Virus record (IMG/VR): IMGVR_UViG_3300030098_001091
Source of the DNA: an uncultured virus (IMG/VR IMGVR_UViG_3300030098_001091)
Lineage: Duplodnaviria; Heunggongvirae; Uroviricota; Caudoviricetes
Reading direction: 5' to 3' (one strand)
DNA length: 64,000 bases
The translations under genes were made by a program, and so were the position numbers. The notes under the pieces were generated by a model. That model did not search any database and was not told the origin of the DNA. It worked only from the letters and a program-made list of their open reading frames with translations. This document shows, one piece after another, positions 1 to 64,000 of this stretch (its first letter is position 1; each line of letters starts with the position of its first letter).

Positions 1-1079
1 TCGTTAACAGTAATGGTTTTATTACTTGCTGCCCCGGTAGCTCCCTGAACAAGGTCTACTTTACCAGCAGATGGGTTGGTGGCTGTGATATCTAACGTTG
101 CCTGAGCATTAATCTTAGCAACTAAATCTGCTGCTGTTCCTGTGGCCCCACCACCTGCGGCAGCAATACCATTGACAGCAATATTACTACCTGTTACGCC
201 GTTATTTTCATTATCAATCTCAAAGACGAAGGCTGTTCCATCGGTATCCGTTAAGGTTATAGTAGATGTTTCGTTAGGTTTATCTGAGAATGTAAAGGTT
301 GCACTAGCAGCCGTAGCTGATTTACTAATATTAGTATTACCAGCTGGACCGGGAGTACCTTGGAGGATTGTAATCTTACCCGCATCAGCTGTAGAGTCAG
401 TCTCTGAAACTACGTTAGGGAATACAAGGAGCAAGTTACCGTTGGTGGAATCACCGTGACCATTGTCTGAGGTAATCGCAGCAGCAAGGTTGGCAGAAGC
501 ATCCTCTTTCTTGTCAGCATCAGACGCAGCTGTGGCATCCCATTGTGCAAACAGAATATCAGATCCATCTAAACTACCATTAGTAGTGCCAACAGCCGCC
601 GCCTTATATCTCTTTGACACAAGACTTCCGGCAGGATCAGAAGCAATAAGGGTAATGGTTTGATCAAGCTCAGCACCTTCACTAAACTCAAACGTAGCAG
701 AAGCAACTTCACCAGTAGTATCTCGCGAGAAAGTTCTTACGGTACCATCAAGAGAAGAAGTAATTGTAATTGTAGGAGTAGTAGTCTGGGCAGATTCCAG
801 AGTAGTCTTAGAGGTAGTTAGCGAGAAGCTACTAGTGGCAGAAACACCGGCTGTCCCGCTACCCGAAAAGGCAGTCTGAACATCCACACCCGCAAGAACA
901 GAAACACCACCAGTTGTAGATGTACCCTTAATACCCAAGGTAGTTGAGTTTATACTATTGGTAACAATCTTATTTGTCTTCGACGCTAATGCTGTCGAGG
1001 GGGCTGACTCATAAATAGTTTGTCCTTGAACCGTAGTCTTTGTGACCGAAGCTCTTTGTGAATCTGTTGTAATTGCCAT
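1..1079 (-). CDS. Ser/Thr/Ala/Gly-rich virion structural protein with repeated beta-rich domains (3' end runs off the window)
   Basis: ATG at 1079 directly after the portal stop; the frame stays open to position 1 (MAITTDSQRASVTKTT...ASATFEF...LAAAITSDNGHG...ASATFTFSDKP...LVAKINAQ). It is missing from the ORF track because it has no stop inside the window. Confidence 0.7.
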   Translation of the reverse strand, partial: MAITTDSQRASVTKTTVQGQTIYESAPSTALASKTNKIVTNSINSTTLGIKGTSTTGGVSVLAGVDVQTAFSGSGTAGVSATSSFSLTTSKTTLESAQTTTPTITITSSLDGTVRTFSRDTTGEVASATFEFSEGAELDQTITLIASDPAGSLVSKRYKAAAVGTTNGSLDGSDILFAQWDATAASDADKKEDASANLAAAITSDNGHGDSTNGNLLLVFPNVVSETDSTADAGKITILQGTPGPAGNTNISKSATAASATFTFSDKPNETSTITLTDTDGTAFVFEIDNENNGVTGSNIAVNGIAAAGGGATGTAADLVAKINAQATLDITATNPSAGKVDLVQGATGAASNKTITVN

Positions 1080-1082
1080 TTA

Positions 1083-2669
1083 CTATACTCCTTGCATCTG
1101 CTGCATTACTTGCTGAATTCCAGCCCCGTCGTTCTGCTCTAAGTCCTGCTGAGCAGCTTGGGCCATAACTTGTTGTGCCATTTGACCGGCAGCTACCTCT
1201 TGTTGTTGTGCACTTTGAATCTGGCCTTGGGCCTGTGCCAGCTTAAGTTGTTCTTCTCTGACCTGTTCTTCATTCTTCACCCACAAATCAGAATTAAACC
1301 CAAGGGCGGTAATCAAAGCCTTACCATACTCATCCCACCGGAACATAGCAGCGGCGGGTTCTGGTAGGTTGCGTACCATCTCACCCATTTGCATAAGCTT
1401 CTGAAGATCAGAGTCTCTACTGAGAGCCTGAAGACCTGTGACGATCTCGACATTCAGGAGTCCTTCTTCTTTACTAAACATTTCAGACAATCTTTGATCT
1501 ACCTCACTATCAGAAATCATAAGGAACACTGTTCTTGAAACAATTGGCTTCATAAGATCACGAGCAATAGCAGAGAAAGCCCCACCTAATACATGCTCAA
1601 GCTCCTGTCCAATCATTCTGACAGCAGTAGCCGTAACTCTTTCGCCTTGAGGAATACTAGCACTGTCAAGCAGGAAGGCCCGACCAAGTTCTTGTCGTAA
1701 AATATTAACACCTGATTGAGTAGAAGAAATCTGTGGATTCATGGTTGTAGCGGGAGATACGACATGAACCTCGTTAGGTCTAGCACCAATCCAACCACCA
1801 GTTGGGGTACCATTGATGTCATCTACCTCTGCCATACCTGTAGGATCTACGGCCATCCAGAATACAGATGACGCTGTGATTCCGTTAATCAAGCCCTCAG
1901 TAAATCCTTCAAGAGTTTTAATATCGCCAATCAAATCTTCACAGTGACTACGGCCATAGTTTTCACCGGGAATCCCAGACCACCTAAGGATTACAAAGTT
2001 AGGTACAGTATACTCTCCAGAGTTAACAACGTTACCTTCAATATCTTCAGTCTTAGATTCCCACACATTACCGTACTTACACAGCTTAGTGTATAATGGC
2101 TTATACCCACTTCGACTATCCATGTCTAATGAAGAAGCATACAGCTCGTTACTATCAGCCTCTTCATCTAGAGTCTCATACTCTTTGTAAATCACTTCCT
2201 CAACATCGCCATACACACTACGGCGAACAACAAACCTATCAATTCGGATAATACGGAAATTCATATCGTCTTCCATAATAACCATAACATCCCCAACAAC
2301 AATAAGGTGTTGTAATAATTGGTAGATAGTTTCTCTTAGGTTTCCACTGCTTAGTTTATTATAGACCTGATAACTGAGGTTGTTTAAATAAGCATCAACT
2401 TGAGGTTCTGCTTGCATACCAGAGGATAGCTCAAACTTAAAGAAAGGAGAATCGTTTAGTGGTAATAGTGCACTAAGCATTCTACTTGCCATTGCGGTAA
2501 CACCTCTAGCAGCAGTAGAACTATAAGGCTGAGGAAGCTGAGCCTGTTCAGTCCACCCCTCAGGAGGAAGAAGAGAGGGTACCGTCAAGCTTGAGCAATA
2601 CCTTGCTCGTTCTAGCTTACTAGTTCTAAGAGCATCTAGTGCTCTAAATCTATCTGCTAAAGTAGTCAT
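1083..2669 (-). CDS. Portal / head-tail connector (T7 gp8-like)
   Basis: 528 aa. Motifs LPQPYSSTAARGVTAMASRMLSALLP, RWSGIPGENYGRSHCED and ERVTATAVRMIGQELEHVLGG are typical of T7-like portals. Confidence 0.93.
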   Translation of the reverse strand: MTTLADRFRALDALRTSKLERARYCSSLTVPSLLPPEGWTEQAQLPQPYSSTAARGVTAMASRMLSALLPLNDSPFFKFELSSGMQAEPQVDAYLNNLSYQVYNKLSSGNLRETIYQLLQHLIVVGDVMVIMEDDMNFRIIRIDRFVVRRSVYGDVEEVIYKEYETLDEEADSNELYASSLDMDSRSGYKPLYTKLCKYGNVWESKTEDIEGNVVNSGEYTVPNFVILRWSGIPGENYGRSHCEDLIGDIKTLEGFTEGLINGITASSVFWMAVDPTGMAEVDDINGTPTGGWIGARPNEVHVVSPATTMNPQISSTQSGVNILRQELGRAFLLDSASIPQGERVTATAVRMIGQELEHVLGGAFSAIARDLMKPIVSRTVFLMISDSEVDQRLSEMFSKEEGLLNVEIVTGLQALSRDSDLQKLMQMGEMVRNLPEPAAAMFRWDEYGKALITALGFNSDLWVKNEEQVREEQLKLAQAQGQIQSAQQQEVAAGQMAQQVMAQAAQQDLEQNDGAGIQQVMQQMQGV

Positions 2670-2675
2670 TGTTTA

Positions 2676-3053
2676 TTACTCCGGTCTTGGTGTCTCTGTG
2701 TTTGTGCCTTGTTCTTGACCAGCACCTAAGGCTCCCCACATCTCAGTACGCCTACGATCTCTGTCTTGAGCAGCGGCATCAGCTTCAGATGGGGCATACC
2801 CAGCAGCCTGTCTTTCAAGCTTTTCGATATCCTTAACACGCTCAGCCTCTTGAACCTTACTAAGCTTTTCCATTTCTTTTTGTTGTGCTTGTCTTTGTCT
2901 TTCCATTTCCATCTGGAATTCACGAGCCCTTGCGTCTCGCTCTTGGGCAAGCATATCTTCCTTCTCTAATAATCCAGCTCTATCGTCAGCGGACAAACCG
3001 GCAGGAATATCAGGACCACCTCCGAAGAAAAGAGGATGTGTTCTGTAACTCAT
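2676..3053 (-). CDS. Hypothetical virion-associated protein (position of T7 gp7.3-like genes)
   Basis: 125 aa, coiled-coil, immediately upstream of the portal; assigned from synteny only. Confidence 0.55.
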   Translation of the reverse strand: MSYRTHPLFFGGGPDIPAGLSADDRAGLLEKEDMLAQERDARAREFQMEMERQRQAQQKEMEKLSKVQEAERVKDIEKLERQAAGYAPSEADAAAQDRDRRRTEMWGALGAGQEQGTNTETPRPE

Positions 3054-3664
3054 TAGATGGGCCTCCTTGGTGGGGTATCTCTAGTAGTTGAACCAACGCC
3101 ACGATCTGGCGCATCCATTGCTGGGATTGTTGGCATGGCTCTTGCTTTTCTAGCAATTGTTTGCATTGCTTCTTTGTTGTATCCAATATCCCCCTGCCCC
3201 TTCTCTTGTGCAGCTTTAGCAATCTCGGCTTCTTTCTCAGCCATAGCCTTTCGATGCTCAATATCGCCCTGTAGTTTTTGTCTACGGAATTTTGCTTTTG
3301 ATTGTCTTATCCACTTGTCATGTGAACCTTTTAATTCAGCCATTCTTTTCTCGGCATTCATTCTGTCAATAGCACTTGCTGAGTTGAGTTGGGTTTGTAG
3401 TTTTGCAAACTCCGCCTGCTGCGCAGCAAGTTGTGCCATATACTCTGCTTCTAGATCCTCATTGTAATCAGGATCTAATTCATCAATACCCGTTACACTG
3501 GAAGTAAAAGCCATTGTTTCATGGTATGCGGTACCAACAACATCACCAGTAAAGTCAATTACTTCCTGCGTGGCATCACCAACCCAATCAGCGACTTCTT
3601 CAGCAACACCAATTACTGCGTCAACCGTATCTTCTACCCAACTTAGTGGATTTGGCGAACTCAT
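3053..3664 (-). CDS. Hypothetical protein (coiled-coil, probably virion-associated)
   Basis: AAGGAGG SD precedes ATG 3664 (MSSPNPLSW...); stop abuts the next gene. Confidence 0.6.
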   Translation of the reverse strand: MSSPNPLSWVEDTVDAVIGVAEEVADWVGDATQEVIDFTGDVVGTAYHETMAFTSSVTGIDELDPDYNEDLEAEYMAQLAAQQAEFAKLQTQLNSASAIDRMNAEKRMAELKGSHDKWIRQSKAKFRRQKLQGDIEHRKAMAEKEAEIAKAAQEKGQGDIGYNKEAMQTIARKARAMPTIPAMDAPDRGVGSTTRDTPPRRPI

Positions 3665-3665
3665 G

Positions 3666-3857
3666 TCAGCCTCCTTTCCTTTGCATTTCAATCACTTTTT
3701 CTATGGCTGTAATAGCCTCTTCGTGACCATAATGAATCGCAAGGAGGCGGACTAGTTCTTCAGTTGTTGCCTTTGGATCGTACCTTGGATTTGGAAACTT
3801 TTCCTTTAGGTACTGAACCAGTTCCTTGTCCACTCTTGGTAGCTGTTTCCAATCCAT
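3666..3857 (-). CDS. Small hypothetical protein
   Basis: AAGGAG SD before ATG 3857 (MDWKQLPRVDKELVQYLKEKFP...); tightly packed. Confidence 0.55.
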   Translation of the reverse strand: MDWKQLPRVDKELVQYLKEKFPNPRYDPKATTEELVRLLAIHYGHEEAITAIEKVIEMQRKGG

Positions 3858-3981
3858 CGAGTCTCTCCTTAAGGCTTTCAACCTGAACTAAAATTTCTTT
3901 TAAACACAAGACAACCTCAGCGGGCATAACCTGCCCACCCATCTGAACCTTGCGTTTAATAGTTTCAAAATTATGTTGCAT
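3760..3981 (-). CDS. Small hypothetical protein
   Basis: GGAG SD before ATG 3981 (MQHNFETIKRK...), overlapping the RNR stop. Confidence 0.45.
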   Translation of the reverse strand: MQHNFETIKRKVQMGGQVMPAEVVLCLKEILVQVESLKERLDGLETATKSGQGTGSVPKGKVSKSKVRSKGNN

Positions 3982-5884
3982 ACGTATTCTCCGTAATGTC
4001 GACAACTTCACAAGCCCCGCCATGGCAGGCAAGCTCTTGTGAACCTGTTGTCATATCGTCTGTCTCATAGCGAGTAAGCCCTAACCAGTTGATCTCTTCG
4101 GGCATCTGTTCCATGAGCTTATCATACTCTGTTTTACTAATCGATTCAAACGGAGCCTGATCGTAGACATTGTTATCGTAAGGAAGGAAAGATATCCCAC
4201 TTACATAATCCCAATTAGACCACACCCACTGACCTACGTCAAGGAAGTTATCGTCTGTATAGGATACAGTAATGCTTGGCTTATGATCACACCAAGTCTT
4301 TTGATACTCAAGCCAAAGATTCAGGTGGCTGATTGGATCTGTTTCTTTCTGTACCACAGCTCCGGCAGGAGATGCAATAGGAAAGCTAAAGATCATGGTC
4401 TTATCTGGGCTTGCCACGCAAGGTTCGTGAGGAATATTATTATCAATCATGAACTGACAGATAGGATCCTTCACATCAATACGAGCACGACGAATGTAGT
4501 GCATAGCATAACGAGGATGCATACCAGAAGACGTGCCAGCCACACAAGAGGTGGTTCCACTTGGCTTACAGCATGTAATTGCCTTGCTTGGATTAATACC
4601 AAGGCGATCTGACCAAATCAGGTTAGTTTCCTGAGCAACTTCACGAAGCTTTTGCAAGGTCCATCGAAGCTTTGGCATACCTTCCTGACCAGACATCAGG
4701 CGATTGTCGTAGATGCCTGTAAAAGATACACCAAGAAGCCTTTCATCCTCGCAGTTATTCTTCCAATCATCATCAAGATATTTAAATCTAGTACACGCAG
4801 ACTGGATTGTACCAAGGATGGTGGCATAAGAAACCTTAGCCTTAAGAGAATCCAAGTCATCATTCGCCCTAACAACAACCTCAGTTAGATTACAGAACTG
4901 CTTGGGCCGTAAGATAATCTCAGAGCAGGGGTTTGTTCCAAACTCAATTCCCTCTACTTCTCTTCCTGATCTCTCTGCCAACATGCTAAGACACTCACGA
5001 TTACAGATACCACGTTCTCCAGATCGAGAGTTGTACATTGCCGACCACTCGTCAAGGAACTGACTAAGCGAAGGTTTCGAGTCGTAGACTGCTGAGTTGT
5101 TGCTTAGCCTACGGTGTCCTGAGGATTCCCACCACGGACCAGACTTAGCGGTAGCCATGTCTCGGTCATGTAAATCACTAAGGGAGATTAGGGCTGAGCG
5201 GCGTACCGCACCGGCTATCACAATCTCACCAGTCATACATACAATATCATGAACCTCAATCGAAGAAAGCTTACGGCCCTTGGCCTTATCAAATACATTA
5301 ACAACATATCTGAACAGCTTCTCTAGCGGCTCTGGACCACTGGCTCTGCCACCAAATGTCTTTAGTCTAGCACCGGCGGGACGGATTAGACTTGTATCCC
5401 AAGTAGGATGAATCCCACTATAGAGATGACCAAGCAAGATCCTAAAGGAATCTGCCCAGCCCTCTCGGGAATCCGGAACGGTAATGACCTCATCGTGATC
5501 ACGTTTAATGTCCTCGGGAATAGTCGGAAGGCCGTCAACCACATGAGATTCACATGAGAAGCCGACTCCGGTTCCGCAGCACAGTACGTACATCACGTCT
5601 GAGAATGACCGAATTGAGGTGATGGGGATATATGAACAGTTGTACATACACACATCATCAACATCAGCAGCAGGGCCAGCAGTCATCAAAGCACGCATAG
5701 AGGGAAAGACTTCACGATCTAACGTGGCTTCACGTAAGTCCGCAAGCTCTCCTCGGAGACTGAAACGGGATTCCATGTAATCATAGTACCGATCCACGCA
5801 TTCTTCCCAAGTTTCTCGTCTATTTTTTTCTTCATTCCATCGACAATACTTACTCTTTACAATGAATTCTTGAAAGTTGTCCAC
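3971..5884 (-). CDS. nrdJ: Class II (adenosylcobalamin-dependent) ribonucleotide reductase
   Basis: RRETWEECVDRY, YNCSY, GTGVGFS, VRRSALISLS, thiyl-radical motif GTNPCSEI, FCNLTEV, KPSGTTS and C-terminal CHGGAC. No class I small subunit is present. Confidence 0.92.
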   Translation of the reverse strand: MDNFQEFIVKSKYCRWNEEKNRRETWEECVDRYYDYMESRFSLRGELADLREATLDREVFPSMRALMTAGPAADVDDVCMYNCSYIPITSIRSFSDVMYVLCCGTGVGFSCESHVVDGLPTIPEDIKRDHDEVITVPDSREGWADSFRILLGHLYSGIHPTWDTSLIRPAGARLKTFGGRASGPEPLEKLFRYVVNVFDKAKGRKLSSIEVHDIVCMTGEIVIAGAVRRSALISLSDLHDRDMATAKSGPWWESSGHRRLSNNSAVYDSKPSLSQFLDEWSAMYNSRSGERGICNRECLSMLAERSGREVEGIEFGTNPCSEIILRPKQFCNLTEVVVRANDDLDSLKAKVSYATILGTIQSACTRFKYLDDDWKNNCEDERLLGVSFTGIYDNRLMSGQEGMPKLRWTLQKLREVAQETNLIWSDRLGINPSKAITCCKPSGTTSCVAGTSSGMHPRYAMHYIRRARIDVKDPICQFMIDNNIPHEPCVASPDKTMIFSFPIASPAGAVVQKETDPISHLNLWLEYQKTWCDHKPSITVSYTDDNFLDVGQWVWSNWDYVSGISFLPYDNNVYDQAPFESISKTEYDKLMEQMPEEINWLGLTRYETDDMTTGSQELACHGGACEVVDITENTYAT

Positions 5885-5905
5885 GAAAGTTTCTCCTATT
5901 AGTCT

Positions 5906-6655
5906 TTATACTCCACCTATAGGTTCCCATAGATGGATTTCACCAGTCTCAATATCATAACTACCCTTAGATAATATTCTTACGCACCTAGCCATTGCTA
6001 GAGCCAGCTCATGATCGTCTAAATCACACGTATCACGAGGTCGGTACTTATCCATACAGTATAACTCAAAGATGTGGGCGTGTCTATCCCCATCCCCCCA
6101 CTTTTTGAGAAAAGATTTAGCCCTCTTTGGACCAATCCTCCACAAGCCGGGGATGCAGTCGGTATTATCGCCCGACATCCATTGGATACAGAAGAACTCT
6201 TCAGCTTCTTCTTTGTCCACATACACGGGGTAGTCTTCTTTAAAAGGATTATAATGCCACCCTTCCACACCCCTCAGATCCTTATCAATAGTGACAGCGA
6301 TCTGGTCTTGGGCATTCATTCCCATAATATCATCAGCCTCAAGTCTGGGATAGGATACACAGTCATACACCTCTTGGATATAATCTCGAACCTCCATCAA
6401 AAACTCAGGCTCAGGTTTAGTTTCTCTGTTCTTCTTATAGTTTGGCCAGATCTCCCTTCGGAAATTCTCCTTTCGACTACAAGACAGAGCCATCACAAAC
6501 TCGTCGGCATCAGCAGGAAGCCACATCTCTAACATCTCCTCAATAATATAAGGAATAAATGCGGGATCCCCTGTCTCGGCTTGCAAGGCACTGCGGTATG
6601 CAATGATGTCCGCATCTAGAACAGCTTTAGTCGGAACAGAAATAATCTCGGTCAT
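5906..6655 (-). CDS. 5'-3' exonuclease (T7 gp6-like)
   Basis: LDADIIAY, NFRREIWPNYKKNR, LEADDIMG, IDKDL, GDNTDCIPGLWRIGPKRA. Confidence 0.9.
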   Translation of the reverse strand: MTEIISVPTKAVLDADIIAYRSALQAETGDPAFIPYIIEEMLEMWLPADADEFVMALSCSRKENFRREIWPNYKKNRETKPEPEFLMEVRDYIQEVYDCVSYPRLEADDIMGMNAQDQIAVTIDKDLRGVEGWHYNPFKEDYPVYVDKEEAEEFFCIQWMSGDNTDCIPGLWRIGPKRAKSFLKKWGDGDRHAHIFELYCMDKYRPRDTCDLDDHELALAMARCVRILSKGSYDIETGEIHLWEPIGGV

Positions 6656-7346
6656 CGTCTTCCTCTTCCTCTATCTTACCAAACTCATCTAAAAACAAAT
6701 CAACCAGCTCACTGATTACTATACCCATCTCCTCGTTGTTGTAGTTTGGAGAAGCCTGTATCCCTGTCCAGATAGGAGCCATAGAAGAAACCTTTTCGCT
6801 AAGGTCTTCCTCATCTCCATCATTATTAATAACATAATCGAACAAAGACAACAGTTCATCATTACCATTCTCAATAGAAGAGGCCATATGTTCTGAGTGG
6901 TGCTGTCTCCAATCTCCATCCATATCTTCAATCTTCCTATTGCCGGGGCTTACAAAGATTGTACACGCCCTGTGCTTCTTAGCAATAGAGATTTCATTAT
7001 CATACCGACAATCGTCAGCGATAACAACCCTCTGCCAATAAGCTTTGCCATCTTTTAGATCCTTAAGTTCTTCTTCATAGATTTCAATAAGGCGATCTTC
7101 AAAGGCACGGACCCAATAGTCCGGATCCTCTTCTCTCTTTAAGGCACCATGAACCTGACAAAACTCTCTGTATTCACCGGGAGTTTCTTCTTTTGTGTAA
7201 CCACGACTCCTAGCTTCGTCCTTAAGAGGCCCAGCAAAGGGGAGGATGATAGGTTTAAACCCTAATTCAAATGCTTCTTTAGCTAAGAGTTGGGCAAGAA
7301 CTGTCTTCCCGACTCTTGCTACGCCAGAAATGATTATCAACTCCAT
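6627..7346 (-). CDS. Deoxynucleoside monophosphate kinase
   Basis: P-loop SGVARVGKT, FAGPLKD, DPDYWV, VVIADDCRYDNE, HHSE, VINNDG. Confidence 0.8.
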   Translation of the reverse strand: MELIIISGVARVGKTVLAQLLAKEAFELGFKPIILPFAGPLKDEARSRGYTKEETPGEYREFCQVHGALKREEDPDYWVRAFEDRLIEIYEEELKDLKDGKAYWQRVVIADDCRYDNEISIAKKHRACTIFVSPGNRKIEDMDGDWRQHHSEHMASSIENGNDELLSLFDYVINNDGDEEDLSEKVSSMAPIWTGIQASPNYNNEEMGIVISELVDLFLDEFGKIEEEEDDDRDYFCSD

Positions 7347-7857
7347 TTACTAGCTCCTTGTATAATAGGTGTGGTGCTACATGTAGATTGTTTTTGTATC
7401 CACACATTCTTAATATATAACTAATTGCCAATGAACAAGTCATTGGTACATAGGTCTTTGAAATACTTCTACCAATAATCCCCCAGAACATATACTCTAA
7501 AAACGATGATAACCTAAACTCAGGCCTATCAATAAACCAAGACATCTGAGAAAGGCTTACCGGGGCAGAACCAAGATCAACACATGTAGTCTTTGGCACA
7601 CTACTTCCCCTACTTAGTACCCATTCCCACCTACATCTCGGAACTAAAAACATTCCCCTCTTTGTGTTTATAGCTACTATATACTCCTCATCATCTTGTG
7701 TAAAAGATAAGTAGCAATGTCCTATGAGTTGACAAGATATGATTTGATATAGTCTTGTCCTGTGATCGGATTCCAAAAGTGTCTTCGTAACAAAGATTGC
7801 TTTGACTTTTGTTTCTTTAAACGCAGGAAGTAACGTATTCAATTTAGTTGTTTCCAT
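7279..7857 (-). CDS. Permuted papain-like (NlpC/P60 YiiX/YebB-type) protein
   Basis: His-before-Cys order: IGHCYLSF ... MTCSLAISYIL ... VAPHLLY. Confidence 0.5.
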   Translation of the reverse strand: METTKLNTLLPAFKETKVKAIFVTKTLLESDHRTRLYQIISCQLIGHCYLSFTQDDEEYIVAINTKRGMFLVPRCRWEWVLSRGSSVPKTTCVDLGSAPVSLSQMSWFIDRPEFRLSSFLEYMFWGIIGRSISKTYVPMTCSLAISYILRMCGYKNNLHVAPHLLYKELVNGVDNHFWRSKSREDSSCPTLS

Positions 7858-8372
7858 TTATATCCCTGCTTCTTTAACCACCTGTGTAGACCCTCCGGTG
7901 TAGTGACTTTCCATGATACTTTGATATCAGCTTGAGCCAGAACATCCTTAGTGTTGTCAACACAGTCACCACTAATATTTATTAGACCAAAAGTAAAAAG
8001 TTTTAAGTAGGATCTCCAAGGTTTCGGTGGCCTCTTCGGTGTTCTATACCTAAGAATATCTATTGGTTTATCTGTTAGTATTATGTATAGACCAGCAATT
8101 GATGGGTATTTATTACAGAAATCCAAAAGATTCCAGAAGGTAGCCTCTTTGTGTGCTGAGATATCAATCACTTTATCACCATAACTAAAACAAACATGAG
8201 CGAATTTAGATCTAGTGTAAGTTTTAGTAAACCAACAAAGCCATAGCTGATATAGAAACAGGGGATTTTTTATAATGAGTTTAAGTTTCCACTTAAGAGG
8301 CAAACCCCAGAATCCTTTCTTTAGGTACCTGCCTTCTGTAAAGAACACTAGTATAAAACCCTTTCGGTTCAT
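7839..8372 (-). CDS. Permuted papain-like (NlpC/P60 YiiX/YebB-type) protein
   Basis: TRSKFAHVCFSYGDKVIDIS ... GDCVDNTKDVL ... TTPEGLHRWL. Confidence 0.55.
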   Translation of the reverse strand: MNRKGFILVFFTEGRYLKKGFWGLPLKWKLKLIIKNPLFLYQLWLCWFTKTYTRSKFAHVCFSYGDKVIDISAHKEATFWNLLDFCNKYPSIAGLYIILTDKPIDILRYRTPKRPPKPWRSYLKLFTFGLINISGDCVDNTKDVLAQADIKVSWKVTTPEGLHRWLKKQGYKWKQLN

Positions 8373-8713
8373 TGATATAAGATTGTCATACCTAGCATAG
8401 TAGCTAGGCGGTGCTCAATCAAAGCTCCTTCTGACCGCTCCCAACCAAGCAACATAAACACAGCATCGCATTCAAACAACGCATCAACGTCTCTCTTCAT
8501 AGCCTTACGTAAACCATCTCTGGAAATAAGATCAGCGTCCGACATGCCCGACTCTTTATCAAGGCGGGCAGGATTGATTGGATCATAGATCCCAAGTTTC
8601 TTGAGAAACTTTTCTGCCTTGTTAAATTCCTTACGGTTAAAATCCTTAATCCCTCGCATGGGACCAGCAATATATACCTTTAATAAATCTGTTTCAGGTA
8701 TAAGCGTTGTCAT
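8369..8713 (-). CDS. DUF4406 / nucleoside 2-deoxyribosyltransferase-like protein
   Basis: KVYIAGPMRG, INPA, CDAVFMLLGWERSEGALIE. Confidence 0.8.
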   Translation of the reverse strand: MTTLIPETDLLKVYIAGPMRGIKDFNRKEFNKAEKFLKKLGIYDPINPARLDKESGMSDADLISRDGLRKAMKRDVDALFECDAVFMLLGWERSEGALIEHRLATMLGMTILYQ

Positions 8714-8722
8714 AGTTTTCTC

Positions 8723-10417
8723 CTAGTGGCAATCCGCCCAATTATTTCCTATACGATATTCACCATCCATATCTACTACACATCCTAATCTTTTACCAGC
8801 ACTTTGGATTGCTTGGACTCCAAGCTCGCCAACCTCTTCAGCAATAGAAGGATCACATTCAAGCTGCCACTCATCGTGGACTGTCGCCATAAAGTTGTAC
8901 TTACCCTTATGTTTCTGAAGCAGGTGCTCAAAGATTGTTTGTGCAACTTTCATAATCATAGCTCCATCACCCTGAATCTGTACGTTCAAAGCTTTATGAG
9001 CAGACCGACAAGGTACCTCTCTCCCATCTAACAAGGTGAGAGTTCCCTTCTTTGCCACTTGAAACTTACAGTTATCAAGAAGTTTCTTCAAAGCAGGCAT
9101 CTCTTCTAGGTATCGTTCTTTAATACGCTTACCCTCACGAGATCCCTTACCAATAATCTTTCCTATCTTATCATTACCCGCACCATATATCAAGGCGTAA
9201 AAGAAAGTTTTACTGGAGTCTCTTGTAGGAAGACCAGCTTTATGTTGATTCACAGTATGGATATCATCATGTAAAACAACACGACCAAACTCTCCCTTGT
9301 CCCACGGTGCCATACGATTGGCAAGAAGCCTAGCCTCAAGACCAGAGGCATCGATACCCACCTGCTTCCATCCTTGTCGTGGAATGAACAGCGAGCGAGC
9401 ACGCTTGTCACCTGATACCTGCTGCAAGTTAGGCTGCGAAGCAGTCATCCTACCAGTCACAGTACCTTGGGTGTTGACGTTGCCGTGGATACGCCCGTCA
9501 CGACTTGTTGTCGCACGGTGAATCCAATCCTCAAGCATACCAAGTAGTTTAATAATATCAAAATACTTGACAAGCTCTTTGGCCTCATCCCAAGGTAGCT
9601 TCTTAAGCTCAGCAGAGTCAACCTTTGGGTTTCCCTTCTCGGTTTTAGATGGCTCCCACCCATACTTCTCACCCAGTCTCATAGCAATTTGCTGACGAGA
9701 TGCGGGATTGAAGTGAGTTACCTTATCCTTAAGACGTTTACCCGTCTTGTCGGACCAGCGTTCCTCAACAATGGGCGGGAAGATCTGACAAAGATTGTCT
9801 TCGATCTCCACCTTCTCCATAAGAAGATCCCGTTCCAATAGATCGGCAGCTTCTATATCAAAACCAAACCCAGTGTCTATTTGTTTGGCAATGATCCTTG
9901 CAAGAACATGCTCAAGTTTAATAGACTTGGGATACTTACTTACGAATTCCTTCTGTGCTTCGTAGATCTTGGTTGTTACTTCCACATCACGAACACAGTA
10001 GGTCATCATCTCTTCTGTGTATTCAGAGAAATCTTTGAAGTCAATCTTCTCCATACGCAGATGTCTGCCCCAGCACTCAAGGGAGTTACCCCCTAGTGGG
10101 TGGTCAAACTTGTCCGGATACATCATCCTAGACACAATCAGGGTGTCGTAAGATGGTGTATCGATTGGACCAAAGAACCTCTCTAGCATTGGAATATCAT
10201 ACATCATAATGTTATGACCAATAATAAGCCGAGCATTACGAAGCATGTTAACTCCATCAGCAATAGAGTCCGGGCCAAACCTATAGACCTTGGATGGATT
10301 ATCAACATCCTGTATTACCATACAGAATATTTCTTGACCCTCAGGAATTGGGCAGCCCTTCTTGTTGATAACGACTTCGTTCAAGCCGTCAGCCTCTATG
10401 TCAAAGGCGAGCTTCAT
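8723..10417 (-). CDS. Family A DNA polymerase with 3'-5' exonuclease (T7 gp5-like)
   Basis: ExoI FDIEADG, ExoII GHNIMMYD, ExoIII YCVRDV, TVTGR, motif A GIDASGLEAR, motif B RDSSKTFFYALIYG, motif C VHDE. SD-supported start at 10417; the ORF track extends it to 10447. Confidence 0.95.
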   Translation of the reverse strand: MKLAFDIEADGLNEVVINKKGCPIPEGQEIFCMVIQDVDNPSKVYRFGPDSIADGVNMLRNARLIIGHNIMMYDIPMLERFFGPIDTPSYDTLIVSRMMYPDKFDHPLGGNSLECWGRHLRMEKIDFKDFSEYTEEMMTYCVRDVEVTTKIYEAQKEFVSKYPKSIKLEHVLARIIAKQIDTGFGFDIEAADLLERDLLMEKVEIEDNLCQIFPPIVEERWSDKTGKRLKDKVTHFNPASRQQIAMRLGEKYGWEPSKTEKGNPKVDSAELKKLPWDEAKELVKYFDIIKLLGMLEDWIHRATTSRDGRIHGNVNTQGTVTGRMTASQPNLQQVSGDKRARSLFIPRQGWKQVGIDASGLEARLLANRMAPWDKGEFGRVVLHDDIHTVNQHKAGLPTRDSSKTFFYALIYGAGNDKIGKIIGKGSREGKRIKERYLEEMPALKKLLDNCKFQVAKKGTLTLLDGREVPCRSAHKALNVQIQGDGAMIMKVAQTIFEHLLQKHKGKYNFMATVHDEWQLECDPSIAEEVGELGVQAIQSAGKRLGCVVDMDGEYRIGNNWADCH

Positions 10418-10427
10418 TTTATTTCTC

Positions 10428-10844
10428 CTAGTACTTAGATTTACCAAGCGTTAGCTCTGCATGTCTAAGCTGTTCCACTTCTGATTTCACATCATACAAT
10501 AGCACATCAGTTTCCGTTACGCCTAGTTCGTATAGAACATGCCACCTTTGACATCCTGAAACCAGATGGTAAGGTCGCTTGAATAGTTCATACTCCCTAG
10601 TATCATTACGGAATCTCTGCTCCATTTTATCATGCCTTGCTCTATGATCTCCGTTCCACTTTAACTTAACTTCGGGAACCTTAAAACCAACCAGCGGATT
10701 AATAAGACCTGTGTCTTTAATACTGTTTAGTATATCAATGTTTAAGGTGTTATGATAATGGTGGATAGGGAATGTATCATCCAACAAGACCCGAGTGACT
10801 ACCCGGCCCTCAAACTCTTTGAGCTGTGAGGGTAGGTAGGTCAC
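10428..10844 (-). CDS. ParB/Srx-like N-terminal domain protein
   Basis: LNSIKDTGLINPL ... YHLVSGCQRWHVLYELG matches the ParBc pattern SIxxxGxxxP ... lvxGxxR. Confidence 0.6.
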   Translation of the reverse strand: MTYLPSQLKEFEGRVVTRVLLDDTFPIHHYHNTLNIDILNSIKDTGLINPLVGFKVPEVKLKWNGDHRARHDKMEQRFRNDTREYELFKRPYHLVSGCQRWHVLYELGVTETDVLLYDVKSEVEQLRHAELTLGKSKY

Positions 10845-12559
10845 ACGTCAGACGATGAATCGGTTAGAATCTTTCCATCATCTCCAAGAGCAAAGTCAAT
10901 CTCCTTAAGTCGACCAGTTCCGTGGTCAAACAGAAGGCATGTAGCTACTCCAGATCTACCAGTGAGCCTGTTCTTTAGAACACGAACAGTAGTAGTGTTG
11001 GCGATAGCATGGTCAGGGTTCTGCCTGTCACGCTCAAGAGCAATGACTGTGTTGGGTACACTGGCAAGAGAGCCAGAGCCACGCAGATCCTGAAGGGTAA
11101 TGCGATCACCCTCTTCATATGCCTTGACTGTCTTCTTAAGCTGAGAGACAACATCAATTCGAACACCAGTTCTTGATACCAAGGACCGAAGCTCTTTCAT
11201 AATGTTATCTATAAGTAACCGTTCCGACGATCCTCCGTCAAAGTCAGTGTCTGAACTAAGCAGACCAGCAGCAGCGGCGGTAATATGATCGAGAACAATA
11301 ACATCAACACCAAGAGATACAGCCATGAACTCAATACGAGCACACAGATTTTGAAGACCTGAATTACCAAGGTGATCATAGATGTACAAGGAGTTTGCTT
11401 CCAATTGCTTTCGTGCATAGGCATACTCCTCATCTGTAAGGTCATCAATGATATCAATATCAATAGGATCCTTACCTAGTTTAACTCTTAACTCATTCAT
11501 AATCTTCTTTGCTCGAATAGCTCGAACAGGTTTGTTGATCATGAGTGATACCATATCATCCACAGTTTCCTGAGGTGATTCTTCAAGCATGATAGCACCA
11601 ACACTACGTCCTTCGACTAAGTGATGATGAATGATCTCACGCAGGATAGTAGACTTGCCACTCCCAGTGCCGCTAGCCCAAAGAGTAATCTCTCCACTAC
11701 GCTGGCCAAGAAGGAACTCAGATAGGTTGTCAAAGGGAAAGGGATAGACTCTGGGGTCAACCATTCCTTCGTTAATAACCTGAGACACATGGACAATCTC
11801 ATCTGGTGAGTATTGCTGTGCTTCCCACATGGCATTGATAACAGCCTTGCCTTGATTATTCATCAAACAATCGTTGGCATCCTTGTAAGGAAGCTTAGCA
11901 ACCTTACACTTACCGGGTGGTAACAGATCAGCGACAGCCTTGACTGCCTCCTGTCCTGCCTCATCCTGATCGAACATCAAGATAACTTCCTTGTAGCTAC
12001 ATACAAACTCAAGGTTATCCTTGATAGCACGAGCGGCACCAGCGGCACCGTTAGGAAGAGAGACAACAGGGTACTTGTTACCGTTGAGTTGACTGACTGT
12101 CATACAGTCTAGCTCACCCTCAGTAATAACAATCATCCGGCCACCGTTCTTCTTGAACAGGTGCTGTCCCCACAAGGGAACACCAGATGTTTCGCCTCGC
12201 CATTGGAAAGTCTTGTTAGGACCACGCAGTTTCTGTGCAATCTTAACACCATCCCGATAGAACGAAGCAATCTCTACACGCTTACCATCCTTCTCAATGG
12301 TTTCGTAGTCGTACTTGCGTACAGTTTCATCAGTAATCTTTCGACCACCAATGGCCTGAAGTTTACCACTAAGGAACTTCAGGCCATTGGTAGCGGGGGG
12401 TTGTTCAGACATCACTTTAGATGTACCTCCACTTTCATAATATCTACAAGAGTAACAGAACTTATGACCATCATCATAGATTGCTAAGTTGTCACCCTTC
12501 GTATCTTCACCCTTCGCAGCACAGGCTGGACACCTGTCCCGTTCAATAACTTTAGACAT
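10841..12559 (-). CDS. Primase-helicase (T7 gp4-like)
   Basis: Zn finger CPAC...CYSC, TOPRIM ITEGELD and FDQDEAG, Walker A SGTGSGKS, LDH, DLRGSG, VLKNRLTG. Confidence 0.95.
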   Translation of the reverse strand: MSKVIERDRCPACAAKGEDTKGDNLAIYDDGHKFCYSCRYYESGGTSKVMSEQPPATNGLKFLSGKLQAIGGRKITDETVRKYDYETIEKDGKRVEIASFYRDGVKIAQKLRGPNKTFQWRGETSGVPLWGQHLFKKNGGRMIVITEGELDCMTVSQLNGNKYPVVSLPNGAAGAARAIKDNLEFVCSYKEVILMFDQDEAGQEAVKAVADLLPPGKCKVAKLPYKDANDCLMNNQGKAVINAMWEAQQYSPDEIVHVSQVINEGMVDPRVYPFPFDNLSEFLLGQRSGEITLWASGTGSGKSTILREIIHHHLVEGRSVGAIMLEESPQETVDDMVSLMINKPVRAIRAKKIMNELRVKLGKDPIDIDIIDDLTDEEYAYARKQLEANSLYIYDHLGNSGLQNLCARIEFMAVSLGVDVIVLDHITAAAAGLLSSDTDFDGGSSERLLIDNIMKELRSLVSRTGVRIDVVSQLKKTVKAYEEGDRITLQDLRGSGSLASVPNTVIALERDRQNPDHAIANTTTVRVLKNRLTGRSGVATCLLFDHGTGRLKEIDFALGDDGKILTDSSSDV

Positions 12560-12567
12560 TTAAATCC

Positions 12568-12708
12568 TCACTTCATCTTGCAGTCACACTTTGTCCACGG
12601 CATCTTGCAGTACAGCCACGTCATCAAAGGACGGCCCATCCATGCACCAGCAGAGAACATCATCACAGAATAAAAGATAGTACCAAGTGTGCTATTAATC
12701 CATTCCAT
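12568..12708 (-). CDS. Small membrane peptide (46 aa)
   Basis: Hand-translated MEWINSTLGTIFYSVMMFSAGAWMGRPLMTWLYCKMPWTKCDCKMK. AAGGAG SD; exactly fills the gap between genes. Confidence 0.55.
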   Translation of the reverse strand: MEWINSTLGTIFYSVMMFSAGAWMGRPLMTWLYCKMPWTKCDCKMK

Positions 12709-13097
12709 CATAGTTTCATCTCCTTAAATTTGATCTCGTCATCGTTGACGATTTTCCAAACAATCTTTCCTGTCCATGCTAGACTGATCGCACCAGTGCA
12801 GATAGCAACGGGCAGGAAGAACCAACCACCATACAGGGCAAGCGCCCAGTTAATGGCTATGAAAATTATACCACCAATCAGTGGCCTCCACCCCATAGAT
12901 CCTCGGGTGATGACCAGTAAGATCATACCAGCAATGAGGCACAGTCCTCCGATCCACCCAAGCATGGGGGAGCAGGCACTGGACTCTGACACAGCTGTCA
13001 TCGCCCCATCTGGTACGCTCACATTCGGGATGTAGCTGGTGGCCTTGCATCCCACTAGTGTACACGCTGCCAACGCCAATGTCAATAGTTTAATCAT
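12708..13097 (-). CDS. Lipoprotein-signal membrane protein
   Basis: Lipobox LVGC at residues 14-17, followed by about three hydrophobic helices. Confidence 0.6.
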   Translation of the reverse strand: MIKLLTLALAACTLVGCKATSYIPNVSVPDGAMTAVSESSACSPMLGWIGGLCLIAGMILLVITRGSMGWRPLIGGIIFIAINWALALYGGWFFLPVAICTGAISLAWTGKIVWKIVNDDEIKFKEMKL

Positions 13098-13290
13098 CGA
13101 GATCCTCCCCTTTCATGAATCTTGTTAACCGATCCTCAGTTTTTTCGTCCGCGTCCTCTGATTCCGTACTTGTTTTTCTTTGATTTCCGAGGTTTGCCTT
13201 TCGTCTTTCCCCTGAAGTGAAGGCCTCCTCCCATTCCTTTCTTAGCCATTCGAAGTGCTCCTGTTCATTCATAGTATACCCAAACTCCAC
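13090..13290 (-). CDS. Hypothetical protein
   Basis: Small ORF in tight operon packing; start may be the second Met (MNEQEHF). Confidence 0.45.
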   Translation of the reverse strand: MEFGYTMNEQEHFEWLRKEWEEAFTSGERRKANLGNQRKTSTESEDADEKTEDRLTRFMKGEDLDD

Positions 13291-13592
13291 ATTAAGTCTG
13301 CTAGTTTATATTGAAGACTGTTTGCTTCAGCCTCCCCGTCATCCTCTTCGTCTCGTTTAGACTCGTGGATCCATTGCTTTACGTGAAGCATCTCGTGAAT
13401 TACAGTAGCAACTGTGTCACGAATGCACATCATGGGATGGATGGTTATCTCAAAGGTGATGTCATTAATACGCTCACACTCAGCCCAACAATCACCCATA
13501 TGTCTACGCTTATAGTTAATGATGTAATCGGAATTGATATTGAAACACCCCCGACACCATTCAATAGTCTTCTCGATTACTTCTTCATTCAT
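13269..13592 (-). CDS. Small zincin-like metallopeptidase domain protein
   Basis: TVIHEMLHVKQW (HEXXH) with a downstream E in GEAEA; likely start MNEEVIEK. Confidence 0.65.
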   Translation of the reverse strand: MNEEVIEKTIEWCRGCFNINSDYIINYKRRHMGDCWAECERINDITFEITIHPMMCIRDTVATVIHEMLHVKQWIHESKRDEEDDGEAEANSLQYKLADLMWSLGIL

Positions 13593-13710
13593 AATCTTCT
13601 TCGGCCTCCCACTCATCGATCATATCCTGATCTACAATCATATCAATCTGATCATCATAACAATCATCATAAGATGCATACTCTGTATAATAGTATTCTT
13701 CTGGATTCAT
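13585..13710 (-). CDS. Hyper-acidic 41-aa peptide
   Basis: Hand-translated MNPEEYYYTEYASYDDCYDDQIDMIVDQDMIDEWEAEEDYE; its stop overlaps the next start. Confidence 0.45.
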   Translation of the reverse strand: MNPEEYYYTEYASYDDCYDDQIDMIVDQDMIDEWEAEEDYE

Positions 13711-13794
13711 TAGCAGTACCAAGTCCTTGTAATTTGCAATATGATTATTGCTTGTGTCCACCAAAATGTTCTGTCTTTCATATTCATTCCTTAA

Positions 13795-13867
13795 TAGGCT
13801 GGGTCGGATTCGAACCGACGACTTACTCGTTATGAGCGAGGTGCTCTAACCGCTGAGCTACCAGCCC
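13795..13867 (-). tRNA. tRNA with CAT anticodon (Ile2 or elongator Met)
   Basis: GGGCTGG/CCAGCCT acceptor, TAGCTCAGCGGTTAGAGC D-arm, CTCATAA anticodon loop, GGTTCGAATCC T-arm; no encoded CCA. Confidence 0.9.
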
Positions 13868-13872
13868 AGCAA

Positions 13873-13945
13873 TAGCTCCGGTGGGACTCGAACCCACACT
13901 GTATGGATTTTAAGTCCACTGCCTCTGCCATTGGGCTACGGAGCC
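13873..13945 (-). tRNA. tRNA-Leu(TAA), short variable loop
   Basis: GGCTCCG/CGGAGCT acceptor, GTGGA-CTTAAAA-TCCAT anticodon arm, GGTTCGAGTCC T-arm. Confidence 0.9.
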
Positions 13946-14052
13946 TTACTGAAGTTGACCCTTGGTGAGCAGCAGGGGGTTTGTTTTATAGTTCACCTTA
14001 TCCCTGATTTGCGGTGGGTAACTAATCCATCCTTCAACACTACTCACACAAA

Positions 14053-14125
14053 CACTCCCGGCACGACTCGAACGTGCGACCTACGGTTTAGAAGACCGTT
14101 GCTCTATCCACTGAGCTACGGGAGC
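14053..14125 (-). tRNA. tRNA-Arg(TCT)
   Basis: GCTCCCG/CGGGAGT acceptor, ACGGT-CTTCTAA-ACCGT anticodon arm, GTTCGAGTC T-loop. Confidence 0.92.
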
Positions 14126-14496
14126 AAATCTACTCCAACCGTAAAGTACCCGTCCTCACCCACCTCTGCCCATTGCTTAGTGGCGTAGACTGATTGAATA
14201 ATATTATCATCGACCCAAAGTTTCTTGTTCAAAGAATCGAACACAGCCTTGAGAAAGTTATCAATGTCGGCCTTAGGCATAACCAATTTAGTAGTCTTAG
14301 GCCTACGGATAAACAACTCAACGTCAACCTTGATAGGCTGTTCATAAGGCTGAAAGTCAGGGCCGAGTACGAACTCAATAATATCAACGCACTCACTCCT
14401 AAATGTTTTATAGGGGCCAGCGAAGTAAGCCCCGTGTCGTGAGACACGAGGCCTACTTGCTGCGACGGGACTGATTGGGAAAACCCACTCAGGCAT
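14116..14496 (-). CDS. rusA: RusA-like Holliday junction resolvase
   Basis: PVAASRPR, PKADIDNFLKAVFDSLN, WVDDNII. Confidence 0.85.
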   Translation of the reverse strand: MPEWVFPISPVAASRPRVSRHGAYFAGPYKTFRSECVDIIEFVLGPDFQPYEQPIKVDVELFIRRPKTTKLVMPKADIDNFLKAVFDSLNKKLWVDDNIIQSVYATKQWAEVGEDGYFTVGVDLLP

Positions 14497-15023
14497 CAGA
14501 AGGGGAGATCATCGTCCTGCTCATCCTCTTCCGAAGATGATTCAGGTGCTTTATAATCTGATCCATCGAAACCATCAGTGGCTTCGAAGCCTCCCGTAGC
14601 CATGGTCGAGCGGTCATTCTTCTCAATGATTTGAACACCATTAAGATAAAGACTGATGCTGTCATCACGGGTAAGCATGGCTGGTGCGAGTCGCAACCGA
14701 ACCTTGTCACCACCAAACGGCACAGCCTCAGTACGCTGAGCCGCAGCGTCACGGCAAGGGAATACATCCACACCCTTCTTGACCAGAGTCTTGGACTTGG
14801 CCTTCAAGAGCGTGCGGCCCTCATCATCGGTACGCATACCGTTGATCTTCTTGGCACCAGTTTCTTTGACGATAGAGTCAAGCCTCTTCTGAAGCTCCTT
14901 GTCCACAACAATAGTAATGTTGTGGTTGGCGGTGTCTGCACCAAACTTATCGTCAGGCTTGTGAAGGTGAGCCCAAGCCACATCCACAGTTTCTGTAGTA
15001 AAAGGATTAATCTTCGTTGTCAT
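14496..15023 (-). CDS. Single-stranded DNA-binding protein (T7 gp2.5-like)
   Basis: WAHLHKPDDKFG, ISLYLNGVQII and an acidic tail ending DDDLPF. SD-supported start near 15023. Confidence 0.85.
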   Translation of the reverse strand: MTTKINPFTTETVDVAWAHLHKPDDKFGADTANHNITIVVDKELQKRLDSIVKETGAKKINGMRTDDEGRTLLKAKSKTLVKKGVDVFPCRDAAAQRTEAVPFGGDKVRLRLAPAMLTRDDSISLYLNGVQIIEKNDRSTMATGGFEATDGFDGSDYKAPESSSEEDEQDDDLPF

Positions 15024-15204
15024 CACTGTTTTCACTCCTGTCGGTACTATTGGACAGTTCGCCCATCGTACTATTAATTCCATTCACAATTGAGAGCATG
15101 GCAACAACTACCTGCTCCATAAAAGTCTTCACGTCATCGACCTTGCAGAACATAGGCTCATCGGCCTGTGTCTCATCGGTCTTTGCTTCTGTTTCAGTAC
15201 TCAA
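15007..15204 (-). CDS. Hypothetical protein
   Basis: 65 aa, overlaps the stop of the upstream gene; GGAG SD. Confidence 0.45.
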   Translation of the reverse strand: MSTETEAKTDETQADEPMFCKVDDVKTFMEQVVVAMLSIVNGINSTMGELSNSTDRSENSDDNED

Positions 15205-15857
15205 TCCATTATCTCCATATAAGGTTTTCCTTCGATTACTACGCCAGCCCCGTTGACTGGCTTCTTTAAGAAGTTGCGACCATAATACATCAGCTTATGG
15301 TTCCTGTCAACTCCATTCGGTACATTAAATCCAAATATTTTGTTGTGGTTAGGACCACAGGTGAAGTTAATCCCACCCACCGAGTGGACATGGCCAGAAA
15401 CTACACTGTTACCCATGGCTCTAGCAATGTTTAGTGCTGGTGTAGCACCAGACGAACCAGTTCCGTGTGTATAGTACACACCATCGATCATAAACTCATG
15501 TCCCCACTCCCAGTGAGGGGTTCCGTACACGGTGTTATAATCTTTAAGGTACATTGAGGGAATACCAGACGCAGCAGCAAGTCGATGGACTCGCTCATCA
15601 TGATTCCCAATACATACCTTTGCATCCCTGAAATATTTTTTCCAATCTTTTAGAGATTCCATAACTGAACCATACTCTTGTTGAGCAGCCTCAGCTTCGG
15701 GATGTTTGTTGTGAAAAGAAATAGCATGGTGATCGATAACATCACCAATGAACACGGTCATGTTTGTCTTATACTTTTTCTTTAGATCTCTACAGAACTG
15801 AAGGTAATCCTCACGCTCTGCGGGTAGGTGTAAGTCACCTATGACTAAGATTCTCAT
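15201..15857 (-). CDS. Calcineurin-like metallophosphoesterase
   Basis: GDLH, GDVID, GNHD, THG, GHVH motifs. Confidence 0.88.
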   Translation of the reverse strand: MRILVIGDLHLPAEREDYLQFCRDLKKKYKTNMTVFIGDVIDHHAISFHNKHPEAEAAQQEYGSVMESLKDWKKYFRDAKVCIGNHDERVHRLAAASGIPSMYLKDYNTVYGTPHWEWGHEFMIDGVYYTHGTGSSGATPALNIARAMGNSVVSGHVHSVGGINFTCGPNHNKIFGFNVPNGVDRNHKLMYYGRNFLKKPVNGAGVVIEGKPYMEIMD

Positions 15858-15867
15858 TGTTTATTCC

Positions 15868-16095
15868 TCAATCATCAGGAATACCAAGTGTAATATCTAA
15901 GTTATTATCTCTTGGCACCCTATTAATTACAAAACTTTGAAACAAATTCTCCATGAATATATGCATCATACCAGCACTAGGGAAAATGATCCCCAGTTTC
16001 TTCTCACTACCCGGACTAAGGGCTAGCTCTGTTACATACTTAATGTTTCTTTCTAAATCACCTTCACTACTGATAACTAAATTTGTCTTCGGCAT
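15868..16095 (-). CDS. Hypothetical protein
   Basis: 75 aa with AGGAGG SD, directly after the RNA polymerase. Confidence 0.55.
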   Translation of the reverse strand: MPKTNLVISSEGDLERNIKYVTELALSPGSEKKLGIIFPSAGMMHIFMENLFQSFVINRVPRDNNLDITLGIPDD

Positions 16096-16104
16096 GGTCC
16101 CCTC

Positions 16105-18549
16105 CTATGCAAAGAAGTATTCCGAATTGATAACAGTCTCCAAATCAAAACTACCTTGGGACGGTGGTTCTGGTAAGTTAACTCCGAGATGTCTTCCGAC
16201 ATCATACTTAAACTGCTCAAGACAATTGTACCTATGCATCCTAAGGAACTCTTCTCTTATTAAATCTCTCATAACAGGGACAAAGTTAGGATGACAACCA
16301 TAGGAATCATGTATCATACAGAAGTCTTCGATATCATAACCGATCATGCGGTCGATTGTCAAGAACATATGAGCAGCATCTAAAGAATGAATGTAGTTTG
16401 GTGCGATAGCTTGACGAGCTGACCGAGGATCAGGGTCATCTGTTCGCACAAAGAAATTTAATTCTTTATTATTAAATAATTTTGCTATTGACCTACGAGT
16501 TTGTGTCTTGGTATAATAGTGCATCACCTTGAATCCACTAGGAGTTACCCAAGACAAGTGTTTATTATTACTACTAGCAATATCAGACACTTCCTTTAGC
16601 CAAGCCTTACCACTATTTGAATTAACCAATGTCTGGTCAAGGGCAGCTTTGATTGCACGAGCAAGTTCAACGATAGCACCACCCCTGTTTTCTTTTGGAA
16701 CCCAATCGAGGTGGCCTTCAACTCTGATATACTTCTGAATACCGTAGAATGTAAGACCGTATGCCTCACACATGGTGCTTCTCTTTGTTACGTTACGATG
16801 TATGCCCTCGTTCCAGTGTTCGGAGAACGCCTTTAGCCAAGAGTTTTCATCAGCCTTGAACAAGCAGTAGTCAGTTGTTTTATCAGCAACAAACTGATAT
16901 AGATCTTCTGGTTTATTAGAAGGGGCAACACCAGTTAGGTGTGCAATAGTTTGATCACGCATGATAGCTGACCAGTGTTGGTTACCATTACACTTACCAT
17001 CTAGTTGGACAGGGATATCCGAGCATCCATCTTCTTTCATGACATCAAAGATAGAACTGAGTCGTTGGAATGACTTGTTCTTTTTCTTTGCATCATCAAT
17101 CCATTCTGTATTTTTATAAGGATCTTCTGATATTCTTTTGAGCATGTCCCAGTTGTCATCTACCCACTGGACTCTCTCATCAAACGGCACCTTATCCTGA
17201 TCAAAGAGGTTGGCAAGGTGTACCTTCCTCCAGTACTCACCCTCTTCTGTTAGTCTTCGTCTATTAGCCAAGCGAATAAGACCACGATCAAAATCAGAAG
17301 ACTGGGGAGATAGTAATTCGCAGACGGTGTATCCACGACCACGGAAATCAAGAGTCCACACATGATAAAAGTATTCCCAATCCAGTAAGTCTTCAGCCAG
17401 TCGAATCCGAACGAGCATCCGTCCTCGTTTCTGTTCGTCTTTATACCATTCCCCCCAAGACTCCTCCTTGAGCTGCATCCATTTGGCCTGCTCTTCTTTA
17501 GTCCCATCTATAGGGTAAGGAGCACTGTACATAAACTCCTCGAACGAATAGAAGGGAAGGTTGGCCATGCCTGTGTTGTTTTCGAACAGAGTCTTCATCA
17601 CCTCCAACACCTCAGTGTTGACAGACCATTCGGTTTTCATTACAGCATTAAGGCCACGGAGCACAAGCTCAGAGGGCTCAGAAAATCTCTGTTGTTTCTT
17701 TTCATCACCGAAAAAATTATCTTTGTATCTCTGAACCACCGGCTTGCGTAGGTTGGTATGAATGTAACCACCACTCGCTGCTTCGGTGTGGTCTATAGGC
17801 GGTATGAGCATCGGTCTATAGACTAGCGTAGAGTTTTGAAGTATCTCATGTCTGTTGTGTAGTTCTTTTAATACCTCAGGATGAAACTCTACAAAGGAAT
17901 AGGTTCTATAACTCTTGCGAACCTTAACCTTTTCTTTTCTAATAATAATTATATTAGATGACGCTGCAATCTCCAGCATGTGGTGGCCGAAGCTATGCTT
18001 CTGTCTTGCACTAAGTTTTATATTCTTCTGCATTTTTTTAGCAAAGGCATTACATCTTTTAATAGTCCAGTTCTTAATAAACTTAGATTGTTTCTTCCAA
18101 TCCTGATAGTGATCTTCTTTGGCACGCTGGTATGCAATGATATCACAGGCATCGCTGGCTATTTGTGTTGCTATCTTTTGTGCAAGCGGCGGTGTATGTA
18201 TGTGATCGGAGTACAGGTGACCCCAGAATGAGGGAGTAAACCAGTGGCGAACGACAGCTCGTATCGTAATGTCTGCTAACTTGCGAGCACCTAGCTCAAG
18301 CAAGGGATACAGCCAGTCGGGGGAACGAGATGCGCCCTCACATATGGTATCAATCCATTGTTGGTAACTCTCTTCCAGCTCACGAACAGATGAATCGATA
18401 AGACATTGCTCGGGGACACCCTCATCTGGCGCACGATCATAGTCTGACCAGTAGCGGTGTCTACCATACTCAAGCATGTCTTGCTCATACCGTAGCTGCC
18501 CGTTGTGCCGGGCTAACTGAACGTCTTCAGTTTCTGCATCCCATATCAT
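16105..18549 (-). CDS. T7-type single-subunit DNA-directed RNA polymerase (RNAP-1)
   Basis: PMLIPP, LDFRGRGY, motif A LDGKCNGNQH, DLY, motif B RNVTKRSTMCEAYG, WVTPSGF, APNYIHSLDAAH, motif C IHDSYG. Confidence 0.97.
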   Translation of the reverse strand: MIWDAETEDVQLARHNGQLRYEQDMLEYGRHRYWSDYDRAPDEGVPEQCLIDSSVRELEESYQQWIDTICEGASRSPDWLYPLLELGARKLADITIRAVVRHWFTPSFWGHLYSDHIHTPPLAQKIATQIASDACDIIAYQRAKEDHYQDWKKQSKFIKNWTIKRCNAFAKKMQKNIKLSARQKHSFGHHMLEIAASSNIIIIRKEKVKVRKSYRTYSFVEFHPEVLKELHNRHEILQNSTLVYRPMLIPPIDHTEAASGGYIHTNLRKPVVQRYKDNFFGDEKKQQRFSEPSELVLRGLNAVMKTEWSVNTEVLEVMKTLFENNTGMANLPFYSFEEFMYSAPYPIDGTKEEQAKWMQLKEESWGEWYKDEQKRGRMLVRIRLAEDLLDWEYFYHVWTLDFRGRGYTVCELLSPQSSDFDRGLIRLANRRRLTEEGEYWRKVHLANLFDQDKVPFDERVQWVDDNWDMLKRISEDPYKNTEWIDDAKKKNKSFQRLSSIFDVMKEDGCSDIPVQLDGKCNGNQHWSAIMRDQTIAHLTGVAPSNKPEDLYQFVADKTTDYCLFKADENSWLKAFSEHWNEGIHRNVTKRSTMCEAYGLTFYGIQKYIRVEGHLDWVPKENRGGAIVELARAIKAALDQTLVNSNSGKAWLKEVSDIASSNNKHLSWVTPSGFKVMHYYTKTQTRRSIAKLFNNKELNFFVRTDDPDPRSARQAIAPNYIHSLDAAHMFLTIDRMIGYDIEDFCMIHDSYGCHPNFVPVMRDLIREEFLRMHRYNCLEQFKYDVGRHLGVNLPEPPSQGSFDLETVINSEYFFA

Positions 18550-18803
18550 TCCCCTAGTTCCTCCCGAAGTTTATCGTATTCTTCTTGTGTGATTTTACCA
18601 AAGGCAAGATCATAATTTAAATCATACAACTCTTTCGAAACTATTCTTTCATTACCCTCAGACTCAGTAACAGAAGCGGGTCGGTATACCTCAGGCTTCC
18701 ACTTTTCTTCACCTCGTTTAACACGCTTGTGTTTATCACGCAGCTTTTTCCAGTTCTTGTGCGCATTAAAAGTTCCACCGTGTAGTTGATCAGGTCTTGA
18801 CAT
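18546..18803 (-). CDS. Hypothetical protein
   Basis: AAGGAG SD before ATG 18803 (MSRPDQLHGG...); the longer ORF-track version runs through a terminator. Confidence 0.55.
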   Translation of the reverse strand: MSRPDQLHGGTFNAHKNWKKLRDKHKRVKRGEEKWKPEVYRPASVTESEGNERIVSKELYDLNYDLAFGKITQEEYDKLREELGE

Positions 18804-18818
18804 GTCAGTTCTCCTTAT

Positions 18819-18853
18819 AAAAGAACAAGCCCACTCCCCCGAAGGGGAGGGAC
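18819..18853 (-). terminator. Intrinsic terminator after the early gene block
   Basis: Minus strand CTCCCC-TTCG-GGGGAG hairpin (UUCG tetraloop) followed by TGGGCTTGTTCTTTT. Confidence 0.65.
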
Positions 18854-18864
18854 CGTTCGTTACC

Positions 18865-19833
18865 TCACATAGAGAGGGCGTGTTGCATAACCTTGCGGCT
18901 ATCAACAGAACCCTTACCGTTGAGATTACTGTAAGCTTTGGACGCTACCGTTGCCTGCCTACCCCGAGCAGCTTGCTTGTGCTGGATATGGTTGGTCACG
19001 GCATTGACAGCGAGCCAATAGCTTGCAGGGTTATCAACCGACTCACGCTCAAAGGTGTTGTCCCATGTTCCAATGGTAGCAACAGCCTTTGTGTGTGCCT
19101 TCTCCTCTTCAGGAGTAGTCGGTTGAGTGGGGATTTCACCATTCATATGTTGATACACATCGAAGAAGAATCGACGCAGTGCATCGTGACTGATAGGACA
19201 TTGGGCCAGCGTTGTGACCTGTGATCGGAAGAGGTTACCAGTCTCTCGATACTGAGAGATGATATCCTTTGCCTCTTGCAGCTTAACGTCCATGTCACCG
19301 TGGTGCTTGATCGTCAGCTTGTTCTGAGTGTTCTGAGCCAGTGCCATATCCATGGTGTTCTTACACACAACACGGATAGACGTGGGCTTGACAACGAGGG
19401 AACTCTTACCATCGTGGCCCCAGAACAGAGCCATGTATCGTTCGACAGTATCGTTAGCCGAAGCGTCAAACGAATCCTGATGCAGCAACAGGTAGCATTT
19501 ACGCCCACCTTGGATAGAGCCAGCCGACTCAACCGTAGCCACATCACTGAAGTATTCAGCGAGGCGGAACACTTCTTCATTCTCAACAACTTGATACTGA
19601 GGTGATACAATACCAAGGATTTCTTGAGTATCAGTACGTACTGTGGCACGGTATTCGTCAGTCCAAATACCATGCGTACTAATACCATTAGTTTTCTCAA
19701 CGCCCCAACCCAATCCGGATTCCCGGAGGGCAGAGTTAAGACTTAGTGTGTAGTCTACTACATTGCCTAGCCCATGCCAAGCCTTCTGCTTATAGTAAAC
19801 AGCACTATCGTTTTCCGTCATTTCGTGAGCCAT
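18865..19833 (-). CDS. DUF932 family phage/plasmid protein
   Basis: MAHEM..AWHGLG, LGIVSPQYQVVENEE, ESAGSIQGGRK, GHDG, TSIRVVCKNT, NAVTNHIQH. Confidence 0.85.
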   Translation of the reverse strand: MAHEMTENDSAVYYKQKAWHGLGNVVDYTLSLNSALRESGLGWGVEKTNGISTHGIWTDEYRATVRTDTQEILGIVSPQYQVVENEEVFRLAEYFSDVATVESAGSIQGGRKCYLLLHQDSFDASANDTVERYMALFWGHDGKSSLVVKPTSIRVVCKNTMDMALAQNTQNKLTIKHHGDMDVKLQEAKDIISQYRETGNLFRSQVTTLAQCPISHDALRRFFFDVYQHMNGEIPTQPTTPEEEKAHTKAVATIGTWDNTFERESVDNPASYWLAVNAVTNHIQHKQAARGRQATVASKAYSNLNGKGSVDSRKVMQHALSM

Positions 19834-19989
19834 TTGAATCTCCTATTGAATCGCTCGACAGATTTTCCCAGTCCTCGTCTTCCCAGTCCTTGAGGATTTT
19901 CTTAGCCTTGGACCTTTTGACGTATGACTGTTTCTTTTTGGGAGGCTTCTCCCTTTTTTCTTTACGGTGTGTCCTACCCATTTCATGTA

Positions 19990-20343
19990 TTATTCATAGA
20001 GTTCACGGGCATAATCTTCATCATACCAATCATCTTCTACTTCATCCCAGTTCTCTTCATCAAGTTCATCAGGATAGAATCCAAAGAATTCCAGTAACAG
20101 TTCAGCCTCCTTGCCACACAGATCAACCTCAAGTTCGATCTCACTCATCTCAGTTTCGATAGTAAGAATACCACCAAAACCTAAAGACTTCCAATCAATA
20201 GTGGTGTCACGACTGCCGGGATATTCCCAAGTTCTAGGTTCAACTACAGTAGTACCATCGGCATCCATCTCACCAAAGAGATGCAGCAATAGGTCACCAT
20301 GTTTAACTGTTGATTCAACGTATTGAATTGTTCTCGATTTCAT
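19990..20343 (-). CDS. Acidic hypothetical early protein
   Basis: 117 aa with a very acidic C-terminus; operon packing. Confidence 0.55.
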   Translation of the reverse strand: MKSRTIQYVESTVKHGDLLLHLFGEMDADGTTVVEPRTWEYPGSRDTTIDWKSLGFGGILTIETEMSEIELEVDLCGKEAELLLEFFGFYPDELDEENWDEVEDDWYDEDYARELYE

Positions 20344-20543
20344 TCGTCATCTTCCTCGTACCAGTGTGTTTCTAAACTACCATCATAATCATAGACTCCA
20401 AATTCCTCACAAGCCTTGTAGTAATTATACCTACAGTCTTCTAAAGCCTGTTCGAATTTTTCCATGGCTGCGTCCATATCCTCAGCCTCAATGGTTGCAC
20501 CATAGCAGGTGAAGTCATCAATCATTACTTTGAACTTCGGCAT
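20340..20543 (-). CDS. Small acidic protein ((I/V)EAE..E.A family)
   Basis: MPKFKVMI...IEAEDMDAAME; resembles 20849..21088. Confidence 0.5.
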   Translation of the reverse strand: MPKFKVMIDDFTCYGATIEAEDMDAAMEKFEQALEDCRYNYYKACEEFGVYDYDGSLETHWYEEDDE

Positions 20544-20871
20544 GTTGTTTATCCTCTGATTTAAAACAATAGTCCATTCCTATATCTAGAATGGTTCTGA
20601 ATTGGTGGCCGGATAGCCGTGCGATGTCTTCGATTCTCACAATCTTTTCGTATAGATTACCAAAGAATCCGTGAATAAAGGTTTCAATGGTAGGGTTATT
20701 TGGTGTAGCCCACATAATACCACGACCAAGGAACTCGTCACCCAAGAAACACTTGCAGGTATATAATCCCGGCTTTATTTTAATAGTGTTTTTCATGTTA
20801 ATCGTTGGTGGTTTATGAGGACACGCCAATCCATGTAAAACTTCGCCTTCAAATATTACTTTGTTTGGCAT
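20518..20871 (-). CDS. Riboflavin kinase-like domain protein
   Basis: EGEVLHG...PTIN...PGLY...IETFIHGFFGNLYEKIVRI matches the flavokinase pattern GxVxHG/PTAN/GVY/iExhixdfxgdlYg. Confidence 0.6.
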   Translation of the reverse strand: MPNKVIFEGEVLHGLACPHKPPTINMKNTIKIKPGLYTCKCFLGDEFLGRGIMWATPNNPTIETFIHGFFGNLYEKIVRIEDIARLSGHQFRTILDIGMDYCFKSEDKQHAEVQSND

Positions 20872-21088
20872 TCTCTCGCTCCGTCATCCACTCATCATAT
20901 TCAACGCTATGGATTTCCCAGCCTTGAGTCTCACTGTCGTGAGTTTCCCAATCTTCCCAATCGTAACCACCGGGATCATCCATAAACAACTTATATGCTT
21001 GTTCTTCTGACTCAGCTTCCACATAAGCTACGGCAGTTTCCCAAGTTTGACTTGTTACATCGATAGTAACTTCATATATCTTTTTCAA
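20849..21088 (-). CDS. Small acidic protein ((I/V)EAE..E.A family)
   Basis: KIYEVTI...YVEAESEEQAY; GGAGG SD. Confidence 0.55.
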   Translation of the reverse strand: MKKIYEVTIDVTSQTWETAVAYVEAESEEQAYKLFMDDPGGYDWEDWETHDSETQGWEIHSVEYDEWMTERENAKQSNI

Positions 21089-21336
21089 AACGGTACCTCC
21101 GCACGTTCGTGTGCTTCCATGGCATCAACTAGCCAATCATAAAGTTCTTTATCTTGGACCAATAGAAGTTCTCCATCGAGTCCTTCAAGCCAGATCATTC
21201 TACTATGGAAGTTATCTTCAGCTCTCCATAGTTCTTCAATAATATATTTATCATCCCCAATAACTAAGGATGATCTAGTAGTTCTTGAGATCATACTTGT
21301 TCTAATTGTTGAGGCATCATTCATGATTCTCTCCAT
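21085..21336 (-). CDS. Hypothetical early protein
   Basis: 83-aa ORF, operon packing. Confidence 0.45.
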   Translation of the reverse strand: MERIMNDASTIRTSMISRTTRSSLVIGDDKYIIEELWRAEDNFHSRMIWLEGLDGELLLVQDKELYDWLVDAMEAHERAEVPF

Positions 21337-21342
21337 GATTTT

Positions 21343-21576
21343 CTACGTCCTCTTGGTTTTCTTGCGAGGTCGTGATACTTTGTATTCCTTAGCTTCGTAC
21401 ACCGGCTTGCGTCCACGCCACATCGTGTTGAGTTCCTTTGCTTCTCTCTTGGCTTCAGAAGCTTTAGTCCATAACGCCGGATTAGATTTGTATGAATCGG
21501 TTTTACTGCTGTACGTGTGAGATTCCACAAGCCAGCCAATATCTTCAACCCATACGCCCCATTTCTTGTCTGCCAT
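21343..21576 (-). CDS. Hypothetical early protein
   Basis: 77 aa, GGAG SD. Confidence 0.5.
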   Translation of the reverse strand: MADKKWGVWVEDIGWLVESHTYSSKTDSYKSNPALWTKASEAKREAKELNTMWRGRKPVYEAKEYKVSRPRKKTKRT

Positions 21577-21820
21577 GAACGAGTATCTCCCTTCGATGGA
21601 TCATAACCCGAGGGATCTTAGTTACGTGTCCGCATTCCTTGTCACCTAAGCTATCAGTAATAGCCACATAATCTTCATGATCTACTAAGACAAACCCCAC
21701 GGTTTGCATGATCGGAGGCTCAACCTTAGCAGATTCCATGGCCTCTGTCAAGTCCATCCAGCCAGTATCTCCTAAAGTTTCTGCGTCTACCCACCAGATG
21801 TGGTGAATCTCAGGTGTCAT
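21545..21820 (-). CDS. Conserved hypothetical phage protein
   Basis: WVDA...GW...TVGFV...IP pattern common in small phage proteins. Confidence 0.55.
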   Translation of the reverse strand: MTPEIHHIWWVDAETLGDTGWMDLTEAMESAKVEPPIMQTVGFVLVDHEDYVAITDSLGDKECGHVTKIPRVMIHRREILVHGRQEMGRMG

Positions 21821-22053
21821 TCCATGCCTTTCATAAAGTTATTGATAGATGTCTCCGGTGTCTCATCGTACCGGGTGCAGTATAAATCCATGTAGTCCTC
21901 GACATTACCCTCAGCATCAGCCCTGAAGATCATCGTCTCATAGCCCGAGTCAGCCTGAGGCCACTCGATTTTAGAGACGAGGTAATAATCAGAGTCGATA
22001 GACCAGAGTGTCTTGTCATTCGCTACTTGTTTAATGTACTTCGGTGTCTTCAT
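21817..22053 (-). CDS. Hypothetical early protein
   Basis: 78 aa with YETMIF; ATGA overlap with the downstream gene. Confidence 0.5.
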   Translation of the reverse strand: MKTPKYIKQVANDKTLWSIDSDYYLVSKIEWPQADSGYETMIFRADAEGNVEDYMDLYCTRYDETPETSINNFMKGME

Positions 22054-22314
22054 TTTCTTTTAAGAACCAGACGGTGTTACTACATACGATACGGTACATG
22101 TGCTCGTTGCCATCCCCAATTCTATATGTGATCCACTCTGGTTCCTCTCCATAATAATCTTCACATTGGATATCATCAAAATCGTCTGTCATTTTTAATC
22201 CTATTAAGTGCTTTTTCAAGCTTCGCAGTTCCACGGTTTTTAGTAATAAAACTAGCGAGTTCTTCAGTAGACCATTTGAGTTTCACAGCTACACGAAATA
22301 CTTCAGCGTGCACA

Positions 22315-22677
22315 TCATCCGTGTGCTGTCTTCTTAACATTCAACCGCCGCTTCCAATCATCCTTCCATTGGATATAAAGCGGGGGCAAATCAGATCGAC
22401 GGCGGGTTCCCGGAATGGGAGTACCCTGCCCTGTCTTCTCGTTATGATCCCAGTCTTCTTCATAAGCTTCAATAGGTTCATATACATTACATGATTCTTG
22501 AAGCTCTGTCAAGGGGTAATCCATCTTTTCTGGATTAATTTTCGTACCATGGTTACGCTGAGGTACCCATGCTTTCTTCTTCTTGTCCCATCGTTGGTCT
22601 ACGATGGTAGAAGCACGGTGGTCACGCCAGTTGGTGTACCACTTGCCCGGTTTATTCTTTGCACCTAGTCCTAACAT
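22315..22677 (-). CDS. Hypothetical early protein
   Basis: 120 aa, AGGAG SD. Confidence 0.55.
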   Translation of the reverse strand: MLGLGAKNKPGKWYTNWRDHRASTIVDQRWDKKKKAWVPQRNHGTKINPEKMDYPLTELQESCNVYEPIEAYEEDWDHNEKTGQGTPIPGTRRRSDLPPLYIQWKDDWKRRLNVKKTAHG

Positions 22678-22960
22678 TATATACTCCTAATAAGTGAAGG
22701 AACTTATGACTCTTGGTGTTCCTGTTGACCTCACCTAGCCTCCATCGCCATGCTCTGCCGTCTAGGGTGGCCTGAAGATCATTAAGTGTCTATGCTTGGA
22801 TCTTCAGTTACATTAACATCAGACACTGAAGGCTTAAGGGTACCTAAGTACTCCTTGAAAGCCTTGTCTTTGTCGACTAGGTAGTCCCAACCGAAGTTGT
22901 CTACCCATTCGACATAACCCTTCTCTTCTAGCCAGAGAAGATAGCTTTTCATAGACCCCA

Positions 22961-23422
22961 TCAGCAGACACTGAAGCCGCCGCATTCGCGGAGGAATCCA
23001 ACGAAGTCTTGGACGTGGGATTTGCCTACACGATAGGCATCCTTGAAGTCAGGATCTCCACAGTCCCATGTGATGACATCGCCTTCCTCTTTGAGTAGGT
23101 CTTCCATGGCATCAGCCAAGGCATCACAGTCAGCTTGGTTGTCGAGGCCAGCTCCGTCGTTGAGGCCCATGTGGGCTAAGGTGTCCTCTGGTATGCCAAG
23201 TTCATGACGTTCATTGGCATAATAAATCATGTCAAGAATGGGTCGCCAAGCCCATACGTTAGCCCGGAAGTAAACACCGGGGTTCTCATCGGAGTACTGT
23301 CGATCAGCCTCAAAGAAAGCATCTCGCTCTTCTGTAGTGCAAGTGCTCCACTCAGGTTCAGTAGGCTTTACGCTGTACTCTTTGATCTTCGGGTTGATCC
23401 CGAACACATCCATACCCATCAT
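22961..23422 (-). CDS. Conserved hypothetical phage protein
   Basis: MGMDVFG...GVYFRANVWAWRPI...FLRECGGFSVC; AGGAG SD. Confidence 0.65.
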   Translation of the reverse strand: MMGMDVFGINPKIKEYSVKPTEPEWSTCTTEERDAFFEADRQYSDENPGVYFRANVWAWRPILDMIYYANERHELGIPEDTLAHMGLNDGAGLDNQADCDALADAMEDLLKEEGDVITWDCGDPDFKDAYRVGKSHVQDFVGFLRECGGFSVC

Positions 23423-23754
23423 GATTCTCCTTTGTTGATGAGTTCTTCAAGCTGTTCGATGCGTATCATAGCATCATTCAGCGTTTCAAACAAGAGTTCA
23501 ATGTCAGTTTTAGGTTTTCCTACGACTTTATTGATGAAACTATCATCAGTCTCATGCCAATGAGCATGATAATCGTAAGGAATTGTAGGCTCCGAGGGCA
23601 GTAGCGTAAGCTTGCCCGGAAGCACAGATACCTCGTCCAAACATGTGGTAGGTTTGTGTGCTTCAAAGATATCGATGAGCTCTTGGTCGTTGGCTACATC
23701 AATGTCCCAGAAGTACAGCTCCCTACCGTACTCAACGTCAATCAGTACACGCAT
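23419..23754 (-). CDS. Hypothetical early protein
   Basis: 111 aa, GAGGAG SD; first gene after the structured non-coding block. Confidence 0.55.
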   Translation of the reverse strand: MRVLIDVEYGRELYFWDIDVANDQELIDIFEAHKPTTCLDEVSVLPGKLTLLPSEPTIPYDYHAHWHETDDSFINKVVGKPKTDIELLFETLNDAMIRIEQLEELINKGES

Positions 23755-23765
23755 GGTGTATCTCC

Positions 23766-24400
23766 TCTGTATCTAAGGGATACCAGAGTCAAGGTCGATG
23801 GGTAAACTATTCCCATAAGCCATAACGACAAGCCATGCTTGCTGGTAAGTTGGTATTCAACTTGCCGTCTGACTGCTGCTCCGCATTGATCCGCCCTAGC
23901 TGGGTGCTCACGTTGCTTTGCAACACCTTTACCTCCTAGCAATCCAAGGTATATTCAGTCACAACTACTGCATAACGTTTGCTCTCTACGTTACACAGTA
24001 TCTCTGATATCCCTTAGGTACAGAAAAGGGGTGGGGTTTTGATATAGCAGACCCCATACTGCCGATAGAGTTTCTGGTTTCATTCGCCCAGTCGGACCAT
24101 AAACCAGACGGTCATCAACCGAAAGGTCCAGTCGGGAGTAGCAGTTTAAATCGTCATTAAGAAGATCAACATTTACATCTTCTGCTCAGGACAGAGGTCG
24201 GCAATTCGTCTCCTATTAACCTTACGACCACCTCCAGCAGCCGGATCCTCCTATTCACCTTCGCTGGTAAGGGAGGTCATCATCACACTCCAGCGGGGTA
24301 TACGGGCTTACGCCCCTAGGGTACACCCACCTTGGCGGATGTACCCTAGGGACGGGCGTGTGTCCTTCTGTAGTGGACCACACGCCACGTCTCCGTGGGT
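23766..24400 (-). ncRNA. Candidate large structured non-coding RNA(s)
   Basis: 22-bp inverted repeat (23767-23788 / 24002-24023) enclosing several hairpins, plus further stems up to about 24390, including a 20-bp hairpin at about 24309-24354. G-U pairs in the internal hairpins favour the minus strand. No convincing long ORF. Confidence 0.5.
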
Positions 24401-24409
24401 TGGGTTGGG

Positions 24410-24592
24410 TCAGGCTTTGGCGGCCCGACGTTCGAGCTCAGCAAGAGCCAGCTCACGCTTCTCGTCGCTGGTGTTGTCCATCGTGGCGATGTTCACCAAC
24501 TGGTGCGTGTCGGTCTTGCTGTAGTCAACGACCTTGGTCTTGATGCCGAGGCTCTTGCTGACTGCTGCGATACGCTTGTCGAGATCCTTCAT
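24410..24592 (-). CDS. Small hypothetical protein (60 aa)
   Basis: MKDLDKRIAAVSKSLGIK...ELERRAAKA; AAGGA precedes ATG 24592. Confidence 0.5.
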   Translation of the reverse strand: MKDLDKRIAAVSKSLGIKTKVVDYSKTDTHQLVNIATMDNTSDEKRELALAELERRAAKA

Positions 24593-24728
24593 AGTGAGGA
24601 GTCCTTCCCGGTTTGGGGAAAAGAGCAGGGGGTATCCACGGAAACCCACGATAGGCTCCGCTACGGTTACCCACAGCACGGTATAGACTGTCCGGTCAGT
24701 CATATAACGAAGGGGAGCTTTGCTCCCA

Positions 24729-24925
24729 TAGACCAAAGTGTACCTAGGGTATACCTAGGGTAAACCTTTATTATTATTATACTATCATATACCTCTAGTC
24801 TACCTAGGGTATACTATATACTCCACCTATACCGCCCTACTATATATGGTATACCTGTAGACCCGTGGTATACTACATATGGTAGACCCCCATAGACCGT
24901 ATACTATACCTTATACCTCTATACT
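24729..24925. repeat. Array of short TATAC/TAGAC/CCTAGG repeats
   Basis: About 12 TATAC, about 5 TAGAC/GTCTA and 3 CCTAGG copies at roughly 10-20 nt spacing in a non-coding stretch. Confidence 0.7.
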
Positions 24926-25037
24926 CCACTCTTCCGTGGTGTTCGTTAAGATAGATAATATAATATATCTATCAATATGTGGGACTGGAGACCATCACCT
25001 TTCGATGACAGCCTCCCAAGGGGTTAAAGGTTAGAAG

Positions 25038-25574
25038 TCAAGGACGCAGTTTACGAGCAGCCTCCATCGTAGCACGACGCTTATCGACGGCGGAAGCATT
25101 CTTCGCTTCCAGCCACTCGTGGTAGTCCACCTCGCTCTTATGAATCTTTGCACCGGGATAGATCTGCGAAAGCAGCGTCATCCACCACTGCGTTGGAATG
25201 CTGAACTCCTTTGTCCAAGAGCGATCCGTCGCAGGATGCCAGAGCTCCACCTTATAGTGGTTCTCAAATTCCACGAAGCTTTTGTCTAAGGAACGAACGA
25301 CCAGTTGCGTGTGCTCCTGTGTCCGGAAGACTCCGGGCATTGCAGAAAGCATTTGCTCCATGTCGTTATCAGACAGCCATTGAAGTACGCCGTCTGTGTC
25401 CTTGCCTCGTGAGGCGGGCAGGTACCACCACCCAACTGACATATCCTGAGGAAATACCCGTGCACTCACGCCTTCTGACTTTGGGTCATTGTTCGTGATG
25501 AGAACACAGGAACCGTAAGTCCTGTGTATGCACTGATACCGTGATCTCCCGATAGGGAAAATAAACTGTTCCAT
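25038..25574 (-). CDS. Hypothetical protein downstream of RNAP-2
   Basis: AGGAG SD before ATG 25574 (MEQFIFPIG...), 178 aa; the longer ORF-track version crosses a GC hairpin. Confidence 0.6.
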   Translation of the reverse strand: MEQFIFPIGRSRYQCIHRTYGSCVLITNNDPKSEGVSARVFPQDMSVGWWYLPASRGKDTDGVLQWLSDNDMEQMLSAMPGVFRTQEHTQLVVRSLDKSFVEFENHYKVELWHPATDRSWTKEFSIPTQWWMTLLSQIYPGAKIHKSEVDYHEWLEAKNASAVDKRRATMEAARKLRP

Positions 25575-25603
25575 CTTTTGGAACTCCTGTAGTAGTGAGC
25601 ATA

Positions 25604-25634
25604 ACCGGGGGGCAGGAACGCCCCACCCCCCGGT
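25604..25634 (-). terminator. GC-rich hairpin after RNAP-2 (terminator or processing site)
   Basis: ACCGGGGGGTGGGG-CGT-TCCTGCCCCCCGGT on the minus strand; U-tract is weak. Confidence 0.45.
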
Positions 25635-25639
25635 CAGCA

Positions 25640-27490
25640 TCAATTGCAGATCCGAGATTCTGTGGTGAATCCGATCTTCTTGCAAGCGTCAGGGAACAAG
25701 TCAATCAAGGCCTGAGAATCCGCCTTGACATAGGTCAGGGCATCGCCAACGGGACAGCCGCCAGCGTCGTGGATCCCATACATGTTCCCACCATGCACCG
25801 ACATGTCCTTGAAAGTCAGGACAGTACCACATCGGTGCTCGGCATCCTTCATATGGAGCCGACGTGCCAGCAAAGCTGTACCAGCGTCGGACAACTCAGC
25901 TCGATCCACACGGCATGACCCATTGGTCTCTTTACCGGTGACATGGCTGATGTAGGATGTGTGAACCTTCCAGTTGCCCTTCTTAGAGCTACCCGTATCG
26001 TGCTGCTCGACGTTGGAATCGTCGGAAGACTTGAAACGATACGGAGACATGAGGAGGTCACCGCCAATGAAACGCTGATCCCAAGGAGTGTCATCCCACT
26101 CCTTCAGTGCATCCCTGTTAGCCTTACTAAGCGTAGGGAAGCAGTCATTGAACGCCTCAGACAGTTGTTGAGACATCTTCTTCACTTTGGTGTAAACCAA
26201 GAGGTGATGGGGCTCGCCGTGAAGCAAAGCGTTTCGGAGAGCAGCAGGCATCTCGCTAAGATCATCAAGGGATGTGAAGCCCTCTCGGAGTCCGTGCTGA
26301 CCAACAAGTGCGTCAAACACGGGGCCTGCACCTGAGCCATATGTCTTAGGACTGAAGATCTTCTTCAGTATTAGGAGCATTACGCTTGGTGGCAGACTAG
26401 CGAGGAACGGCAGTCCTAGCTCGCGAATAAACGCAAGCAACACTTTACGAGGGTGTTGATACGCCTCGTTCAGCACATCGATGAGTGCCAGTGACAGATT
26501 TGCACCCGTCATCAGCTCGATGAATTTCGGACCCGACCCTTCTGTATCCAGCTCCATCAGGAATCTGGACTGCCGATCTTTCATCGGCAAACGCTCAAGG
26601 CGACTGAACTCTAATGCCGCCGCATACTCATAAGCGCCACAGCCATCCTTTCCAGTTGCTCCCGCCAGCAAAGACGCTTTCGGGTCGGACAGGATGGAAC
26701 CACACCAATCCTTGAGACTGGCTTTACCGGCGAAGTGCCGCTTCAGCCAGCTCTTAAAGAACACCCAGTGCTGGTGGTCAATCGGCACTGGGTACGCCAG
26801 CTCCATCATTGCACGGCACTGTTGGCCGAACATGGGGTGAAGCGTGCCCGCAGACTTAGCGTACATACGCAAAGCCCAACAGAATGTAGACATGGCGACG
26901 TAGAAGGGCTCGTATTCCGTTGCCGTGGCCATTGGCCGTAGGCGATAGGGGTAGAAGCTCTCCTGAGCAGAGAACCGAGTGTTCTCAGTATTGCCCAATG
27001 GAATGTCACCACGCACCTCCCAAAAGAGGTTGTCCATCTCGCGATTCACCACAAAGGGTGTGCCGCTCAACGTCTGGGCGGCTTCGCGGGCAAGCGGTGT
27101 AGGAGACAAGTCAGTCCGTCGGCTGACTCGTGGAGTCCACAGCCCATCCAGTTTGGGTGGGCTAGTGTGGTGGTGCTGGATGATGGGATTAGACTTCTTA
27201 GCCGAGAGCCATACAGCCAGCACTTCTTCCGCTGCTCCCTGCAAGATTTCCAGTCGACGGTCGTATAGGTCCGGACGCTCCTTAAGGGCATCAATAGCTA
27301 CTCCTTGCTGGTAGAACTCTACGAGCTTGGGATTATCGTTCCGAGCATTGCCGGAGCGAAACGCCACATCGATGTCGATGTTTCGTACCTTACCGCTGAC
27401 TGGAGTCAGCAGGTGGTTCTGCGTGTGTCTTTTGACAAGCTCTCGCTCATCAGGGGTCAAACACACACCCGATTTCTTCGATCCGCTCAA
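25640..27490 (-). CDS. Divergent second T7-superfamily RNA polymerase (RNAP-2, about 616 aa)
   Basis: Collinear T7 RNAP motifs: TPFVVNREM, FYVAMSTFCWALRMYA..LHPM, motif A MELDTEGSG, motif B KKIFSPKTYGSG, RLHMKDAEH, motif C GIHDAGG. GGAGG SD lies 8 nt before TTG 27490; the ORF track extends it to 27598. Confidence 0.8.
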   Translation of the reverse strand: MSGSKKSGVCLTPDERELVKRHTQNHLLTPVSGKVRNIDIDVAFRSGNARNDNPKLVEFYQQGVAIDALKERPDLYDRRLEILQGAAEEVLAVWLSAKKSNPIIQHHHTSPPKLDGLWTPRVSRRTDLSPTPLAREAAQTLSGTPFVVNREMDNLFWEVRGDIPLGNTENTRFSAQESFYPYRLRPMATATEYEPFYVAMSTFCWALRMYAKSAGTLHPMFGQQCRAMMELAYPVPIDHQHWVFFKSWLKRHFAGKASLKDWCGSILSDPKASLLAGATGKDGCGAYEYAAALEFSRLERLPMKDRQSRFLMELDTEGSGPKFIELMTGANLSLALIDVLNEAYQHPRKVLLAFIRELGLPFLASLPPSVMLLILKKIFSPKTYGSGAGPVFDALVGQHGLREGFTSLDDLSEMPAALRNALLHGEPHHLLVYTKVKKMSQQLSEAFNDCFPTLSKANRDALKEWDDTPWDQRFIGGDLLMSPYRFKSSDDSNVEQHDTGSSKKGNWKVHTSYISHVTGKETNGSCRVDRAELSDAGTALLARRLHMKDAEHRCGTVLTFKDMSVHGGNMYGIHDAGGCPVGDALTYVKADSQALIDLFPDACKKIGFTTESRICN

Positions 27491-27684
27491 TTGAGTATCC
27501 TCCAATAGTGGATCAAATACACGCTGGGCCGCCGACCTAGCCGACGTGATACCCAGCGATATTGCTTGCATACCGCACTTAAGTGTACGCAAACACACCG
27601 ATGGTTACAACCTTAATGGTTATTCTTCCTCGTCTTCAGTCCTTCCGTAGACTGATCTAGTCTTCACACTGAGGCTTTAGCCTC

Positions 27685-27714
27685 AAAGCCCACCCAAGAC
27701 CGTTAAGTCTTGGG
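27685..27714 (-). repeat. Hairpin repeat copy 1 (terminator-like or hairpin promoter)
   Basis: AAAGCCCACCCAAGACCGTTAAGTCTTGGG; 29/30 identical to 27929-27958. Confidence 0.75.
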
Positions 27715-27723
27715 CAGGTGAGA

Positions 27724-27930
27724 TCATCGGCGGTTATTCCAGCCAACGGTGCCTAGGGCTACGCCTAGAAGACCACCGATGATCAGCAGAAATGCGGGAA
27801 GATAATCTTCCGGACTACGGTTTGCAAGGAATAGTATCCCTGCCGTCAGGCTAGCAAAACCCCAAAGGATCATGATAGCACAAGTGCATGCTAGAATTAC
27901 GGCCTCTAGCTGGCTCTTGGAAAAGAACAA
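27724..27930 (-). CDS. Small two-helix membrane protein
   Basis: Two hydrophobic segments; start uncertain because there is no clear SD. Confidence 0.4.
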   Translation of the reverse strand: MFFSKSQLEAVILACTCAIMILWGFASLTAGILFLANRSPEDYLPAFLLIIGGLLGVALGTVGWNNRR

Positions 27931-27958
27931 AGCCCACCCAAGACCGTTAAGCCTTGGG
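27929..27958 (-). repeat. Hairpin repeat copy 2 (terminator-like or hairpin promoter)
   Basis: AAAGCCCACCCAAGACCGTTAAGCCTTGGG; followed on the minus strand by TTTGTTCTTTT. Confidence 0.75.
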
Positions 27959-27982
27959 TGGGTGGAACCCTTCCCGGTTCGT

Positions 27983-28162
27983 TTACTCTAGATCGCTGGG
28001 ACGAATGACAATCTTATCATCGCCCTGTCCGTGGATGACAATAGGCTCATCCTTTTCGTCGAGATCTTGGTACTTGTAGTCAGTACCAAGTGCCCTTGCA
28101 ATCAGAATCAAACCAATGAATGGTATGATAATGGTTGCACCGATAATGAAATAGCTAAGCAT
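27983..28162 (-). CDS. Small membrane-anchored protein (59 aa)
   Basis: Hand-translated MLSYFIIGATIIIPFIGLILIARALGTDYKYQDLDEKDEPIVIHGQGDDKIVIRPSDLE; AAAGGAA SD. Confidence 0.55.
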   Translation of the reverse strand: MLSYFIIGATIIIPFIGLILIARALGTDYKYQDLDEKDEPIVIHGQGDDKIVIRPSDLE

Positions 28163-28247
28163 TGCTATTCCTTTCTGCCCACTAAGGGGCTACGGGGGGG
28201 AACAAACACTTTGTTCCCTTACCAAGCCCCAGACAAATTCGCGACCC

Positions 28248-28583
28248 CTAAGTCGATTTTCGTTTCCTCCTCGGTCTGCTTACGATAGCGGCGATGGCTA
28301 ATAACCCCAAGGCACCCGGTGCTGGCAAGATAACAGGATCTCGTTTGCCGAACTGGGAGCCGAATCCTTGCACGGATTCCAACGCTTCACTGATGGAATC
28401 CAACGCCTCTTTCCCAAAGATGGCGAGGATGGCTACCCCCACCAATGTACCGATGAATACCTTCTTGTTCAGCTTCTTCAGTTTCTGCTCTTTGGCTCGA
28501 TTACTCTTTTGACATTTGCTCAGGTCTTCACGGAGTTTCTTGATTTCACTATCCCTACATATCGGACATTCATTAGGTTCCAT
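28248..28583 (-). CDS. Membrane protein with C-terminal PEP-CTERM-like (PAP variant) sorting signal
   Basis: Coiled coil, one transmembrane helix, then LPAPGALGLLAIAAIVSRPRRKRK at the C-terminus; AGGAGG SD. Confidence 0.7.
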   Translation of the reverse strand: MEPNECPICRDSEIKKLREDLSKCQKSNRAKEQKLKKLNKKVFIGTLVGVAILAIFGKEALDSISEALESVQGFGSQFGKRDPVILPAPGALGLLAIAAIVSRPRRKRKST

Positions 28584-28593
28584 TTGTCTCCTC

Positions 28594-31500
28594 CTATGCT
28601 AATTGATCGCTGTCTGGTATCTCCAAAGCTGGGGCCTGCTGGCCTATTTGCCCCACAACGTCCGGAGAAGCCGTCTCAGCCGTTTCGGGCTCTGGGGTAG
28701 GCTGGGGTGCTTCCTGTTCCTGAACGGGCTGTACGGGGCTCTCCGGGCCTCTGACGGGCTGCGGAGGTTCTGCCTGAGGTCTTCCCATATCGAAGCCTCT
28801 TTGGGCCTGCTCTGCCATCAGGTGCTGTTGCCAGTTAGGATGCCTGAGTCCCATCTCTTCGATTATCATTCTCATAGCCTCATCCGTAGTATGATCTAAA
28901 CTATGGGTTGGGTGTCTAAACATTCCTCCCGCAAGGTTAGGACTACCGGTTCGTCTGGAGGAACGAGAGGCTGGGGAATCGGTAAGAACGTGCAGGGGAA
29001 GGCGGACCATGGCATCTCCAATAAAGGGCATGTTTCGCATAGCATTGATCCAATCCGTATTCTCTAATTCTCCACCAATCATTTTTGTAACAAAAGCCCT
29101 CAGGTTATTAAGCATTGACATACCACCAGCCGCTGAAATGAAGGCTCCCGGAGTTCGGGAAGCTGGGTTTTCCACAGTCAACCCGGTAAGGAATTCACCA
29201 ATCATATTCAAGTATCGACCCATGATAGGAAGTCTAAAGCCGTAAGTCATAAAGAATGCTGTTGGACTATCTTCCAGATCTTCCATAATGTCTTCCCATT
29301 CGTCTCCACTAGCCATTCTTAAGAGCATCATATATGTCAGATCCAAAGCACACATGGTAATCAGTCTTACACCCATAGCAGTCAAGCCAAGGTGATTGGC
29401 GTTTCTCATAATGAGCTGACTATTGAATAACATACCATATCGTCTATAGATTTCAAACAGCCTTTCAGATCTAGCATCATCTGTATTAATGTCAAAGGCA
29501 TTGGGGTTCACAAGGATCTCATTTACAAAAGCCTTTTCCATAATCTTAAGACCACCAATAACATCTAAGCTTTTGTGGTATTCTTCTCGATTGGCTAAAG
29601 TATCTGTTTTGCTGAGATAGTTTCTAATCTGATTTGGACTGTAAGTTCCTTTTTCCTTCTTATTATTAAAATCATTAAGTAGGGATGTCAAGCGTGGATA
29701 AGCTGATGCGTCTAAGAAGCCAGCTCTTAACATGTAGGTAATAACTCTACCGTACTTTCGGGGATTAATGCCAGCATCTTTCATATGCTTTTCTAAAGCC
29801 ATGGGATCTGGCAGCACTAAATCAGACTGCTTAAATTTCCCCTCCATAAGCTGACCCTGTTCGTCTAAAGCAAAGTTGACGTAACCATCTCGTTCTTTTT
29901 TGATGGTGAGTTTAGATTGCTTGGGGTCATTCAGGATCGCTACTAACTTAGTAAGTTTCCCAGACTGCATTAATTCAAATACAGACTTGCGGAAAATCTG
30001 AGCACGGCTTGTAGCCATAGCTCCCATAATCCATTGCGAGGGCCTCATCATTTGGTTTCCCCATCCGTCAATAAAGTTAGCGGTTTTACCCAATGCTTTA
30101 TTACCAGAGCTTGCTTGTAATAGCGGTCTGTCATAGTCAGGGACATGAGCCTGAGTCATAACTCCAATTAAATCTAACAGATCTCTAGAGGTTTCTTTAA
30201 ACTCTTCAGTACCTAATGCTGCTGGACCTAAAGCGGTTAATGCTTTAAAGAATCCTCTCCATCCTTGAGGACCAAGTGCAGATGTTAAAGTATTCATTGC
30301 ATACTCTACGGTTATAGTAGCTAACGACAGATTACCACCGAATGCAATCTTAGTAATACCCGGAGCAATCTCAACAAAGAAGTCTTTCCAAGGATCATGC
30401 GGCTGTTGTGTTTGCCGGATGCCTCGAATATACTTATACTTATCCCGGAGAGTGGTGATTGAATCGTTAATGTTTTCTGCGGCAATGCGATCTATTTGAG
30501 TGCCATCCATGTTTCGCCAAGACGCGTCGGTATTGGCTTCTGCAAACAGATTTAACGCATCTCCAATAGTACCGTAGATTTCAAAGTTATCGATCATTAA
30601 CATAAGCTCAGTAACTTCGTCTGCGATTCCTTTCATATAATCGTTAATCAGAGATGTTGGATGTGTTACTATATTATCTAAAATAGTGGAATCAAGTGTA
30701 GCAGCAACCGCAACAGATGGAACAAACCAAGCATCGTTGGGTAAATACATTTGCATTCCTGCTCGGTTAATGAGATTGTACACATGAACATCAATCGGAT
30801 TTTTTCTTCTGAATTTAAAAGGAGCAACCTTGTCTTCGGGGGCCATCCAGCCAATTGCTTGTGCATGTCTATCAGACTTACCGGGTTTGTACAGTTTCAT
30901 TAATCTCTGCTCGAAATCTCCAGATCGATTGCTACCTGTTATGACATCGTTTTGACCACGACGCATAGCTGAAACATCTACTCCTTCTTGACTCAAATGA
31001 GCCCAAGCAATGTTTCCTCTAGTCAGCTGTCTCATAAAGGAATGGAGTCCTTCTTGAGTTTCTCTAATAGCTTTCAGTTCACCGTCTCTCAATCGACGCA
31101 TAAGATTTGTTTGGAAATCAGCAACAGTTTTTTGAGCTTCGGTTTCATTAAGAACCTTATTCCCTTTTGGCTTAAGGCCTTGCCATCCAAGTTCAATGTT
31201 CTGCTCATCCGAATGGTAAGCGATGTACTCAATCAAAACCTTTCTAAAGTTTGGATCTAAAGCTTCCATTTCTTTTACCATACTAGCTGAATCACCAAAG
31301 TCTGGAAGATAACCTAAAGCAAATAAACTTACTGGATCAATATAATCACTGTCCCTAAGCTTTGCAATGAACATCTCGCTTAGGCTATCTCTAAGTGATT
31401 CAAGACCTTCAGCAGAATGTTCGTTAAATTTCCAACCAACTTTGTTTGTTGCGGCATTACCCCAATCTCCAATAGATTTCTTTCTATCAATAAGAACATT

Positions 31501-34500
31501 CATAAAGTCATTTAAATCATCAGCAATAGATTGCATATGACCTAAGACTTTATTTTGTTTTTCCGCAGAAAGATTATCAAACAGAACACGGGCCGGTCCC
31601 TTGATAGCATCCTTAAGATTTACGTTATCAGAATCAACAGCTAACAAAATTGCAAGGTGTATTCCCTTTAACTGCTCTCCTCTTGATTCGGATATCTTAC
31701 CCGCAACTAAAGCTCTTACTCCACCAAAGATTTTTTCAATCTCATCATAAGTAGAGTGTATACTATTTTGGTGGGTTCGAAGCTTTTCCATGTTTCTACT
31801 TAGTGAGGCTGTTCCTTGAAGATTGGTCCAGCTACCCATTGTCGAAACAATCTGATCATCTAATAGCGCGGTAAACCAGACCGGAATAATATGCATAGCA
31901 TTATAAGTAGCACCAGCACCAGAAGGTCCAACTTGGCCAGTAACAATAAATCGCTTAAGGGTATTATGATCTCCGGTTCCTAAGACCTTATCCAAGATCT
32001 TATCAAACCATTTTGTAAAGGCATTTGCTTTGGCTCCAGCTTTTCGAGAAACCTGATTACCAAAACCTCGACTAGTACCTGTAGAGTCTTTAAACTTTTC
32101 AATAAGTACTTGCATTGCCGCAAGACGTTCATCTGTACTTAATTCCAGATCACCTTCTCTAACTCCTTGCCTCATAGCTTTAATGTCTAAAACTATTTTT
32201 TCCTTTTGATCCGGTCCTATTTTCTCAATAGAGCGCCCGTACTTTTTGTATAAGCGTTGCTTTGCTGAAAAGAATTGATACCTAGTTAAGCCAGTTTCTA
32301 GTATAGTATCATGTTCAGCCGTTAATCCTTGACGAACCATAGTAGAATCAACATCAGGTCTAATAATATTGTGAAGGACATTGTGTCTTTCTACTTGTTC
32401 AGGAGAAAGATTATCAAGTCCCTGTTCAGATAAACTATCGTATTCTTTAACCATTGCTTCAAATACTGCATCGTCATATCTAAATGATTCGTCTACACCC
32501 TTAGTTGAGTGAGTTTCTGTATACTCAGGACCAAACTCAAAGGATTGCCTCAGTCTTTGCTCTGGTGCTGGGGCCAGTAAATGTGTTTGAGAATCAAGAT
32601 CAAATCCAAACAAGCGATTCATCAAGCGGTTTACATCAGGATTTTGTAACTCTTCAGACCAAATAAAACCAATCTTCTCAAAGATTCTTCGCATATAACC
32701 AAAGACTTTACTTAACCAAGGCATAGCATCCTTCAAGACGCTATGTTCTTCTACGGTAAAGTCTTCTTTCAATAAAGTATTAAAATCACCGAGAAGATAG
32801 AAAGACCCAAGAGATGCAATAAACTCATCTACGTTTTCCATCGCATACTTTACTTCAGCTTTAGTATCTGCTGTTTCAATTCCACCATGCCAAGCTGTAT
32901 ATAACTTAGTCATTAAGCTATGGCCCTTCTGATTCATTAAAGCTTCAAATCGGTGGTAGGCAGCTGGGTCATTCATAATAAATTCCATTGCGCCTTGGTG
33001 TGCTAATTCGTGAGCAAGGATCAATACTGGGCTAAGTCTGTCATTGGCTCGACGTGCCTGTCCACCAATTGAAATAGTTCTACGACCAGTTCGTGTATCG
33101 GTATCGATTCTACCGCCACGAAGTTCTTTCATGAATTCTAATTTAAGATCCTGCAAGCCCATTGGGTTGAATAGGTACATATTAACAATAAGCTTTCGCA
33201 TCATGCGAGCCTGTCTCTCATCTATATTACCTTCGTCTACCATGTCTTGGATATTTTGATTAAGTTCTCTGATCGGTCTGAACCCTGTCTCATTAGCCAT
33301 CTCTTCCATTCGTTCGTACTTACGATGGAAGTTTCTCTTTCGGATCTTGGCTCTGCTTCTTATTGAGAAAGCTCTTTGTTCAACTTCAAGAGGATTAATA
33401 TCTCCCAATGTATCCAGCTCCATTTTACCTGAGGGTATATTTAACTGATCATTCACGGCAGATTCTATTGCTTGCTTCGCTAGATACTCTAAGGCAGCTT
33501 CTCCAGTTTTTCCATAGAGATTTTCAATCCGAGTCAAATGGTGGCTAGGAATAGATTCTAAATTCCACAGGTTTTTAGACCTAAGCCATGATATAAAGGC
33601 GCGCTCGGTTGAGGTGGCGTGTCTAATATGTCCAGCCTCTACACTATCTCCCAGATGGTTTAACGCAGCTGTATTTCCTCTATAGGAGACTGATGTACTT
33701 TCCCCTTGTTTAGTAATAATGTCTACAGTTTCCAACTGGTTTATAGTAATCGGATCTTTCAATTCCGCAACCGAAGCTGTGGCATCTCCCTCTTGATTAC
33801 CGTATTCAACCGCTACGGGTATCACTGCCAATTTATCAGCACGGACACCAAACTCATTCCATAATATCATATTATAAAGCGATAGCTGCTTAGACCACTC
33901 TGATTTCTTTTCTTCTCGGATCACGGTTTCTCCGGTATCCGTTTGTTTCTTAGTCTTTACATCGTAGATAGTAATTTCACCGGTTGTTCTATTTCTAGTT
34001 AAGACATCAAACTCACCCCGAAGACCAATCTTTGTATCCATTATCATTACTTTATCGACCATAATCTCATCCGTTTCCAAGATCTTCTTCTTGAGGTCAA
34101 GCATCTGGTCTATAAACTTATTAAACTTTTCTTCAGTATCGATATAAGGTTTGTCTCGTTCTGTTCTATAGGATTCCCAATTAGGTCGTTCTTCAGATCT
34201 GAAGACATCTCTAACCAAGTTGTCAATATTCTCTCCGACAGTAAATGCATTTTGAAGGACAGGATCGTTATTCATTTCTTGAATTGTTTTATCTAATTCA
34301 TTAATCTTAAACTCTAAAGACTTAACAGAAGAATCTGTTTCCGGGATTCCTGATTGGATAAGTTCATCTCTATCTTTTCTAAGTTTAGTTAAAAGATATC
34401 TAGAGTTGGTACGAATAGACTGGGTAACGCTTGTGGCAGGTCCAGAATATGCTTTAAATTCCTCTTGCCTATTTTTAATCCGATCAAAGATAGTTTCTCT

Positions 34501-37500
34501 ACTACTAGCTTCGGGACCAATATCAGACATACTTTCGGGAGAAGTAACCGAATCTTCGTCTATAAGTTGCATCCACTCGAAGGCAAAAGATCTAGCGTGC
34601 CAATAGAATTGGTTATCTCTAATAAACCCATTCTCACTCATATGTCCACTTATTTCATTATGAAGATGCATCATCTCCATACTAATCCTACTAAGCTCTT
34701 CAGCCGAAACTGTTTTCTTTTCCTTACCGATCTCAATAACCCGACCTTCAATCTGAACAGCATAAGTATCCGGATCTAAAAACTGTTGCCAATTGTGATC
34801 CCCGTACCAAGACATTGGGTTTCCTGCATTTTGGAATATAAGTCTAGATCCTAAAGCTATTGCTTTTGCCATAGCAAAACTACTGTCCTTATCTGTTTTT
34901 CTGGCCGCATCAATAATGCCTTGTACCTTATTAATTAAATCATTCTGATAATCATTAATATGTTCGGTTCGCAATCTATTCATTAACTCAACAAGTGGAG
35001 ACAGATGTGCTTCTTTCCATGTACTCCCAAAACCTAAGTTGTTGGTTTCCGATACGCCTCTAGAGTATGAGTCTAAATCTAAAATCTCCATAGGCTTTCC
35101 AGAGATTTCTTTTTTATCTCGAACAAGATATCGGGAATGTTTGCCTGCGTCCATCCTATCTTCAACGGCTGTCATTACTTTTAATAAAGCCTCGCTATCA
35201 ACAACAGCCTTTTCAATCTGAGGCTGCATACTAAATCCTAATGCTTTTTGCATTCTACGGGCATGGGGTTCAGCGTAAACCATTTTCTGATTCTCTGCAT
35301 CCCACTTAGTTCTAATTGCTTTGTTTGTACGACCAGCATTTTCCATATCAACATGTACTTGACTATTACTAATTGTAGCAAACATCAGTAAGACAGATTG
35401 TTTTGTTAACGCAATCTTGAGATTACCCTCAATCTCAGATGGGGTACGAACCAGTATTCCACCCAATGCTCTAGCAAAAGCATTACGAGCAACCATAGAT
35501 TTTATTTGGTCACTTCGAACCGTAGTTCCAGATACATCGGTTTCAATAATAGCCTTTAGTTTGACAAGCATAGTTCCATCTTTATCCTTAGACATAATCT
35601 CTTCTTGCCTTAAATCAAACTCCCACTGTCTCGTTGTAGTCATTTCTTCGAGGAACATCTCAACCATTCGGGTCATATCCTCAGGAAGGATAGCATCCCA
35701 TGTGTTGGGGTTATTAGCCATTAGTTTATATGCACTTCGTACATCTGCTGGACCGTCCCAGTTTTTGAGATACTTAGAAACCACAGCCTCATAGTTTTTT
35801 CCGATAATAAAACGCATAAAGTCTGTGGCATGGTAGACACCAGATTCTAGTACCAATTCCTGAAATTTAATCTTACCTTCTACTTTACCATTGACAGTAA
35901 TAGCTAAGTTTTCTTGCGGTGCTGCTCCCATCTCCTCGTATACTTTAAGCTCCTTGTGAATATCTGTGGGCATAAGAAGATACCCTTCTTTAGTTTCGGG
36001 ATTATAAATCTTAGTTAAAGATTCCAATACCGATTCAGCCTCTTGAAGCTTACCAGCAATTGCCAGTTGATTGATGTCCTTGAATAGATCTAAACGTCCC
36101 CGTACCTTCTTACGAACATTTCGGGAAATCCTAGAAAGTAAATCTAATTCGGACAACCATTTATTTCTTGCCATGATATAATAATTTCTGGCTCTTCCGG
36201 GATTCTTTTGGAGAATATCCCTCTCAACATTACGAGGTCGCCAACCTTCTCTAGCAAAGATAATAGCTTCTCTTTGGAGCCTAGCTGTTTCAGCTACTAG
36301 GAAGAAGTATGGAACAAGAGCTGAGTTTTGATTAAGAAGATCTTCATGTCCGTGTTGTCTTGCGTATGTATAAGCAATATTATGAATCTCTGCTGCTCTC
36401 CAAGCTACTCTTGTGTTTGGATCGTTCTTATAAATATCCCAAAAATCTAATGCAATAGTTTCCGCGTTTGGTAGGGTATCTCTTTTCCATGGAGCGTGGT
36501 ATCCAAAAGCTTCGTGCTTGCTTTCCTTCCCGCCCAAGATAGGATCGTCTTCTGTCATGTTCTCTCGTTTAAAGTTATCAAGATATCCAATTCTCTTTTC
36601 GATTTTATCTTGTACCATTTTTCGATGTATTCGGTTAATGCCTCTATTAAAGAATGCGGCCTTCTTGTGCAAAGGCTTATTAAACATGAATCCCTGCTGT
36701 TCCGCAGTCCTTAATGGAATAAAGCTTCGGTCATCATCGAAGTGACGTGAGTCATGCATTTCGTGTATGTTTACTCTGTTCCATCCACCAGCGTGTTCTC
36801 TAGCCATTTCTTTAGTAAGCCAACCAAAATTCTTTCCATAGAATTCTCTTAGAGTAGGATTCTGAGCAATCATCTGTTCATACTCAGATCGAGAATCAAA
36901 TGTCTCGTGGTTACTCTTACTTGATTCATACATGTCTTCCATTACATTTAAAAGCATCGCTGGTCTATTATCTTCTTGGGTATAGTTAGGGAAGACTTCC
37001 TTAGGCAAAGTCTCAAACTGTGAGTACCAAAGGAACTCGTTTAGGTCCATTAAATCTGACAGGTGCTGTCGAACATCCTTTGGATCCATTGTTTGATACG
37101 GGTTATCATAACCATCAAGCATACCAAGACTACTGACATTATCGCCCGCACTTAAATATTCTTCTAAAGCTACTAGGAACTTAGCTGGGTCGCCGGTTGG
37201 GTCTTTGCCCTTCATAAACTCCATAAAATCTTTATACTGTTTTCCATCCTTCATAGGATCTGGAAGTACTGCAACTCTACTAAAGGAAGTTGCTGTGTGA
37301 TTTGGAATATGACCACCTACTGCCAGACCTCTATGGTGATCTGCTGTTGGACCAATGCGACCATAAAGGAACACATTTCCAAGACCGCTTAACTCGTCTT
37401 CAGTCCACTCAACATTAAAAGCTTTGGCAACATCTTTGGCCCGATCCATATTAATACGGAAGTGGGAAGCCGTCATCATATTCAAGCCTCGGAAGAAAGC

Positions 37501-40500
37501 AAGTTCCTTGTGGTTGAGGTCGTTTTCGGGGAGAAAGATCTGATGGATCTCATTCCATCGGGCATCATTCATATCCATGTTACCATCTTCTTCCCACTCA
37601 CGGAATTTGGCTTCGGCTTTTGCAAGCATCGGTGCATAGTTTTCTTCGACCGTTTCAATCTTTTGGTTGCTATCTCTAGCAATAATCCTAAGGCGATCTT
37701 TGATAGTTCTTCTAAGATCACTAAGATTATACAATGATTCAGATACAGATCGGTCATCCTCGGGTAGTGCTTCGTCTGTTCTTAATTCAGCTGCCTCGGG
37801 CTGTGTAAACGGAATAGTATGGGTTTCGCCTGTATCTCTATCTATAACTACCACATCAGGAAGTGTTCTTTCTACACCCGGCTTATCTTGACGAATTTCT
37901 CTAGAAACTTGCCTAGCCCGTTCTGCCTTATTAATAAAATCAAGAACTCCTCTTGTCTGGAACTCTTCACTTCGATTGATTGATAAGAATCCGGTCATTG
38001 CATCTTTCATTCCTTGATCGGTAGCGATGACTTGATCTAAGATTACACGGTCATTGAAATCCTGACGCTCGTATAAAAGTTCCCCGAGTGCGATTATATT
38101 ATCCGAAGTTACTGTAACTCCCATTTGCTCCGCTAAAGCCTTGACAGCAAGAGTACCCTTACCAAAAGGTTCGTTAATAAACTCTTGTCTAAAGTTGTCA
38201 AGACCACCACCATACATACGACGCATAACTGGGGGCTTAAATACATCTCGTAATTTACTAAGTACTGCCTTTTCTTCCGCACTTATATCTTCTCTCTTCT
38301 TCATAGCCTCAAAGTCTTTAGTACTTTTAATATCATACTTCCCAAGAAGATCGAAAGCTGCTTTAAGTGGACCCATTCTTTGAACTACTAAAGCATTTCC
38401 ATTAGCAGAAATTGCGTCTGCCGCAGCTAAAGCACCTTTAATATAGAAGTCAGATTCTGAAATTGAAGATCTCTTAGAATTAAGAATGGTTGTTCTTAGC
38501 CCATACTTTACTAAAGACTTATAGATGGTATTTGCTTCTTTATCTATATTGCCATTGTCATCCATCACCTCGATTGGCTGATTACCATAAGGGGTATTTG
38601 CAATATGCTTCCAATTATCTGAACCCGTAGTAGTCATAACCGCTAAAGTATTCAAGTGGTTTTCATGAATACCGCTATTAACTCTGTCATAGTAATTTGT
38701 CCTGTCATATAAGAACTCATTAACTTCATCCAAAGTAATAGTTCTATCACCAATTACAACTTCTCCGTTGACAGTTACATCAAGGAATTGCTGTGGATTC
38801 ATGTTAAACTCGTCCATAAGCCATTTGTTAGTGGACTCTATACTTGCTTCAATAATAGACGATGCCAAAGGAGCCATCTGTTCTGAAGCAAAAGCTTGGG
38901 CAATAACATCACCCGCGTAACCACGAGGAACAATAACCTCACTACCGGGACTAATAAATGGAATGTTTAGCTGATTTGCAAAGTCTCTATTAAAACGAAT
39001 CCGACTATCTCTGGCTCCAGCTAAACTATCTTGGACAAACATCTGAGCAAGGTTTGGCAAGTCCATCATAAAATGCATTGCGAGATCAATAGCTTTTTCC
39101 CTGTTCAACAAGCCTTGCTCTAAGCTACCGCCTACCCATCGGGGAAAGATCATAAACTTAGTCATATCTTCAGATGGATCTGGGGTTCCTTCTTTGCGGA
39201 ACTTTTCCCGCCACTTAGCAGCAGCGTCCCGTTGTTTTTTGCCCCAGTTTTTAACCGTAGGTCTGTTTAAATCATCATCCCATTCAATATGTCTTAAAAC
39301 TTCTTTTTGTCTCTGATCAGTTTGCCACCTCATAATAATACGCTTTAAATCAAACGATCCTAAGGGGGCTGAGTGATTAATTCTTCCAGCAGCAGCAACG
39401 AATTCAGGATTGCCCTTTCTATCCATATCAGACTCTGTACCAATTAATCCGTGCTCTCCAGTAACAAGCTTGTCAGCTTGCACTGTGATTTTCTCAAAGG
39501 CAAAGTAATCTACAATAGCTCTACCAACTAAAGTGGCAGGAGCCCAATCAATAGTACCGTCACCGAACGAAGATAAAGTTACAACCCCAGAATCGCTATC
39601 ATCAGCAAAGACATCTAAGCTTTGCATAATTTTATTAAACGTCCTATCAATATTAATAGGCTCTCCGGGTACATACTCCACACCTAGTTTTTCCATGATC
39701 TTTCTAGCACGGGGATGAGCTCTACCACCCTCCATAAATAACTGCTCTTCTAATCTTTCTCTAATAGACTGCTCAACAGTTTGTGTATATGCTTCTCTAC
39801 TTCTGGTAACTTGGGATCTATCGAAGAAACCAGTTTCCTCTCGAACATCTAAGACAAACCCAATCGTCCTTGCTTGGGATTTATTCCAATCCCTAGAGGC
39901 ATCTTCTAAATCCTTTAATAATTCCACCGCCAATTCGAAATTTGAAATCGAGTCGGGCTTAGTTTCACTATCTAACTCTGACCTCATAATCTCCCCAATA
40001 AGATTATCTAAAGTCTGAGCTCTAGTTCCTTCTAACTTTCTATACACCCTACCTCGATAAAGATCAACGATATCCATTACCTTTTCCAGATTATAACGCA
40101 ATGATCCAGCGTTAATATGTCTTTCACCAATTTCCATCTCAAGACCAGCACCATCAAGAGCTGGCTCAAACAGCACAAAGGGGGCCAATCCAAGCTGCCA
40201 GAAATATTCAGGCATTGTTGAATATACTAATGCAGCGTGTACACTACCGTCGCTGTTTCTTGCAGTCGACTGAAGAAGAGCCTTAAGTCTGGAATTCCAT
40301 TCAGCCCAAGCTTCGGCTTCTTTGTTTATGTCTCTTCTGATTTTTTTAAGAGCTTCTCCCGGATTACTCTCATTCAATAGGTTATCCCAGTTTGTGTAGG
40401 GAAGGTTATCTAAATCAGCATCAGTAAGCTCAAGGAGCTGGGATTTGAGATGTTCTTGTAGATTTGCAGGAGCAACAAAAGACGTAAGAGATCCTAGTTG

Positions 40501-43500
40501 CATATCCTTAAGAAGTTTATTAATTAATGATTTTGTTTCCCCAACAATACTTCTAGCTTTATCTATAGGAATTGTTCTATTCAACCTTTTTGTTTTTTCT
40601 GTGTGGTCTAAAGTATTATGATCAGCAACTTTCTTCTTCTTCCATTTAGAAATATCAGGAAGCAGTTGCATTAATTCCTTAACAGTAATATTACCCTCTG
40701 CTTCTAAAGCATCCAATCTTTGCTCTGCACCCGCTATAACAATTTCAAAGTGCTTAGTGTCCCGTTGAATTTGATCAATAAGACCACGATGTGAAACGAC
40801 AGAGCTAAATGATACAACAGCCGACTGCTTAGCTCGTTCTTCTGAAAGTTTAGACAACTCCCTCTTATAATCTCTATGGACTTTTTCAAACTTCTTAACA
40901 GAGGCTGTATGATTTTTGTAGTCATCCGTTTCCTTAAAGTCCTGTTCTACTTTAGTGGCAAGAGAATTGAAACTATTAATTAATTTTGTAAATGAAGACC
41001 CCCTCTTTGACGATCCACCTGTCAATTTAGTCTCCGGATCTCCTTTTAATATTCTATTAATTTCATTCTTAATTGTCTGTCTAATCTTCAGGTGGGTTGT
41101 TCCAGACTCTACTAATTCGAGTAGGCTTTCTAGAGCGGAGATAACCCCCGGCATGTTATCTAAATCTTCAATTTTAATTGTTTTCTTAATCTTATCTGGC
41201 ATCGGCTTTCCGGTTTCTGGATCTATTTCCATAAACGGAACAAGACGCAATGCACTTATCGGCCTTACCAGTGCCAGATATTGGTCTACCTCAGCACCCC
41301 CTGCTTCTTGAAAAGCTTTATAGGTTTCCAGAAGTCGCTTTCTTAATTCTATAACCTCATCACCTAAAGCTCTAACGACAGGATCAGGATTAAGCTGGGC
41401 TAGGAAAGCCTGCTTATCTATATTTAATTTCTCAAGCAGATCTTTAATTCTTCTTTTTGCTTCTTTGAAATCCGCAATCTTTTCGCGATGTAGCTTGAGC
41501 TTATCTTTTAACTCTCTTCTGCGTTTTAAGAGATCTTCTGAAACGGCATCCCTACCTTTGGTTTCTCTAGTCCTTCTAATTTGACCAAGAACCTCAGCCC
41601 TTTCGGTTTCTGTTTCAGCCATCTCCTCTGTTTCACGTCTCGAATCTTCATCGATTTGATTTGATACTTCTTGAGCTGTCTGTTCAGCATCAACGCTCTG
41701 TGTTACAACATCGTTTGTTGGAGAACCTTCCTGTACCGCTTCTCCTGTAGTGGGAATTCCCGCAGCGGTAGCTTCTGCACGAACCTGATTAATAGTCTTA
41801 ATAGCCTCGGCATCAACTTCGGTCTGTTTAGTCATTAACTCATGAGCATAATCTAAACCAGCATCAAACCGTTCTTTTTCAGTCGCACTATCCCAATCAA
41901 CTTTAGACCCATCCTTACGAGTAATCTGAGAATACTTCTTCTTTGTTCCACTTAATATATCAGGAGGTAAAAGTCTAGTCCACTGCTGTTTATCTTTAAT
42001 GTTCTGCACATATTGGGCAGAAGTAATGTGTGTGCCTGTTCTTGCGGATTCAGCAGCAGCTGCATTTTCCATATCTGAGATATGTTTGTTCCATCCCCGC
42101 ATTTGGGTAATAACCCTATCGACATCAGGACCATGCTTTGCGGTTATTTTGTCGTGAAAGGTTCCTTGCAAGGTTGATAAAGTATGCTCTAAAAACTGAG
42201 CTGGAGATAACGAAAACTCTCCGTGAATTTGTAAAACCTCGTTTGCTGTTTCTATTAATAAATCATGAAAGTCCGAATCATTTAACCCAGATAAATGTCT
42301 AATAGAAGACAGCCCAAGACTAAGCCTGTCAGATGCTCCTTCCCCAGCACCTCGGTTTATATCCGTTATAGCAGCTTGACCCAAGTCTAAGTTAAGTCTA
42401 CTAGCTCCGGACACACCATCTACTGGAGAAGCATTTAAGGTTCGATTAATAATCCTATTTAATTCCCCACGCTTACGAGTAATTTCTCTAGTCCGTTTAA
42501 CATAGTCGGGGTGACTTACGGTTTGCCAAAAGTCTACTGTTTGGTTTATCCAGCCACCAGTTCCTTTTGCCTTAGCGTTATACCACTTCTTCGCTGTCCA
42601 AGCTATAGGCAGAGTACCTGCACCCATAGCGGTACCAAAAACAGGGTTAATAACAGGAGATAACAGAGCTTCAAGTATTCCCTCTTCCTTAACCTTGCCC
42701 CAGTCAAAACCATCCTGCAATCCCATATTCTGTTTTCGCCATTGGTTACCGATTTCTGCCAAAGACCCAGTAATAGCACCCTCAGCCATATCCGAAACAC
42801 GATTCAGTGGCCACCTAATTATCCGACCTGCTTCTCTAAAATCCTTACCTGTTGCTTTTTTAATTCCCTTGGCTAGTAAGTGAGGCCCCACTCTTTCTGG
42901 AAGATAGTTTACCAATCTCCTAGTCATATCACCAACAGCCGCTAGCCTTTCACTAATTCCAGCTTTACCTGTAATACTTCTAGCATTCTCCATTCTGTGC
43001 AATACCTGCATGAATCTTTTCATCCGCAAAGCTTGCTTAGCAGTCTTAGCAGCTAAAACGGTAGATGTAAGAGCAGCTCCAGCAATGACCCCAACACCTG
43101 TTACAGATAGACCGGCACTAATAGCCATACTTGCAACTAAATCAGGATCGTTAATAATACCATTTATAGTTAGGTTTGATGCAAAATTCCACAACTGATC
43201 CATATCAGTAGCAGTTGATACCCAGTTTCCATAAGCCTGAGCAATCTCCATCTGTCTGGATGTGTTGGAAATAGTTCTAAAGAAATCATAAGGATTCTTT
43301 GTATCCTTAACTATTTCTTTTAATGCCTCTTCCCCACCTAACTGCATCGCAAAGAAATTGTAATTATCAAAATCTTTTTTCCTAAATTCTACTAATGCTT
43401 GGCTAGGTTTAAACGCATCTCCAAAATCGAGATTTAATAAGTCCTCAACTCCGCTAGAAAAAGAATTAGCAACAGGTAAAGTTTGCTTATCAAAACCTGA

Positions 43501-43932
43501 AGAGAACATAGAGATTGCGTTCCACCTGCTAAAATCTTTTGTTTCCCCTATTATTTCTCTAGCTCTAGATCCAACATCTAGCATCCCCCCGCCATCAAAC
43601 TTCAGTAAGTATGACAGGTCACTAGCTAAATCCTGTTTAAAAGCTACGTTATCTGTAGTCCAACCTCCCGCATAATCTCTACTCATCGCCTCGCTTTGGC
43701 TTCTCGCGAAAGGCATAAAACCAGTCATCTTTCGGTTTTGAGAAATCTCTTCCCCTCTATTCATATAGTAGCCGCCTACGTCTGGAGAGGATAACGACTC
43801 CGCGTGTTGCGGGCCCCACTCTAAAGAAGCCCAATGCTTCATATACTCCTTAGCGCGATCTGCATTCTGTCGAGATATATCTAAAGCATCTGGCTGCCAC
43901 GGGAGCGGATTACCAAAAAATTCTAAGGTCAT
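28594..43932 (-). CDS. Giant internal virion protein (5112 aa) with putative virion RNA polymerase, PD-(D/E)XK nuclease and zincin domains
   Basis: Last of the internal-virion genes. Contains YYDRVNSGIHE, SDFY and RDVFKPPVMRRMYGGG (RNAP-like), GLRGEFD..IYDVKT..QLSLY (nuclease) and ILAHELAH (zincin). Confidence 0.75.
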   Translation of the reverse strand: MTLEFFGNPLPWQPDALDISRQNADRAKEYMKHWASLEWGPQHAESLSSPDVGGYYMNRGEEISQNRKMTGFMPFARSQSEAMSRDYAGGWTTDNVAFKQDLASDLSYLLKFDGGGMLDVGSRAREIIGETKDFSRWNAISMFSSGFDKQTLPVANSFSSGVEDLLNLDFGDAFKPSQALVEFRKKDFDNYNFFAMQLGGEEALKEIVKDTKNPYDFFRTISNTSRQMEIAQAYGNWVSTATDMDQLWNFASNLTINGIINDPDLVASMAISAGLSVTGVGVIAGAALTSTVLAAKTAKQALRMKRFMQVLHRMENARSITGKAGISERLAAVGDMTRRLVNYLPERVGPHLLAKGIKKATGKDFREAGRIIRWPLNRVSDMAEGAITGSLAEIGNQWRKQNMGLQDGFDWGKVKEEGILEALLSPVINPVFGTAMGAGTLPIAWTAKKWYNAKAKGTGGWINQTVDFWQTVSHPDYVKRTREITRKRGELNRIINRTLNASPVDGVSGASRLNLDLGQAAITDINRGAGEGASDRLSLGLSSIRHLSGLNDSDFHDLLIETANEVLQIHGEFSLSPAQFLEHTLSTLQGTFHDKITAKHGPDVDRVITQMRGWNKHISDMENAAAAESARTGTHITSAQYVQNIKDKQQWTRLLPPDILSGTKKKYSQITRKDGSKVDWDSATEKERFDAGLDYAHELMTKQTEVDAEAIKTINQVRAEATAAGIPTTGEAVQEGSPTNDVVTQSVDAEQTAQEVSNQIDEDSRRETEEMAETETERAEVLGQIRRTRETKGRDAVSEDLLKRRRELKDKLKLHREKIADFKEAKRRIKDLLEKLNIDKQAFLAQLNPDPVVRALGDEVIELRKRLLETYKAFQEAGGAEVDQYLALVRPISALRLVPFMEIDPETGKPMPDKIKKTIKIEDLDNMPGVISALESLLELVESGTTHLKIRQTIKNEINRILKGDPETKLTGGSSKRGSSFTKLINSFNSLATKVEQDFKETDDYKNHTASVKKFEKVHRDYKRELSKLSEERAKQSAVVSFSSVVSHRGLIDQIQRDTKHFEIVIAGAEQRLDALEAEGNITVKELMQLLPDISKWKKKKVADHNTLDHTEKTKRLNRTIPIDKARSIVGETKSLINKLLKDMQLGSLTSFVAPANLQEHLKSQLLELTDADLDNLPYTNWDNLLNESNPGEALKKIRRDINKEAEAWAEWNSRLKALLQSTARNSDGSVHAALVYSTMPEYFWQLGLAPFVLFEPALDGAGLEMEIGERHINAGSLRYNLEKVMDIVDLYRGRVYRKLEGTRAQTLDNLIGEIMRSELDSETKPDSISNFELAVELLKDLEDASRDWNKSQARTIGFVLDVREETGFFDRSQVTRSREAYTQTVEQSIRERLEEQLFMEGGRAHPRARKIMEKLGVEYVPGEPINIDRTFNKIMQSLDVFADDSDSGVVTLSSFGDGTIDWAPATLVGRAIVDYFAFEKITVQADKLVTGEHGLIGTESDMDRKGNPEFVAAAGRINHSAPLGSFDLKRIIMRWQTDQRQKEVLRHIEWDDDLNRPTVKNWGKKQRDAAAKWREKFRKEGTPDPSEDMTKFMIFPRWVGGSLEQGLLNREKAIDLAMHFMMDLPNLAQMFVQDSLAGARDSRIRFNRDFANQLNIPFISPGSEVIVPRGYAGDVIAQAFASEQMAPLASSIIEASIESTNKWLMDEFNMNPQQFLDVTVNGEVVIGDRTITLDEVNEFLYDRTNYYDRVNSGIHENHLNTLAVMTTTGSDNWKHIANTPYGNQPIEVMDDNGNIDKEANTIYKSLVKYGLRTTILNSKRSSISESDFYIKGALAAADAISANGNALVVQRMGPLKAAFDLLGKYDIKSTKDFEAMKKREDISAEEKAVLSKLRDVFKPPVMRRMYGGGLDNFRQEFINEPFGKGTLAVKALAEQMGVTVTSDNIIALGELLYERQDFNDRVILDQVIATDQGMKDAMTGFLSINRSEEFQTRGVLDFINKAERARQVSREIRQDKPGVERTLPDVVVIDRDTGETHTIPFTQPEAAELRTDEALPEDDRSVSESLYNLSDLRRTIKDRLRIIARDSNQKIETVEENYAPMLAKAEAKFREWEEDGNMDMNDARWNEIHQIFLPENDLNHKELAFFRGLNMMTASHFRINMDRAKDVAKAFNVEWTEDELSGLGNVFLYGRIGPTADHHRGLAVGGHIPNHTATSFSRVAVLPDPMKDGKQYKDFMEFMKGKDPTGDPAKFLVALEEYLSAGDNVSSLGMLDGYDNPYQTMDPKDVRQHLSDLMDLNEFLWYSQFETLPKEVFPNYTQEDNRPAMLLNVMEDMYESSKSNHETFDSRSEYEQMIAQNPTLREFYGKNFGWLTKEMAREHAGGWNRVNIHEMHDSRHFDDDRSFIPLRTAEQQGFMFNKPLHKKAAFFNRGINRIHRKMVQDKIEKRIGYLDNFKRENMTEDDPILGGKESKHEAFGYHAPWKRDTLPNAETIALDFWDIYKNDPNTRVAWRAAEIHNIAYTYARQHGHEDLLNQNSALVPYFFLVAETARLQREAIIFAREGWRPRNVERDILQKNPGRARNYYIMARNKWLSELDLLSRISRNVRKKVRGRLDLFKDINQLAIAGKLQEAESVLESLTKIYNPETKEGYLLMPTDIHKELKVYEEMGAAPQENLAITVNGKVEGKIKFQELVLESGVYHATDFMRFIIGKNYEAVVSKYLKNWDGPADVRSAYKLMANNPNTWDAILPEDMTRMVEMFLEEMTTTRQWEFDLRQEEIMSKDKDGTMLVKLKAIIETDVSGTTVRSDQIKSMVARNAFARALGGILVRTPSEIEGNLKIALTKQSVLLMFATISNSQVHVDMENAGRTNKAIRTKWDAENQKMVYAEPHARRMQKALGFSMQPQIEKAVVDSEALLKVMTAVEDRMDAGKHSRYLVRDKKEISGKPMEILDLDSYSRGVSETNNLGFGSTWKEAHLSPLVELMNRLRTEHINDYQNDLINKVQGIIDAARKTDKDSSFAMAKAIALGSRLIFQNAGNPMSWYGDHNWQQFLDPDTYAVQIEGRVIEIGKEKKTVSAEELSRISMEMMHLHNEISGHMSENGFIRDNQFYWHARSFAFEWMQLIDEDSVTSPESMSDIGPEASSRETIFDRIKNRQEEFKAYSGPATSVTQSIRTNSRYLLTKLRKDRDELIQSGIPETDSSVKSLEFKINELDKTIQEMNNDPVLQNAFTVGENIDNLVRDVFRSEERPNWESYRTERDKPYIDTEEKFNKFIDQMLDLKKKILETDEIMVDKVMIMDTKIGLRGEFDVLTRNRTTGEITIYDVKTKKQTDTGETVIREEKKSEWSKQLSLYNMILWNEFGVRADKLAVIPVAVEYGNQEGDATASVAELKDPITINQLETVDIITKQGESTSVSYRGNTAALNHLGDSVEAGHIRHATSTERAFISWLRSKNLWNLESIPSHHLTRIENLYGKTGEAALEYLAKQAIESAVNDQLNIPSGKMELDTLGDINPLEVEQRAFSIRSRAKIRKRNFHRKYERMEEMANETGFRPIRELNQNIQDMVDEGNIDERQARMMRKLIVNMYLFNPMGLQDLKLEFMKELRGGRIDTDTRTGRRTISIGGQARRANDRLSPVLILAHELAHQGAMEFIMNDPAAYHRFEALMNQKGHSLMTKLYTAWHGGIETADTKAEVKYAMENVDEFIASLGSFYLLGDFNTLLKEDFTVEEHSVLKDAMPWLSKVFGYMRRIFEKIGFIWSEELQNPDVNRLMNRLFGFDLDSQTHLLAPAPEQRLRQSFEFGPEYTETHSTKGVDESFRYDDAVFEAMVKEYDSLSEQGLDNLSPEQVERHNVLHNIIRPDVDSTMVRQGLTAEHDTILETGLTRYQFFSAKQRLYKKYGRSIEKIGPDQKEKIVLDIKAMRQGVREGDLELSTDERLAAMQVLIEKFKDSTGTSRGFGNQVSRKAGAKANAFTKWFDKILDKVLGTGDHNTLKRFIVTGQVGPSGAGATYNAMHIIPVWFTALLDDQIVSTMGSWTNLQGTASLSRNMEKLRTHQNSIHSTYDEIEKIFGGVRALVAGKISESRGEQLKGIHLAILLAVDSDNVNLKDAIKGPARVLFDNLSAEKQNKVLGHMQSIADDLNDFMNVLIDRKKSIGDWGNAATNKVGWKFNEHSAEGLESLRDSLSEMFIAKLRDSDYIDPVSLFALGYLPDFGDSASMVKEMEALDPNFRKVLIEYIAYHSDEQNIELGWQGLKPKGNKVLNETEAQKTVADFQTNLMRRLRDGELKAIRETQEGLHSFMRQLTRGNIAWAHLSQEGVDVSAMRRGQNDVITGSNRSGDFEQRLMKLYKPGKSDRHAQAIGWMAPEDKVAPFKFRRKNPIDVHVYNLINRAGMQMYLPNDAWFVPSVAVAATLDSTILDNIVTHPTSLINDYMKGIADEVTELMLMIDNFEIYGTIGDALNLFAEANTDASWRNMDGTQIDRIAAENINDSITTLRDKYKYIRGIRQTQQPHDPWKDFFVEIAPGITKIAFGGNLSLATITVEYAMNTLTSALGPQGWRGFFKALTALGPAALGTEEFKETSRDLLDLIGVMTQAHVPDYDRPLLQASSGNKALGKTANFIDGWGNQMMRPSQWIMGAMATSRAQIFRKSVFELMQSGKLTKLVAILNDPKQSKLTIKKERDGYVNFALDEQGQLMEGKFKQSDLVLPDPMALEKHMKDAGINPRKYGRVITYMLRAGFLDASAYPRLTSLLNDFNNKKEKGTYSPNQIRNYLSKTDTLANREEYHKSLDVIGGLKIMEKAFVNEILVNPNAFDINTDDARSERLFEIYRRYGMLFNSQLIMRNANHLGLTAMGVRLITMCALDLTYMMLLRMASGDEWEDIMEDLEDSPTAFFMTYGFRLPIMGRYLNMIGEFLTGLTVENPASRTPGAFISAAGGMSMLNNLRAFVTKMIGGELENTDWINAMRNMPFIGDAMVRLPLHVLTDSPASRSSRRTGSPNLAGGMFRHPTHSLDHTTDEAMRMIIEEMGLRHPNWQQHLMAEQAQRGFDMGRPQAEPPQPVRGPESPVQPVQEQEAPQPTPEPETAETASPDVVGQIGQQAPALEIPDSDQLA

Positions 43933-43948
43933 TTAATTTCTCCTGTTT

Positions 43949-46900
43949 TCAGTACTGGGCAGTATTGCCTGCTCTTCTTTGTTTAGTCCAGTCAAGACCA
44001 ACGGTTCCAATAGCTAATCCCTGCTCCTGTGGGGAGGCCGAGGTGCCTGCTTCTCTCATGAGTCTAATTTCTACAGCAGCATCGCTGGCTGGTTTACCAG
44101 AATCAGGGGTAACATACTGGGGATAATAAAATACCACCACATCAACTAGATTATAAGGTTCTAGTTCAGCACTTGGGGTGTACATAGCTTCGTGTCTCTG
44201 CGGTATGGGTGGGGTAAGAAAGAACTGAAATTCCCCAATCTCAGAAAATCCCGGATAATCACCACTGGTAGCTAATCTATGAATAGCATTAACCAGAAGA
44301 CGGCCATGATCTAGTTTTAAAGCTTTAGCAAAAGCTGTGGGATTATCTCTTCTAAATCGACTGTAATCAATGATAACACTACGCAAAGCTTGTCTGAAAT
44401 TAGATTCAAATAGTCCAGCGTCTTGCTTGCTAGCAGCATGAAGTCTTCCAAATAAGCTTCCTCTTTTACTTAAATCTATAGTCTTTGTAATAGCGTTATC
44501 AGCATCAGATACCTTAGTTGAAACAGGATCACCAATGGTGGTTATATGGCCCTGTCTCTGAAGTGTGGTAAATTGGTCTTTATGATTAAAGGGAGTATCC
44601 TGTCCTACAAACGAATCCGGGTTTCTATCAAAAGCATCCTGTAACCCATTCCTATCAGGAATTAATCGCAGCCTGTTATCATCTCCCGGTAGAGATACAG
44701 CACCACTACCCTTAATGCTTGTTACGTTCATTCCTCTTAGTACAAGACTTGGCTCTATTGGTCCGTCTATAACAGTAGTTAAAACTTCTACCGCAGTCCT
44801 AGCCTCTGGGTGTTCACGCAGTAATCGAGTCATTCCTCTTATCACGCCTAATTCTAACCACTCCCAATCTTCGCTAGTCGTACTCCACATACTCTCTTCG
44901 TGCCCGAAATCTCCGATCTCCCATTCCAAGGGGTTACCTTTTTTCTCTTTGGGAAGATCAATATTATTCTCATCAATCCATTGTATCATACCCGGAGTAA
45001 TATATCCCGCTTTCCATAACGCTTGGAAATCCGCAAGACATTTTTCCTGCCTATCTTTTAACTGAGCTAGATCTGTAGCCCTATCGTAAAGCAATGGACT
45101 ACTATAATCTGACGGTTGATGAATTACAATCCCCATCTTACCAAGCTTATCAATAACGTCAATCCTTTTTTTATTCTCCTCAGCTTCCATTGAATCAATC
45201 CACGCACCTTCTCTTTGTAAATCTGATAACCCCGGCGTATCAGGTAGAGTCGATACGGATGTAAGAGCGTCTATCTGAAATCTAGTTATTTGATTAATAG
45301 GTTCTCCGCCGTTTAAAATAGTAGCTAACCCACTAAATATAGTTCTATGGGCATTTGAAAAACTTTGTAGGTGCGAAGCAAAATTTTGAATTGCTGTAGT
45401 CGGATCCTTTTTTAAACCCATAACAAAAGCATTGTAAGGCTCGTGTGAATTCATTAAGAATTTACTAGTAATAGCGAACGCGTCTGCTCTTTCTCTAGAG
45501 ATACCGTGCTGAGAAAGCATATGAAGTCTGCGATCAAAGCTACCCGGACCTTCGGTTGGATCAGTAAGATATCTCATAGTAGTCCACGCAACAAACATAG
45601 GCAGCAAGTCAGCTTCCTCTCCTCGTTCTACCTTATCCTGAATATACTGCGGATCTAAGTTTTGTAAGTTGCTTTGCATGTGTCCAATAAGCTGGCCTAA
45701 CATCCGATCTGGAACTACCTCCCCCTGCGCATTAACCCTAGGCGAATTACCAGAGAGTTCCATTAAGGTTAAGACACTAGCCAGATGCCGTTGAGGATGT
45801 GTTTGTAAGGCATCAAGAGGGGCTAGTGAAAAAGGAATCGCCGAAGAGGATGGCATAGGTGGAAGAAGGGTCCATTCATCTGCACCTTCGGGAAGAGAGA
45901 TACCCTCTGGATGTAGTGCGTGGAAATGTTTAGAGTATATATCTTGAGCATGTGACCTAGCCTCACCCCAGATTCGCATACCTTCTTCTGTCTCATATGC
46001 TTTATCGGTGCTGGTATTTCTGTCTAGGTTCCAAATAATTGAAACAAAATCTGTACCTTCCTTAGGATCAGCCGGGTCGGTTATTCCACGTCTTGTACTA
46101 TCTAGATTACGTCTCATTTCTCCCAAGTGTCTCTCTAAACTAGACGTACTTGTTCCATCATCGATTTGGTCCTTAAATGCATCGAACGCCGTATTCCACG
46201 TAGTTAAATAAGCGTGTTGCTCAGATAAGGTATATTGATCTGGATTAAATATTACCCCAAAGATAAAAGATTGTGCCTCTTGGAATGTCTTAAAGTTCTG
46301 TCCCTTTATAGAAAAATTCATAGATCGTCTCATGTTTTCTTCAAAGACATTAACATTAAGTTGACCTTGCCCGTAATTAGCGTCCGGATCTAACATTGCT
46401 GGCCCAGCTATAAGAGCATCCGATAAATCAGCTTCCCGTGTATTGCTCATCTCAGGTCCATATAATTGTGCTGACGCTGCTGACACTGCCGGAGAATCGA
46501 ATGACATAGGAGAAAGCCAAGGCCAATGGATCCCAGTAAAGATTGAGGTAGTGTTAGATAACTTCTTAACAGCTGATTGGAAGGCCTCTGTTATAACTTG
46601 TTCCTGATCACTATCGTTTATAGACCCTATGATCATATCTCCCATCGCCATAAAAGCTGAGGGAATAAGACCATGCTCTACTACTGAGCTTAGTCCTTCT
46701 TTTATTAATTCATTCCCCCGTCTCATTCCTCTTCCCATAGCACTATAAGCACCCTCGGTTACCACGTCATAATATATATCGTAAAGTTCTTGCCATTCTT
46801 CTTCTGGTAAGAAAGAATAAATAGCTTCTGCCCAATTAAAGTCAATATTTTCTGGGGTAATTGTAACAGTGGCAACCGGAACGTCAGATAAAGGTGCTCG

Positions 46901-48106
46901 ACGAGGAACGGCTGCTGGATCTGTTCCGTATTTTGCGGCCATTCTCCGATCAAATCTTTCGAATCCCTCATCTAACTTTCTAGGAACACTTGCAATTTTA
47001 TTTATAATCTTCCCTAATGTCGTGCTATTCCACCACTCTTCAAAGCCCTCAAAGGTTTTGGCCCAATTATAAACTACCTTATTAATATCTACAGCCTTGT
47101 CTCCAATTGTGTTAGGAGCCCCCGTTCTTTTTTCTAATCTCTCAGACAGTTCTGATGGTAGGGAAAACAAGGCGTTTGGAATATCAGAAGTAAACCCTCG
47201 CCAAAGCTTACCCATAGCATCACCAAGTTTGTCCATATAACCCGGAGGTTCCTTAGCAGGAATAATAATAGAAGTGTTAAGTATATGGTCAACACTTGCA
47301 TTTCCTTCTGGAGTAAACCATAAGAAGTGCTCATACACAGGACCGTTTAAAGTAGCTCCTACCCCCAATGTTCTAGGTAATGAGAGCCGTAATAATTTAT
47401 CTACTATCGGCCTTAATTCTTTTTGGGAAAGGGCACTAAGAGGTAGGTCATCCATTTCTTCGAGAACAGACCACGCGGTTCTTGGGAATAAGGTATCTTG
47501 GTATGTATCTAAGAAGTATAAACTTTCGGAAGTACCGTGGACTAGCCTTGAAAAATCAGACGGAAGACCGAACAACTCATGATCTAAGTTAGTAAGTTCT
47601 CCACCACCGTTAATATCAATAAGATTTCCGCCCAATGAAAAAGAATGACCCGGTACTTCTGCTCCAATATCAGTCATAAGCTGCGGTACAGATCTGATAT
47701 GAAAATCAGCTATGTCATGCAAATCTTGACCCCCTGCTACGGTAGGATAGTCTACTAAAGAAGAAGGATTAAGCTGAGCAGGCTTGGCTTTGTAATTATT
47801 ATCTCCATCAACATTAGATTCAAAAGTACTAAGAGAAGAAGGAACTGGGGTGGCAAATAACTGTTCCTTGAAAAACTCAATAGGATACCCTTCCCGTGTA
47901 ATTTCCTCAGGATCTGACCAAATACCATTAGGATACCACCTTTCAATGGACCCGTCTGGTCTAGATACCAGTGAATGCATCCAGTGTTTATTTGCTTGGT
48001 TATTTTTTTCAGCACGCGGGTTGTTGGGATCTATATATGCTTTTTCAGCAGTAGGTATTTCACTATACGGTTGGGTAAGAGAATCTAAATAGGATACAAA
48101 AGACAT
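43949..48106 (-). CDS. Large internal virion protein (1385 aa)
   Basis: Synteny within the ejected-protein cluster; no recognisable motif. Confidence 0.55.
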   Translation of the reverse strand: MSFVSYLDSLTQPYSEIPTAEKAYIDPNNPRAEKNNQANKHWMHSLVSRPDGSIERWYPNGIWSDPEEITREGYPIEFFKEQLFATPVPSSLSTFESNVDGDNNYKAKPAQLNPSSLVDYPTVAGGQDLHDIADFHIRSVPQLMTDIGAEVPGHSFSLGGNLIDINGGGELTNLDHELFGLPSDFSRLVHGTSESLYFLDTYQDTLFPRTAWSVLEEMDDLPLSALSQKELRPIVDKLLRLSLPRTLGVGATLNGPVYEHFLWFTPEGNASVDHILNTSIIIPAKEPPGYMDKLGDAMGKLWRGFTSDIPNALFSLPSELSERLEKRTGAPNTIGDKAVDINKVVYNWAKTFEGFEEWWNSTTLGKIINKIASVPRKLDEGFERFDRRMAAKYGTDPAAVPRRAPLSDVPVATVTITPENIDFNWAEAIYSFLPEEEWQELYDIYYDVVTEGAYSAMGRGMRRGNELIKEGLSSVVEHGLIPSAFMAMGDMIIGSINDSDQEQVITEAFQSAVKKLSNTTSIFTGIHWPWLSPMSFDSPAVSAASAQLYGPEMSNTREADLSDALIAGPAMLDPDANYGQGQLNVNVFEENMRRSMNFSIKGQNFKTFQEAQSFIFGVIFNPDQYTLSEQHAYLTTWNTAFDAFKDQIDDGTSTSSLERHLGEMRRNLDSTRRGITDPADPKEGTDFVSIIWNLDRNTSTDKAYETEEGMRIWGEARSHAQDIYSKHFHALHPEGISLPEGADEWTLLPPMPSSSAIPFSLAPLDALQTHPQRHLASVLTLMELSGNSPRVNAQGEVVPDRMLGQLIGHMQSNLQNLDPQYIQDKVERGEEADLLPMFVAWTTMRYLTDPTEGPGSFDRRLHMLSQHGISRERADAFAITSKFLMNSHEPYNAFVMGLKKDPTTAIQNFASHLQSFSNAHRTIFSGLATILNGGEPINQITRFQIDALTSVSTLPDTPGLSDLQREGAWIDSMEAEENKKRIDVIDKLGKMGIVIHQPSDYSSPLLYDRATDLAQLKDRQEKCLADFQALWKAGYITPGMIQWIDENNIDLPKEKKGNPLEWEIGDFGHEESMWSTTSEDWEWLELGVIRGMTRLLREHPEARTAVEVLTTVIDGPIEPSLVLRGMNVTSIKGSGAVSLPGDDNRLRLIPDRNGLQDAFDRNPDSFVGQDTPFNHKDQFTTLQRQGHITTIGDPVSTKVSDADNAITKTIDLSKRGSLFGRLHAASKQDAGLFESNFRQALRSVIIDYSRFRRDNPTAFAKALKLDHGRLLVNAIHRLATSGDYPGFSEIGEFQFFLTPPIPQRHEAMYTPSAELEPYNLVDVVVFYYPQYVTPDSGKPASDAAVEIRLMREAGTSASPQEQGLAIGTVGLDWTKQRRAGNTAQY

Positions 48107-48795
48107 CAGGCTAATCCCTCCTCATGGTAATATAGAGCAATCCATGGATTATTTCTTTTCTTCTTTAAACCAGAGGTTACTGGCCTTGTTTCTGCAAGCG
48201 ATGCTGGCGGACCTTCTAAAGAACGTGGTGGAATTTGCTGTGGTTTGACATTGATAACTGGAACCTCTGGAGTTGGTGTAGGTTCATGCGGTTCTGTAGA
48301 TTCACCCGGATCATCAAATGTTGAAATACCCTCGTCCGGGCTGGGTGGACCCATCACAGAGCTTTGAGGGGGAGAGTCCTCTTTCTTTCCCCCCTCTTCA
48401 CCACCAAAGAGATTTGGAAAAATACCCTCCTTAGCAAGCTCCTTTTGTAGTGCATCAAAATCTACATCCCCGTTTGGATCTTTAGGAATATTTATAATAA
48501 GACCATCCGGACCCCTATGATTATTAATTACGTCAGCAGCCGCTTTTCCTACTGCTATTTGCTGCCCTAATTTCATTTGCTTTAGCTTCATAGACACATC
48601 AACAATATTCTTAAAAGCAGTAGCAGTGGTTTTTACAGTGTTTCTCAGATCTTGATAATAATTTGCAATAGAGTTATCATACTCTGGGGCTCTCATCGAA
48701 ACACCACCCTCAATAAGAGGAGGCATAACTACATCTACTACCGGAGCCATTGGTGCGTTAATGGTAAACAAATCATTGCCCATCTGAGACATCAC
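48106..48795 (-). CDS. Probable internal virion protein (Pro-rich C-terminus)
   Basis: Operon packing and synteny. Confidence 0.5.
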   Translation of the reverse strand: MMSQMGNDLFTINAPMAPVVDVVMPPLIEGGVSMRAPEYDNSIANYYQDLRNTVKTTATAFKNIVDVSMKLKQMKLGQQIAVGKAAADVINNHRGPDGLIINIPKDPNGDVDFDALQKELAKEGIFPNLFGGEEGGKKEDSPPQSSVMGPPSPDEGISTFDDPGESTEPHEPTPTPEVPVINVKPQQIPPRSLEGPPASLAETRPVTSGLKKKRNNPWIALYYHEEGLA

Positions 48796-49798
48796 TTATT
48801 CTCCTGTGTGTTTTATCAAATACATCAATTAATAATTCTTTATAATCCCCTAAAAGTTCTTTATAGGATTGGTATTGATCACCTCTGGATTTTATTATAC
48901 TACCAATCATATTCAGTGTCAAGGCCCCTCCATCAGGAAACTGAGAATCTCTATCAATTAATGCGTTAGCAATAAATTCCTTAGGTGTAGAGGGATCTGC
49001 CGCCCTATTGTAATCTATATCTAGAGTTTGTTTTTCCTGTTTCCTTCGTCTCATTAGAGACATCTCATATCCGTTTAAAATGCTTTTCTTAGCTTGTGGA
49101 CGAATATAGACCCTATTCATTTTCAACTGTTCTATTCCAAGGTTACTTGAGGGTGGCATAGAAAATACGGGAGCATATCCTTCTGGCTGTGTTGAATCAG
49201 GTAACGATATCCTACCATTGACAACCTTAACTCTATCAGCGGTTCCCATATCTACAGTCAACATTAAATCATCCAAATGAGAATGATGAGATACATCTGT
49301 ATCTAAGTCTGAAAAATCTAATCCCGCAAAGATCTTTGTATGAACATCCACACTAGATCTTAATGCCCTATTAACATGTTTGCTATCAACCGCCTGCTGT
49401 AAAACCGGAACTCTATCTAGATATTCCCATGCATATGTCGGAAGTTGCCGGGCTCTATTTTTTAATAAAGTCTCTTGTTCCTCTAAACTCCGACCTTGTA
49501 AAACCTTATCTAAATTATCTAGATATTCTTTCCTAGCCCCCTCTTTTCCTAGGGGGTGTAATCTCTCTCGGATTTCGTGATACTCGCTTGGATTGGCAGC
49601 TTCAAACTCTTGGGTACCAACATTTCTTTCCCACAAACTAAACTTCTCGTGGGGTTCAAGCATATGGTTTCTGGCTTCCCATTCTTGTGATTTACTGACA
49701 AATGATTGAGAATATAAATCATCTGCTTGGGTGGAGGGATTAGCTTCCGGGAGCAGTCCTGCCATGTTTCTTAAATCCTCATAGTTTGCCATTATCAT
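48773..49798 (-). CDS. Probable internal virion protein
   Basis: Operon packing and synteny. Confidence 0.5.
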   Translation of the reverse strand: MIMANYEDLRNMAGLLPEANPSTQADDLYSQSFVSKSQEWEARNHMLEPHEKFSLWERNVGTQEFEAANPSEYHEIRERLHPLGKEGARKEYLDNLDKVLQGRSLEEQETLLKNRARQLPTYAWEYLDRVPVLQQAVDSKHVNRALRSSVDVHTKIFAGLDFSDLDTDVSHHSHLDDLMLTVDMGTADRVKVVNGRISLPDSTQPEGYAPVFSMPPSSNLGIEQLKMNRVYIRPQAKKSILNGYEMSLMRRRKQEKQTLDIDYNRAADPSTPKEFIANALIDRDSQFPDGGALTLNMIGSIIKSRGDQYQSYKELLGDYKELLIDVFDKTHRRISDVSDGQ

Positions 49799-50499
49799 TG
49801 CCCTCCTAAACCTTGAAGATATCCTTGAACCGCACCAAGCTGTCCTTCTAGAGCTGCTACCTGCTGCTCTCCTAAATGTTGCTGCATTCCGGCGGCAACA
49901 CCTGTCATAGCGCCTGATACTAAGCCGGAAATTAGAGCGTTCTGCATAATAGAAGAATCTGATTGCTGGTATAGTTGGCCGGGAATAAACTTCTCTTGAT
50001 CCCGATAGCCAAAATCTCTCTTGGCTAAGGTTTGTTGCATCTGTCTGTCTGCACTTACTAATGCGTTGGAGAACTGCACCTTTCGAGATGTCATTCCCCG
50101 ATTCGCGGTTTCTAAAGACTGTCTCAATAATGCTTGTGCGGTTCCGCTGTTTGGGTTTACATTTCTATTTAATAAAGAAGTCTGCAAGCTATCGTTTACC
50201 TTTTGGGACTGTCGTGAAAATTGTCCAGAGGCGTTATCAAAATTATACCGTAACCAAAATTCCTGCTCACCTTTAGCTTTTGCCGCAGCTTTGCCTATCT
50301 TAACATTCTGCATCCACTTTGCGGCATTCGCCTTAGCAATATTTCTATTTTTAATTTGGTTATTTAACTGTCGATTGTACTCTTGTTCTTCCCACTGTGC
50401 TCTTTGTATTGCATTTTGAGCTACCTGAGACTGTCCTCCTAAAATAGACGAGAAGAGCTGACTGCCGCCCATCATCAGTCCCATTGTTATTGGATCCAT
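49795..50499 (-). CDS. Internal virion protein (T7 gp14-like)
   Basis: MDPITMGLMMGGSQLFSSILGG N-terminus, Q/A-rich, Gly-rich hydrophobic C-terminal segment; AAGGAG SD. Confidence 0.65.
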   Translation of the reverse strand: MDPITMGLMMGGSQLFSSILGGQSQVAQNAIQRAQWEEQEYNRQLNNQIKNRNIAKANAAKWMQNVKIGKAAAKAKGEQEFWLRYNFDNASGQFSRQSQKVNDSLQTSLLNRNVNPNSGTAQALLRQSLETANRGMTSRKVQFSNALVSADRQMQQTLAKRDFGYRDQEKFIPGQLYQQSDSSIMQNALISGLVSGAMTGVAAGMQQHLGEQQVAALEGQLGAVQGYLQGLGGQ

Positions 50500-50510
50500 A
50501 AGAGTTCTCC

Positions 50511-52199
50511 TTACCAGTAACGGGGCGTAGACCGCCACTTATTATTGTTTAAATTTTGTCTCAAATCCCTAGGCATTCCTTTGTTTAAGGTCGCACCAGA
50601 AACCTGATCTTTCCATAGCCCCATACGTCTATCGTCGTGCATCCATGTTTTAACTAATGCTTCCCTTTCGTCCTGTTGGTTTTTAGCAATAATAACATCA
50701 ACATCTTTCGAGAGCATATCTTCCCAATGATGTACTGTAGCCGCCAGTACATCCACACGGTCATCCTTAGGCAACGCACCCTTCTTATCAAAGATTCTTG
50801 TAAGCTGCTTCTGGGTTTCTTCCTGACTAATAGCCTTCCGATCAAAGACTAGACGATGGGAAGACATAACAGGTTCTAAATACTCTATGATCCTAGCTTC
50901 CTTGCGGCCCATAACTCTGTAGTCTTCAATGGCCACTCGACCACATACTTCGGATACAACCGGAGCAAGTAACTGACAATACATAGCATCACCAAAGTTA
51001 CTTTCGACACAGATGTGGTTTACTCCGTACTCGTAAGCTAGCTTAGCAATCTTCTTAAGGATTGGTTTCTCATATCCTCCGGGGTATCCAATCAATTCAT
51101 GAATGAATATATAACCATTAGCGAACGACCCAACACAGACTGCTGTTTCGTCCTCACCTCTACCACTAGGGTCCACATACATAACTCGTTGTGTATAAGG
51201 GACATAGGTATCAGATATCCACATGGGTTCGTAGATCAAATCCCCAGATAGACCATATGTTGGGACACCCTTCATTGGTTTTGACTTAGCCCAGATTAGT
51301 TTCTCTGGACATACCTCGGGATTGACATCTATTACAATAAGATCAGATAAGCGAAGAGGATATTTCTCAAAGTCCGCGAGCGTGGTGTCGAGCTTATAGT
51401 GTAGTGCGAAAAGTTTTGGCCCAATCTTTGCCATCCTCTCAAGAAGAACTTCTTCTGGAAATCGTTCTGGTTGTGTAGGTTTGTTAGGTTCAATGTTAAG
51501 ACTCAAGATCCACTCATCTACATCTTCCGTTTCAGCAATGTCATTCTTATCTGGCATGACTGCTGGAAACTTTGTTACTTTATACCCCACCTTTAGGTGA
51601 TTATAGATTGAATCTTTAATCTGTGGAGTACCCAAGAAGATAACACGGCCACCTACGTTCCTGATCTGTTCAAACTCAGCCACCTTATTAAGCAGTTTCT
51701 CTCTAGCGTTAGCTGTTTCACAGTTACCTTCGATCTCTACATCGTCAGCAATAACATAATCAGCATGAGAACCTGTGATCTGAGAAGAAATACCACGGGC
51801 AAAGCAAGACTTGTCCTGCCCAATCTTAGTCCTTGCTTCTACGTTGAATGCAAAGGCATTGTCCGTAGTATTATCCCCCGGACGCAGGTGTTCACAATAG
51901 GGAACAAGGTCCAGAATCTTCCTCGTCATGCTAATAAACTCTGCCGCCTTGTTACCAGTTGCAGACACAACCATGATGGTAGCATTAGCATCCCGCAGGA
52001 GGAACCATGAGGCCAGACAGGCCGTTATAACAGACTTTCCGAATCCCCGACCGGCCTGAAGTTGCATGTCTGTAGCGTAGTTCTGGAGCCTCTCAGCCAT
52101 AGCGTACTGAGCCGGTGTTGGTTCTCCCAAACCTAGGTGTTTAAAACAAGCCCAAAGATGGTTCCGAAAATCTTCGAGCATTTCTTGGGGTATCTTCAT
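50511..52199 (-). CDS. Terminase large subunit (T7 gp19-like)
   Basis: LQAGRGFGKS, QITGSHAD, DDVE, LGTPQ, VDPSGRGEDET, ESNFGD, DDRVDVLA. Confidence 0.95.
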   Translation of the reverse strand: MKIPQEMLEDFRNHLWACFKHLGLGEPTPAQYAMAERLQNYATDMQLQAGRGFGKSVITACLASWFLLRDANATIMVVSATGNKAAEFISMTRKILDLVPYCEHLRPGDNTTDNAFAFNVEARTKIGQDKSCFARGISSQITGSHADYVIADDVEIEGNCETANAREKLLNKVAEFEQIRNVGGRVIFLGTPQIKDSIYNHLKVGYKVTKFPAVMPDKNDIAETEDVDEWILSLNIEPNKPTQPERFPEEVLLERMAKIGPKLFALHYKLDTTLADFEKYPLRLSDLIVIDVNPEVCPEKLIWAKSKPMKGVPTYGLSGDLIYEPMWISDTYVPYTQRVMYVDPSGRGEDETAVCVGSFANGYIFIHELIGYPGGYEKPILKKIAKLAYEYGVNHICVESNFGDAMYCQLLAPVVSEVCGRVAIEDYRVMGRKEARIIEYLEPVMSSHRLVFDRKAISQEETQKQLTRIFDKKGALPKDDRVDVLAATVHHWEDMLSKDVDVIIAKNQQDEREALVKTWMHDDRRMGLWKDQVSGATLNKGMPRDLRQNLNNNKWRSTPRYW

Positions 52200-52300
52200 C
52201 AGTACTTCTTTACTTTCTTACCTGTCTTCTTGGCATACTTCTTGGCCGCAGCTTTACCCTTGGCAGTGTATGCAAACTTCTTCTTTCCTACCTTTGGCAT
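52199..52300 (-). CDS. Small lysine-rich basic protein (33 aa)
   Basis: Hand-translated MPKVGKKKFAYTAKGKAAAKKYAKKTGKKVKKY. AAGGAGG SD; its start and stop overlap both terminase genes. Confidence 0.65.
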   Translation of the reverse strand: MPKVGKKKFAYTAKGKAAAKKYAKKTGKKVKKY

Positions 52301-52518
52301 TACGAAGCCTCCTTCTTGAAGGGGATAGCATCCGTCATCTTCTGCTCAAGGAAGTCGAGAGAATCAGACGGGATGTCATCTAGTGATGCACGGTTATCGT
52401 TGATATAACCACGAATAATCTGATAAAGACCCGGAGTGCATTTACTCTCGTCATCTAAATCAGCTAATAGGCTGTCAGCCAGCCGGTCATTAAGTATGTT
52501 AATTTTATCTGTCATCAA
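52300..52518 (-). CDS. Terminase small subunit (T7 gp18-like)
   Basis: 72 aa, IIRGYINDN pattern, upstream of the large subunit. Confidence 0.65.
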   Translation of the reverse strand: MMTDKINILNDRLADSLLADLDDESKCTPGLYQIIRGYINDNRASLDDIPSDSLDFLEQKMTDAIPFKKEAS

Positions 52519-55500
52519 TAGAGTGCTCCATCAGTATCAATAGTGTCGGCCACAAGAAGGTTAATAACAATTGATGCATACCCTGTGGCAGCTAAAACTC
52601 CGATTGCCTCACCACTTGTTGTGGACAATGCAACCTCTAAGCTACCTGTACCCACCGAGCCATCCAGTCCATTACCTGCGTATCCAAGAACAGTAGCCCG
52701 AATTTTTGCTAAATTAATTTTCTCTGCTTCCGAGTAAGACACTGCTGTTGGAGTTACTTTAGCATCTGCCCATATAATTTTATCTGTCGAACTAAGGCCT
52801 AAATCGGTCTTAGATAGGGGGTAAACAGCGGAAGATAATAACATGTGATGATCGGTATAGCCAATAGTAGCTAGCGGAAACTCAACTATAACAGTTCTAA
52901 TATTATTTCCTCTATGTCTCACAGACAGTTCGGAGCCAGTTGATAGCCGCTGGTAAAATTCAACCTGAGGAGTCCATCCGGTATCCATTTCTTTGCCCCA
53001 AGACACACCCCCGACACCTGTGTTCGGATGTCCGGATGGGTAATAGAGGTTACCAAATGTTCGTACTCTCTGCTTTACATAGTTACCATCTGTTGCCTCA
53101 TGCCATATACCCACAACATCTCTTGCTACGTTATTACTAACAGTGACATTATCGCTGGTATTAAGGTAGTATATTCTATCACCCGAATTCTCACCCGTGT
53201 CGGATCTATATCCTGATATATTATTGCCCGTTATTAGAATGTTCTTAGAAGTGGTTGGGCCGTGAACTGCTATCGCAAAGTTTTTTGAAGTTGCGTCATA
53301 TCTATTCATAATGATATTATTATTGGATATTTGTGAGTTAATGATATGGACAGTTTGAATACCATAACGAGGGCCCGAGGTCATATCAACACCATTCTCA
53401 CCGTCTATTAAATTGCACACTACTCTGTTACTACTGACTATAGCTTCCGAAGCGTGGTGAACAGCAATACCTCTGTGACTCTTAGATATAGAGTTTCCTT
53501 CTACAGTAACACCATGTATTCCATTTGTATCATAACCTATGACCACAATACCCCAACTACCCGGACTTAAGATATTTCTTATTATATTGTTACTAACAAC
53601 GACACCATTAGATATTCCTGAGCCTCTCCCACTACCGCTCAACTGGCCTGATCTAACATAAATACCACGAACAGTTCTAGTAGTATCTATAATATTATTA
53701 GAAATAATAACACCAACTTCTTCATGTTCGGTAACATTATAATAATGAATAACTGCTGATGCCGGTGCATTATCTTCTTCCCCTACCGGGTATTCCGTAC
53801 CAGAGTGTTTAATAGTATTATTAGTAATAGTAGCAGTACCCCCAAGTCCGTAGATGCCAAAAGTTTCTCCACCAACTATAGTATTATCACTGACCTTGTA
53901 GTCATCACAGTACCAGAAGTTATGTCCCACGTAGTCAGTTTCCCCCGCATAGGTAGCATCGCCACTGTCAGCATCATACTTAGTTCTTTCCTTTATAAAC
54001 TCACTTTGATTATTTGTAAAGCGGATCCCATGATTCGGACCTCTGGAGTATGAAGTAGAAACACTAGAATCCATAGCACCATGGAATGGTACCCATATTT
54101 TATCAAAGGTGCAATTATCCACCACTACATTTTCACAGCCATTTCTAACGGCAACACCATAGGATGCTATGTTCCAATTAGCGAAGACATCTTGAATACC
54201 TTTAAAGGTACAGTTTGTAATCTTAATATTTTGACTGGCTTCAATACGCACAGCATATGTAGTAAACCCCTCGAATGTCACGTTGTCAACAATGACATCC
54301 TCATTATATCTGTTAATCGTTAGAGCAGTGGTGCCTTGATTTGCAGAAATACTAGATACATCTTTTAATATACCGTTTCTGATTTGTATTTTTTTTGTTG
54401 TGTTGATTAGCTCTAATCTTACATTAGAGGAAGTTGAATCAGTATAGGTATATCTCAATGGGTTTGCTAGCTCAAACTCTGCATCGTCAACATAAGCAAG
54501 CTTGTTCCATTCACCAAGATATCGGTTAGTATCTCCACCAGCCTCGGTATTATCGTCTTTATACCACATAATATCATCAGTCCAGATTCTAAGAGATCTA
54601 CTGGCCCATGTGGGCATACCAAGAGTCAAGAAATCAGAATCAGAACCTAAACCACTGTCGGTAAAATCAAGATCACCCTTTTTAAAAGCAGTATTAGTTC
54701 CAGTATATGTATGGGTAAAATCTATAGATCCACTTGCGGTTATGAATAAGGTATCAGAACTTGTCACATTGAATTCGATAGTAGATCCATTCAAATCTAG
54801 GTGATTGTTTTCTCTAACATTAATAGTAGAGGTAACTTTATATCTTCCATAGGGGAAGAACNNNNNNNNNNGGTAGCCGCAACTTCAGTATTTCCAAAGC
54901 TTGCACTTTGTACGTACCTGCCATCGCTGGTTGATTTGTTATAATAATTAGTAGTGAGGGTATTATCAACTTCGGTCTTGGAGTATATATCACCGAAATC
55001 ACTCGCGTCTAGAGTAATAGCTCCGGGTCCAGCAGTACCATTAATAGAGGTAATAGAGGCTGGTGAAGCCACCTCTTGCCAGTCATCAGCGTGTGCTCCA
55101 TAGTTCGTTTCGGATGTGTTTTTGGTAATGACAAAGCTTTTGGTCCCCGTAGAAACCGTCGCCCAGTCTCCTGCGTTGGTATTGGCAGAAGCTAAACCAG
55201 TTAAGTCTGATTCATTTGTAACATTTCCTAAGAAGTCAGCTGTTAGTGAGATTGTGTTTAGATAGCTGTTAGGAATCTTGCCATCCCCTCCCAAGAAAGG
55301 TACAGCATACGATCCACCGGCATTAAGTTGAGTTCGGCTATAGGTATTATCCTCAAGATATCCCTTAGTTACAGCATCAGACGCAGCTTGGGTTACTCCA
55401 ATATTATTAAGCCTCATCCCTTTAGCATCCCAATAGACACCAGACCCACTGTAGTCTTCCGCTGTAAGGAACTTGGTATCATCTACATACTTCTCATCAA

Positions 55501-56116
55501 TAAGACCCTTGGCATTGAGTGGGCAGACACCACCCGCAGTTCCAACCGAGGGATTCAGGGTACCGAAGTTATGCCAAAGAGCATAGTTCTCTTGTGCCAG
55601 TCTAAAGTTTTGGTCCGTAGCTACGTTTAAGGAGGCGGCAGTTAAACGAGAGCCGGGATTAAAGTTTATACTCTTTATCGCGGAGGGAGTTTTTCTTAAG
55701 ATATAAATCCTGTCAGAATCTTTAATATCTGGTAAGATATGTTCAGTAGTACCCCCACCAGTCAAGTCTTTTCTATTCCACTTCCATCCTGTAGCGGCTG
55801 AAAATGTGACTGTACCGGCGGCACCTACGGTATACATAAGACTTCCAGATGACGCTGCATTCGGAAGAGTCCAGATTTCCCACGCTTCTTCTGCTGTTAT
55901 CGGTCTAGCGTCATGATCGACAGTAGTAATATCCGTAAAATCAAACTGACGAATAAGGATGATTTCATCCTGAACCGTAGTAAGGTTTTCATAACCACCA
56001 GAAGGATCATCTCCCGGCATAAAAGTTGTACCAATATCTAATGTTCTAGAATCGGTAACATTCTCCCCCGTATAAGAGGCTATCAATGTTTCTCTAGTAT
56101 TGTTGTTTAGTGCCAT
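52515..56116 (-). CDS. Tail fibre/tailspike: T7 gp17-like N-terminal anchor plus parallel beta-helix (one gene split by the assembly gap at 54862-54871)
   Basis: N-terminal ILRKTP..FNPGSRLTAASLN..QNFRLAQE. Just after the Ns the other frame reads FFPYGRYKVTSTINV..LDLNGSTI straight into the 759-aa ORF, which is full of (I/V)xxNxI beta-helix repeats. Confidence 0.8.
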
Positions 56117-56125
56117 AGGTGCCTC

Positions 56126-59100
56126 CTAAGAATTATGATACCTTGTAATGGGTTTAAATTTGCCCGTGAATTGCAAACTAGCAATGTTTAAAGGGTGTGG
56201 GTCTTCTGAAGAAATTGTTATTCTAACATCTTCCGCAAATCCAAGTATCGGGAATCTTTCCTGACGTTCAGAAATGTCCCCACTATTATATCCTTTACCA
56301 ATCCAATCCTCTTCCCATCTATCATCTGCTGTATTAAAGACGAAGTTATGAGTTTTCTTGGATCTATTATTAACATTTACCTCAACGTCGAAAGCTTTAG
56401 AATTGTAGGTTTGAACAATACCAGACCTAAGATTCAAAGTACCGGGAGTAATATTATTAGCTTCATCTCTTAAATAGATAGGAGACAGGGTTACAGAACT
56501 CTTGAACTTCCTACCAATAAAACGGATAGTGTCGATCCACGGAACTGTAGTCTGAGGCCCATCTGGGTTATTTAAATCATTTGGATTGGGTACTTCGTAA
56601 TCATAGTTACCTATCATCTGGTAGTGTAAGTAGTTTTCCGCAAGAGGATCTCGGGTTATATCTACAAACTCACCCGATGAAGTAACTACACAATCAAATA
56701 CGGGAGGATTTATAAAAGATGGATTAGCTGCGATCTCTAGCTCAATGCTACTTAAATTGGTTTCTACATCATACTCCACTTCTTTAACCATATTTTGAAG
56801 TGACCAAACCATATCATCTAGTCTAGGAGTCTGAACATTATGAGGAGATAAATTTAATCTGCTAACCCACAGAACATCCTTAAACTCAGGTAAATTACTA
56901 GTTGATTGAATAAGGTAAAGATATTTACCCCATGATCTCATGCCATGTATTTGAACAAGCTGGTCAGCCGACCAACCATACCCAGAGGTATCTATAGGTC
57001 CAGTTGTCCAATCAAAGAAAGCATTCTGAACAACCTTCTCACCAGAGATTTGGTTTCTATAGCAATAAATCTTTGGGGGAGTCCACGGACCTCCCAAACC
57101 CGATGTACTACCCATCTTCAAACCAAATAACATAGACCCGTAAGACGATGCTTCTGAATCATGAAGCTTATCTGGGAGATAATTAGGAACATGTTTTGAA
57201 ACCTCAAAGGCTTGCTCTGTAGCTAAGTCTCTCTGTCCAAAGTAAATAAACAACTGACCCTTACTATAGAAGAATAGGTTATTATTCATTGATTGAGGAG
57301 ACACTTCAGGCATCATAGGATAGAATGCTGTAGGAGCAAACTCCGCAGTCAAAGGAGAAATAACATTATTAGATCCAGTTAATTCATACTGCGTATTACC
57401 AGATGTACCCACAAAGAGGAAGTCCCTAAATGGAACAAGATGCGTAACTGGAGTATAGTTATTCGAAGAGATTCGAAGATCTAATGGATCTGAATCTATA
57501 ATATTATCTACATTAGCAATAAAGAAGTTATCCCAATCCCCGCTACGGGAAGCAACGATTGTATCCTCGTTTGCCAAGAACAACCTATCTCTATAGTAAG
57601 CCATTGCAGTAATCTTACTTTCTTGTGGATCATCTGTTGAGGGATTAAAGAAGATACCGGGACCGCGATTACTTTCAGCATCACCATTCTCTCTCTTCTC
57701 CCAATCCACAGGACCACCATAGTAATTTAACTTACCCACCTCGTCAAGCTCACTATATAATAATTGAGGCATTCGCCTACTATCAAGTGTAGTCCTTGGA
57801 CCCGGAGTTCGAATCTTTTTAAGATATGGAGCTTTGTCCTTGCGGATAATCCGATACCACCCCGGAGTATTTTGTTGGAATGCTTGGCTTAGGTAAATAA
57901 TCTTACCTTTCCCTTTCCTTTGATTATACCACTCTGGAAATTCTTCCGAGTATGGAGGAAAATCTTCTTTGTAATTAGCCTCTAAAACCGCTTGAACAGC
58001 TTGACCACCATTATACGCTACTAAGTCTGTAGTATCTGGTGGGAATTTAAGATCCGAAAAACTTTTAAAGGATTGCCCAAGATATAAGTTATTTTGATCT
58101 GGATAAACATAGTCTTCTACAGGAATAAACTGAGAAAAAGACACATCTCCTACAAGTTCCCAAGTATCACCGTTATTAAATGTAAGCCAAAACTCAATAT
58201 TCCTAGGAGTACCGTCAGGTCTAGCAAGACCATCACCCTCAGCAACAGTTACTCTTTCCCATCTTTCTCGGTCTTGGTGAGGTGGTAGTGTAGAACCCAT
58301 GGGATTGTCCGCATCAGAAAGCAAGGCATTAGTAGGTCCGGGTAGTTGGTTTGTGTCAATGTATTCCCTTACTTTCCAAACCCCAAATCTTGCTGGGCTA
58401 CCTCCTAAGATAAGGTCATCAGGATAAAATTCTGTACCACTAAATTGCATGAAATAATCTTGCTGATCATCACTACCATCCATTTCACCATTAGACCAAA
58501 CATTATCTACTTCATCGGACATACTCCGACCAATCTTCCCACCAGAGAAAGAGTTCGGAATAGTAGTAGCAGTATACTTTTGTAAGTTCCATGTTCTTGT
58601 TCCCCCAATATATCGGGAGGTGCCAGCAATTTGGTCAGCTACCGTCTCAGCATTTGCATCATTTAAGGAAGTAATAGGTGTTCCATCATCATACCAGTTT
58701 AAGTTTTGTACTGTACTATTGATCCATACTCGGCTATTTGTACTAGCTCCTTGAGCCTTTTGTTGGATGATAACCCTGCCTGCAAATTCCGACGTATCAT
58801 TTATACTCTTCTGATTGGCATAAGCAATTAGCGAAGAGTTTTGGACAAGGTTAATAGCCCTAGCAAACTCAGCAGCATCAGCGAATCCACTAGCTTTTTG
58901 AGCTTCGGAGTATCTCTCATTCCCATCAGTCTTTCCACCGCCAGTCAGGCCAGTACCCAAAGCCGTGGGATCTACAGTTTTGATTTGCTGTTCTTTTCCC
59001 AAGGCACCACTCCACGACCCCTGTTGCCCACTACCGCTGTTACCTTGCTCGACAGTTAAACAAGCACCATTAAATGCAATTTTTCTTGTAGCGTTATAAT

Positions 59101-61153
59101 CCGGGTGATCAAGAGAATACTCATTAGCGTTAGTCTTAAATCTCATATTGTAACGGGTACCAGCAGTTCCGGCAGCACGGTTTTGGTACACGCAAACAGA
59201 AAGATCCGTAGTTACTACAGCACAAAGAAGATTTCTATCATCCCCCACGCCATTAACAGTACCACCAGTAGTTCTATGACCCACTTCGCTATTTATAGCC
59301 CCAGCTAAAGCGTGCATTCCACTCCATCTATTAGCATACCAATCGACAATAACATGCTTTACATTAGTAACGTTATTATCCACTTCTTTTTGGTTAAATT
59401 CTGTCCATGCCTGAAAGTTTACACCGGCTTCTCCCGCTCCATCAGAATCGGTCTTAACCCCAAGCCAGTAGTATACAAACAAACCCCCATCATAAAGTAG
59501 AATATAATCCATTGCTCCGCCACCATCAGCAACATAACTCCAACCCGGACCCAACCCATTATGATATCCGTTGGGAACCGGAATATCACCACTACCGCTT
59601 GCCCAAGGTCTAGGATTATTAGCTGGGGTTACTCCGTTGGAATACCTGTGGCTTGCATAAAAATGAGCATCAGTAATTGCTACTGAACTTATAAAGCCCA
59701 TAGGATTAGCGTGTCCATACTTACCAGTATTAACAATTGTAGTTAATCCGGGCTTGTTATCCCCATACAAAGGAGATACTCCGTGAGTTGGATAGCCTAC
59801 TGCAATATCGGGCAGTGCTGGTAGCATTCTAGTAGATACATCCGTACTTACCCAATCAGCTGCATCCTCCCCAAAGAATCCACTGTCTTCGCTTACCATT
59901 TGCTTTAGATAATTCTTTGTACTAAAGTACGCATTAACATTTGCATCAGTACACCAAGAGCCGGTTCTAGTTTGCTCTCCCATATTCGAAGTTTGCCAAA
60001 TATAATTTATAGACTGAACGCCACCTAAGGGATCTATGCCTCTAAGTGTAATTTGATTACCATAATCTTTATTAGGGTAGTTACTTTGTAAGTTATCCTC
60101 TGGATCGGGGTTCTGCATTAAAGGCACAGAATTATTAAAATCAATAACAAGCTGACCTCCGGGGTTCGGTTCAACTATTTCTCTCCAATACTTTCCCCGA
60201 CACTCGGAATAAGGATACCTACCCTCACCATCAGGTGGTCCGTCCCCTATACGGTTATTGGCAATAGGATCCCCTGTATCAATAACGTGACTATTCCACA
60301 CATAATCTTGATACTCAGACCAAAGCTCAGCTTTGCCTTCACGATCTACAGCTGACGCTGTGAGGTAGGTAACATCAGCACCTTTAAAATCAACACTATA
60401 GTGCTCGTTTGCCGGATACATGGATCCATCATACCTTTTCATATACTCATCTTCAGTATTCCGCCATAGAGCTGGGTCACCAATTTTTTCTAAGCTTCCC
60501 TTATGTGTAGTAAATCCAGCCTCGACTTCTTTATTAAGGATAAGTGTAGACGATCCTATGTTTACTGTTTCCAATCTTTCCCTAGCTGGAATTGGGTTGG
60601 GATTAAGCGTACCGTAGTTATAAGCACCCCCGTACTGGAGATATTCGTATGTCTTCCAGTCCATATTACTGGTATAATCATCCAAAGAGGCTGTTGGAAT
60701 TATAGTCACATCGACAGAACCAATATTATCTTCTTGTGTTAGATCATCAGTTTCTACAAATTTATAAGCCCTAAAAGCATTAGCAGGGACCGTGAAAGAT
60801 GGTTCACTGGGATCATAACCATCAGGCGGCTGATCATAGTCTGTATACGTTACTGCCATACCAGTATCAATTACCAACAAGATACTAGTTTTAGCATCCA
60901 CTGTTAACCAACTAAAGTATACTTGGTCCAAGCCGCCGGACGGGTCAAGCTGGCTTAAACTTCCAATACCTGAAACAAACTCTGTACCATTTCTCTTATC
61001 TAAAGAAGATTGGGTGGTGCAGAAAAAGTTAGTCAAAGCGTCACACTCAGTAGGCAGCCTCTTCGATGGGATCTGCCGACCAACACCACCACTAAGGGTA
61101 AAGATGGGTATTTTTACTGGAAAATATGATTGTGCTCTCGATGCCCTAGCCAT
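56126..61153 (-). CDS. Tail tubular protein B / nozzle (T7 gp12-like) with a large insertion
   Basis: LSGGVGRQ, LDKRNGTEF, ILNKEV, MPQLL, WEKRENGDAESN, YYRDRLFLA, SRSGDWDNFF, SDPLD, VVQNAFFDW. GGAGG SD before ATG 61153. Confidence 0.88.
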   Translation of the reverse strand: MARASRAQSYFPVKIPIFTLSGGVGRQIPSKRLPTECDALTNFFCTTQSSLDKRNGTEFVSGIGSLSQLDPSGGLDQVYFSWLTVDAKTSILLVIDTGMAVTYTDYDQPPDGYDPSEPSFTVPANAFRAYKFVETDDLTQEDNIGSVDVTIIPTASLDDYTSNMDWKTYEYLQYGGAYNYGTLNPNPIPARERLETVNIGSSTLILNKEVEAGFTTHKGSLEKIGDPALWRNTEDEYMKRYDGSMYPANEHYSVDFKGADVTYLTASAVDREGKAELWSEYQDYVWNSHVIDTGDPIANNRIGDGPPDGEGRYPYSECRGKYWREIVEPNPGGQLVIDFNNSVPLMQNPDPEDNLQSNYPNKDYGNQITLRGIDPLGGVQSINYIWQTSNMGEQTRTGSWCTDANVNAYFSTKNYLKQMVSEDSGFFGEDAADWVSTDVSTRMLPALPDIAVGYPTHGVSPLYGDNKPGLTTIVNTGKYGHANPMGFISSVAITDAHFYASHRYSNGVTPANNPRPWASGSGDIPVPNGYHNGLGPGWSYVADGGGAMDYILLYDGGLFVYYWLGVKTDSDGAGEAGVNFQAWTEFNQKEVDNNVTNVKHVIVDWYANRWSGMHALAGAINSEVGHRTTGGTVNGVGDDRNLLCAVVTTDLSVCVYQNRAAGTAGTRYNMRFKTNANEYSLDHPDYNATRKIAFNGACLTVEQGNSGSGQQGSWSGALGKEQQIKTVDPTALGTGLTGGGKTDGNERYSEAQKASGFADAAEFARAINLVQNSSLIAYANQKSINDTSEFAGRVIIQQKAQGASTNSRVWINSTVQNLNWYDDGTPITSLNDANAETVADQIAGTSRYIGGTRTWNLQKYTATTIPNSFSGGKIGRSMSDEVDNVWSNGEMDGSDDQQDYFMQFSGTEFYPDDLILGGSPARFGVWKVREYIDTNQLPGPTNALLSDADNPMGSTLPPHQDRERWERVTVAEGDGLARPDGTPRNIEFWLTFNNGDTWELVGDVSFSQFIPVEDYVYPDQNNLYLGQSFKSFSDLKFPPDTTDLVAYNGGQAVQAVLEANYKEDFPPYSEEFPEWYNQRKGKGKIIYLSQAFQQNTPGWYRIIRKDKAPYLKKIRTPGPRTTLDSRRMPQLLYSELDEVGKLNYYGGPVDWEKRENGDAESNRGPGIFFNPSTDDPQESKITAMAYYRDRLFLANEDTIVASRSGDWDNFFIANVDNIIDSDPLDLRISSNNYTPVTHLVPFRDFLFVGTSGNTQYELTGSNNVISPLTAEFAPTAFYPMMPEVSPQSMNNNLFFYSKGQLFIYFGQRDLATEQAFEVSKHVPNYLPDKLHDSEASSYGSMLFGLKMGSTSGLGGPWTPPKIYCYRNQISGEKVVQNAFFDWTTGPIDTSGYGWSADQLVQIHGMRSWGKYLYLIQSTSNLPEFKDVLWVSRLNLSPHNVQTPRLDDMVWSLQNMVKEVEYDVETNLSSIELEIAANPSFINPPVFDCVVTSSGEFVDITRDPLAENYLHYQMIGNYDYEVPNPNDLNNPDGPQTTVPWIDTIRFIGRKFKSSVTLSPIYLRDEANNITPGTLNLRSGIVQTYNSKAFDVEVNVNNRSKKTHNFVFNTADDRWEEDWIGKGYNSGDISERQERFPILGFAEDVRITISSEDPHPLNIASLQFTGKFKPITRYHNS

Positions 61154-61808
61154 TGTCACTGGTCCTCCAATATCTAAACCTGTCCGGATCGTTATAGCCA
61201 CTTGCTCTATTATGAATTGCTCTTAGTTTTGGGGTACCAGACCCAAAGATTGTTCTTCTCTTATCATCTACATCTGCATTCTTACCCTTAGCTGTATACA
61301 AAACCTCAAGCTCTTGTAGATACCGATCCGATTGCACATCTCCTTGGACAATCATTTGATATTGACGAGCAGCCTGAGCCATGATAGCCCTCTGTACTAC
61401 AGTATCCATATCTTCCCACACAACCTTCACAACCATTTCTACCCAGTAATCTTTGTTTTCTTCCCAAAGATCTGTTTGGTCAGTGACGTTAAACAAGTAT
61501 TGGGTTGAGCCGCTAGATCTTGCTACACCTAGGATTCTATATCCATCATCATTATTATGATCTGATACTAATTCCGCAGAAAGGACATTGGACCCTAATT
61601 GAATTTGACCTGTTGCGTCCAGTCTGTATTTCTTGTTGTATGTATTATTAGCTAGACCACGGAACTGGTAATCTGTAAGCATTCTGTCAAGGACACCCTG
61701 ACAAACGCCGGTATCGATACCACCGAGATCATCGAGGTTATCTACCGTGGATTCACCTGCCATCAAAAGCATGTGATTAATAGCATCAAGCTTAGATATC
61801 ATACCCAT
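61146..61808 (-). CDS. Tail tubular protein A / adaptor (T7 gp11-like)
   Basis: SKLDAINHMLLMAGESTVDNL, WEDM..VQRAI..AARQYQ. Confidence 0.88.
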   Translation of the reverse strand: MGMISKLDAINHMLLMAGESTVDNLDDLGGIDTGVCQGVLDRMLTDYQFRGLANNTYNKKYRLDATGQIQLGSNVLSAELVSDHNNDDGYRILGVARSSGSTQYLFNVTDQTDLWEENKDYWVEMVVKVVWEDMDTVVQRAIMAQAARQYQMIVQGDVQSDRYLQELEVLYTAKGKNADVDDKRRTIFGSGTPKLRAIHNRASGYNDPDRFRYWRTSDNG

Positions 61809-61826
61809 GGTAGTCCTCCTCTATAC

Positions 61827-62081
61827 TCAAGAATAGCTAGGTCCAACTGTTAACGCTACAATATGAGTAGCATCGGTATTAGTTCCCTTAACTCGTTTAA
61901 CACCAATAGGAATTGTGGTACCTACAGGAACGGCTTTGAAAAGCACTGTCGTGCCTTCTCTTGTAATAACATTAACATCCCCAGTACCACCAATATATAG
62001 ACCATCACAAGGCAGATTGGTCTGATCGTTAGAGTCATGGGGAGTGACTGCTACCGCGTCTTTATACATCTCATAAGGCAT
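61827..62081 (-). CDS. Head spike base protein (RcGTA Rcc01079-like)
   Basis: AVAVTPHDSND..LYIGGTGDVNV..VLFKAVPVG..PIGVKRVKGTNTDATHIVAL. Confidence 0.75.
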   Translation of the reverse strand: MPYEMYKDAVAVTPHDSNDQTNLPCDGLYIGGTGDVNVITREGTTVLFKAVPVGTTIPIGVKRVKGTNTDATHIVALTVGPSYS

Positions 62082-62106
62082 ATCTATCTCTCCTATGGTT
62101 AAGGGT

Positions 62107-62140
62107 AAAACCTCCCTAGGCCCGTTAAGACCTAGGGAGG
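62107..62140 (-). terminator. T-phi-like terminator after the major capsid gene
   Basis: CCTCCCTAGG-TCTTAACGGG-CCTAGGGAGG-TTTT; same position as T7 T-phi and a similar loop (TCTAAACGGG). Confidence 0.8.
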
Positions 62141-62157
62141 GGGAAGGCTACTGACTA

Positions 62158-63396
62158 TCAGGTGGTTCCACCTAATCCCTCAGCGGGGGTGTTCAGGTAG
62201 GATGCACCACGGAGAGCGCCTCTTTCCTGAGCCAATTCACCGGAGCCGCCATCCTTACTCATGGCTCTGCCATGAATGACAGCAGCACACTCTGGACGGA
62301 GAACACCAGTACCGCCCATCATGCTAGCGACGGTAAAGGTCGTGTTACGACGGACATCATCCACCGTATCAACCTTCAGTCCCTGAAGCTTCAGAGCAGC
62401 AACTGCTTCTGGAAGCCACATGACGGCACGGATCTTCGCATCACCAAAGTCCTGAGCATACTTAGCTTCGCCAAGATCGGCAGCAGAAGCGTTAGCAGTA
62501 AGGACGTGATTGCTCTTGATGATAGTACAACCCATGTACTCAAGAGTATCATGGAGCTGACCAAGACCCTGACTGTACGGAGCACCGAGGCCACCTGCGG
62601 CAGCAACGCCACCGAACATTGGCTGGGAATCTTCGGCTGCCGAAGCAGTACGAGCGATACCAAGTGCTCTGATGTCCATAAATGCCTGCGGTGAGCAAGC
62701 CATGTACAGACTACCATACGGAATATGAAGTTCCTGAAGATCGACAATAAACTTCTCGATTGCTTCAAGAGCTGACAGAGCACCAGTTGAGCGATCTGCC
62801 TGAGAAGAAGCTGCGTCTCCCCATGCTTCAAACTTTCTCGTCGTAGCACCACCACTGGTTAAGTGCTCACCATAACACATGGTGTCAAGCTTAGCCTCAG
62901 TGATGTCAGAACGAGGATCATTCGCAAACGGATCTGCCGTAGCAGCCCGCACAAGATACGAATAAAGCTGCTTATCTCTAGCGTTAGCCAGAGTCAGAGC
63001 AGCCTGACGAGCCAATTCTGATCTGTACTCCCACTGAGTCAGCATAAGGTCAACATTGTCCATCTCGAAGTGCGAGGCCATTGGACGCTTATCCAACGAA
63101 ACCACGAAGCTGGTAGCCGTTGAGGTACCACCAGACAGCTCTTCACCAGCATCCCAGCTAGCCTTGAGAGACACGCTTCCCGTGATGGGGAACTCGGCGG
63201 TTGTACCGCTAGCGATTGTTCTCGAAGTAACGAGAGGCTCAAACATGTTGTATTCATCATACGCATTAATGACTTCGCCTGCCCAAATTGGGAGCCAAAG
63301 TTTACCGGGCGGGTTAGCTGCCGAAGTACGACCGCCAACGCCTTGTGTAGAATCACGATATGTCATCGCGTTCGGATTTAAATCTGGATATGCCAT
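62158..63396 (-). CDS. Major capsid protein (T7 gp10-like)
   Basis: LWLPIWAGEVINAY, RTIASGTTAEFPITG, YRSELARQAALTLANARD, MMGGTGVLRPECA. Confidence 0.93.
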   Translation of the reverse strand: MAYPDLNPNAMTYRDSTQGVGGRTSAANPPGKLWLPIWAGEVINAYDEYNMFEPLVTSRTIASGTTAEFPITGSVSLKASWDAGEELSGGTSTATSFVVSLDKRPMASHFEMDNVDLMLTQWEYRSELARQAALTLANARDKQLYSYLVRAATADPFANDPRSDITEAKLDTMCYGEHLTSGGATTRKFEAWGDAASSQADRSTGALSALEAIEKFIVDLQELHIPYGSLYMACSPQAFMDIRALGIARTASAAEDSQPMFGGVAAAGGLGAPYSQGLGQLHDTLEYMGCTIIKSNHVLTANASAADLGEAKYAQDFGDAKIRAVMWLPEAVAALKLQGLKVDTVDDVRRNTTFTVASMMGGTGVLRPECAAVIHGRAMSKDGGSGELAQERGALRGASYLNTPAEGLGGTT

Positions 63397-63429
63397 TGCA
63401 TATTCTCCTTAAATTAAAACTATTAATTA

Positions 63430-63570
63430 AAAAAGCGGATTTAATTCTTAGCTTTAGATTATTCCCGAAGGAGTCCTACACTAGCGGCTTATGCCACCTC
63501 TGACATTACCTTGCCCTTTATCCAAAGGGGAGGCGTGGTCAACTTAGACACTTACCATAGGTCCGCAAAA
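63430..63570 (-). promoter_or_regulatory. Structured capsid leader RNA
   Basis: GCGGA...TCCGC closing stem followed by TTTTTT; internal hairpins CCCTTT-GGAT-AAAGGG and GACTCC-TTCG-GGAATAATC. Confidence 0.45.
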
Positions 63571-63572
63571 AC

Positions 63573-64000
63573 CTAGAACGGAAGAGAATTCCAATCTGTC
63601 ATGGACATTCTTGCTTCCACCTTTTGCCTAAAAGAAGGCTCGATATTAAACCTAGGATCGTTTCTTTCAGCCTTGAATTCTCTTTGAGTACTATACGGAA
63701 CCACACCAGTCTCGCTGGCAGGAACCGAAGTAAGCTGCTGATTTTGCGCAGGCTCAGCAGCCTTCTGAGAAATCGTAGCTTGTTCATACATAGATGATAA
63801 TCCACGAAGGGTCACCTCATATGATGGCGAAGCCAGTCCTATGTTTATTGTTTGTAGTTCTTCAGCAGTCAGAGACTGTGAAGCCCAATCAAAAATCTGT
63901 TGTAATCTTTGCTGTCCTCCAACTACGCTGGAAGCCTGAGCAAAGTTCTCACGAAGTCTAGCCTTTTGACCAGACACATAATCATCAATCATCTTTTCAG
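63573..64000 (-). CDS. Capsid assembly scaffolding protein (T7 gp9-like), 5'-truncated
   Basis: MIDDYVSGQKA..VGGQQRLQQIFDWASQSL..DPRFNIEPSFRQKVEARM, directly upstream of the capsid gene. Confidence 0.85.
   Translation of the reverse strand, partial: EKMIDDYVSGQKARLRENFAQASSVVGGQQRLQQIFDWASQSLTAEELQTINIGLASPSYEVTLRGLSSMYEQATISQKAAEPAQNQQLTSVPASETGVVPYSTQREFKAERNDPRFNIEPSFRQKVEARMSMTDWNSLPF

Follow-up and report, generated by a model that had tools for sequence, protein, structure and literature searches.

Two T7-type RNA polymerases and a giant, cysteine-poor protein with polymerase-like motifs in the genome of a T7-like marine phage

Introduction

T7-like phages are the textbook example of a single phage RNA polymerase (RNAP) taking over from the host enzyme. 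They normally encode one RNAP and have their early genes transcribed by host RNAP, and a few carry two. Phage N4 (Schitoviridae) is the textbook example of an injected RNAP that is followed by a second phage RNAP: its programme passes from the virion RNAP (vRNAP) gp50 to RNAPII (gp15 and gp16) and then to host RNAP. N4 is the only other phage known to us with an extra-polymerase plan that might include a virion RNAP, as here.

The window described here, which is the whole 64,000 nt stretch of DNA that was analysed, makes up nearly all of a T7-like podovirus genome of approximately 66 kb. The phage is uncultured and marine. An earlier note, made from the letters of the window, had claimed a canonical T7-type RNAP, a second and highly divergent one, and an RNAP-like motif set inside a giant virion protein. 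That this T7-like chassis carries two different RNAPs of the T7 type is now established. The reading as a whole, in which both of these enzymes are real and the giant is an ejected internal protein and perhaps a third polymerase, is probably correct.

Genome organization and RNAP-1

One strand carries every gene of the T7-like phage genome. The chassis is of the T7 type, as had been claimed, with Pfam matches identifying a T7-type portal, nozzle, tail fibre N-terminus, terminase, primase-helicase and Pol A. The first of the two polymerase genes has the classical location, ahead of the replication genes.

16105..18549, (-) strand: RNAP-1, canonical T7-type single-subunit RNA polymerase, 814 aa (PF00940, phrog_414)

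RNAP-1 is a member of the family formed by T7 RNA polymerase and the Autographiviridae RNAPs (PF00940, RNA_pol; E-value of 8.3e-78 and 262.6 bits, the gathering cut-off being 22), and it aligns with phrog_414 from residue 16 to residue 814 (3.9e-169), in agreement with its original description as canonical. The identity to Autographiviridae RNAPs is about 27%. The T/DxxGR motif and motifs A, B and C are all present (DFRGR, DGKCNGNQH, RNVTKRSTMCEAYG and IHDSYG, respectively).

RNAP-2, a compact and divergent T7-type polymerase

25640..27490, (-) strand: RNAP-2, compact and highly divergent T7-type RNAP, 616 aa (assigned by family profile homology)

Alignment with relatives places the start of RNAP-2 at the TTG at position 27490, behind a GGAGGA, which is the start that had been proposed. 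The protein alone matches no Pfam family at either E <= 0.01 or E <= 10, and no PHROG. An exhaustive HMMER search of 1.84 billion representatives returned 25 relatives at E <= 0.001, and identity within the family goes down to 17%; three of 27 family members touch PF00940, the best at 0.00023, and the family lies below the Pfam threshold. When RNAP-2 and the family members P0015, P0017 and P0020 were compared by tblastn with 50,697 deposited phage genome records, none was matched, so that this compact form belongs to a family unseen among those genomes as judged from four members. Searches for the genomic loci of the distant relatives P0009, P0010, P0012 and P0015 found none.

Homology to the single-subunit RNAPs (ssRNAPs) is clear at the profile level. 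A profile built from 27 sequences retrieved 24 PDB sequences at E <= 10, the top 17 of which are all ssRNAPs at E <= 3.4e-5; mitochondrial RNAP was matched at 1.6e-11, N4 RNAPII gp16 (6dt7_B) at 9.8e-6 and T7 RNAP at 1.9e-5. With a strict 13-sequence profile, mitochondrial RNAP fills the top ten places (about 7e-4 to 1e-3). The family HMMs match all eight of the T7-like RNAPs against which they were run (6e-17 to 3e-9 for profile A3), and hhalign against the T7-like profile gave 98.7% in local mode (E-value of 3.7e-16 over 405 columns) and 99.5% in global mode; with the shallow profiles A1 and A2, hhalign did not exceed 1.6% when the target was a single T7 or N4 sequence. Against the two chains of N4 RNAPII, hhalign gave 66% for gp16 (E-value of 5.6e-5) and 6.8% for gp15. 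An AlphaFold2 model made from four sequences was of low confidence (pLDDT of 39.6), and Foldseek with this model returned nothing at E <= 0.001, just unrelated helical proteins.

The TxxGR motif, motif A, motif B, the H784 region and motif C follow one another in RNAP-2 in the same order as in T7 RNAP. Residues R208, D315, S319, G320, Y384, H546, D549, H574 and D575 do not vary among 13 sequences, and K376 is at least 90% conserved across 27. The catalytic aspartates of motifs A and C, the lysine and tyrosine of motif B, the arginine of TxxGR and the equivalent of His784 are therefore all kept, and the second, divergent T7-type RNAP that had been proposed at these coordinates is upheld by both the profile matches and the catalytic residues. 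The differences from T7 and the Autographiviridae RNAPs lie in its length of 616 aa and in its falling under the Pfam threshold. RNAP-2 maps onto T7 residues 419-837, with about 200 residues ahead of TxxGR compared with about 425 in T7, and the T7-like N-terminal domain (PF14700) finds no match in it. As judged from its sequence, RNAP-2 has retained the catalytic set of the palm and fingers and is without most of the T7 N-terminal promoter-opening domain. In this it resembles N4 RNAPII, another compact RNAP of the T7 type without the N-terminal domain; N4 RNAPII is, however, made of two chains, whereas RNAP-2 is a single one.

The absence of most of this domain, the missing equivalent of T7 R627 (an arginine that precedes the motif B lysine by four residues) and an atypical composition (GC3 of 0.61) would all suit a paralogue that has decayed or been repurposed and no longer polymerizes RNA. 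We consider this very improbable, because the two catalytic aspartates are kept, together with the lysine, the tyrosine and the equivalent of H784, across a family as diverse as this one, and because N4 RNAPII is described as active although it has no N-terminal domain (PMC4496689). The RNAP-2 sequence was also found in one marine RNA library, as three contigs of at least 99% identity that all lie within the gene, which is not in itself proof of transcription. Coverage of RNAP-2 in RNA run X1 was partial, and runs X2 and X3 did not cover any of the 20 kb compared; neither the gaps nor the missing coverage are evidence of silence.

The giant protein as a putative ejection protein

28594..43932, (-) strand: giant protein, 5112 aa, single ORF, in a cysteine-poor block
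43949..50538, (-) strand: four genes poor in cysteine, upstream of the giant (247, 341, 229 and 1385 aa, with 0, 0, 0 and 1 Cys)

The giant occupies a single open frame, as first described, and its gene closes a cysteine-poor block downstream of the terminase. It contains one cysteine in 5112 residues, compared with one in 5133 in its relative and none in the 3500 of N4 vRNAP. The five consecutive products of the block have two cysteines in 7314 residues, against 1.4-3.5% in the enzymes. Those of the four upstream products that were scanned gave no Pfam or PHROG match. Cysteine suppression is described for the ejection proteins of Schitoviridae in PMC11445570, where gp73/gp72/gp71 of Pseudomonas phage DEV and gp14/gp15/gp16 of T7 each form a run of cysteine-suppressed genes that ends in a very large protein, as here. 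The DEV and T7 ejection operons differ in that no sequence similarity to the present block was found; this block follows the terminase, and the packaging of its products is predicted. On the basis of its position and of the cysteine rule in that report, the 43949..50538 stretch is a candidate ejection or core operon.

The giant itself is most likely an internal protein that leaves the virion along with the DNA and, by position, corresponds to T7 gp16 and to N4 vRNAP; its likeness to N4 vRNAP as an ejected virion protein is drawn from its position and its near-absence of cysteine, both of which fit. N4 likewise has a giant virion protein, free of cysteine, whose gene stands among those for ejection.

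Two further regions of the giant resemble enzymes.

33802..34128, (-) strand: PD-(D/E)XK nuclease-like domain, giant residues about 3269-3377 (PF12705, 3.6e-5; phrog_298 exonuclease, 1.5e-5)
32998..33012, (-) strand: HExxH motif (HELAH), giant residues 3641-3645, the sole HExxH in the giant (HEFSH in the relative)

A tblastn match of the giant to crAss001 Gp47 (annotated as a 'putative RNA-polymerase subunit'; 26-29% identity over about 150-165 residues) is confined to the nuclease-like stretch. The crAss-like two-barrel virion RNAPs have a DxDxD metal site in a double-psi beta-barrel; the giant has one DxDxD sequence, DADLD, which is conserved and is at chance level (approximately 1.4 expected by estimate). 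A search for relatives of near-equal length gave two matches, relatives of 5133 aa being known, and no shorter related proteins were found. Homologues occur at one locus in viral contigs and at five in metagenome contigs, the latter comprising only three lineages (100/95%, 72% and 58% identical), of which the 72% lineage stops at the start of the region discussed below. Loci L008 and L009 are 99.9% identical to each other. The N-terminal 1499 residues gave no phage match with tblastn.

Polymerase-like motifs in the giant

36613..39615, (-) strand: candidate polymerase region, giant residues 1440-2440, holding A-, B- and C-like cores
38671..38688, (-) strand: motif A-like DRVNSG, giant D1749-G1754, with conserved D-x3-[SN]-G
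38203..38250, (-) strand: motif B-like RDVFKPPVMRRMYGGG, giant R1895-G1910 (23.3 bits)
37108..37122, (-) strand: motif C-like MLDGY, giant 2271-2275, similar to IFDGM, the form found in vRNAPs

The strongest of the three cores is motif B. Its score in the giant was reached by none of 2000 shuffles, and that of the relative (16.8 bits) by five of 2000. Across real open frames totalling 56,916 residues, the motif B matrix gave seven other matches of at least 12 bits, all of them to known polymerases, three of which were outside the training set. The giant has the R-x3-K-x7-Y-G form of the motif (RDVFKPPVMRRMYG); in the relative, YG is replaced by YK. The motif B match in the giant is thus non-random.

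DNA polymerases of the Pol A type also possess motif B, and the phage's own DNA polymerase and that of N4 score 17.1 and 13.6 bits, respectively. The region might on this account be a Pol A-type nucleotidyl transferase that is not a promoter-specific transcriptase, such as a DNA-pulling motor, a DNA polymerase or a primer-making enzyme. This seems unlikely, since the giant has a methionine four residues after the lysine and a K-x-P-V-M sequence as in T7-like RNAPs (LUZ100, Stappia phage SI01) and unlike the DNA polymerases, and since the region finds no exonuclease or DNA polymerase family match.

The C-like core is the sole vRNAP-type C core in the giant (13.8 bits with a vRNAP-only matrix) and is conserved in the relative. 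A different C candidate, IHEMHDS at giant residue 2392, was rejected, as it is not conserved and lies outside 37100-38700. The A-like core, 146 residues before motif B, is one of two pattern-conserved D-x3-[SN]-G sites in the whole protein and is weak in the motif matrices (4.1 bits). All three cores are in the right order and are conserved in the relative, which is 57% identical. The full four-motif chain is marginal: shuffles reached it in two of 300 cases for the giant and 26 of 300 for the relative, rising to 155 and 277 of 300 with T7-only matrices and to 83 and 84 of 300 with RNAP-2-only matrices, and the TxxGR and A anchors were unstable between runs. Of the motif set reported earlier at about 37100-38700, what stands is three conserved cores that lie within the interval, with motif B beyond chance; its reading as a possible polymerase draws on these short motifs.

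Searches at the family level were negative throughout. The giant gave no polymerase match in Pfam (E <= 10), PHROG or PDB sequences. HMMs of the vRNAP, T7-like and RNAP-2 families scored 2.7 bits or less (-1.5 bits or lower for vRNAP), and hhalign against the same three families gave less than 1% each (0.5% for vRNAP). The motif region yielded only three tblastn matches, at E-values of 7-8. ExDGxxxG, which serves as a filter for N4-type vRNAPs (PMC10654107), has no match in the giant and is found in nine of nine vRNAP controls. The nearest atlas cluster to the candidate region was that of the N4 vRNAP domains (0.82), which is treated as a lead only. An AlphaFold2 model of residues 1440-2440 from two sequences was of low confidence (pLDDT of 38.3) and retrieved only unrelated helical proteins with Foldseek, with none at E <= 0.001; this result says nothing about the giant, because RNAP-2, a known RNAP, also retrieved nothing.

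Controls at the present alignment depth show that these negative tests have low power: the vRNAP and T7 HMMs are blind to each other, and two-sequence vRNAP profiles fall to 0.5-8.8% against the T7-like profile. In the same two-sequence controls, four of five true vRNAP pairs aligned over 140-429 columns, compared with 52-110 columns, out of register, for the giant.

The last comparison, together with the uniformly negative family tests, the absent ExDGxxxG, the unstable anchors and the chain score of the relative, makes a serious case for a giant without a polymerase domain. It would then be a very large ejection and effector protein with nuclease-like and zincin-like parts, in which the motif strings arise by chance or stem from a different fold; the phage would have two RNAPs, and host RNAP would start the programme by transcribing RNAP-2. 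Such an account has to accommodate a motif B score that otherwise picks out only polymerases in the open frames scanned, a unique and conserved C-like core, the low power of the tests and the result of a crude scan, which found no sigma-70-like site upstream of RNAP-2. On balance, the sequence evidence inclines us slightly towards a third polymerase domain in the motif region.

Proposed transcription programme

Should the motif region prove to be a polymerase, its lineage would be new, as the giant fails the criteria of the N4 vRNAP family (ExDGxxxG and the Pfam vRNAP models). The giant, at 5112 aa against the 3500 aa of N4 gp50, lacks ExDGxxxG and has no profile similarity to gp50. N4 also differs from the present phage in that here the chassis is T7-like and a full-size T7-type RNAP is present besides.

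The giant would be packaged and ejected with the DNA, RNAP-2 would act early or in the middle of infection and RNAP-1 later. Tentatively, and with less than even probability, these steps could be joined into an N4-style three-polymerase cascade in a T7-like phage: a virion RNAP of new lineage within the ejected giant would transcribe the left end, giving RNAP-2 and then RNAP-1 in the order that the earlier note had proposed, with host RNAP little needed or not at all. Such a lineage would form a link between Autographiviridae and Schitoviridae.

The presence of two T7-type RNAPs in one T7-like genome means that the T7 and N4 strategies are not limited to separate families. The RNAP-2 family, with members of about 600 aa, also offers minimal RNA polymerases for use in enzymology and in transcription in vitro. 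Were the giant's motif region a polymerase, it would constitute a second, independent virion RNAP lineage, and an origin of N4 vRNAP from a gp16-like ejection protein would become testable.

Candidate expression signals

RNAP-2 is the first large gene in a GC-rich left-end module. Two non-coding or repeated elements recur in a relative, L001.

27576..27636, (-) strand: non-coding block at 86-146 nt upstream of RNAP-2, nearly identical in L001
24814..24829, (-) strand: repeated 16-mer TAGGTGGAGTATAWAG, with further exact or near-exact copies at 5904-5919 and 51578-51593

The block is nearly identical in L001 although the DNA on either side cannot be aligned, and it is a candidate early promoter or leader. 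A 52 nt hairpin repeat also lies upstream of RNAP-2, and its reading as a hairpin promoter of the N4 kind was rejected: one copy fits an intrinsic terminator, and the repeat is absent from the relative. A search with 18-mers found no large promoter family. The 16-mer is present as two exact copies and one with two mismatches, all on the coding strand, and L001 has a copy with one mismatch at the equivalent place; it is a candidate phage promoter.

Genome layout and RNAP-1

Every large ORF of the window lies on the minus strand. By Pfam matches, the products include a T7-type portal, nozzle, tail-fibre N-terminus, terminase, primase-helicase and DNA Pol A, besides a DUF932 protein and an RNR of class II. 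Along the direction of transcription, the capsid, tail and terminase genes are followed by five cysteine-poor genes, the last being a 5112-aa ORF (the giant), then by small membrane proteins, RNAP-2 with small early genes, and RNAP-1, the replication genes and the portal. Because the same giant is also encoded on a 66,722-base contig, the window is almost the entire genome in a permuted assembly. In the closest of the records searched (G001; 54 kb) RNAP-1 is 98% identical and the matched portion of RNAP-2 is 95% identical. The nozzle protein (56126-61201; 1691 aa) matches the Pfam nozzle family over residues 1132-1683 only, leaving about 1100 N-terminal residues outside the match.

RNAP-1 (16105-18549) is an ordinary T7-type RNAP, as the earlier note correctly stated. 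It matches PF00940 (8.3e-78) and, over nearly its full length, phrog_414 (3.9e-169), and all four motifs are canonical. A tblastn search matched 2750 phage records, all at less than 60% identity; the best matches listed are Autographiviridae RNAPs (about 26-28% identity).

RNAP-2 is a compact, divergent T7-type RNA polymerase

As a single sequence, RNAP-2 has no match in Pfam, in PHROGs or among 50,697 phage records, and a four-sequence profile has none among PDB sequences. Its start (TTG at 27490) was set by alignment with relatives that are 70%, 67% and 53% identical. Searched exhaustively with HMMER, 1.84 billion representatives yielded 25 related proteins (E <= 0.001), mostly of 550-660 aa. 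In the resulting 27-sequence alignment, identity to RNAP-2 drops as low as 17%, and conservation is 90% or more in eight columns (M1, R208, R226, D315, G320, K376, Y384 and H574).

The 27-sequence profile matched 24 PDB sequences at E <= 10. All 17 with E <= 3.4e-5 are single-subunit RNAPs; the other seven are unrelated proteins with E >= 0.19.

PDB matches of the RNAP-2 profile
Human mitochondrial RNAP, 1.6e-11
Yeast mitochondrial RNAP, 4.2e-9, about 410 positions
N4 RNAPII gp16, 9.8e-6
T7 RNAP, 1.9e-5

As a guard against contamination, a stricter profile was built with only those 13 sequences whose E value is 1e-11 or lower. Mitochondrial RNAPs occupy its top ten places (about 7e-4 to 1e-3), followed by two flagellar-hook chains (0.0087 and 0.024). 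In local tests the RNAP-2 family HMMs gave significant scores for 8/8 T7-like RNAPs and 0/9 N4-like vRNAP (virion RNAP) domains, and hhalign against an eight-sequence T7-like profile gave 98.7% (E 3.7e-16, 405 columns), or 99.5% in global mode. The proposal of a second, highly divergent T7-type RNAP at 25640-27490 is thus borne out by homology at the profile level.

In the alignments FCWALRMYAKS, ELDTEGSGP and IHDA of RNAP-2 pair with MDWRGRVYAVS, FDGSCSGIQH and IHDS of T7; RNAP-2 has no equivalent of T7 R627. RNAP-2 covers T7 residues 419-837 and has about 200 residues ahead of TxxGR, compared with about 425 in T7, and is therefore a compact enzyme from which most of the T7 N-terminal domain is missing. 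For the T7 numbering used here, the letters at the positions were checked. N4 gp15 plus gp16 (269 + 404 aa) are similar to RNAP-2 in total size. The structure model of RNAP-2 reached a pLDDT of only 39.6.

A distant family member (P0015; 22% identical) lies on a contig of 63,265 bases, the same size class as the window phage. Three short contigs from one marine metatranscriptome library, at least 99% identical and all within RNAP-2 (25683-25949, 26388-26542 and 27153-27394), come from an RNA run that was picked up with this same stretch and could be DNA carry-over.

A possible polymerase domain in the giant protein

The earlier note placed an RNAP-like motif set in the giant at about 37100-38700. 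Within this range, conserved A-, B- and C-like cores do occur in canonical order: DRVNSG (residue 1749), RDVFKPPVMRRMYGGG (1895) and MLDGY (2271). RFNR at residue 1646 is also conserved. The N4-like vRNAP motifs are EADGxTNG, RGIAKNPLTITIYGSG and IFDGM, and the C-like core is closer to this last form than to that of T7.

The motif matrices were trained on three reference families only. In leave-one-family-out controls they recovered 4/4 anchors in T7 RNAP, 4/4 in RNAP-2 and 3/4 in full N4 vRNAP, with each score attained by 0/200 shuffles. Motif B scores 23.3 bits in the giant (0/2000 shuffles) and 16.8 bits in that of a 57%-identical relative (5/2000); for motifs B and C together the counts are 0/2000 and 3/2000. 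In real open frames totalling 56,916 residues, motif B reached at least 12 bits eight times. Four of these hits are in or near the training set (N4 vRNAP, RNAP-1 and two RNAP-2 homologs); the untrained four are N4 gp16, two DNA Pol A enzymes and the giant. A protein atlas, whose score serves as a lead only, placed an N4 vRNAP-domain cluster top (0.82), followed by PF00940 clusters.

Other results argue against a polymerase. The full chain score was attained by 2/300 shuffles for the window and 26/300 for the relative, rising to 155/300 and 277/300 with T7-only matrices and to 83/300 and 84/300 with RNAP-2-only matrices. The TxxGR and A anchors change from run to run, and motif B of the relative has YK where the window giant has YG. 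Neither Pfam nor PHROGs yielded a polymerase family with the cut-off relaxed to E <= 10, and PDB sequences yielded no polymerase. HMMs of the vRNAP, T7-like and RNAP-2 families gave 2.7 bits or lower, and hhalign less than 1% for each. ExDGxxxG, by which PMC10654107 defines N4 vRNAPs, is absent from the giant and present in 9/9 vRNAP controls. The model of the motif region reached a pLDDT of only 38.3.

At this depth of alignment the negative tests have low power. HMMs of vRNAPs and those of T7-like RNAPs miss one another (at most 4.9 bits), and hhalign between the two families gives 73% with 8-9 sequences per side and 0.5-8.8% when the vRNAP side is reduced to two sequences (five pairs). Four of those five pairs still aligned over 140-429 columns; no such long alignment was obtained for the giant. 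A structure search with the low-confidence model of RNAP-2, a proven RNAP, retrieved no RNAP. We therefore consider it marginally favoured that the giant has a domain of the Pol A type, and an active virion RNAP somewhat less probable than the domain itself.

Full-text searches covering few subscription journals found no paper that describes either two T7-type RNAPs or a virion RNAP in a T7-like phage.

The giant as a probable virion protein

Five consecutive products (50538 to 28594) contain two cysteines in 7314 residues, compared with 1.4-3.5% in the phage's enzymes. The giant of the relative has one in 5133 and N4 vRNAP none in 3500. PMC11445570 describes the suppression of cysteine as conserved in the Schitoviridae ejection operon, and T7 gp14, gp15 and gp16 as functionally equivalent to gp73, gp72 and gp71 (the vRNAP). 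It also mentions that DEV vRNAP has, in its C-terminal region, a putative zinc-binding motif. Two further features of the giant were located:

33802-34128, minus strand, PD-(D/E)XK-like domain (PF12705, 3.6e-5)
32998-33012, minus strand, single conserved HExxH

crAss001 Gp47 resembles the giant over the PD-(D/E)XK-like domain alone (about residues 1708-1868 of Gp47); it is likewise very large and is annotated as an RNA-polymerase subunit.

Candidate regulatory elements and the left end

A 16-mer, TAGGTGGAGTATAWAG, is a candidate phage promoter. It has two exact copies and one with two mismatches:

24814-24829, coding strand, intergenic copy
5904-5919, coding strand, copy
51578-51593, coding strand, copy

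One copy precedes the RNR start by 20 nt; the copy at 24814 keeps its position in the 57%-identical relative (L001 12774-12789, one mismatch). In shuffle controls, at least four matches with up to three mismatches arose in 6/100 shuffles. Upstream of RNAP-2, at a distance of 86-146 nt, a non-coding block of about 60 nt (27576-27636) is almost unchanged in the relative, where the flanking DNA is unalignable. Two copies of a 52-nt element, which contains a GC-rich hairpin, flank a small membrane-protein ORF:

27684-27735, first copy
27928-27979, second copy

The repeats look like terminators, one copy fitting an intrinsic terminator with a 13-pair stem and a T-rich tail; the element was not found in the relative.

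After the giant gene, two small ORFs with hydrophobic stretches (28248-28583 and about 27985-28161) may be lysis genes; one has a weak phrog_1193 'hemolysin' match (E 0.0044). The GC content of the left-end module (24000-28000) is 0.52-0.53, compared with 0.38-0.49 elsewhere, and GC3 is 0.61 in RNAP-2, 0.60 in a 215-aa ORF and 0.33 in the giant. Overall GC differs similarly in the relative (0.52 versus 0.41), so the GC-rich left end is an old feature.

What the first reader, a model, noticed from the sequence alone, without database searches (positions are those of the whole stretch)
23766..24024. Multi-hairpin RNA of about 255 nt closed by a 22-bp inverted repeat
CTGTACCTAAGGGATATCAGAG (24023-24002) pairs with CTCTGGTATCCCTTAGATACAG (23788-23767), with one mismatch and one G-U. 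Inside on the minus strand are a 13-bp stem TACTGTGTAACGT/ACGTTATGCAGTA (two G-U) and the stems TGACTG/CAGTCA, GTTGC-AAA-GCAAC, AAGTTG/CAACTT, CAAGC/GCTTG and ATGGG/CCCAT. It looks like an RNase III-excisable ncRNA, and the closing stem ends at the SD of the first early gene. I cannot assign it to a known family. A 39-aa ORF with an AGGAGGT SD lies inside and is an alternative reading.
Basis: partly seen in the sequence, partly recalled or inferred. Interest (0 to 1): 0.7.

Follow-up and report, generated by a model that had tools for sequence, protein, structure and literature searches.

The report
Stem-clamped structured RNA in marine phage
A conserved, intricately folded non-coding RNA of about 260 bases sits just ahead of the small early genes of a marine T7-like phage, and it may be a new, stem-clamped relative of the manA RNAs that were recently reported to build RNA-only cages.

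Summary
Window 24028..23762 (minus strand) folds far better than shuffles (z -5.86, 0 of 200).

Eleven distinct copies from marine viral and metagenome contigs keep the fold. 21 of 78 pairs show compensatory changes, and 98.1% of cells are paired against 36-45% when partners are slid. Pairing is strand-specific.

The internal ORF is not conserved: 39, 23 or 2 codons.

Homology stops at the two ends of the closing stem, and the flanking genes differ between phages.

Rfam has no family for the window copy. One divergent copy gives a weak full-length match to manA RNA (19.9 bits). A related phage carries a true manA RNA (79 bits) at the same locus.

Best reading: a non-coding RNA module, possibly a clamped manA-like variant, probably cut out at its 23-31-bp stem by RNase III. 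The cutting and the function are inferred, not shown.

The parts
24002..24028 (-). P1 closing stem, 5' arm (22-nt core 24023..24002 plus a 5-nt U-rich extension)
   Evidence: 8 of 25 P1 pairs show compensatory changes across 11 copies.
23966..24000 (-). P2, a variable hairpin (13-bp stem in the window). Homologues carry other hairpins at this place.
   Evidence: a local hairpin is predicted in all 10 copies, weak (-2.8 to -4.3 kcal/mol) in three.
23951..23965 (-). Invariant block GUUG + GUGACUGAAUAU. The second part matches the most conserved block of the manA consensus.
   Evidence: Invariant in 11 of 11 copies. manA consensus printed. Model alignments.
23930..23951 (-). P4 hairpin. Its 3' strand is the Shine-Dalgarno-like AGGAGGU.
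   Evidence: 2 of 6 pairs compensatory (L030), one U-A to U.G (L072). AGGAGG becomes AGGAGA or AGGGGG.
23924..23930 (-). AAAGGUG. It can pair with ACCUU/CUU near the 3' end, and it holds the GUG of the rejected ORF.
   Evidence: Invariant, so the pairing is untestable by covariation.
23875..23924 (-). P6-P8 arm, nearly invariant. Its inner fold is uncertain.
   Evidence: 1 compensatory pair. 3 pairs are each broken in one copy.
23818..23874 (-). P9, a long hairpin (16 pairs) with a conserved loop CCAACUUAC
Evidence: 7 of 16 pairs compensatory (helices 9 and 10).
23798..23816 (-). P10 hairpin (ATGGG/CCCAT)
   Evidence: 3 of 7 pairs compensatory.
23789..23797 (-). CGACCUUGA. CGAC can pair with GUUG (23962..23965), and CUU with AAG.
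   Evidence: L072 has CAAC, turning U.G into U-A. Aligned to the manA closing helix by model R2.
23762..23788 (-). P1 closing stem, 3' arm. The outer 5 nt are the GAGGAG ribosome-binding site of the next gene.
23807..23926 (-). 39-codon ORF inside the RNA (rejected as a gene)
   Evidence: 39 codons in 4, 23 in 5 and 2 in 1 of 10 copies. L072 reads GTG TTG TGA.
23419..23754 (-). Downstream 111-codon ORF. It is present after the element in only some phages.
   Evidence: the downstream neighbour differs in 8 contexts.
24024..24057 (-). Terminator-like hairpin plus U run directly upstream. It overlaps the outer end of P1.
   Evidence: Read from the sequence. Shared with G001 only.
24135..24190 (-). 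Upstream module CCUGAG-hairpin-UGAC-AAACU. The same module directly precedes the element in L023 and the true manA RNA in L080.
   Evidence: one match in the window, 0.05 expected.

Best explanation
The stretch is a self-contained gene for a structured non-coding RNA. It is read from the minus strand of a roughly 70-kb marine T7-like phage, between the end of the late region and the block of small early genes.

A core of about 215 nt forms a multi-helix fold: variable hairpin P2, conserved block GUGACUGAAUAU, hairpin P4, a three-part arm, long hairpin P9 and hairpin P10. A long helix P1 made from the two ends clamps this core shut.

Shown: the fold is conserved and strand-specific, the ORF is not conserved, and the module has sharp borders at the ends of P1 while its neighbours change.

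Inferred (about 0.5): P1, at two or more helical turns of near-perfect duplex, is a substrate for the host's RNase III. Cutting would release the core as a stable RNA. Where the ribosome-binding site of the next gene lies in the outer part of P1, as in the window, cutting would also free that site.

Inferred (about 0.5): the core is a diverged relative of manA RNA (RF01745) with an added outer clamp. If so, it may assemble into multimers as manA RNAs do in vitro. What the RNA does in infection is unknown. Its place among the first sequences transcribed, next to tRNA-like and Y-RNA-like genes in sister phages, suggests it acts on host RNA or translation machinery rather than regulating one gene.
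For: Fold: z -5.86, -4.24, -4.47 and -6.63, with 0 of 200 shuffles as good in each case.

Covariation on 11 distinct copies: 21 of 78 pairs have changes on both sides and 98.1% of cells are paired, against 35.9-44.9% with partners slid. 0 of 500 shuffles reach the count. Comparable results on MAFFT alignments that were not fitted to a model: 7 of 78 pairs and 15 of 78 pairs.

Strand: 98.5% paired on the minus strand against 86.9% on the other, with 94 G.U cells of 780.

ORF: 39, 23 or 2 codons.

Borders: similarity to G001 and four other loci stops at window 23765/23766, and 8 different downstream contexts were seen.

P1 spans 23-31 positions in 10 of 10 copies. In L072 its outer part has a wholly different sequence yet still pairs.

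The ribosome-binding site of the next gene lies in the outer P1 in the window, L006, L030 and L072.

manA link:
- The Rfam manA model aligns full-length (1-192) to the L030 copy at 19.9 bits.
- A model built from one true manA RNA aligns full-length to the same coordinates at 10.7 bits. The best chance hit in an 80-kb control was 8.3 bits.
- A related phage (L080-L083) has manA at 79 bits, above the threshold of 55.2, in the equivalent non-coding gap.
- The invariant block matches the most conserved manA block.

Sequence inside the element occurs in contigs of marine RNA libraries from two studies.
Against: No RNA ends were obtained, and the RNA-library data are low-depth contigs that may be DNA carry-over. 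One of them runs from the P1 3' arm into the next gene without a break.

The 11 copies fall into about four clades, so there are few independent changes. Alignment A8 was fitted to the model's structure.

Helices in the invariant core cannot be tested, and three pairs of the P8 region are each broken in one copy.

manA link:
- The window's own copy gives no manA hit at E up to 10.
- It scores only 2.1 bits with the single-sequence manA model, which is below background.
- The element's model does not find the true manA RNA (0.5 bits).
- Plain local alignment is not above shuffles (z 0.1-2.3).
- The middle domain differs.

In L008 the next feature is another RNA, and in L007 the next gene starts about 30 nt further on. 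Freeing a ribosome-binding site therefore cannot be the conserved role.
Confidence: 0.5

Rival explanations
1. It is a new family of phage non-coding RNA unrelated to manA. The shared blocks and the shared locus are coincidence or convergence, and the rest of the reading (clamped, probably processed RNA) stands.
For: No significant manA score for the window copy. No reciprocal detection. Local alignment at chance level. The locus holds different structured RNAs in different relatives.
Against: Two models give full-length, collinear alignments to the same coordinates of the L030 copy. An 11-of-12 match to the most conserved manA block sits in the matching structural position. A true manA RNA sits at the same locus of a related phage, behind the same upstream module.
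Confidence: 0.4
2. It is a cis-acting leader. The long P1 hides the ribosome-binding site of the first downstream gene, or shields the 5' end of the early mRNA from decay. The core acts as a sensor or folding platform, a riboswitch-like reading as was first proposed for manA RNAs.
For: The ribosome-binding site lies inside the outer P1 in 4 contexts, with unrelated sequences in L072. Weinberg et al. 2010 rated manA a riboswitch candidate located in 5' UTRs (passages).
Against: P1 has 23-31 pairs, too stable to open and close with a ligand (inference). The downstream neighbour is another RNA in L008/L004/L018, and in L007 the gene has its ribosome-binding site about 30 nt outside the stem. The downstream genes are unrelated to each other.
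Confidence: 0.25
3. It works as DNA: a miniature inverted-repeat mobile element, or a packaging, replication or promoter site at the junction of genome ends.
For: 22-bp terminal inverted repeats, sharp borders and variable flanks. Many contigs break in or near it. It lies near a repeat-rich stretch that may mark the genome ends.
Against: There is one copy per genome, always at the same locus: one hit in the window, and the two copies on the 70-kb contig are overlapping ends of one circle-like assembly. No target duplications were seen (by eye). Compensatory changes occur in inner helices, and the many G.U pairs would be C.A on the other strand. Contig breaks are explained by strain variation next to a conserved stretch.
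Confidence: 0.05
4. It encodes a small protein of 39 residues, translated from GUG behind AGGAGGU.
For: A good ribosome-binding site and spacing. The first 19 codons are identical in 9 of 10 copies.
Against: The ORF stops after 2 codons in L030 and L072 through different stop codons, and after 23 codons in 5 copies through a 1-nt deletion. The identical codons are also identical in nucleotide sequence, so they say nothing about coding. The AGGAGG changes in step with its pairing partner. The site and start codon are paired in the conserved fold.
Confidence: 0.03

Closest known systems
manA RNA motif (Rfam RF01745)
   Same: Found in marine phages. About 200 nt with many helices. A variable 5' hairpin is followed by the block GUGaCUGAAUAA, then a hairpin, UAAgG, a multi-helix middle, a long hairpin with GACG/CGUC, a last hairpin with an A/U-rich loop, the closing-helix 3' strand and a short tail that may form a pseudoknot (consensus; alignments). 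A true manA RNA occupies the same locus in a related phage.
   Different: The scores are far below the family threshold. The middle domain is one irregular arm here, against three hairpins in manA. The manA-type closing helix is only 4 pairs (GUUG/CGAC). An extra 23-31-bp outer clamp encloses everything. The host phages are T7-like podoviruses, not the T4-like cyanophages named by Weinberg et al. 2010.
RNase III processing sites of phage T7 early mRNA and the processing stalks that flank bacterial rRNAs (recalled from textbook knowledge, no call)
   Same: A duplex of about two or more helical turns in a polycistronic early transcript of a T7-like phage. As in rRNA stalks, the duplex is made from sequences on both sides of a structured RNA, so that cutting releases it.
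   Different: T7 sites are local hairpins of about 50-60 nt with an internal loop, and they enclose no functional RNA. Cleavage here is untested.
Phage-associated large ornate RNAs (GOLLD, ROOL)
   Same: Complex conserved folds of unknown function, carried by phages, often near tRNA genes. They form RNA-only multimers (abstract of bioRxiv 10.1101/2024.12.08.627333 seen in the listing; the tRNA association is recalled).
   Different: Those RNAs are 2-3 times longer and gave no Rfam match here.
Correia and other miniature inverted-repeat elements that are transcribed and cut by RNase III (recalled)
   Same: Terminal inverted repeats of about 20-26 bp that form a long duplex in RNA, with sharp borders.
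   Different: Single copy at a fixed locus, and an inner structure kept by compensatory changes.
Bacterial Y RNA (YrlA, RF02553)
   Same: The ends pair into a long stem that closes a structured domain. A YrlA-like RNA lies directly 3' of the element in sister phages.
   Different: No YrlA match to the element itself. It has no tRNA-like domain. No Ro60/TROVE gene was found in 0 of 4 related phage records.

Membership tests
manA RNA (RF01745) | Score at or above Rfam's gathering threshold (55.2 bits) | tested here: not met
   Window copy: no manA hit at E up to 10. L030 copy: 19.9 bits, E 0.16-0.3. For comparison, L080 scores 79 bits.
manA RNA (RF01745) | Conserved 5' core: GUGaCUGAAUAA, hairpin, UAAgG | tested here: met
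   The window has GUGACUGAAUAU, the P4 hairpin and UAAAGG, invariant in 11 of 11 copies. Compared by eye with the consensus printed, and aligned so by model R2.
manA RNA (RF01745) | Collinear set of helices over the whole model (closing helix, long hairpin, last hairpin, tail) | tested here: inconclusive
   Full-length alignment to L030 at 10.7 bits, against a best chance hit of 8.3 bits in 80 kb. The window copy scores 2.1 bits, within background. The reverse search fails.
manA RNA (RF01745) | Middle domain of three hairpins inside a helix | tested here: not met
   The consensus fold gives one irregular arm. The region is almost invariant, so the fold itself is uncertain.
manA RNA (RF01745) | Self-assembly into closed oligomers through kissing loops (Ren et al., bioRxiv 2026) | not testable with these tools
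   The only finding is a 4-nt complementarity between the P9 and P10 loops (AACU/AGUU), seen by eye. It is invariant and has no covariation.
RNase III processing stem | Near-perfect RNA duplex of about 20 bp or more | tested here: met
   23-31 positions with 1-3 mismatches in 10 of 10 copies. L072 has 18 pairs, then a 6x6 internal loop, then 5 more pairs (by eye).
RNase III processing stem | Staggered cleavage in the stem, dependent on RNase III | not testable with these tools
   One search gave contigs only, with no read ends.
Small protein gene | Reading frame kept among homologues | tested here: not met
   39, 23 or 2 codons. A different early stop in L072.
Miniature inverted-repeat mobile element | Several copies at different sites, with target-site duplication | tested here: not met
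   One copy in the window. The same locus in all contigs. No flanking direct repeats seen.
Any other Rfam family | Match at gathering score | tested here: not met
   Only three tRNAs in the whole window. The weak hits in 23300..24700 all have E of 0.3 or more.

The most novel reading that the evidence does not exclude
The element is a clamped precursor form of a manA-class RNA. RNase III cuts the long outer stem out of one of the first transcripts the phage makes. The released core of about 215 nt then assembles, through loop-loop contacts, into closed multimeric RNA particles inside the infected cell. There they would capture or shield a host or phage component. That would give the cage-forming manA RNAs, so far known only from test-tube assemblies, a natural maturation pathway and a defined moment of action.
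Probability: 0.15. Interest if true: 0.85.

Novelty: new variant of a known kind. Interest (0 to 1): 0.62.

Why it matters
manA RNAs have been an orphan class since 2010: riboswitch candidates without a ligand. A 2026 preprint reports that they build RNA-only decamers and a 60-subunit shell in vitro, but nothing is known of their biology.

A related module in T7-like phages offers a concrete system. It has a fixed place ahead of the early genes, sharp borders and a long processing-type stem. One can ask when the RNA is made, how it is cut out, whether it multimerises in cells, and what the phage loses without it.

Even if the manA link fails, this is a well-supported new phage RNA family. It also shows that the head of the early region in this phage group is a swap-site for RNA genes: this element, manA, Y-RNA-like and tRNA-like modules, and a pistol ribozyme.

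Tried and rejected
- **Isolated phages.** Nucleotide and protein searches in the phage collection found no match.
- **Exact-pattern scans.** Scans of viral contigs with three further patterns added no new clade beyond those listed. The 26-mer is absent from bacterial genomes. The 7 bacterial hits to a 19-mer share only 19-25 nt, at about the number expected by chance (my estimate: about 4), and were dropped.
- **Protein searches for the neighbours.** These found only G001.
- **Distribution among relatives.** The element's model R1 over 80 related phage loci and the window found it in 6 of 80 loci and nowhere else in the window. The 16.7-bit hit in L089 was not followed.
- **Single-sequence manA model R2.** With default filters it found only itself among 82 sources.
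- **RNA libraries.** Only four low-depth contigs lay on the stretch, with no ends and no strand. No cover of P1 or the upstream region was seen, which proves nothing.
- **A trans target.** The complement of the conserved P9 loop occurs in the window only as the element's own opposite strand.
- **A loop-to-junction pairing AGUUG/CAACU.** It is broken in 2 of 10 copies (L008, L019), so I dropped it.
- **Ro60/TROVE gene.** Found in 0 of 4 related phage records.
- **Earlier notes of this scan.** Nothing on record.
- **Prior description in print.**
  - Searches listed nothing on this element.
  - The catalogue of 10,006 candidate viral RNAs (PMC10690425, passages read) may contain it. Six of its supplementary files were searched for six sample numbers, covering all eight contig names that hold the element, without a hit. 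Three files could not be searched.
- **Weak xrRNA hit.** The flavivirus xrRNA hit (20.9 bits, E 0.31) is taken as chance.

Full report
**Setting**

All long ORFs of the window lie on the minus strand. PHROG matches identify a T7-like podovirus:
- major capsid protein (63396..62158)
- tail tube proteins
- large terminase (52199..50511)
- T7-type RNA polymerase (18549..16105)
- gp2.5-like single-strand-binding protein
- primase/helicase and DNA polymerase
- head-tail connector (2669..1083)

A 5112-codon ORF (43932..28594) is followed by a stretch of 50-54% G+C. That stretch holds ORFs of 652, 215 and 108 codons. About 650 nt without a convincing ORF come next (24410..23754), then a run of small ORFs leading to the RNA polymerase gene.

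The finding lies at the downstream end of this gap. The window matches nothing in the collection of isolated phages, by DNA or by the 652-residue protein. Eight DNA runs labelled marine metagenome hold the whole stretch.

**The observation**

The arms 24023..24002 and 23788..23767 pair over 22 positions with one C.A mismatch and one G.U. The pairing runs five positions further out, so the GAGGAG in front of the ATG at 23754 is part of the stem.

The 259-nt RNA folds at -97.3 kcal/mol against -69.9 +/- 4.7 for shuffles (z -5.86, 0 of 200).

**Relatives**

The nearest held virus record (G001) matches window 24062..23766 at 93%. The match then jumps: the 111-codon ORF that follows the element in the window is missing there.

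Exact-pattern scans found further copies:
- a core 26-mer in 6 stretches of viral contigs
- a 22-mer in 8 metagenome stretches
- a pattern made only of the two inner halves of the closing stem, which found 4 more viral contigs. These carry one identical but much more diverged copy, called L030 here.

An alignment of three phage RNA polymerases then fetched 80 related loci with 47-98% polymerase identity. A profile and a covariance model of the element found it in 6 of those 80 loci. One is a further variant, L072.

This gives 11 distinct full-length copies in about four clades. There is one copy in the window. The two copies on the 70,195-bp contig are the overlapping ends of a circle-like assembly that differ by strain-level insertions, so that is also one copy per genome.

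**Structure and covariation**

- RNAalifold on nine copies gave 78 pairs, 7 of them with compensatory changes.
- With L030 added, 15 of 78 pairs were compensatory and 98.5% of cells were paired, against 35-45% when the 3' partners are slid by 1-3 columns. 0 of 500 shuffles reached the number of covarying pairs.
- On a model-based alignment of all 11 copies, which leans towards the model, 21 of 78 pairs were compensatory and 98.1% were paired, against 36-45% slid.

Support is strongest for four helices:

| Helix | Pairs with compensatory change |
|---|---|
| P1 | 8 of 25 |
| P9 (long hairpin, 23874..23818; helices 9 and 10 of the call) | 7 of 16 |
| P10 | 3 of 7 |
| P4 | 2 of 6 |

P9 includes a C-G to U-G to U-A series. 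In L072 the outer half of P1 has an unrelated sequence that still pairs.

The fold belongs to the minus strand. 94 of 780 cells are G.U, and pairing drops from 98.5% to 86.9% on the other strand.

P2 is a hairpin of different sequence and length in each clade. The core between 23965 and 23875 is nearly invariant, so its helices cannot be judged. Three pairs there are each broken in one copy.

For example, G to A in CAGTCA occurs in 5 of 10 copies and covaries with a different partner.

**The ORF**

From the conserved GUG the frame runs 39 codons in 4 copies, 23 in 5 copies and 2 in 1 of 10 copies. L072 also stops after two codons, through a different stop codon.

The Shine-Dalgarno-like AGGAGG is the 3' strand of P4. 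It changes to AGGAGA or AGGGGG in step with, or tolerated by, its partner strand. The ORF reading is rejected.

**A module with sharp borders**

Similarity between phages ends at the outer ends of P1 on both sides. Eight different downstream contexts were seen:
- the 111-codon ORF
- a homologue of the window's 153-codon ORF, behind a TGTTATAAT promoter-like site
- four other small ORFs or sequences
- a Y-RNA-like gene
- in L030, a small ORF and then tRNA-Arg

Upstream contexts vary as well. P1 spans 23-31 positions in 10 of 10 copies. In four clades (the window, L006, L030 and L072) the ribosome-binding site of the next gene lies in the outer part of P1. In others it does not, and in one the neighbour is an RNA. 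Hiding that site is therefore a frequent by-product or secondary use, not the conserved function.

**Known families**

Rfam at gathering scores finds only three tRNAs in the window. At E up to 10 nothing credible lies on the element.

In sister loci the same neighbourhood holds other RNA genes:
- a pistol ribozyme: 42.9 bits, threshold 34.5
- a full-length Y-RNA-like match directly 3' of the element: 40.3 bits, below its threshold of 69, E about 1e-6
- tmRNA-like acceptor/T-arm mini-domains
- tRNAs

The decisive lead came from a scan of six relatives that lack the element. L080 carries a manA RNA at 79 bits (threshold 55.2) in the equivalent non-coding gap. The same RNA is present in 4 of the 80 loci. 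The same upstream module, CCUGAG-hairpin-UGAC-AAACU, precedes manA in L080 and the element in L023 and the window.

The L030 copy had already given a weak but full-length manA match: model positions 1-192 at 19.9 bits, E 0.16-0.3.

**Testing the manA link**

For the link:
- A model built from the single L080 manA RNA, with the Rfam structure transcribed, aligns over its whole length to the same coordinates of L030. It scores 10.7 bits, above the best of 52 chance hits (8.3 bits) in an 80-kb control.
- The alignments are collinear. P2 takes the place of the manA 5' hairpin. GUUG/CGAC takes the place of the manA closing helix, and L072 has CAAC there, turning U.G into U-A. The block GUGACUGAAUAU matches 11 of 12 positions of the most conserved manA block. 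P4, P9 and P10 fall on the corresponding manA hairpins, and CUUGA falls on the 3' tail.

Against the link:
- The window copy scores 2.1 bits with that model, which is background.
- The window copy has no Rfam manA hit.
- The element's own model does not see the L080 manA RNA.
- The single-sequence manA model with default filters finds nothing but itself.
- Plain local alignment is at chance level.
- The middle domain differs.

The window and L030 copies are homologous beyond doubt (237 bits with the element's model). The link stands or falls with L030. I put it at about even odds.

On this reading the element is a manA-type core with one added feature: the long outer clamp P1, which encloses both the 5' hairpin and the 3' tail.

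**What is known of manA**

- Weinberg et al. 2010 (PMC2864571, passages read) describe it as a riboswitch candidate. It was found almost only in marine metagenomes and in T4-like cyanophages, in 5' UTRs of varied genes, with an uncertain pseudoknot.
- A cyanophage genome paper repeats this (PMC9964418, passages).
- A review of former orphan riboswitches does not mention it (PMC7266159, 0 occurrences).
- Ren et al. (bioRxiv 10.64898/2026.07.01.735769; passages, abstract and section 8 read) report cryo-EM structures. manA RNAs under 200 nt form octamers, decamers and a 60-subunit icosahedral-like shell in vitro. These are built from pentamers held by kissing loops, and the peripheral helices differ between variants.

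**How it most likely works**

Shown: a conserved, strand-specific, non-coding fold with sharply bounded ends that pair.

Inferred from established knowledge (recalled, no call): bacterial RNase III cuts duplexes of about two helical turns. It processes T7 early transcripts, and it releases rRNAs from stalks formed by their flanks. P1 fits that description, so the core is probably released as a stable RNA. The neighbouring message would be trimmed, and in some phages its ribosome-binding site would be freed.

The trans function is unknown. Two things argue for an RNA that acts on its own rather than as a regulator of one gene. First, the module is exchanged as a unit with manA and sits beside tRNA-like and Y-RNA-like genes. 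Second, the non-coding gaps at this locus in other relatives are also strongly structured: 10 of 17 gaps tested have z of -2.9 or lower.

**Transcription evidence**

This is thin. Contigs of 164 and 186 nt from RNA libraries of two studies lie inside the element (23829..23966). They carry a diverged variant whose five substitutions all fall in the 5' strand of P9. Read by hand, with the loose ends, the variant still pairs. A third contig, identical to the window, runs from the P1 3' arm into the next gene. Such libraries can contain DNA, and contigs show no ends.

**Verdict**

The interpretation as a non-coding RNA is supported, the ORF alternative is rejected, and RNase III excision is plausible but untested. 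The element is a new RNA family by Rfam's measure and probably a clamped variant of manA RNA. I could not determine the promoter, the genome ends, the host or the function.

Noticed in passing
window 27598..25640 (-), within the 50-54% G+C stretch 24200..28600: The 652-codon ORF has no Pfam, PHROG or PDB sequence match. It shows a weak local likeness to the palm motifs of the phage's own T7-type RNA polymerase (E 0.009 for the single comparison). Sister phages G002 and G003 carry a 722-codon second RNA-polymerase-like ORF at the matching place upstream of the element (E about 1e-81 to phrog_414). This may be a second, divergent single-subunit RNA polymerase at the end of the late region.
   Followed up: partly
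window 43932..28594 (-): A single ORF of 5112 codons follows a 1385-codon ORF, downstream of the terminase gene. It is presumably a giant internal virion protein of a T7-like phage. I did not analyse it.
   Followed up: no
window 24386..24304 (-): Three hairpins lie right after the stop of the 108-codon ORF. They are conserved across all clades, with compensatory changes in the second one (CCCTAGGG/CCCTAAGG/CCCTCAGG/CCCTTGGG arms, by eye). The third is a GNRA-type GGGC-GUAA-GCCC. They could be a late terminator or a junction signal.
   Followed up: partly
window 24990..24740 (-): An A+T-rich stretch full of short GTATA-type repeats, with TACCTAGGGTA three times and two sigma-70-like sites. An 18-nt motif here recurs at 5904 and 51578 (family D9). 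This could be the region of the genome ends, an origin or phage promoters.
   Followed up: partly
window 24190..24135 (-); L023 1347-1393; L080 2784-2841 and 3549-3605: A module CCUGAG-hairpin-UGAC-AAACU(G)CUACUCC precedes structured RNA genes: the element, manA and a T-arm-like unit. The window has one match against 0.05 expected. It may be a promoter or a processing signal, and it has no Rfam match.
   Followed up: partly
L008 1871..1763 (-) = L050 212-320; L008 1494..1413 (-) = L050 589-670; L080 3166-3247: A full-length Y-RNA-like (YrlA) match starts at the last bases of the element (40.3 bits, below the threshold of 69, E about 1e-6), with T-arm and D-arm mimics. Mini tmRNA-like acceptor/T-arm domains are also present (41-51 bits, threshold 47). 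No Ro60/TROVE gene was found in 0 of 4 phage records.
   Followed up: partly
L030 1105-1166 = L052 6239-6300: A pistol ribozyme match above threshold (42.9 bits against 34.5) lies about 330 nt upstream of the element in the G002/G003 phages, though its last helix aligns poorly.
   Followed up: no
window 27684..27735 and 27928..27979: Two 52-nt direct repeats (81% alike), each holding a hairpin CCCAAGAC-CGTTAAG-TCTTGGG, flank the 68-codon membrane-protein-like ORF.
   Followed up: no
L061, L067, L072, L073, L095, L098 (gaps listed): Non-coding gaps a few kb upstream of the RNA polymerase gene in relatives without the element fold much better than shuffles (z -3.7 to -9.4 in 9 of 17 gaps tested, 30 shuffles each). 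Some hold tRNAs. The locus looks like a general site for RNA genes.
   Followed up: partly
window 13794..14126 (-): A cluster of three tRNA genes, Met(CAT), Leu(TAA) and Arg(TCT), lies between replication genes.
   Followed up: no
L049 (end) against L041 (start) of the 70,195-bp contig: The two ends of this 'linear, 100% complete' record overlap at 95-99% identity, with insertions and deletions placed exactly at module borders, for example an ORF inserted between the element and the Y-RNA-like gene. This is strain variation captured in one assembly.
   Followed up: yes

Follow-up and report, generated by a model that had tools for sequence, protein, structure and literature searches.

The DNA analysed here, a stretch of 64,000 nucleotides from an uncultured virus that we refer to as the window, encodes a short second RNA polymerase (RNAP) in addition to a canonical T7-type enzyme. 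The virus is probably a T7-like podophage from the sea that belongs to AG-10.1, a group with large genomes; three contigs with related TerL are listed as AG-10.1 (PMC12361551, Supplementary Data 1), namely G007 and G014, with TerL 69-79% identical to that of the window, and G018, with about 60-65%. The order in the window runs from the late operon and the giant gene through the short RNAP cassette to the early genes and the canonical RNAP, with the following features:

10841-12559: primase-helicase of the phage
16105-18549, minus strand: canonical T7-type RNA polymerase of the same phage, 814 aa
24740-24990, no strand: AT-rich palindromic-repeat region (repeat cluster 24320-24990) with the repeats GGTATACC and TACCCTAGGTA, which ends the cassette
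25038-25574, minus strand: ORF178, directly downstream of the short RNAP gene and in the same cassette
25640-27490, minus strand: gene of the short second RNAP, which begins at a TTG and encodes 616 aa
27498-27503, minus strand: Shine-Dalgarno sequence GGAGGA, read from the sequence, with 7 nt between it and the TTG
27576-27630, minus strand: conserved non-coding block, located 85-140 nt ahead of the short RNAP start codon, candidate promoter or leader of the cassette
27689-27718, minus strand: terminator-like hairpin 2, with the loop and 3' arm of hairpin 1, directly past the stop of a 68-aa ORF (repeat family D2)
27933-27962, minus strand: terminator-like hairpin 1, with a GC-rich stem of 12-13 bp, a TTAACG loop and a T-rich tail
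28594-43932, minus strand: giant protein gene, upstream of the cassette, 5112 aa

The reading frame of the short RNAP is open over 25640-27598 on the minus strand, and automatic gene calls pick a form of 652 aa that begins at a GTG. Because GGAGGA lies 7 nt upstream of the TTG at 27490 and the starts of all four full-length close homologues that were called shorter align with this TTG, 616 aa is the right length, which bears out the start proposed in the first-pass annotation.

A Pfam scan of the short RNAP returned no family at E <= 1, neither PF00940 nor PF14700/RPOL_N, and PF00940 matched only three among 22 relatives, with sub-threshold scores of at most 20.5 bits (cut-off 22). Likewise, no match was obtained when 50,697 phage records were searched by tblastn with three family members as queries, or viral contigs with family member P0011. 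A profile of the family found human mitochondrial RNAP (POLRMT, E 4e-11) among 177,635 PDB sequences and fungal mitochondrial RNAPs (E 2e-12) in a collection of 5.8 billion proteins, and these values place the homology beyond chance. The same profile matched yeast Rpo41 (E 4e-7; residues 713-1128 of the chain aligned to profile positions 163-569), N4 RNAP2 (E 1.7e-5) and T7 RNAP (E 3.3e-5), and a search for fused or longer forms, which spanned proteins of 1153-3290 aa, gave 37 matches, fungal mitochondrial RNAPs. When the family was compared with an alignment of T7-type enzymes by hhalign, the two matched at 98.35% (E 1.1e-14) over 411 columns. The family profile also found the canonical 814-aa RNAP of the phage, and BLASTP between this enzyme and the short RNAP aligned the region from HxxD to IHD (E 0.009). 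The AF2 model of the short RNAP (pLDDT 90.3, pTM 0.89) has its top Foldseek matches in T7 RNAP elongation complexes (E 1e-11), and the predicted polymerase fold of thumb, palm and fingers superposes better on solved ssRNAPs than on Pol A DNA polymerases. By profile comparison and predicted structure, the short RNAP is a very divergent member of the T7 family of single-subunit RNA polymerases.

The catalytic motifs follow one another in T7 order, with motif A (ELDTEGSG, D315 in the numbering of the 616-aa form), motif B (LKKIFSPKTYGS, K376 and Y384 at a spacing of 8), HMKD (H546 and D549) and motif C (IHDA, H574 and D575). The codons of the two catalytic Asp residues are:

26546-26548, minus strand: motif A, D315, equivalent to T7 D537, invariant in 24 of 24 family sequences
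25766-25768, minus strand: motif C, D575, equivalent to T7 D812, found in 23 of the 24

The sole row without D575 is a truncated sequence of 503 aa (P0020). Aligning the 24-sequence family to T7-type RNAPs, hhalign pairs D315/D537, G320/G542, K376/K631 and Y384/Y639 as well as H546/H784, D549/D787, H574/H811 and D575/D812. R208, R226, D315 and H574 are invariant across the 24 members, and S319, G320, K376, Y384, G476, D549 and D575 are present in at least 90% of them. DNA polymerases of the Pol A type have Glu at the steric-gate position; G320 (T7 G542), which we take to be the equivalent position, is Gly here. In the DxxGR motif the Arg is kept (R208/T7 R425) and the Asp is replaced by Cys in the subgroup of the window, while the equivalent of T7 R627 is Leu, with no conserved basic residue at that position in the family. 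In this alignment the active-site residues stay fixed while short RNAPs within one phage group share about 17-25% identity, as expected of an active site that works. The dN/dS of the short RNAP against its counterpart in the relative L001 is 0.13.

The alignment to the T7 profile starts at T7 residue 314, equivalent to residue 132 of the short RNAP (hhalign), and about 130 residues stand where T7 RNAP has an N-terminal domain of about 313 residues for promoter binding and melting, with its AT-rich recognition loop and intercalating hairpin. The thumb region is also shortened, to about 40 residues versus about 85 in T7, and the 24-sequence alignment contains a conserved loop at residues 104-127 (SPPxLxGxxxPxxSRRxDL), which may stand in for the intercalating hairpin. 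A predicted hairpin resembling the T7 specificity loop is retained at residues 506-529, and sequence-specific promoter reading is therefore not excluded. The first-pass annotation had overlooked this hairpin, but its proposal of a second, short and very divergent T7-family RNAP without most of the N-terminal domain is upheld by the alignment start and the absence of PF14700, and the structure prediction of the protein alone agrees with it. Its motif assignments, with catalytic Asp, Lys, Tyr and His in T7 order, hold across the 24 sequences, and its remarks on a degenerate DxxGR and a missing R627 were right because hhalign pairs C204 with D421 and L372 with R627. Of the signs of kinship it had named, a profile match to PF00940 is absent, whereas the fold comparison gives a strong match and the two Asp are conserved.

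The cassette is bounded by the two hairpins after the late operon and by the palindrome-rich region before the early genes. Hairpins with a TTAACG loop on covarying stems are also found after the capsid gene (62140) and before the short RNAP in G002, G003, G010 and G007. Both putative terminators close the late operon downstream of the giant gene, leaving the short RNAP in what is, from its predicted signals, a cassette of its own. The block at 27576-27630 is shared with L001, a 70%-identical relative, the flanking spacer being unalignable, contains TTGTAA-17 nt-TACACT, and occurs a single time in the window; it was not found upstream of the short RNAP in 12 more distant loci. Within the window there is no repeated promoter for either polymerase among direct repeats, occurrences of the GGTGGAGTATA motif, intergenic 11-mers or the CAAGGAWG motif, and therefore no target genes can be named. 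An Rfam scan found three tRNAs and nothing else. The palindrome-rich region at the other end of the cassette is possibly a genome terminus, an origin or an array of early promoters.

Homologues of ORF178 are confined to the closest relatives. An ORF of about 170-245 aa follows the short RNAP in eight of 15 loci, and these ORFs have no detectable homology to one another except for the pair from the window and G003 (57% identity). Neither the 178-aa form of ORF178 nor a 215-aa frame from an upstream TTG matched Pfam, and the longer frame gave weak matches to PHROG (E 0.08-0.09). The AF2 model of ORF178 (pLDDT 58.7) had no Foldseek match at E <= 0.001, and hhalign detected no similarity to N4 gp2 (E 0.95). 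The first-pass annotation had suggested ORF178 as an accessory factor of the short RNAP, a role for which it is at most a candidate; ssDNA or hairpin templates, a primase role and a DNA-internalisation motor, also suggested there, are speculation.

All three contigs of one metatranscriptome library (run X20) that map to 15000-31000 lie inside the short RNAP gene, a weak hint of its expression given that DNA carry-over is possible and that the run was found via this stretch. Elsewhere in 15000-31000 the run has no coverage, and runs X21 and X22 gave no contigs mapping to 15000-31000, which is not evidence of silence. In DNA, a contig covering 24860-28270 has a depth of 8.3 versus about 3-6 in its flanks, which could come from a collapsed terminal repeat or from sequence common to several strains.

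The succession of giant gene, small ORFs and short RNAP holds at all 15 loci examined, and of 20 long related contigs 13 carry the short RNAP, in each case behind the giant gene. In sister lineages its slot is occupied by a more T7-like polymerase of 709 aa. In a quick tree of 34 rows, from which three truncated rows were excluded, the short family stands beside this 709-aa second RNAP (support 98), and both stand beside the canonical RNAPs of the group (95). An AU test did not reject the canonical RNAPs as one clade (p 0.576), a result that bears on an origin by duplication. Between the window and G002, identity is 23.5% for the short RNAP, 27% for the giant protein, 26% for p341 and 37% for p247 versus 58-80% for core genes (TerL 80%, canonical RNAP 64%); among early host-takeover genes, o153 has 26% and the others are undetectable. 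The rate at which the short RNAP evolves is three to four times that of the core enzymes of the phage, and this fast divergence could indicate a relaxed or shifted function.

Taking sequence and model together, we think it probable that the short RNAP is an active, factor-dependent, minimal single-subunit DNA-dependent RNA polymerase, which would serve as the second transcriptase of the phage. It would be expressed from its own signals and not with the late operon, and would transcribe a particular subset of the phage genes. Like the truncated N4 RNAPII, it would probably be unable to open duplex promoters alone, and may depend on a partner protein or on a single-stranded or supercoiled template while reading sequence via the specificity loop.

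In an unlikely alternative, the short RNAP would be a late product that enters the virion together with the giant ejection protein and, once injected along with the DNA, transcribes the first genes, as a split counterpart of the giant virion RNAP of N4. Its gene does lie behind the giant gene in 15 of 15 loci, and it diverges as the presumed internal or ejection proteins do (giant, p341 and p247), but early host-takeover genes diverge equally fast and the rate therefore does not discriminate. Two contigs, G018 and G019, have no separate short RNAP, and their giant ORF of 4728 aa weakly matches PF00940 (17.9 bits, cut-off 22) and carries strings resembling motifs A and B at T7-like spacing; no motif C, however, follows motif B in the G018 protein. 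According to the available part of a 2025 survey, four large proteins of AG-10.1 carry PF00940 (PMC12361551). In the window, on the other hand, the giant protein has no RNAP-like region (best E > 1 with profiles of the short family and of T7-type enzymes), its only Pfam match is a PD-(D/E)XK domain, and two terminator-like hairpins separate the late operon from the short RNAP gene.

A broader form of this idea, which we regard as doubtful, is that the giant ejected protein and the short RNAP together make up an injected transcription machine like that of N4, fused in some lineages (G018, G019) and split here; the polymerase, either injected or the first product of the genome end, would set off transcription and DNA entry without the host polymerase. 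If this were true, these phages would bridge the infection strategies of T7 and N4.

Rather improbable is a role at the genome end, where the enzyme would make primers or transcripts at an adjoining terminal or origin region to initiate replication, process concatemers or bring the DNA into the cell. The cassette adjoins the unique palindromic repeat cluster at 24320-24990, loss of the promoter domain would fit a structure-specific or single-stranded template, and AG-10.1 phages lack an SSB gene according to the available text of the survey (PMC12361551). Moreover, the related contigs G002 and G004 stop about 600 bp past their short RNAP gene, and the breaks of other contigs fall within or close to this gene. 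These breaks, however, may reflect strain variability only, and three contigs break inside the gene itself, which cannot be a genome end; in addition, the phage has its own primase-helicase, and the hairpin resembling the specificity loop is retained.

That the fold is dead or re-purposed, as a DNA- or RNA-binding regulator or as a decoy against host defence, is very improbable: its extreme divergence, the loss of the R627 equivalent and, in the subgroup of the window, of the DxxGR Asp, and the missing PF00940 match point that way, but at least 90-100% of the 24 sequences retain both metal-binding Asp, Lys and Tyr of the O-helix, Gly at the steric gate and Arg of DxxGR, and the low dN/dS argues against it.

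The preferred reading, a minimal and factor-dependent second polymerase, raises the question why a T7-like phage with a complete RNAP keeps a stripped-down second one. If active, the enzyme would provide a compact natural scaffold for asking how much of T7 RNAP promoter use needs, as well as an example on which to test cofactor-dependent initiation beyond N4 and mitochondria.

The gene itself is already known: the short RNAP almost certainly belongs to the same family as the "additional RNAP of about 650 aa" reported for the marine Autographiviridae group AG-10.1 in the 2025 survey (PMC12361551), which it resembles in size (652 aa from the GTG), position and, probably, phage group. The available part of the survey places that gene downstream of the gene for a 'large protein' of 3274-5566 aa and upstream of the typical RNAP of about 800 aa, among small unknown genes; it covers presence, position and a tree and suggests horizontal transfer, without a structure, an analysis of motifs, mapped domains or a function (PMC12361551). 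Our analysis adds a full active site and a predicted specificity loop on 616 aa, the fast evolution, a cassette apparently insulated by terminators and the 709-aa alternative in the same slot.

Compared with T7 RNAP and with the 814-aa enzyme of the same phage, the short RNAP has about 180 fewer N-terminal residues and a shorter thumb, shares 12-14% identity, and lacks both an R627 equivalent and a PF00940 match. The best BFVD match of its model is the RNAP of Escherichia phage phiEcoM-GJ1 (648 aa; Foldseek E 1.1e-13, TM 0.54/0.52, 14% identity), similar in length and overall predicted structure but without a sequence-level match, and single-chain T7-family RNAPs of about 600-670 aa are therefore not unprecedented. 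To our knowledge, however, the phiEcoM-GJ1 enzyme is the only RNAP encoded by its phage, not a second one.

In N4, the virion RNAP has its polymerase domain inside a giant virion protein, whereas the 5112-aa protein of the window has no such domain. N4 RNAPII (gp15 and gp16; PDB 6dt7) is described as a minimal T7-family RNAP of 673 aa in total whose N-terminal domain and thumb are truncated; by itself it has no activity on duplex DNA, and the ssDNA-binding cofactor gp2 recruits it (PMC4496689). Like the short RNAP, it is the second polymerase of its phage, and residues 160-267 of gp15 and 8-99 of gp16 align to consecutive parts of the short-RNAP family. N4 RNAPII, however, is a heterodimer split inside the palm, at a junction that maps to about residues 236-243 of the short RNAP, whereas the latter is one uninterrupted chain of 616 aa; it is no closer to the short RNAP in sequence than mitochondrial or T7 RNAPs are, and it belongs to an N4-like phage whereas the short RNAP belongs to a T7-like one.

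The window phage is a T7-like podophage with every gene on the minus strand. Its sequence occurs in marine metagenomes and GenBank phages are all distant, the best tblastn identity being 28% for its own T7-type polymerase (the canonical RNAP) and 40% for the primase-helicase among records covering most of the query. In descending order from 64000 come the capsid, tail tube A and B, fibre and spike, and large terminase genes, four unknown proteins (247, 341, 229 and 1385 aa) and a giant gene, followed by three small ORFs, read as putative membrane proteins from their hydrophobic stretches, and by a second, divergent polymerase gene (the short RNAP). About 5 kb of small ORFs separate a repeat-rich stretch from the canonical RNAP, beyond which lie tRNAs, primase-helicase, DNA polymerase, exonuclease, ribonucleotide reductase and portal. 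At 13794-14126, the three tRNA genes (Met-CAT, Leu-TAA, Arg-TCT) are flanked by the primase-helicase gene on one side and, on the other, by the small ORFs that follow the canonical RNAP.

Features referred to in the text (window coordinates unless a related contig or locus is named)
28594-43932, minus strand: giant 5112-aa protein gene, after the four unknown proteins
27490-25640, minus strand: short RNAP, after the three small ORFs
25574-25038, minus strand: ORF178, after the short RNAP
24990-24740: AT-rich, repeat-rich stretch, after ORF178
18549-16105, minus strand: canonical T7-type RNAP, 814 aa (phrog_414, E 4e-169)
62111-62140, 27933-27962, 27689-27718; G002 60232; L001 9350; L105 4126, 6740; L108 4475: TTAACG-loop hairpins

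The short RNAP ORF proposed in the first-pass annotation is real, with an open frame of 652 codons counted from a GTG, and the proposed length of 616 aa also holds, because the TTG at 27490 has a GGAGGA 7 nt upstream and homologues start at the same place. The 36 codons upstream of this start are open in frame both in the window (27491-27598) and in its 70%-identical relative L001 (10001-10108), with the first eight residues alike (MCLxxLKC); possible explanations are chance, a leader peptide and an alternative start. Searched alone, the protein matched no Pfam or PHROG family, no PDB sequence at E <= 10 and, by tblastn, none of 50,697 phage records. By BLASTP, residues 554-615 (652-aa numbering) align to residues 693-752 of the canonical RNAP through HxxDAxH...IHD (E 0.009).

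A family was built from four close homologues and the 25 matches (E <= 0.001) that a profile search found among 1.84 billion representatives. Its members are mostly about 550-660 aa long, a few shorter rows looking truncated. Across the 24 rows of the alignment R208, R226, D315 and H574 are invariant, and at least 90% of rows keep S319, G320, K376, Y384, G476, D549 and D575; the DxxGR motif is restored in the family consensus (D...R.YA) and degenerate (CWALR) in the window's subgroup. PF00940 was touched below threshold by 3 of 22 relatives. Against solved structures, the family profile matched human mitochondrial RNAP (E 4e-11), yeast Rpo41 over the whole polymerase domain (E 4e-7), N4 RNAP2 (E 1.7e-5) and T7 RNAP (E 3.3e-5), and in a 5.8-billion-protein collection it matched fungal mitochondrial RNAPs (best E 2e-12). 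Aligned by hhalign with a T7-type alignment (T7, the canonical RNAP and three others), residues 132-607 correspond to T7 314-841 (98.35% probability, E 1.1e-14), each motif residue is paired with its T7 counterpart, and a long beta hairpin at 506-529 falls on the T7 specificity loop. About 130 N-terminal residues, including a family-conserved loop (SPPxLxGxxxPxxSRRxDL, 104-127), stand where T7 has about 313. The first-pass description of a short, divergent second RNAP with T7-type motifs is confirmed, and was right both on T7-family identity and on the N-terminal truncation.

The best-supported reading of our analysis is that the short RNAP is probably an active second transcriptase. Like N4 RNAPII (reviewed in PMC4496689), it lacks the domain for binding and melting duplex promoters, and so would require either a partner or a template that is already open; sequence would still be read by its specificity loop.

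Between the short RNAP and the last of the small late ORFs there are two long hairpins, at 27933-27962 and 27689-27718, whose loop and 3' arm are identical. Others share this design, in which the loop is exactly TTAACG and stems of 10-13 bp differ in sequence through compensating changes. One lies right after the capsid gene (62140), and T7's T-phi terminator sits right after the capsid gene. Such hairpins also occur just before the short RNAP in four TerL-related contigs (G002, G003, G010 and G007), in G010 also after the cassette. Judged from sequence, these hairpins are probably the phage's terminators, and the conserved loop suggests that they are recognised by something; read in this way, they would make the short RNAP and ORF178 a separate cassette. 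Metatranscriptome run X20, from the same sample as DNA run X9, has only three contigs on 15000-31000, all inside the short RNAP gene. The insulation from the late operon fits independent and possibly early expression of the polymerase, as, weakly, do these contigs.

Compared with G002, core genes show 58-80% identity (TerL 80, primase-helicase 78, canonical RNAP 64), the short RNAP 23.5%, the giant protein 27% (over its last third) and other post-terminase proteins 26-37%; early ORFs are equally divergent or undetectable. That the short RNAP is delivered in the virion, tied to the giant protein, seems unlikely to us. The sole family match of this fast-evolving giant is a PD-(D/E)XK nuclease domain at about residues 3270-3380 (Pfam E 4e-5), and a HELAH string in its translation suggests a putative zinc-protease-like motif.

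GC content is raised in the cassette and its flanks (0.52-0.57 versus about 0.42 for the window). This GC-rich island, at 24300-28800, spans the cassette and its neighbours and recurs in the same region of 14 related loci; wherever both genes were seen (14 of the 15 loci examined), the short RNAP has a higher GC content than the giant gene next to it. Since it is kept across lineages with only about 20% short-RNAP identity, it has been maintained rather than recently imported. Upstream of the gene, a 55-nt block (27576-27630), occurring once in the window, is conserved in the 70%-identical relative, whereas the neighbouring spacer is not; more distant loci showed no such block. Strong folding is predicted for the leader (z -4.7). 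A palindromic repeat cluster at 24320-24990 holds six copies of TACCCTAGGTA-like sequence (up to 2 mismatches; the three exact copies are confined to this interval), GGTATACC and two sigma-70-like sites, and may be a genome end, an origin or an early promoter array. At the corresponding place contigs G002 and G004 terminate, and in X9 a single contig covers exactly 24860-28270 at depth 8.3 versus about 3-6 in flanking contigs. A genome-end or replication enzyme is an improbable role for the short RNAP.

Its dN/dS against L001 is 0.13 which, together with the divergence from G002, points to short-term purifying selection, fast long-term divergence and a frozen active site; a dead polymerase fold is very improbable.

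Of the 20 long contigs retrieved by TerL (56-95% identity), 12 carry a short RNAP family member, and a local profile search added a 13th (G014, 654 aa). Two others (G015 and G016) have instead a second RNAP of about 709 aa with a strong PF00940 match (E 8e-48 in G016, 14350-15303), in G015 in the slot after the giant gene (L102 13346-15475). Part of the T7-type N-terminal region is still present in this second RNAP, which a quick tree places with the short family (support 98); it may represent an intermediate form. G018 and G019 have just a weak match to PF00940, within a 4728-aa ORF, G017 and G021 only the canonical RNAP, and the incomplete G020 no visible RNAP. In the G018 ORF (L099 7605 onward) the match (17.9 bits, about residues 1930-2040; the same in G019) is accompanied by motif A-like MDADSSGS and motif B-like K-8-YG strings, 97 residues apart as in T7; motif C was not found downstream of the latter. 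In the 82-kb relative G005, the canonical RNAP reads as two ORFs of 620 and 259 aa (39576-40737); the gene may be split, frameshifted or interrupted by an insertion.

A study of marine Autographiviridae (Commun Biol 2025; PMC12361551) describes a group, AG-10.1, with large genomes, no SSB gene and a large protein gene of 3274-5566 aa, four of these carrying PF00940. It reports that 23 members have a further RNAP, about 650 aa long, whose gene lies downstream of the large one and upstream of that for the typical RNAP; its identity to other RNAPs is limited, and the study proposes an origin by horizontal transfer. Its list includes G007, G014 and G018, so the window's short RNAP gene belongs to the reported class. 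Our literature search, which was not aimed at that question, brought up no biochemical or structural paper on this class.

Residues 160-267 of N4 gp15 and 8-99 of gp16 align with successive stretches of the family, and the size class and truncation of the short RNAP therefore match those of N4 RNAPII, although the short RNAP is a single chain. Short single-chain RNAPs are also found in cultured phages, such as the 648-aa enzyme of phiEcoM-GJ1, the best BFVD match of the short RNAP.

Follow-up and report, generated by a model that had tools for sequence, protein, structure and literature searches.

The largest protein encoded in the window, that is, in the whole 64,000-nt stretch of DNA analysed from the uncultured virus IMGVR_UViG_3300030098_001091, is on balance probably an ejected polyvalent protein with a very divergent single-subunit RNA polymerase (ssRNAP)-like module, whose fold and activity are predictions drawn from sequence. 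A sequence-only reading had placed a virion-RNA-polymerase-like domain in this 5112-aa protein and had quoted four strings from it, all of which are present at the positions listed below.

28594..43932, minus strand: giant ORF P0001, 5112 aa (ORF list and translation)

P0001 is depleted of cysteine, with a single residue in 5112 aa versus 1.5%–2% in the phage's cytoplasmic proteins, and 10 of its 16 homologues contain none. Its gene is the last and largest of an operon with a small-medium-giant arrangement, and an ORF of ~1350–1430 aa lies directly upstream of the giant gene in the window, in L002 and in L004.

43949..50538, minus strand: cysteine-poor ORFs of 247, 341, 229 and 1385 aa, upstream of the giant gene
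43048..43140, minus strand: sole strongly hydrophobic segment of P0001, aa 265-295 (hydropathy scan)

The four upstream ORFs (0, 0, 0 and 1 Cys, respectively) have no family match in Pfam or PHROGs, keep an identical order in L002 and L004, and are probable partner ejection or internal proteins. The hydrophobic segment sits in the conserved N-terminal region of P0001 (consensus NGIINDPDL..ASMAIS). The phage TerL is 36%–40% identical to those of marine T7-like phages, and the best explanation is that the phage is an uncultured marine T7-like podophage of ~65–70 kb. The only name that the sources give to the P0001 family is 'hypothetical protein'. We consider it probable that P0001 is an internal virion protein of the IVP-D / N4 gp50 type, which by analogy would be packaged and ejected. 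Like T7 gp16/IVP-D, as described in the available part of PMC4819975, it stands at the end of an internal-protein gene set, is large, and carries domains resembling cytoplasm-bound cargo; unlike T7 gp16/IVP-D, it has no IVP-D match in PHROGs or Pfam, is four times the size of T7 gp16, and contains no detectable lytic transglycosylase domain.

The full-length alignment of 16 giant homologues, 22%–60% identical, has only 26 invariant positions out of 5112, and 23 of these fall in one conserved core, which also contains the motifs corresponding to those of ssRNAPs.

34753..40335, minus strand: conserved core, aa ~1200-3060 (conservation along the full-length alignment, 16 sequences)
38662..38694, minus strand: YYDRVNSGIHE, motif A-like, aa 1747-1757 (family consensus DRxxSG..E)
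38443..38454, minus strand: SDFY, DxY element, aa 1827-1830 (conservation and PSSM)
38203..38250, minus strand: RDVFKPPVMRRMYGGG, motif B-like Rx3Kx7Y, aa 1895-1910 (conservation and PSSM)

The invariant set includes D1749, D1828, R1895, K1899 and Y1907; no Lys other than K1899 and no Tyr other than Y1907 is invariant anywhere in the protein. The motif A-like site retains D1749 in 16/16 homologues, R1750 in 14, S1753 in 15 and G1754 in 11, and the DxY element retains D1828 in all 16 and Y1830 in 14, so the claimed motif A Asp and DxY are both conserved; the equivalent element between motifs A and B is D[ILV]Y in T7-like RNAPs and D[LM]Y in N4-like RNAPs. The claimed motif B is likewise conserved among homologues (R1895, K1899 and Y1907 each 16/16; P1901 14/16), but the Gly after the Tyr, part of the proposed Rx3Kx7YG, is retained in only 3/16. 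The residue at K+4 is Met in 12 and Leu in 4 homologues, in keeping with M635 of T7 RNAP and with the RNAP of this phage.

Rx3Kx7Y occurs once in P0001. In 2000 shuffles of the P0001 sequence, Rx3Kx7YG was expected 0.032 times per protein and Dx3SG[ILVM][QH] 0.018 times; each is observed once. When the invariant R, K and Y were reassigned randomly within the R, K and Y residues, 0 of 200,000 whole-protein trials and 2 of 200,000 core-only trials yielded an invariant Rx3Kx7Y. A possible but rather unlikely alternative is that the core of this ejected polyvalent protein is some other module, enzymatic or structural and as yet without a name, with a convergent or fortuitous likeness to ssRNAPs, its R/K/Y and Asp residues serving a different phosphate- or nucleotide-binding chemistry or ejectosome structure. 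Against it, the sole invariant Lys and Tyr fall exactly at Rx3Kx7Y, preceded in ssRNAP order by a Dx3[SN]G-type site with an invariant Asp and by a DxY. T7-type ssRNAPs (PF00940), among them the phage's own 814-aa enzyme, have motif A, DxY and motif B in the same order and with the same key residues.

Database searches speak for that other-module alternative. No RNAP family matched the giant protein in Pfam at E up to 10 (PF00940 included, unlike for T7-type ssRNAPs), in PHROGs or NCBIfam, in the PDB searched by phmmer and by profile, in BLASTP against the phage's own RNAP, or in tblastn of phage genomes, and a HMMER family profile scored N4-like and T7-like RNAPs no better than reversed decoys. 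The same alternative gains from hhalign, which with equally shallow alignments does recover N4 versus T7 RNAPs (Prob 94%, E 8.6e-8) and the 652-aa mini-RNAP of this phage described below; for the giants it gives non-significant values against N4 alone (P 0.13), T7 alone (P 0.34) and merged ssRNAP profiles (P 0.01–0.04, Prob ≤4%). The virion-polymerase claim stands as regards its invariant motif A, DxY and motif B residues, but no search brings it to significance. However, the top match of the core to the merged T7+N4 profile (P 0.021) lands exactly on the polymerase motifs, pairing in one collinear stretch D1749 with T7 D537, DFY with DIY, and motif B with motif B. The signal strengthens as the ssRNAP profile broadens, from P 0.13/0.34 to 0.021 and, with the mini-RNAP family included, to 0.010 (0.037 in a variant with 22 sequences); control values were P 0.7 for the N-terminus, 0.24 for the C-terminus and 0.21 for the reversed core. 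Between full-length giants and full-length N4 gp50, the best local match joins aa 1814-1916 to N4 1593-1684, spanning DLY to motif B.

Position-specific matrices built from 8 T7-like and 8 N4-like RNAPs only, and averaged over the family, place motif B first of 4008 columns at 1895, with a score of 8.67 (next best −2.30; mean −17.5, sd 3.2). DxY ranks 2 of 4019 at 1828 and motif A 6 of 4012 at 1749; motif B is the only clear outlier, the other blocks having near-equal competitors elsewhere in the protein. A single-sequence motif-chain test was non-significant, as 8 of 200 shuffles reached the P0001 score (5 to 182 of 200 across the family); of the 16 sequences, the expected triple was recovered in one and motif B in seven. 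This null result again favours an unrelated module, as do similarly weak matches to unrelated folds: subtilisin at aa ~1634-1724 (E 0.087) and an Afp9/gp25-like match on the motif B stretch (E 0.64–1.4). Conversely, an ESM-Atlas feature search with aa 1601-2400 independently put ssRNAP families first, with PF00940 clusters on top (0.88, 0.87, 0.87) and N4 vRNAP-domain clusters at 0.86, scores which, being below 0.9 and of low recognition, the tool treats as a lead only. Caution also comes from the available portion of PMC10747016, in which giant cysteine-free podophage proteins were labelled 'vRNAP' on size alone; the label is therefore easily over-applied.

The second catalytic Asp is less clear, and the following elements were considered.

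37108..37128, minus strand: LGMLDGY, weak motif C candidate, aa 2269-2275 (conservation and PSSM)
39025..39039, minus strand: FVQDS, an 'IHD'-type strand ending in invariant D1635 (motif C PSSM and conservation)
37258..37497, minus strand: Block 3, FRGLN(2151)...IN, then R2201...NxQG...R2219..P (PSSM)

LGMLDGY had been offered as a weaker motif C, and weaker it is: D2273 is not invariant (Asp in 13/16; Glu, Gln and Asn once each). D2276 is also Asp in 13/16, and in no homologue do both sites lack an acidic residue. The motif C-like pattern [HLVIM]D[GSAC][YFW] occurs 3 times against 1.49 expected (2000 shuffles) and is therefore not beyond chance. In the motif C PSSM, FVQDS ranks 1 of 4017 and position 2273 ranks 2. 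D1635 is conserved in 16/16 (preceded by Gln in 8 and His in 6) and lies 114 aa upstream of D1749, a non-canonical position for motif C. The T/DxxGR motif was not found in P0001; the TD PSSM has its top match elsewhere and ranks D1635 253 of 4018. Block 3 resembles the ssRNAP 'AINxxQxTxWxIN' and T/DxxGR-NPQ segments (QN PSSM rank 1 of 4007 at N2151; NPQ rank 1 of 4010 at ~2209), and its FRGLN...IN locally recalls the LRGLN...VN block of the phage's own 814-aa RNAP. Unlike in T7-type ssRNAPs, however, these QN/NPQ-like elements follow motif B instead of preceding motif A; their hhalign matches are non-significant (P 0.37 and 0.18), and Block 3 alone (aa 2090-2500) gave no RNAP signal in ESM-Atlas (scores ≤0.77). 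The proposal has the support of the collinear hhalign alignment and of the top ESM-Atlas ranks, but T/DxxGR and an invariant motif C Asp were not found, and both absences count towards the unrelated-module alternative.

The same gaps, together with the Gly of YG kept in 3/16, would suit an ssRNAP-descended relic without polymerisation, which within the ejectosome would bind DNA or NTPs or serve as a scaffold, gripping the leading DNA end for instance. We judge this improbable: invariance of D1749, D1828, R1895, K1899 and Y1907 at 22%–27% overall identity would be unexpected in a relic, as would the region's invariant acidic residues, four Asp and two Glu. In favour of a relic, the phage already encodes two ssRNAPs besides the giant.

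16105..18549, minus strand: the phage's own T7-type RNAP, 814 aa (phrog_414, E 3.9e-169)
25640..27598, minus strand: divergent mini-ssRNAP, 652 aa, directly downstream of the giant gene (hhalign)
27684..27979, minus strand: conserved hairpin in two copies between the giant and mini-RNAP genes, loop TTAACG, 3' GGGCTTTG

The 814-aa enzyme carries DFRGR, DGKCNG, DLY, RNVTKRSTMCEAYG and IHDS. The 652-aa ORF, by its alignment with the merged ssRNAP profile (hhalign Prob 88%, E 3e-6, 437 columns), is a clear, unannotated mini-ssRNAP, with homologues at the equivalent place in L004 and L002. L002 likewise has a pair of these hairpins, in which loop and flank are unchanged but the stems show compensatory changes.

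The Rx3Kx7Y signature is common to family A DNA polymerases and ssRNAPs, and no promoter-recognition elements were identified in the giant; both points fit a Pol A-type nucleotidyl transferase that is no transcriptase but uses a different substrate, for instance a DNA polymerase or an enzyme for priming or end repair that enters with the genome. This is very improbable in our view, given that motif A resembles the ssRNAP form Dx3[SN]G and not that of DNA polymerase I, that the protein shares a DxY element with T7-like and N4-like RNAPs, that K+4 is Met or Leu as in T7 RNAP whereas Pol I has Phe, that the ESM matches are RNA_pol and not DNA_pol_A families, and that the phage encodes a separate family A DNA polymerase.

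Two further domains follow the putative polymerase module.

33802..34128, minus strand: PD-(D/E)XK nuclease insert, aa ~3269-3377 (Pfam PF12705, E 3.5e-5)
32533..33285, minus strand: HExxH...E zincin-like domain, HELAH aa 3641-3645, E3703 (conservation)

The nuclease region (also phrog_298 exonuclease, E 2.6e-5; PADLOC DruK, E 0.005) is filled in about one third of the family only, whereas H3641, E3642, H3645 and E3703 are invariant in 14/14 full-length homologues. The accessible text of PMC5512222 describes polyvalent proteins that combine an RNAP with a zincin peptidase; like the polyvalent proteins of phages and conjugative elements described there, P0001 is giant, multi-domain and presumably delivered, and its RNAP-like module, zincin-like metallopeptidase and nuclease form a combination of the described kind. 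Unlike in those proteins, its RNAP-like module is unrecognisable with the N4 RNAP profile, and searches seeded with N4 RNAP would therefore have missed P0001.

N4 gp50 (Schitoviridae) is the closest parallel in layout. Its mini-vRNAP spans aa 998-2103 (PDB 2PO4/3C2P, cited in PMC13434306) and is embedded in an IVP-D homologue (PMC4819975), and its C1 domain has HExxH downstream of the RNAP (PMC13434306), as far as the available parts of these papers go; the N4 motif is HELVH at aa 2228. The proposed N4 vRNAP-like location is supported: P0001 shares with gp50 a giant, cysteine-free carrier (0 Cys in 3500 aa in N4, 1 in 5112 here), the last and largest place in a small-medium-giant ejection operon, mid-protein motifs Dx3[SN]G, D[LF]Y and Rx3K-x-P-x5-Y with Gly at +2/+3, and a downstream HExxH domain with a large C-terminal part. 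Both phages carry a small second RNAP. Unlike gp50, to which it has no significant sequence or profile similarity, P0001 is 1600 aa longer, has a conserved core of ~1850 aa versus 1106, lacks a TxxGR motif, has an uncertain motif C Asp, and contains a nuclease insert; unlike N4, the phage is T7-like by TerL and has an 814-aa T7-type RNAP, which N4 lacks.

In the reading we prefer, that of an ssRNAP-like module, P0001 would be a cysteine-free 'polyvalent' internal virion protein in the gp16/IVP-D position. The 229-aa and 1385-aa products of the genes just upstream would share its route, namely packaging in the capsid and then ejection into the host before the DNA enters. The core of P0001 would hold an extremely divergent T7/N4-type polymerase, in which D1749 (DRxxSG) would bind the motif A metal, D1828-x-Y1830 would form the DxY element and R1895/K1899/M1903/Y1907 the NTP-binding O-helix (motif B). 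The HExxH...E domain may process or regulate the giant protein, and the nuclease may be accessory cargo of part of the family. By analogy with N4 gp50, the module would transcribe the first-entering DNA, which may include the adjacent 652-aa mini-RNAP gene, and early expression would therefore be independent of the host RNA polymerase. On this reading, the giant may represent a novel type of virion RNA polymerase.

The window covers most of the genome of an uncultured marine podophage of ~65-70 kb, a phage represented by contigs only, in which transcription runs on the minus strand. The following products and genes are recognisable along it:

PHROGs matches: major capsid protein, tail tube A, tail tube B (1691 aa), fibre, spike, TerL, portal, family A DNA polymerase, primase-helicase and ribonucleotide reductase (RNR)
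814 aa: the phage's own T7-type RNAP (phrog_414, E 3.9e-169)
13794-14126, minus strand: tRNA genes Met(CAT), Leu(TAA) and Arg(TCT)

TerL shares 36-40% identity with its counterparts in marine T7-like cyanophages, roseophages and pelagiphages, and the 814-aa RNAP shows at most 27.8% identity to the RNAP of any cultured phage. TerL is followed by ORFs of 247, 341, 229 and 1385 aa and then by the 5112-aa ORF (28594-43932, minus strand; P0001, hereafter the giant); on a T7-type map this set stands where gp13-gp16 would be. A set of 1.84 billion representative proteins, searched exhaustively with HMMER (E up to 1e-3), yielded 35 matches, 15 of them giants of 2554-5694 aa with 22-30% identity. Two closer giants are 58% and 41% identical, the latter recovered as a locus. 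Scans for relatives gave only four distinct ones each from viral and metagenome sets, and searches for homologous proteins gave two proteins (one being the query's own cluster), none, and then two new ones. None of the giants carries a name other than 'hypothetical protein' in any source. The relatives' contigs span 61-80 kb, and the complete 70,195-bp record of one related phage (G002) likewise encodes a T7-type RNAP, of 819 aa. An ORF of ~1350-1430 aa lies directly 5' of the giant gene in the window and in two related phage loci, L002 and L004.

Nowhere in the giant is constraint stricter than at the residues matched to motif A, DxY and motif B of single-subunit T7/N4-type RNAPs (ssRNAPs). 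All four strings that the sequence-only reading had proposed, for motifs A, DxY, B and C, lie exactly where it placed them. The pattern Rx3Kx7YG occurs once in P0001 against 0.032 expected, and Dx3SG[ILVM][QH] once against 0.018 expected (2000 protein shuffles each). The full-length alignment of 16 giants has no more than 26 invariant positions out of 5112, and 21 of these fall within aa 1358-2488; among the 26 are D1749 (consensus DRxxSG..E), D1828 (D[FLYH]Y), R1895, K1899 and Y1907. K1899 and Y1907 are the sole invariant Lys and the sole invariant Tyr of the entire protein, and Rx3Kx7Y is found once in P0001, at aa 1895. When the invariant R, K and Y were assigned randomly to R, K and Y residues, an Rx3Kx7Y made up of invariant residues came up in 0/200,000 trials for the whole protein and in 2/200,000 for the conserved core (aa ~1200-3060), a calculation that takes no account of how conserved sites cluster.

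The three motifs follow the ssRNAP pattern to different degrees. In motif A, D1749 is kept in 16/16, S1753 in 15/16 and G1754 in 11/16 sequences, and the residue after the Asp is R in place of the G of the ssRNAP form DGxx[NS]G. Between motifs A and B, D1828 is present in all 16 giants and Y1830 in 14, and hhalign aligned this element to DIY/DLY. For motif B the exact spacing and all three residues R1895, K1899 and Y1907 are retained in 16/16 homologues; since this conservation had been named beforehand as the check on which the proposal could fail, the result does not speak against it. A caveat concerns the textbook 'YG': G directly follows Y in only 3/16 sequences; G stands at +2 in 12/16 and at +3 in 14/16. 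P at K+2 in 14/16 giants is shared with the N4-like sequence RGIAKNPLTITIYGSG, and K+4 is M or L, like T7 M635.

Library searches gave no RNAP assignment for the giants. Pfam at E up to 10 found no RNAP family in 8/8 members, and in P0001 nothing within aa 1-2500 and, beyond, only a PD-(D/E)XK nuclease at aa ~3269-3377. PHROGs, NCBIfam and PADLOC returned nothing for P0001 besides this nuclease, phmmer against all PDB sequences produced no match for any part of it (including aa 1-1400, 2501-3700 and 3501-5112), and PDB profile searches with the giant family found no RNAP. Weak matches to subtilisin (E 0.087), Afp9 (E 0.64-1.4) and TssE (E 0.076) were judged to be chance. BLASTP of P0001 against the phage's own RNAP reached a best E of only 0.38, and tblastn of the giant against 50,697 phage records gave no match.

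More sensitive comparisons were made with N4 gp50, seven N4-like mini-vRNAP regions, T7 gene 1 and four other T7-like RNAPs, in which the T7 landmarks D421-R425, D537, D569/Y571, R627/K631/Y639-G640 and H811-D812 were confirmed. With the giant-family HMM, N4-like and T7-like RNAPs scored no higher than reversed decoys, and hhalign of the core reached P 0.13 with the N4-like family and P 0.34 with the T7-like one; the same 8-sequence alignments of N4 and T7 matched each other with Prob 94% and E 8.6e-8. A MAST-like chain test using PSSMs from known RNAPs only, with 200 shuffles per sequence, was not significant for any single giant (8/200 shuffles reached the observed score for P0001; family range 5-182/200), recovering the expected triple in 1/16 sequences and motif B in 7/16. 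When scores of the same PSSMs were averaged over the aligned family, motif B ranked first of 4008 columns at aa 1895 with a score of 8.67 against -2.30 for the next position (mean -17.5, sd 3.2), an 11-bit outlier. DxY ranked 2/4019 at 1828 and motif A 6/4012 at 1749; motif B is the only clear outlier, and the significance of the other blocks is judged from the rank lists.

The alignment of the core with the merged profile, in which T7-like and N4-like RNAPs are joined, gave a top hhalign match of P 0.021 and is collinear: D1749 falls on T7 D537, DFY on DIY, and the two motifs B on each other. The value was 0.037 with 22 family members and 0.010 when the mini-RNAP family described below was added to the profile; in the controls, the giants' N-terminal part gave P 0.7, the C-terminal part 0.24 and the reversed core 0.21. 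When entire giants were compared with the entire N4 gp50, the strongest genuine local match again joined DFY-motif B with N4 DLY-motif B (P 0.23). An ESM-Atlas feature search with aa 1601-2400 placed PF00940 clusters (0.88, 0.87, 0.87) and N4 vRNAP-domain clusters (0.86) at the top, the leading family being the one predicted in advance; with scores below the 0.9 line and low recognition, this result is a lead. Block 3 alone (aa 2090-2500), comprising the elements downstream of motif B, gave no ssRNAP signal in the same search (scores at most 0.77).

The evidence for motif C is ambiguous. The proposed LGMLDGY took rank 2 in the motif C PSSM (aa 2273), but D2273 is Asp in only 13/16 sequences (Glu in one more), and motif C-type patterns occur three times in P0001 against 1.49 expected (2000 shuffles), so near the chance count that the pattern carries no weight alone. 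D2276 is also Asp in 13/16, and no sequence lacks an acidic residue at both sites. Rank 1 fell on D1635, an invariant Asp that closes a hydrophobic '[IV][QH]D' strand ('IHD'-type) 114 aa upstream of motif A. An hhalign comparison with the palm2 segment, bearing on motif C, gave P 0.59. For T/DxxGR, which in ssRNAPs precedes motif A, the PSSM had no candidate in the core (top match aa 3644), and hhalign placed this element weakly and inconsistently, at R1541 and R2201. Two further ssRNAP blocks had their best scores within block 3, downstream of motif B: 'AINxxQxTxWxIN' (rank 1/4007) at the invariant N2151 and NPQ (rank 1/4010) at ~2209. Their hhalign matches fell short of significance (P 0.37 and 0.18); should they be real, the elements would be arranged in a non-canonical order. 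An internal duplication of the core (1200-2120 vs 2121-3060) was rejected (P 0.83). Nor does a simple circular permutation fit, since the stretch from motif B to the QN-like block is devoid of motif C candidates.

The surroundings of the core favour the parallel with the N4 vRNAP drawn in the sequence-only reading: the giant is encoded by the last and largest gene, is poor in cysteine and carries an HExxH element downstream. P0001 has one Cys in 5112 aa and 10/16 homologues have none, much like N4 gp50 with 0 Cys in 3500 aa. The upstream ORFs (247, 341, 229 and 1385 aa) contain 0, 0, 0 and 1 Cys, and the phage RNAP, DNA polymerase, TerL and primase-helicase 1.5-1.8%. The arrangement of an N4-type carrier, a cysteine-free giant closing a small-medium-giant operon, was found with conserved synteny in the window, L002 and L004. 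The single Cys of P0001 is aa 4861 and not terminal, and that of the 1385-aa protein is aa 1023; P0013, a shorter homologue of 2554 aa, stops just before the HExxH region and has its only Cys as the last residue. Two further domains and a hydrophobic segment were located in the giant:

32533-33285 (aa ~3550-3800): HExxH...E region, with H3641, E3642, H3645 and E3703 invariant in 14/14 full-length homologues
33802-34128 (aa ~3269-3377): PD-(D/E)XK nuclease insert, the region being occupied in about one third of the family
aa 265-295: the single strongly hydrophobic segment, in the conserved N-terminal part

Judged from its residues, the HExxH...E region is probably an active zincin-type metallopeptidase within a putatively ejected protein, and the nuclease looks like an accessory cargo domain. 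HExxH follows the polymerase motifs in the giant as HELVH (aa 2228) does in N4 gp50, where PMC13434306 assigns it to the C1 domain directly after the RNAP. By hhalign the similarity of the two HExxH domains stayed below significance (23 columns, P 0.07). Nuclease, HExxH...E and a core with polymerase-type motifs coexist in one giant, a make-up of several enzymatic domains such as phage polyvalent proteins have (Iyer et al. 2017). PMC5512222 records zincin peptidases in N4-RNAP-like polyvalent proteins, and PMC4819975 describes the N4 vRNAP as embedded in an IVP-D homologue, IVPs carrying cytoplasm-directed cargo. Giant cysteine-free podophage proteins have been labelled vRNAP from size and composition alone (PMC10747016); these two properties are not sufficient for the label.

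The giant gene is followed by a second gene of interest, three small ORFs and a repeated hairpin:

25640-27598, minus strand: 652-aa ORF, directly downstream of the giant gene, with ALRMYA at the T/DxxGR position, ELDTEGSG (motif A), KKIFSPKTYGSG (motif B) and GIHDAGG (motif C)
27724-28583, minus strand: three small ORFs (111, 59 and 68 aa) between the giant and 652-aa genes
27684-27735 and 27928-27979: two copies of a hairpin with loop TTAACG and 3' flank GGGCTTT(C)G
L002, 21585-21620 and 22110-22145: two copies of a hairpin with the same loop and flank

The 652-aa ORF has a GC content of 0.52-0.53, above the rest of the window, and 13 Cys, and found no match in Pfam, PHROGs, PADLOC or PDB-HMMER. 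Homologues occupy the same place after the giant gene in L004 (21639-23159) and L002 (22238-23326) (25% identity, E 7e-16), and the L004 protein reads DQNGRIYA at the T/DxxGR position. Together the three sequences matched the merged ssRNAP profile over 437 columns (hhalign Prob 88%, E 3e-6), and by profile and motifs the ORF is classed as a divergent mini-ssRNAP; on these grounds the phage group has two undoubted ssRNAP genes. This case cuts both ways, as a very divergent ssRNAP is detectable by the same tools, whereas the signal of the giant is far weaker. Use of the mini-RNAP family as a bridge to the giant core was rejected (P 0.68). The N4 RNAPII consists of gp15 and gp16, encoded by early genes, and the 652-aa gene next to the giant mirrors the N4 arrangement of a small second RNAP and a giant ejected protein.

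The stems of the hairpins differ between the phages through compensatory changes; the element is either a late-operon terminator or a specifically recognised hairpin. N4-style promoters at 27.7-28.0 kb are the less favoured reading; terminators are more probable because small ORFs precede the hairpins and a T-rich run follows one of them, and we take the structure to resemble the T7 Tphi terminator. The first two small ORFs (111 and 59 aa) contain hydrophobic segments and none of the three matched any family; they may encode lysis or membrane proteins. Other regulatory candidates lie elsewhere in the window:

5904-5921, 24814-24831 and 51578-51595, minus strand: three TATAGGTGGAGTATAAAG-like 18-mers within a longer shared consensus
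~23950-25030: mostly non-coding stretch rich in palindromes and repeats, such as TACCCTAGGTA, GGTATAC and GGTCTATGGG and an AT-rich sigma-70-like site

Three such 18-mers arose in 0/100 shuffles. They are candidate promoters for one of the phage RNAPs, and the RNR gene has a copy immediately 5' of it. The non-coding stretch is likely a regulatory region, an origin or a genome end.

Taken at the level of sequence, the core of the giant is a candidate ssRNAP, with overall profile similarity below significance, motif C ambiguous and no T/DxxGR element found. We lean towards the view that the giant is an ejected polyvalent protein housing an extremely divergent T7/N4-type polymerase module, which would make it a candidate for a new lineage of virion RNAPs. 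In a limited literature search, no publication was found that describes a module of this kind from T7-like phages. To our knowledge, virion-packaged ssRNAPs come only from N4-like phages, and the virion RNAPs of crAss-like and jumbo phages are of the two-barrel type. A broader scenario, which we regard as rather unlikely, is that these phages run a cascade independent of the host RNAP on three polymerases of their own: a virion RNAP embedded in an ejected protein of more than 5000 aa, the mini-RNAP whose gene neighbours the giant gene across a short gap, and the 814-aa T7-type RNAP for late genes. The order of elements in the virion enzyme might then be rearranged, with QN/T-DxxGR/NPQ-like elements after motif B and the 'IHD' strand before motif A. 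Such phages would join the N4 and T7 strategies and represent a third virion-ssRNAP lineage.

Should the core not be a polymerase, the giants, as putatively ejected proteins, still keep a strict and unexplained D/D/D/D + R-K-Y set. If it is one, it would belong to an ssRNAP lineage too divergent for Pfam, PHROGs and PDB searches, and could be a source of new minimal or unusual polymerases for biotechnology. A T7-like phage with up to three ssRNAP-type genes would allow a direct comparison of how the N4 and T7 transcription strategies evolved, and the injection of a T7/N4-type polymerase within a protein at the gp16 position would be older or more widespread than Schitoviridae.
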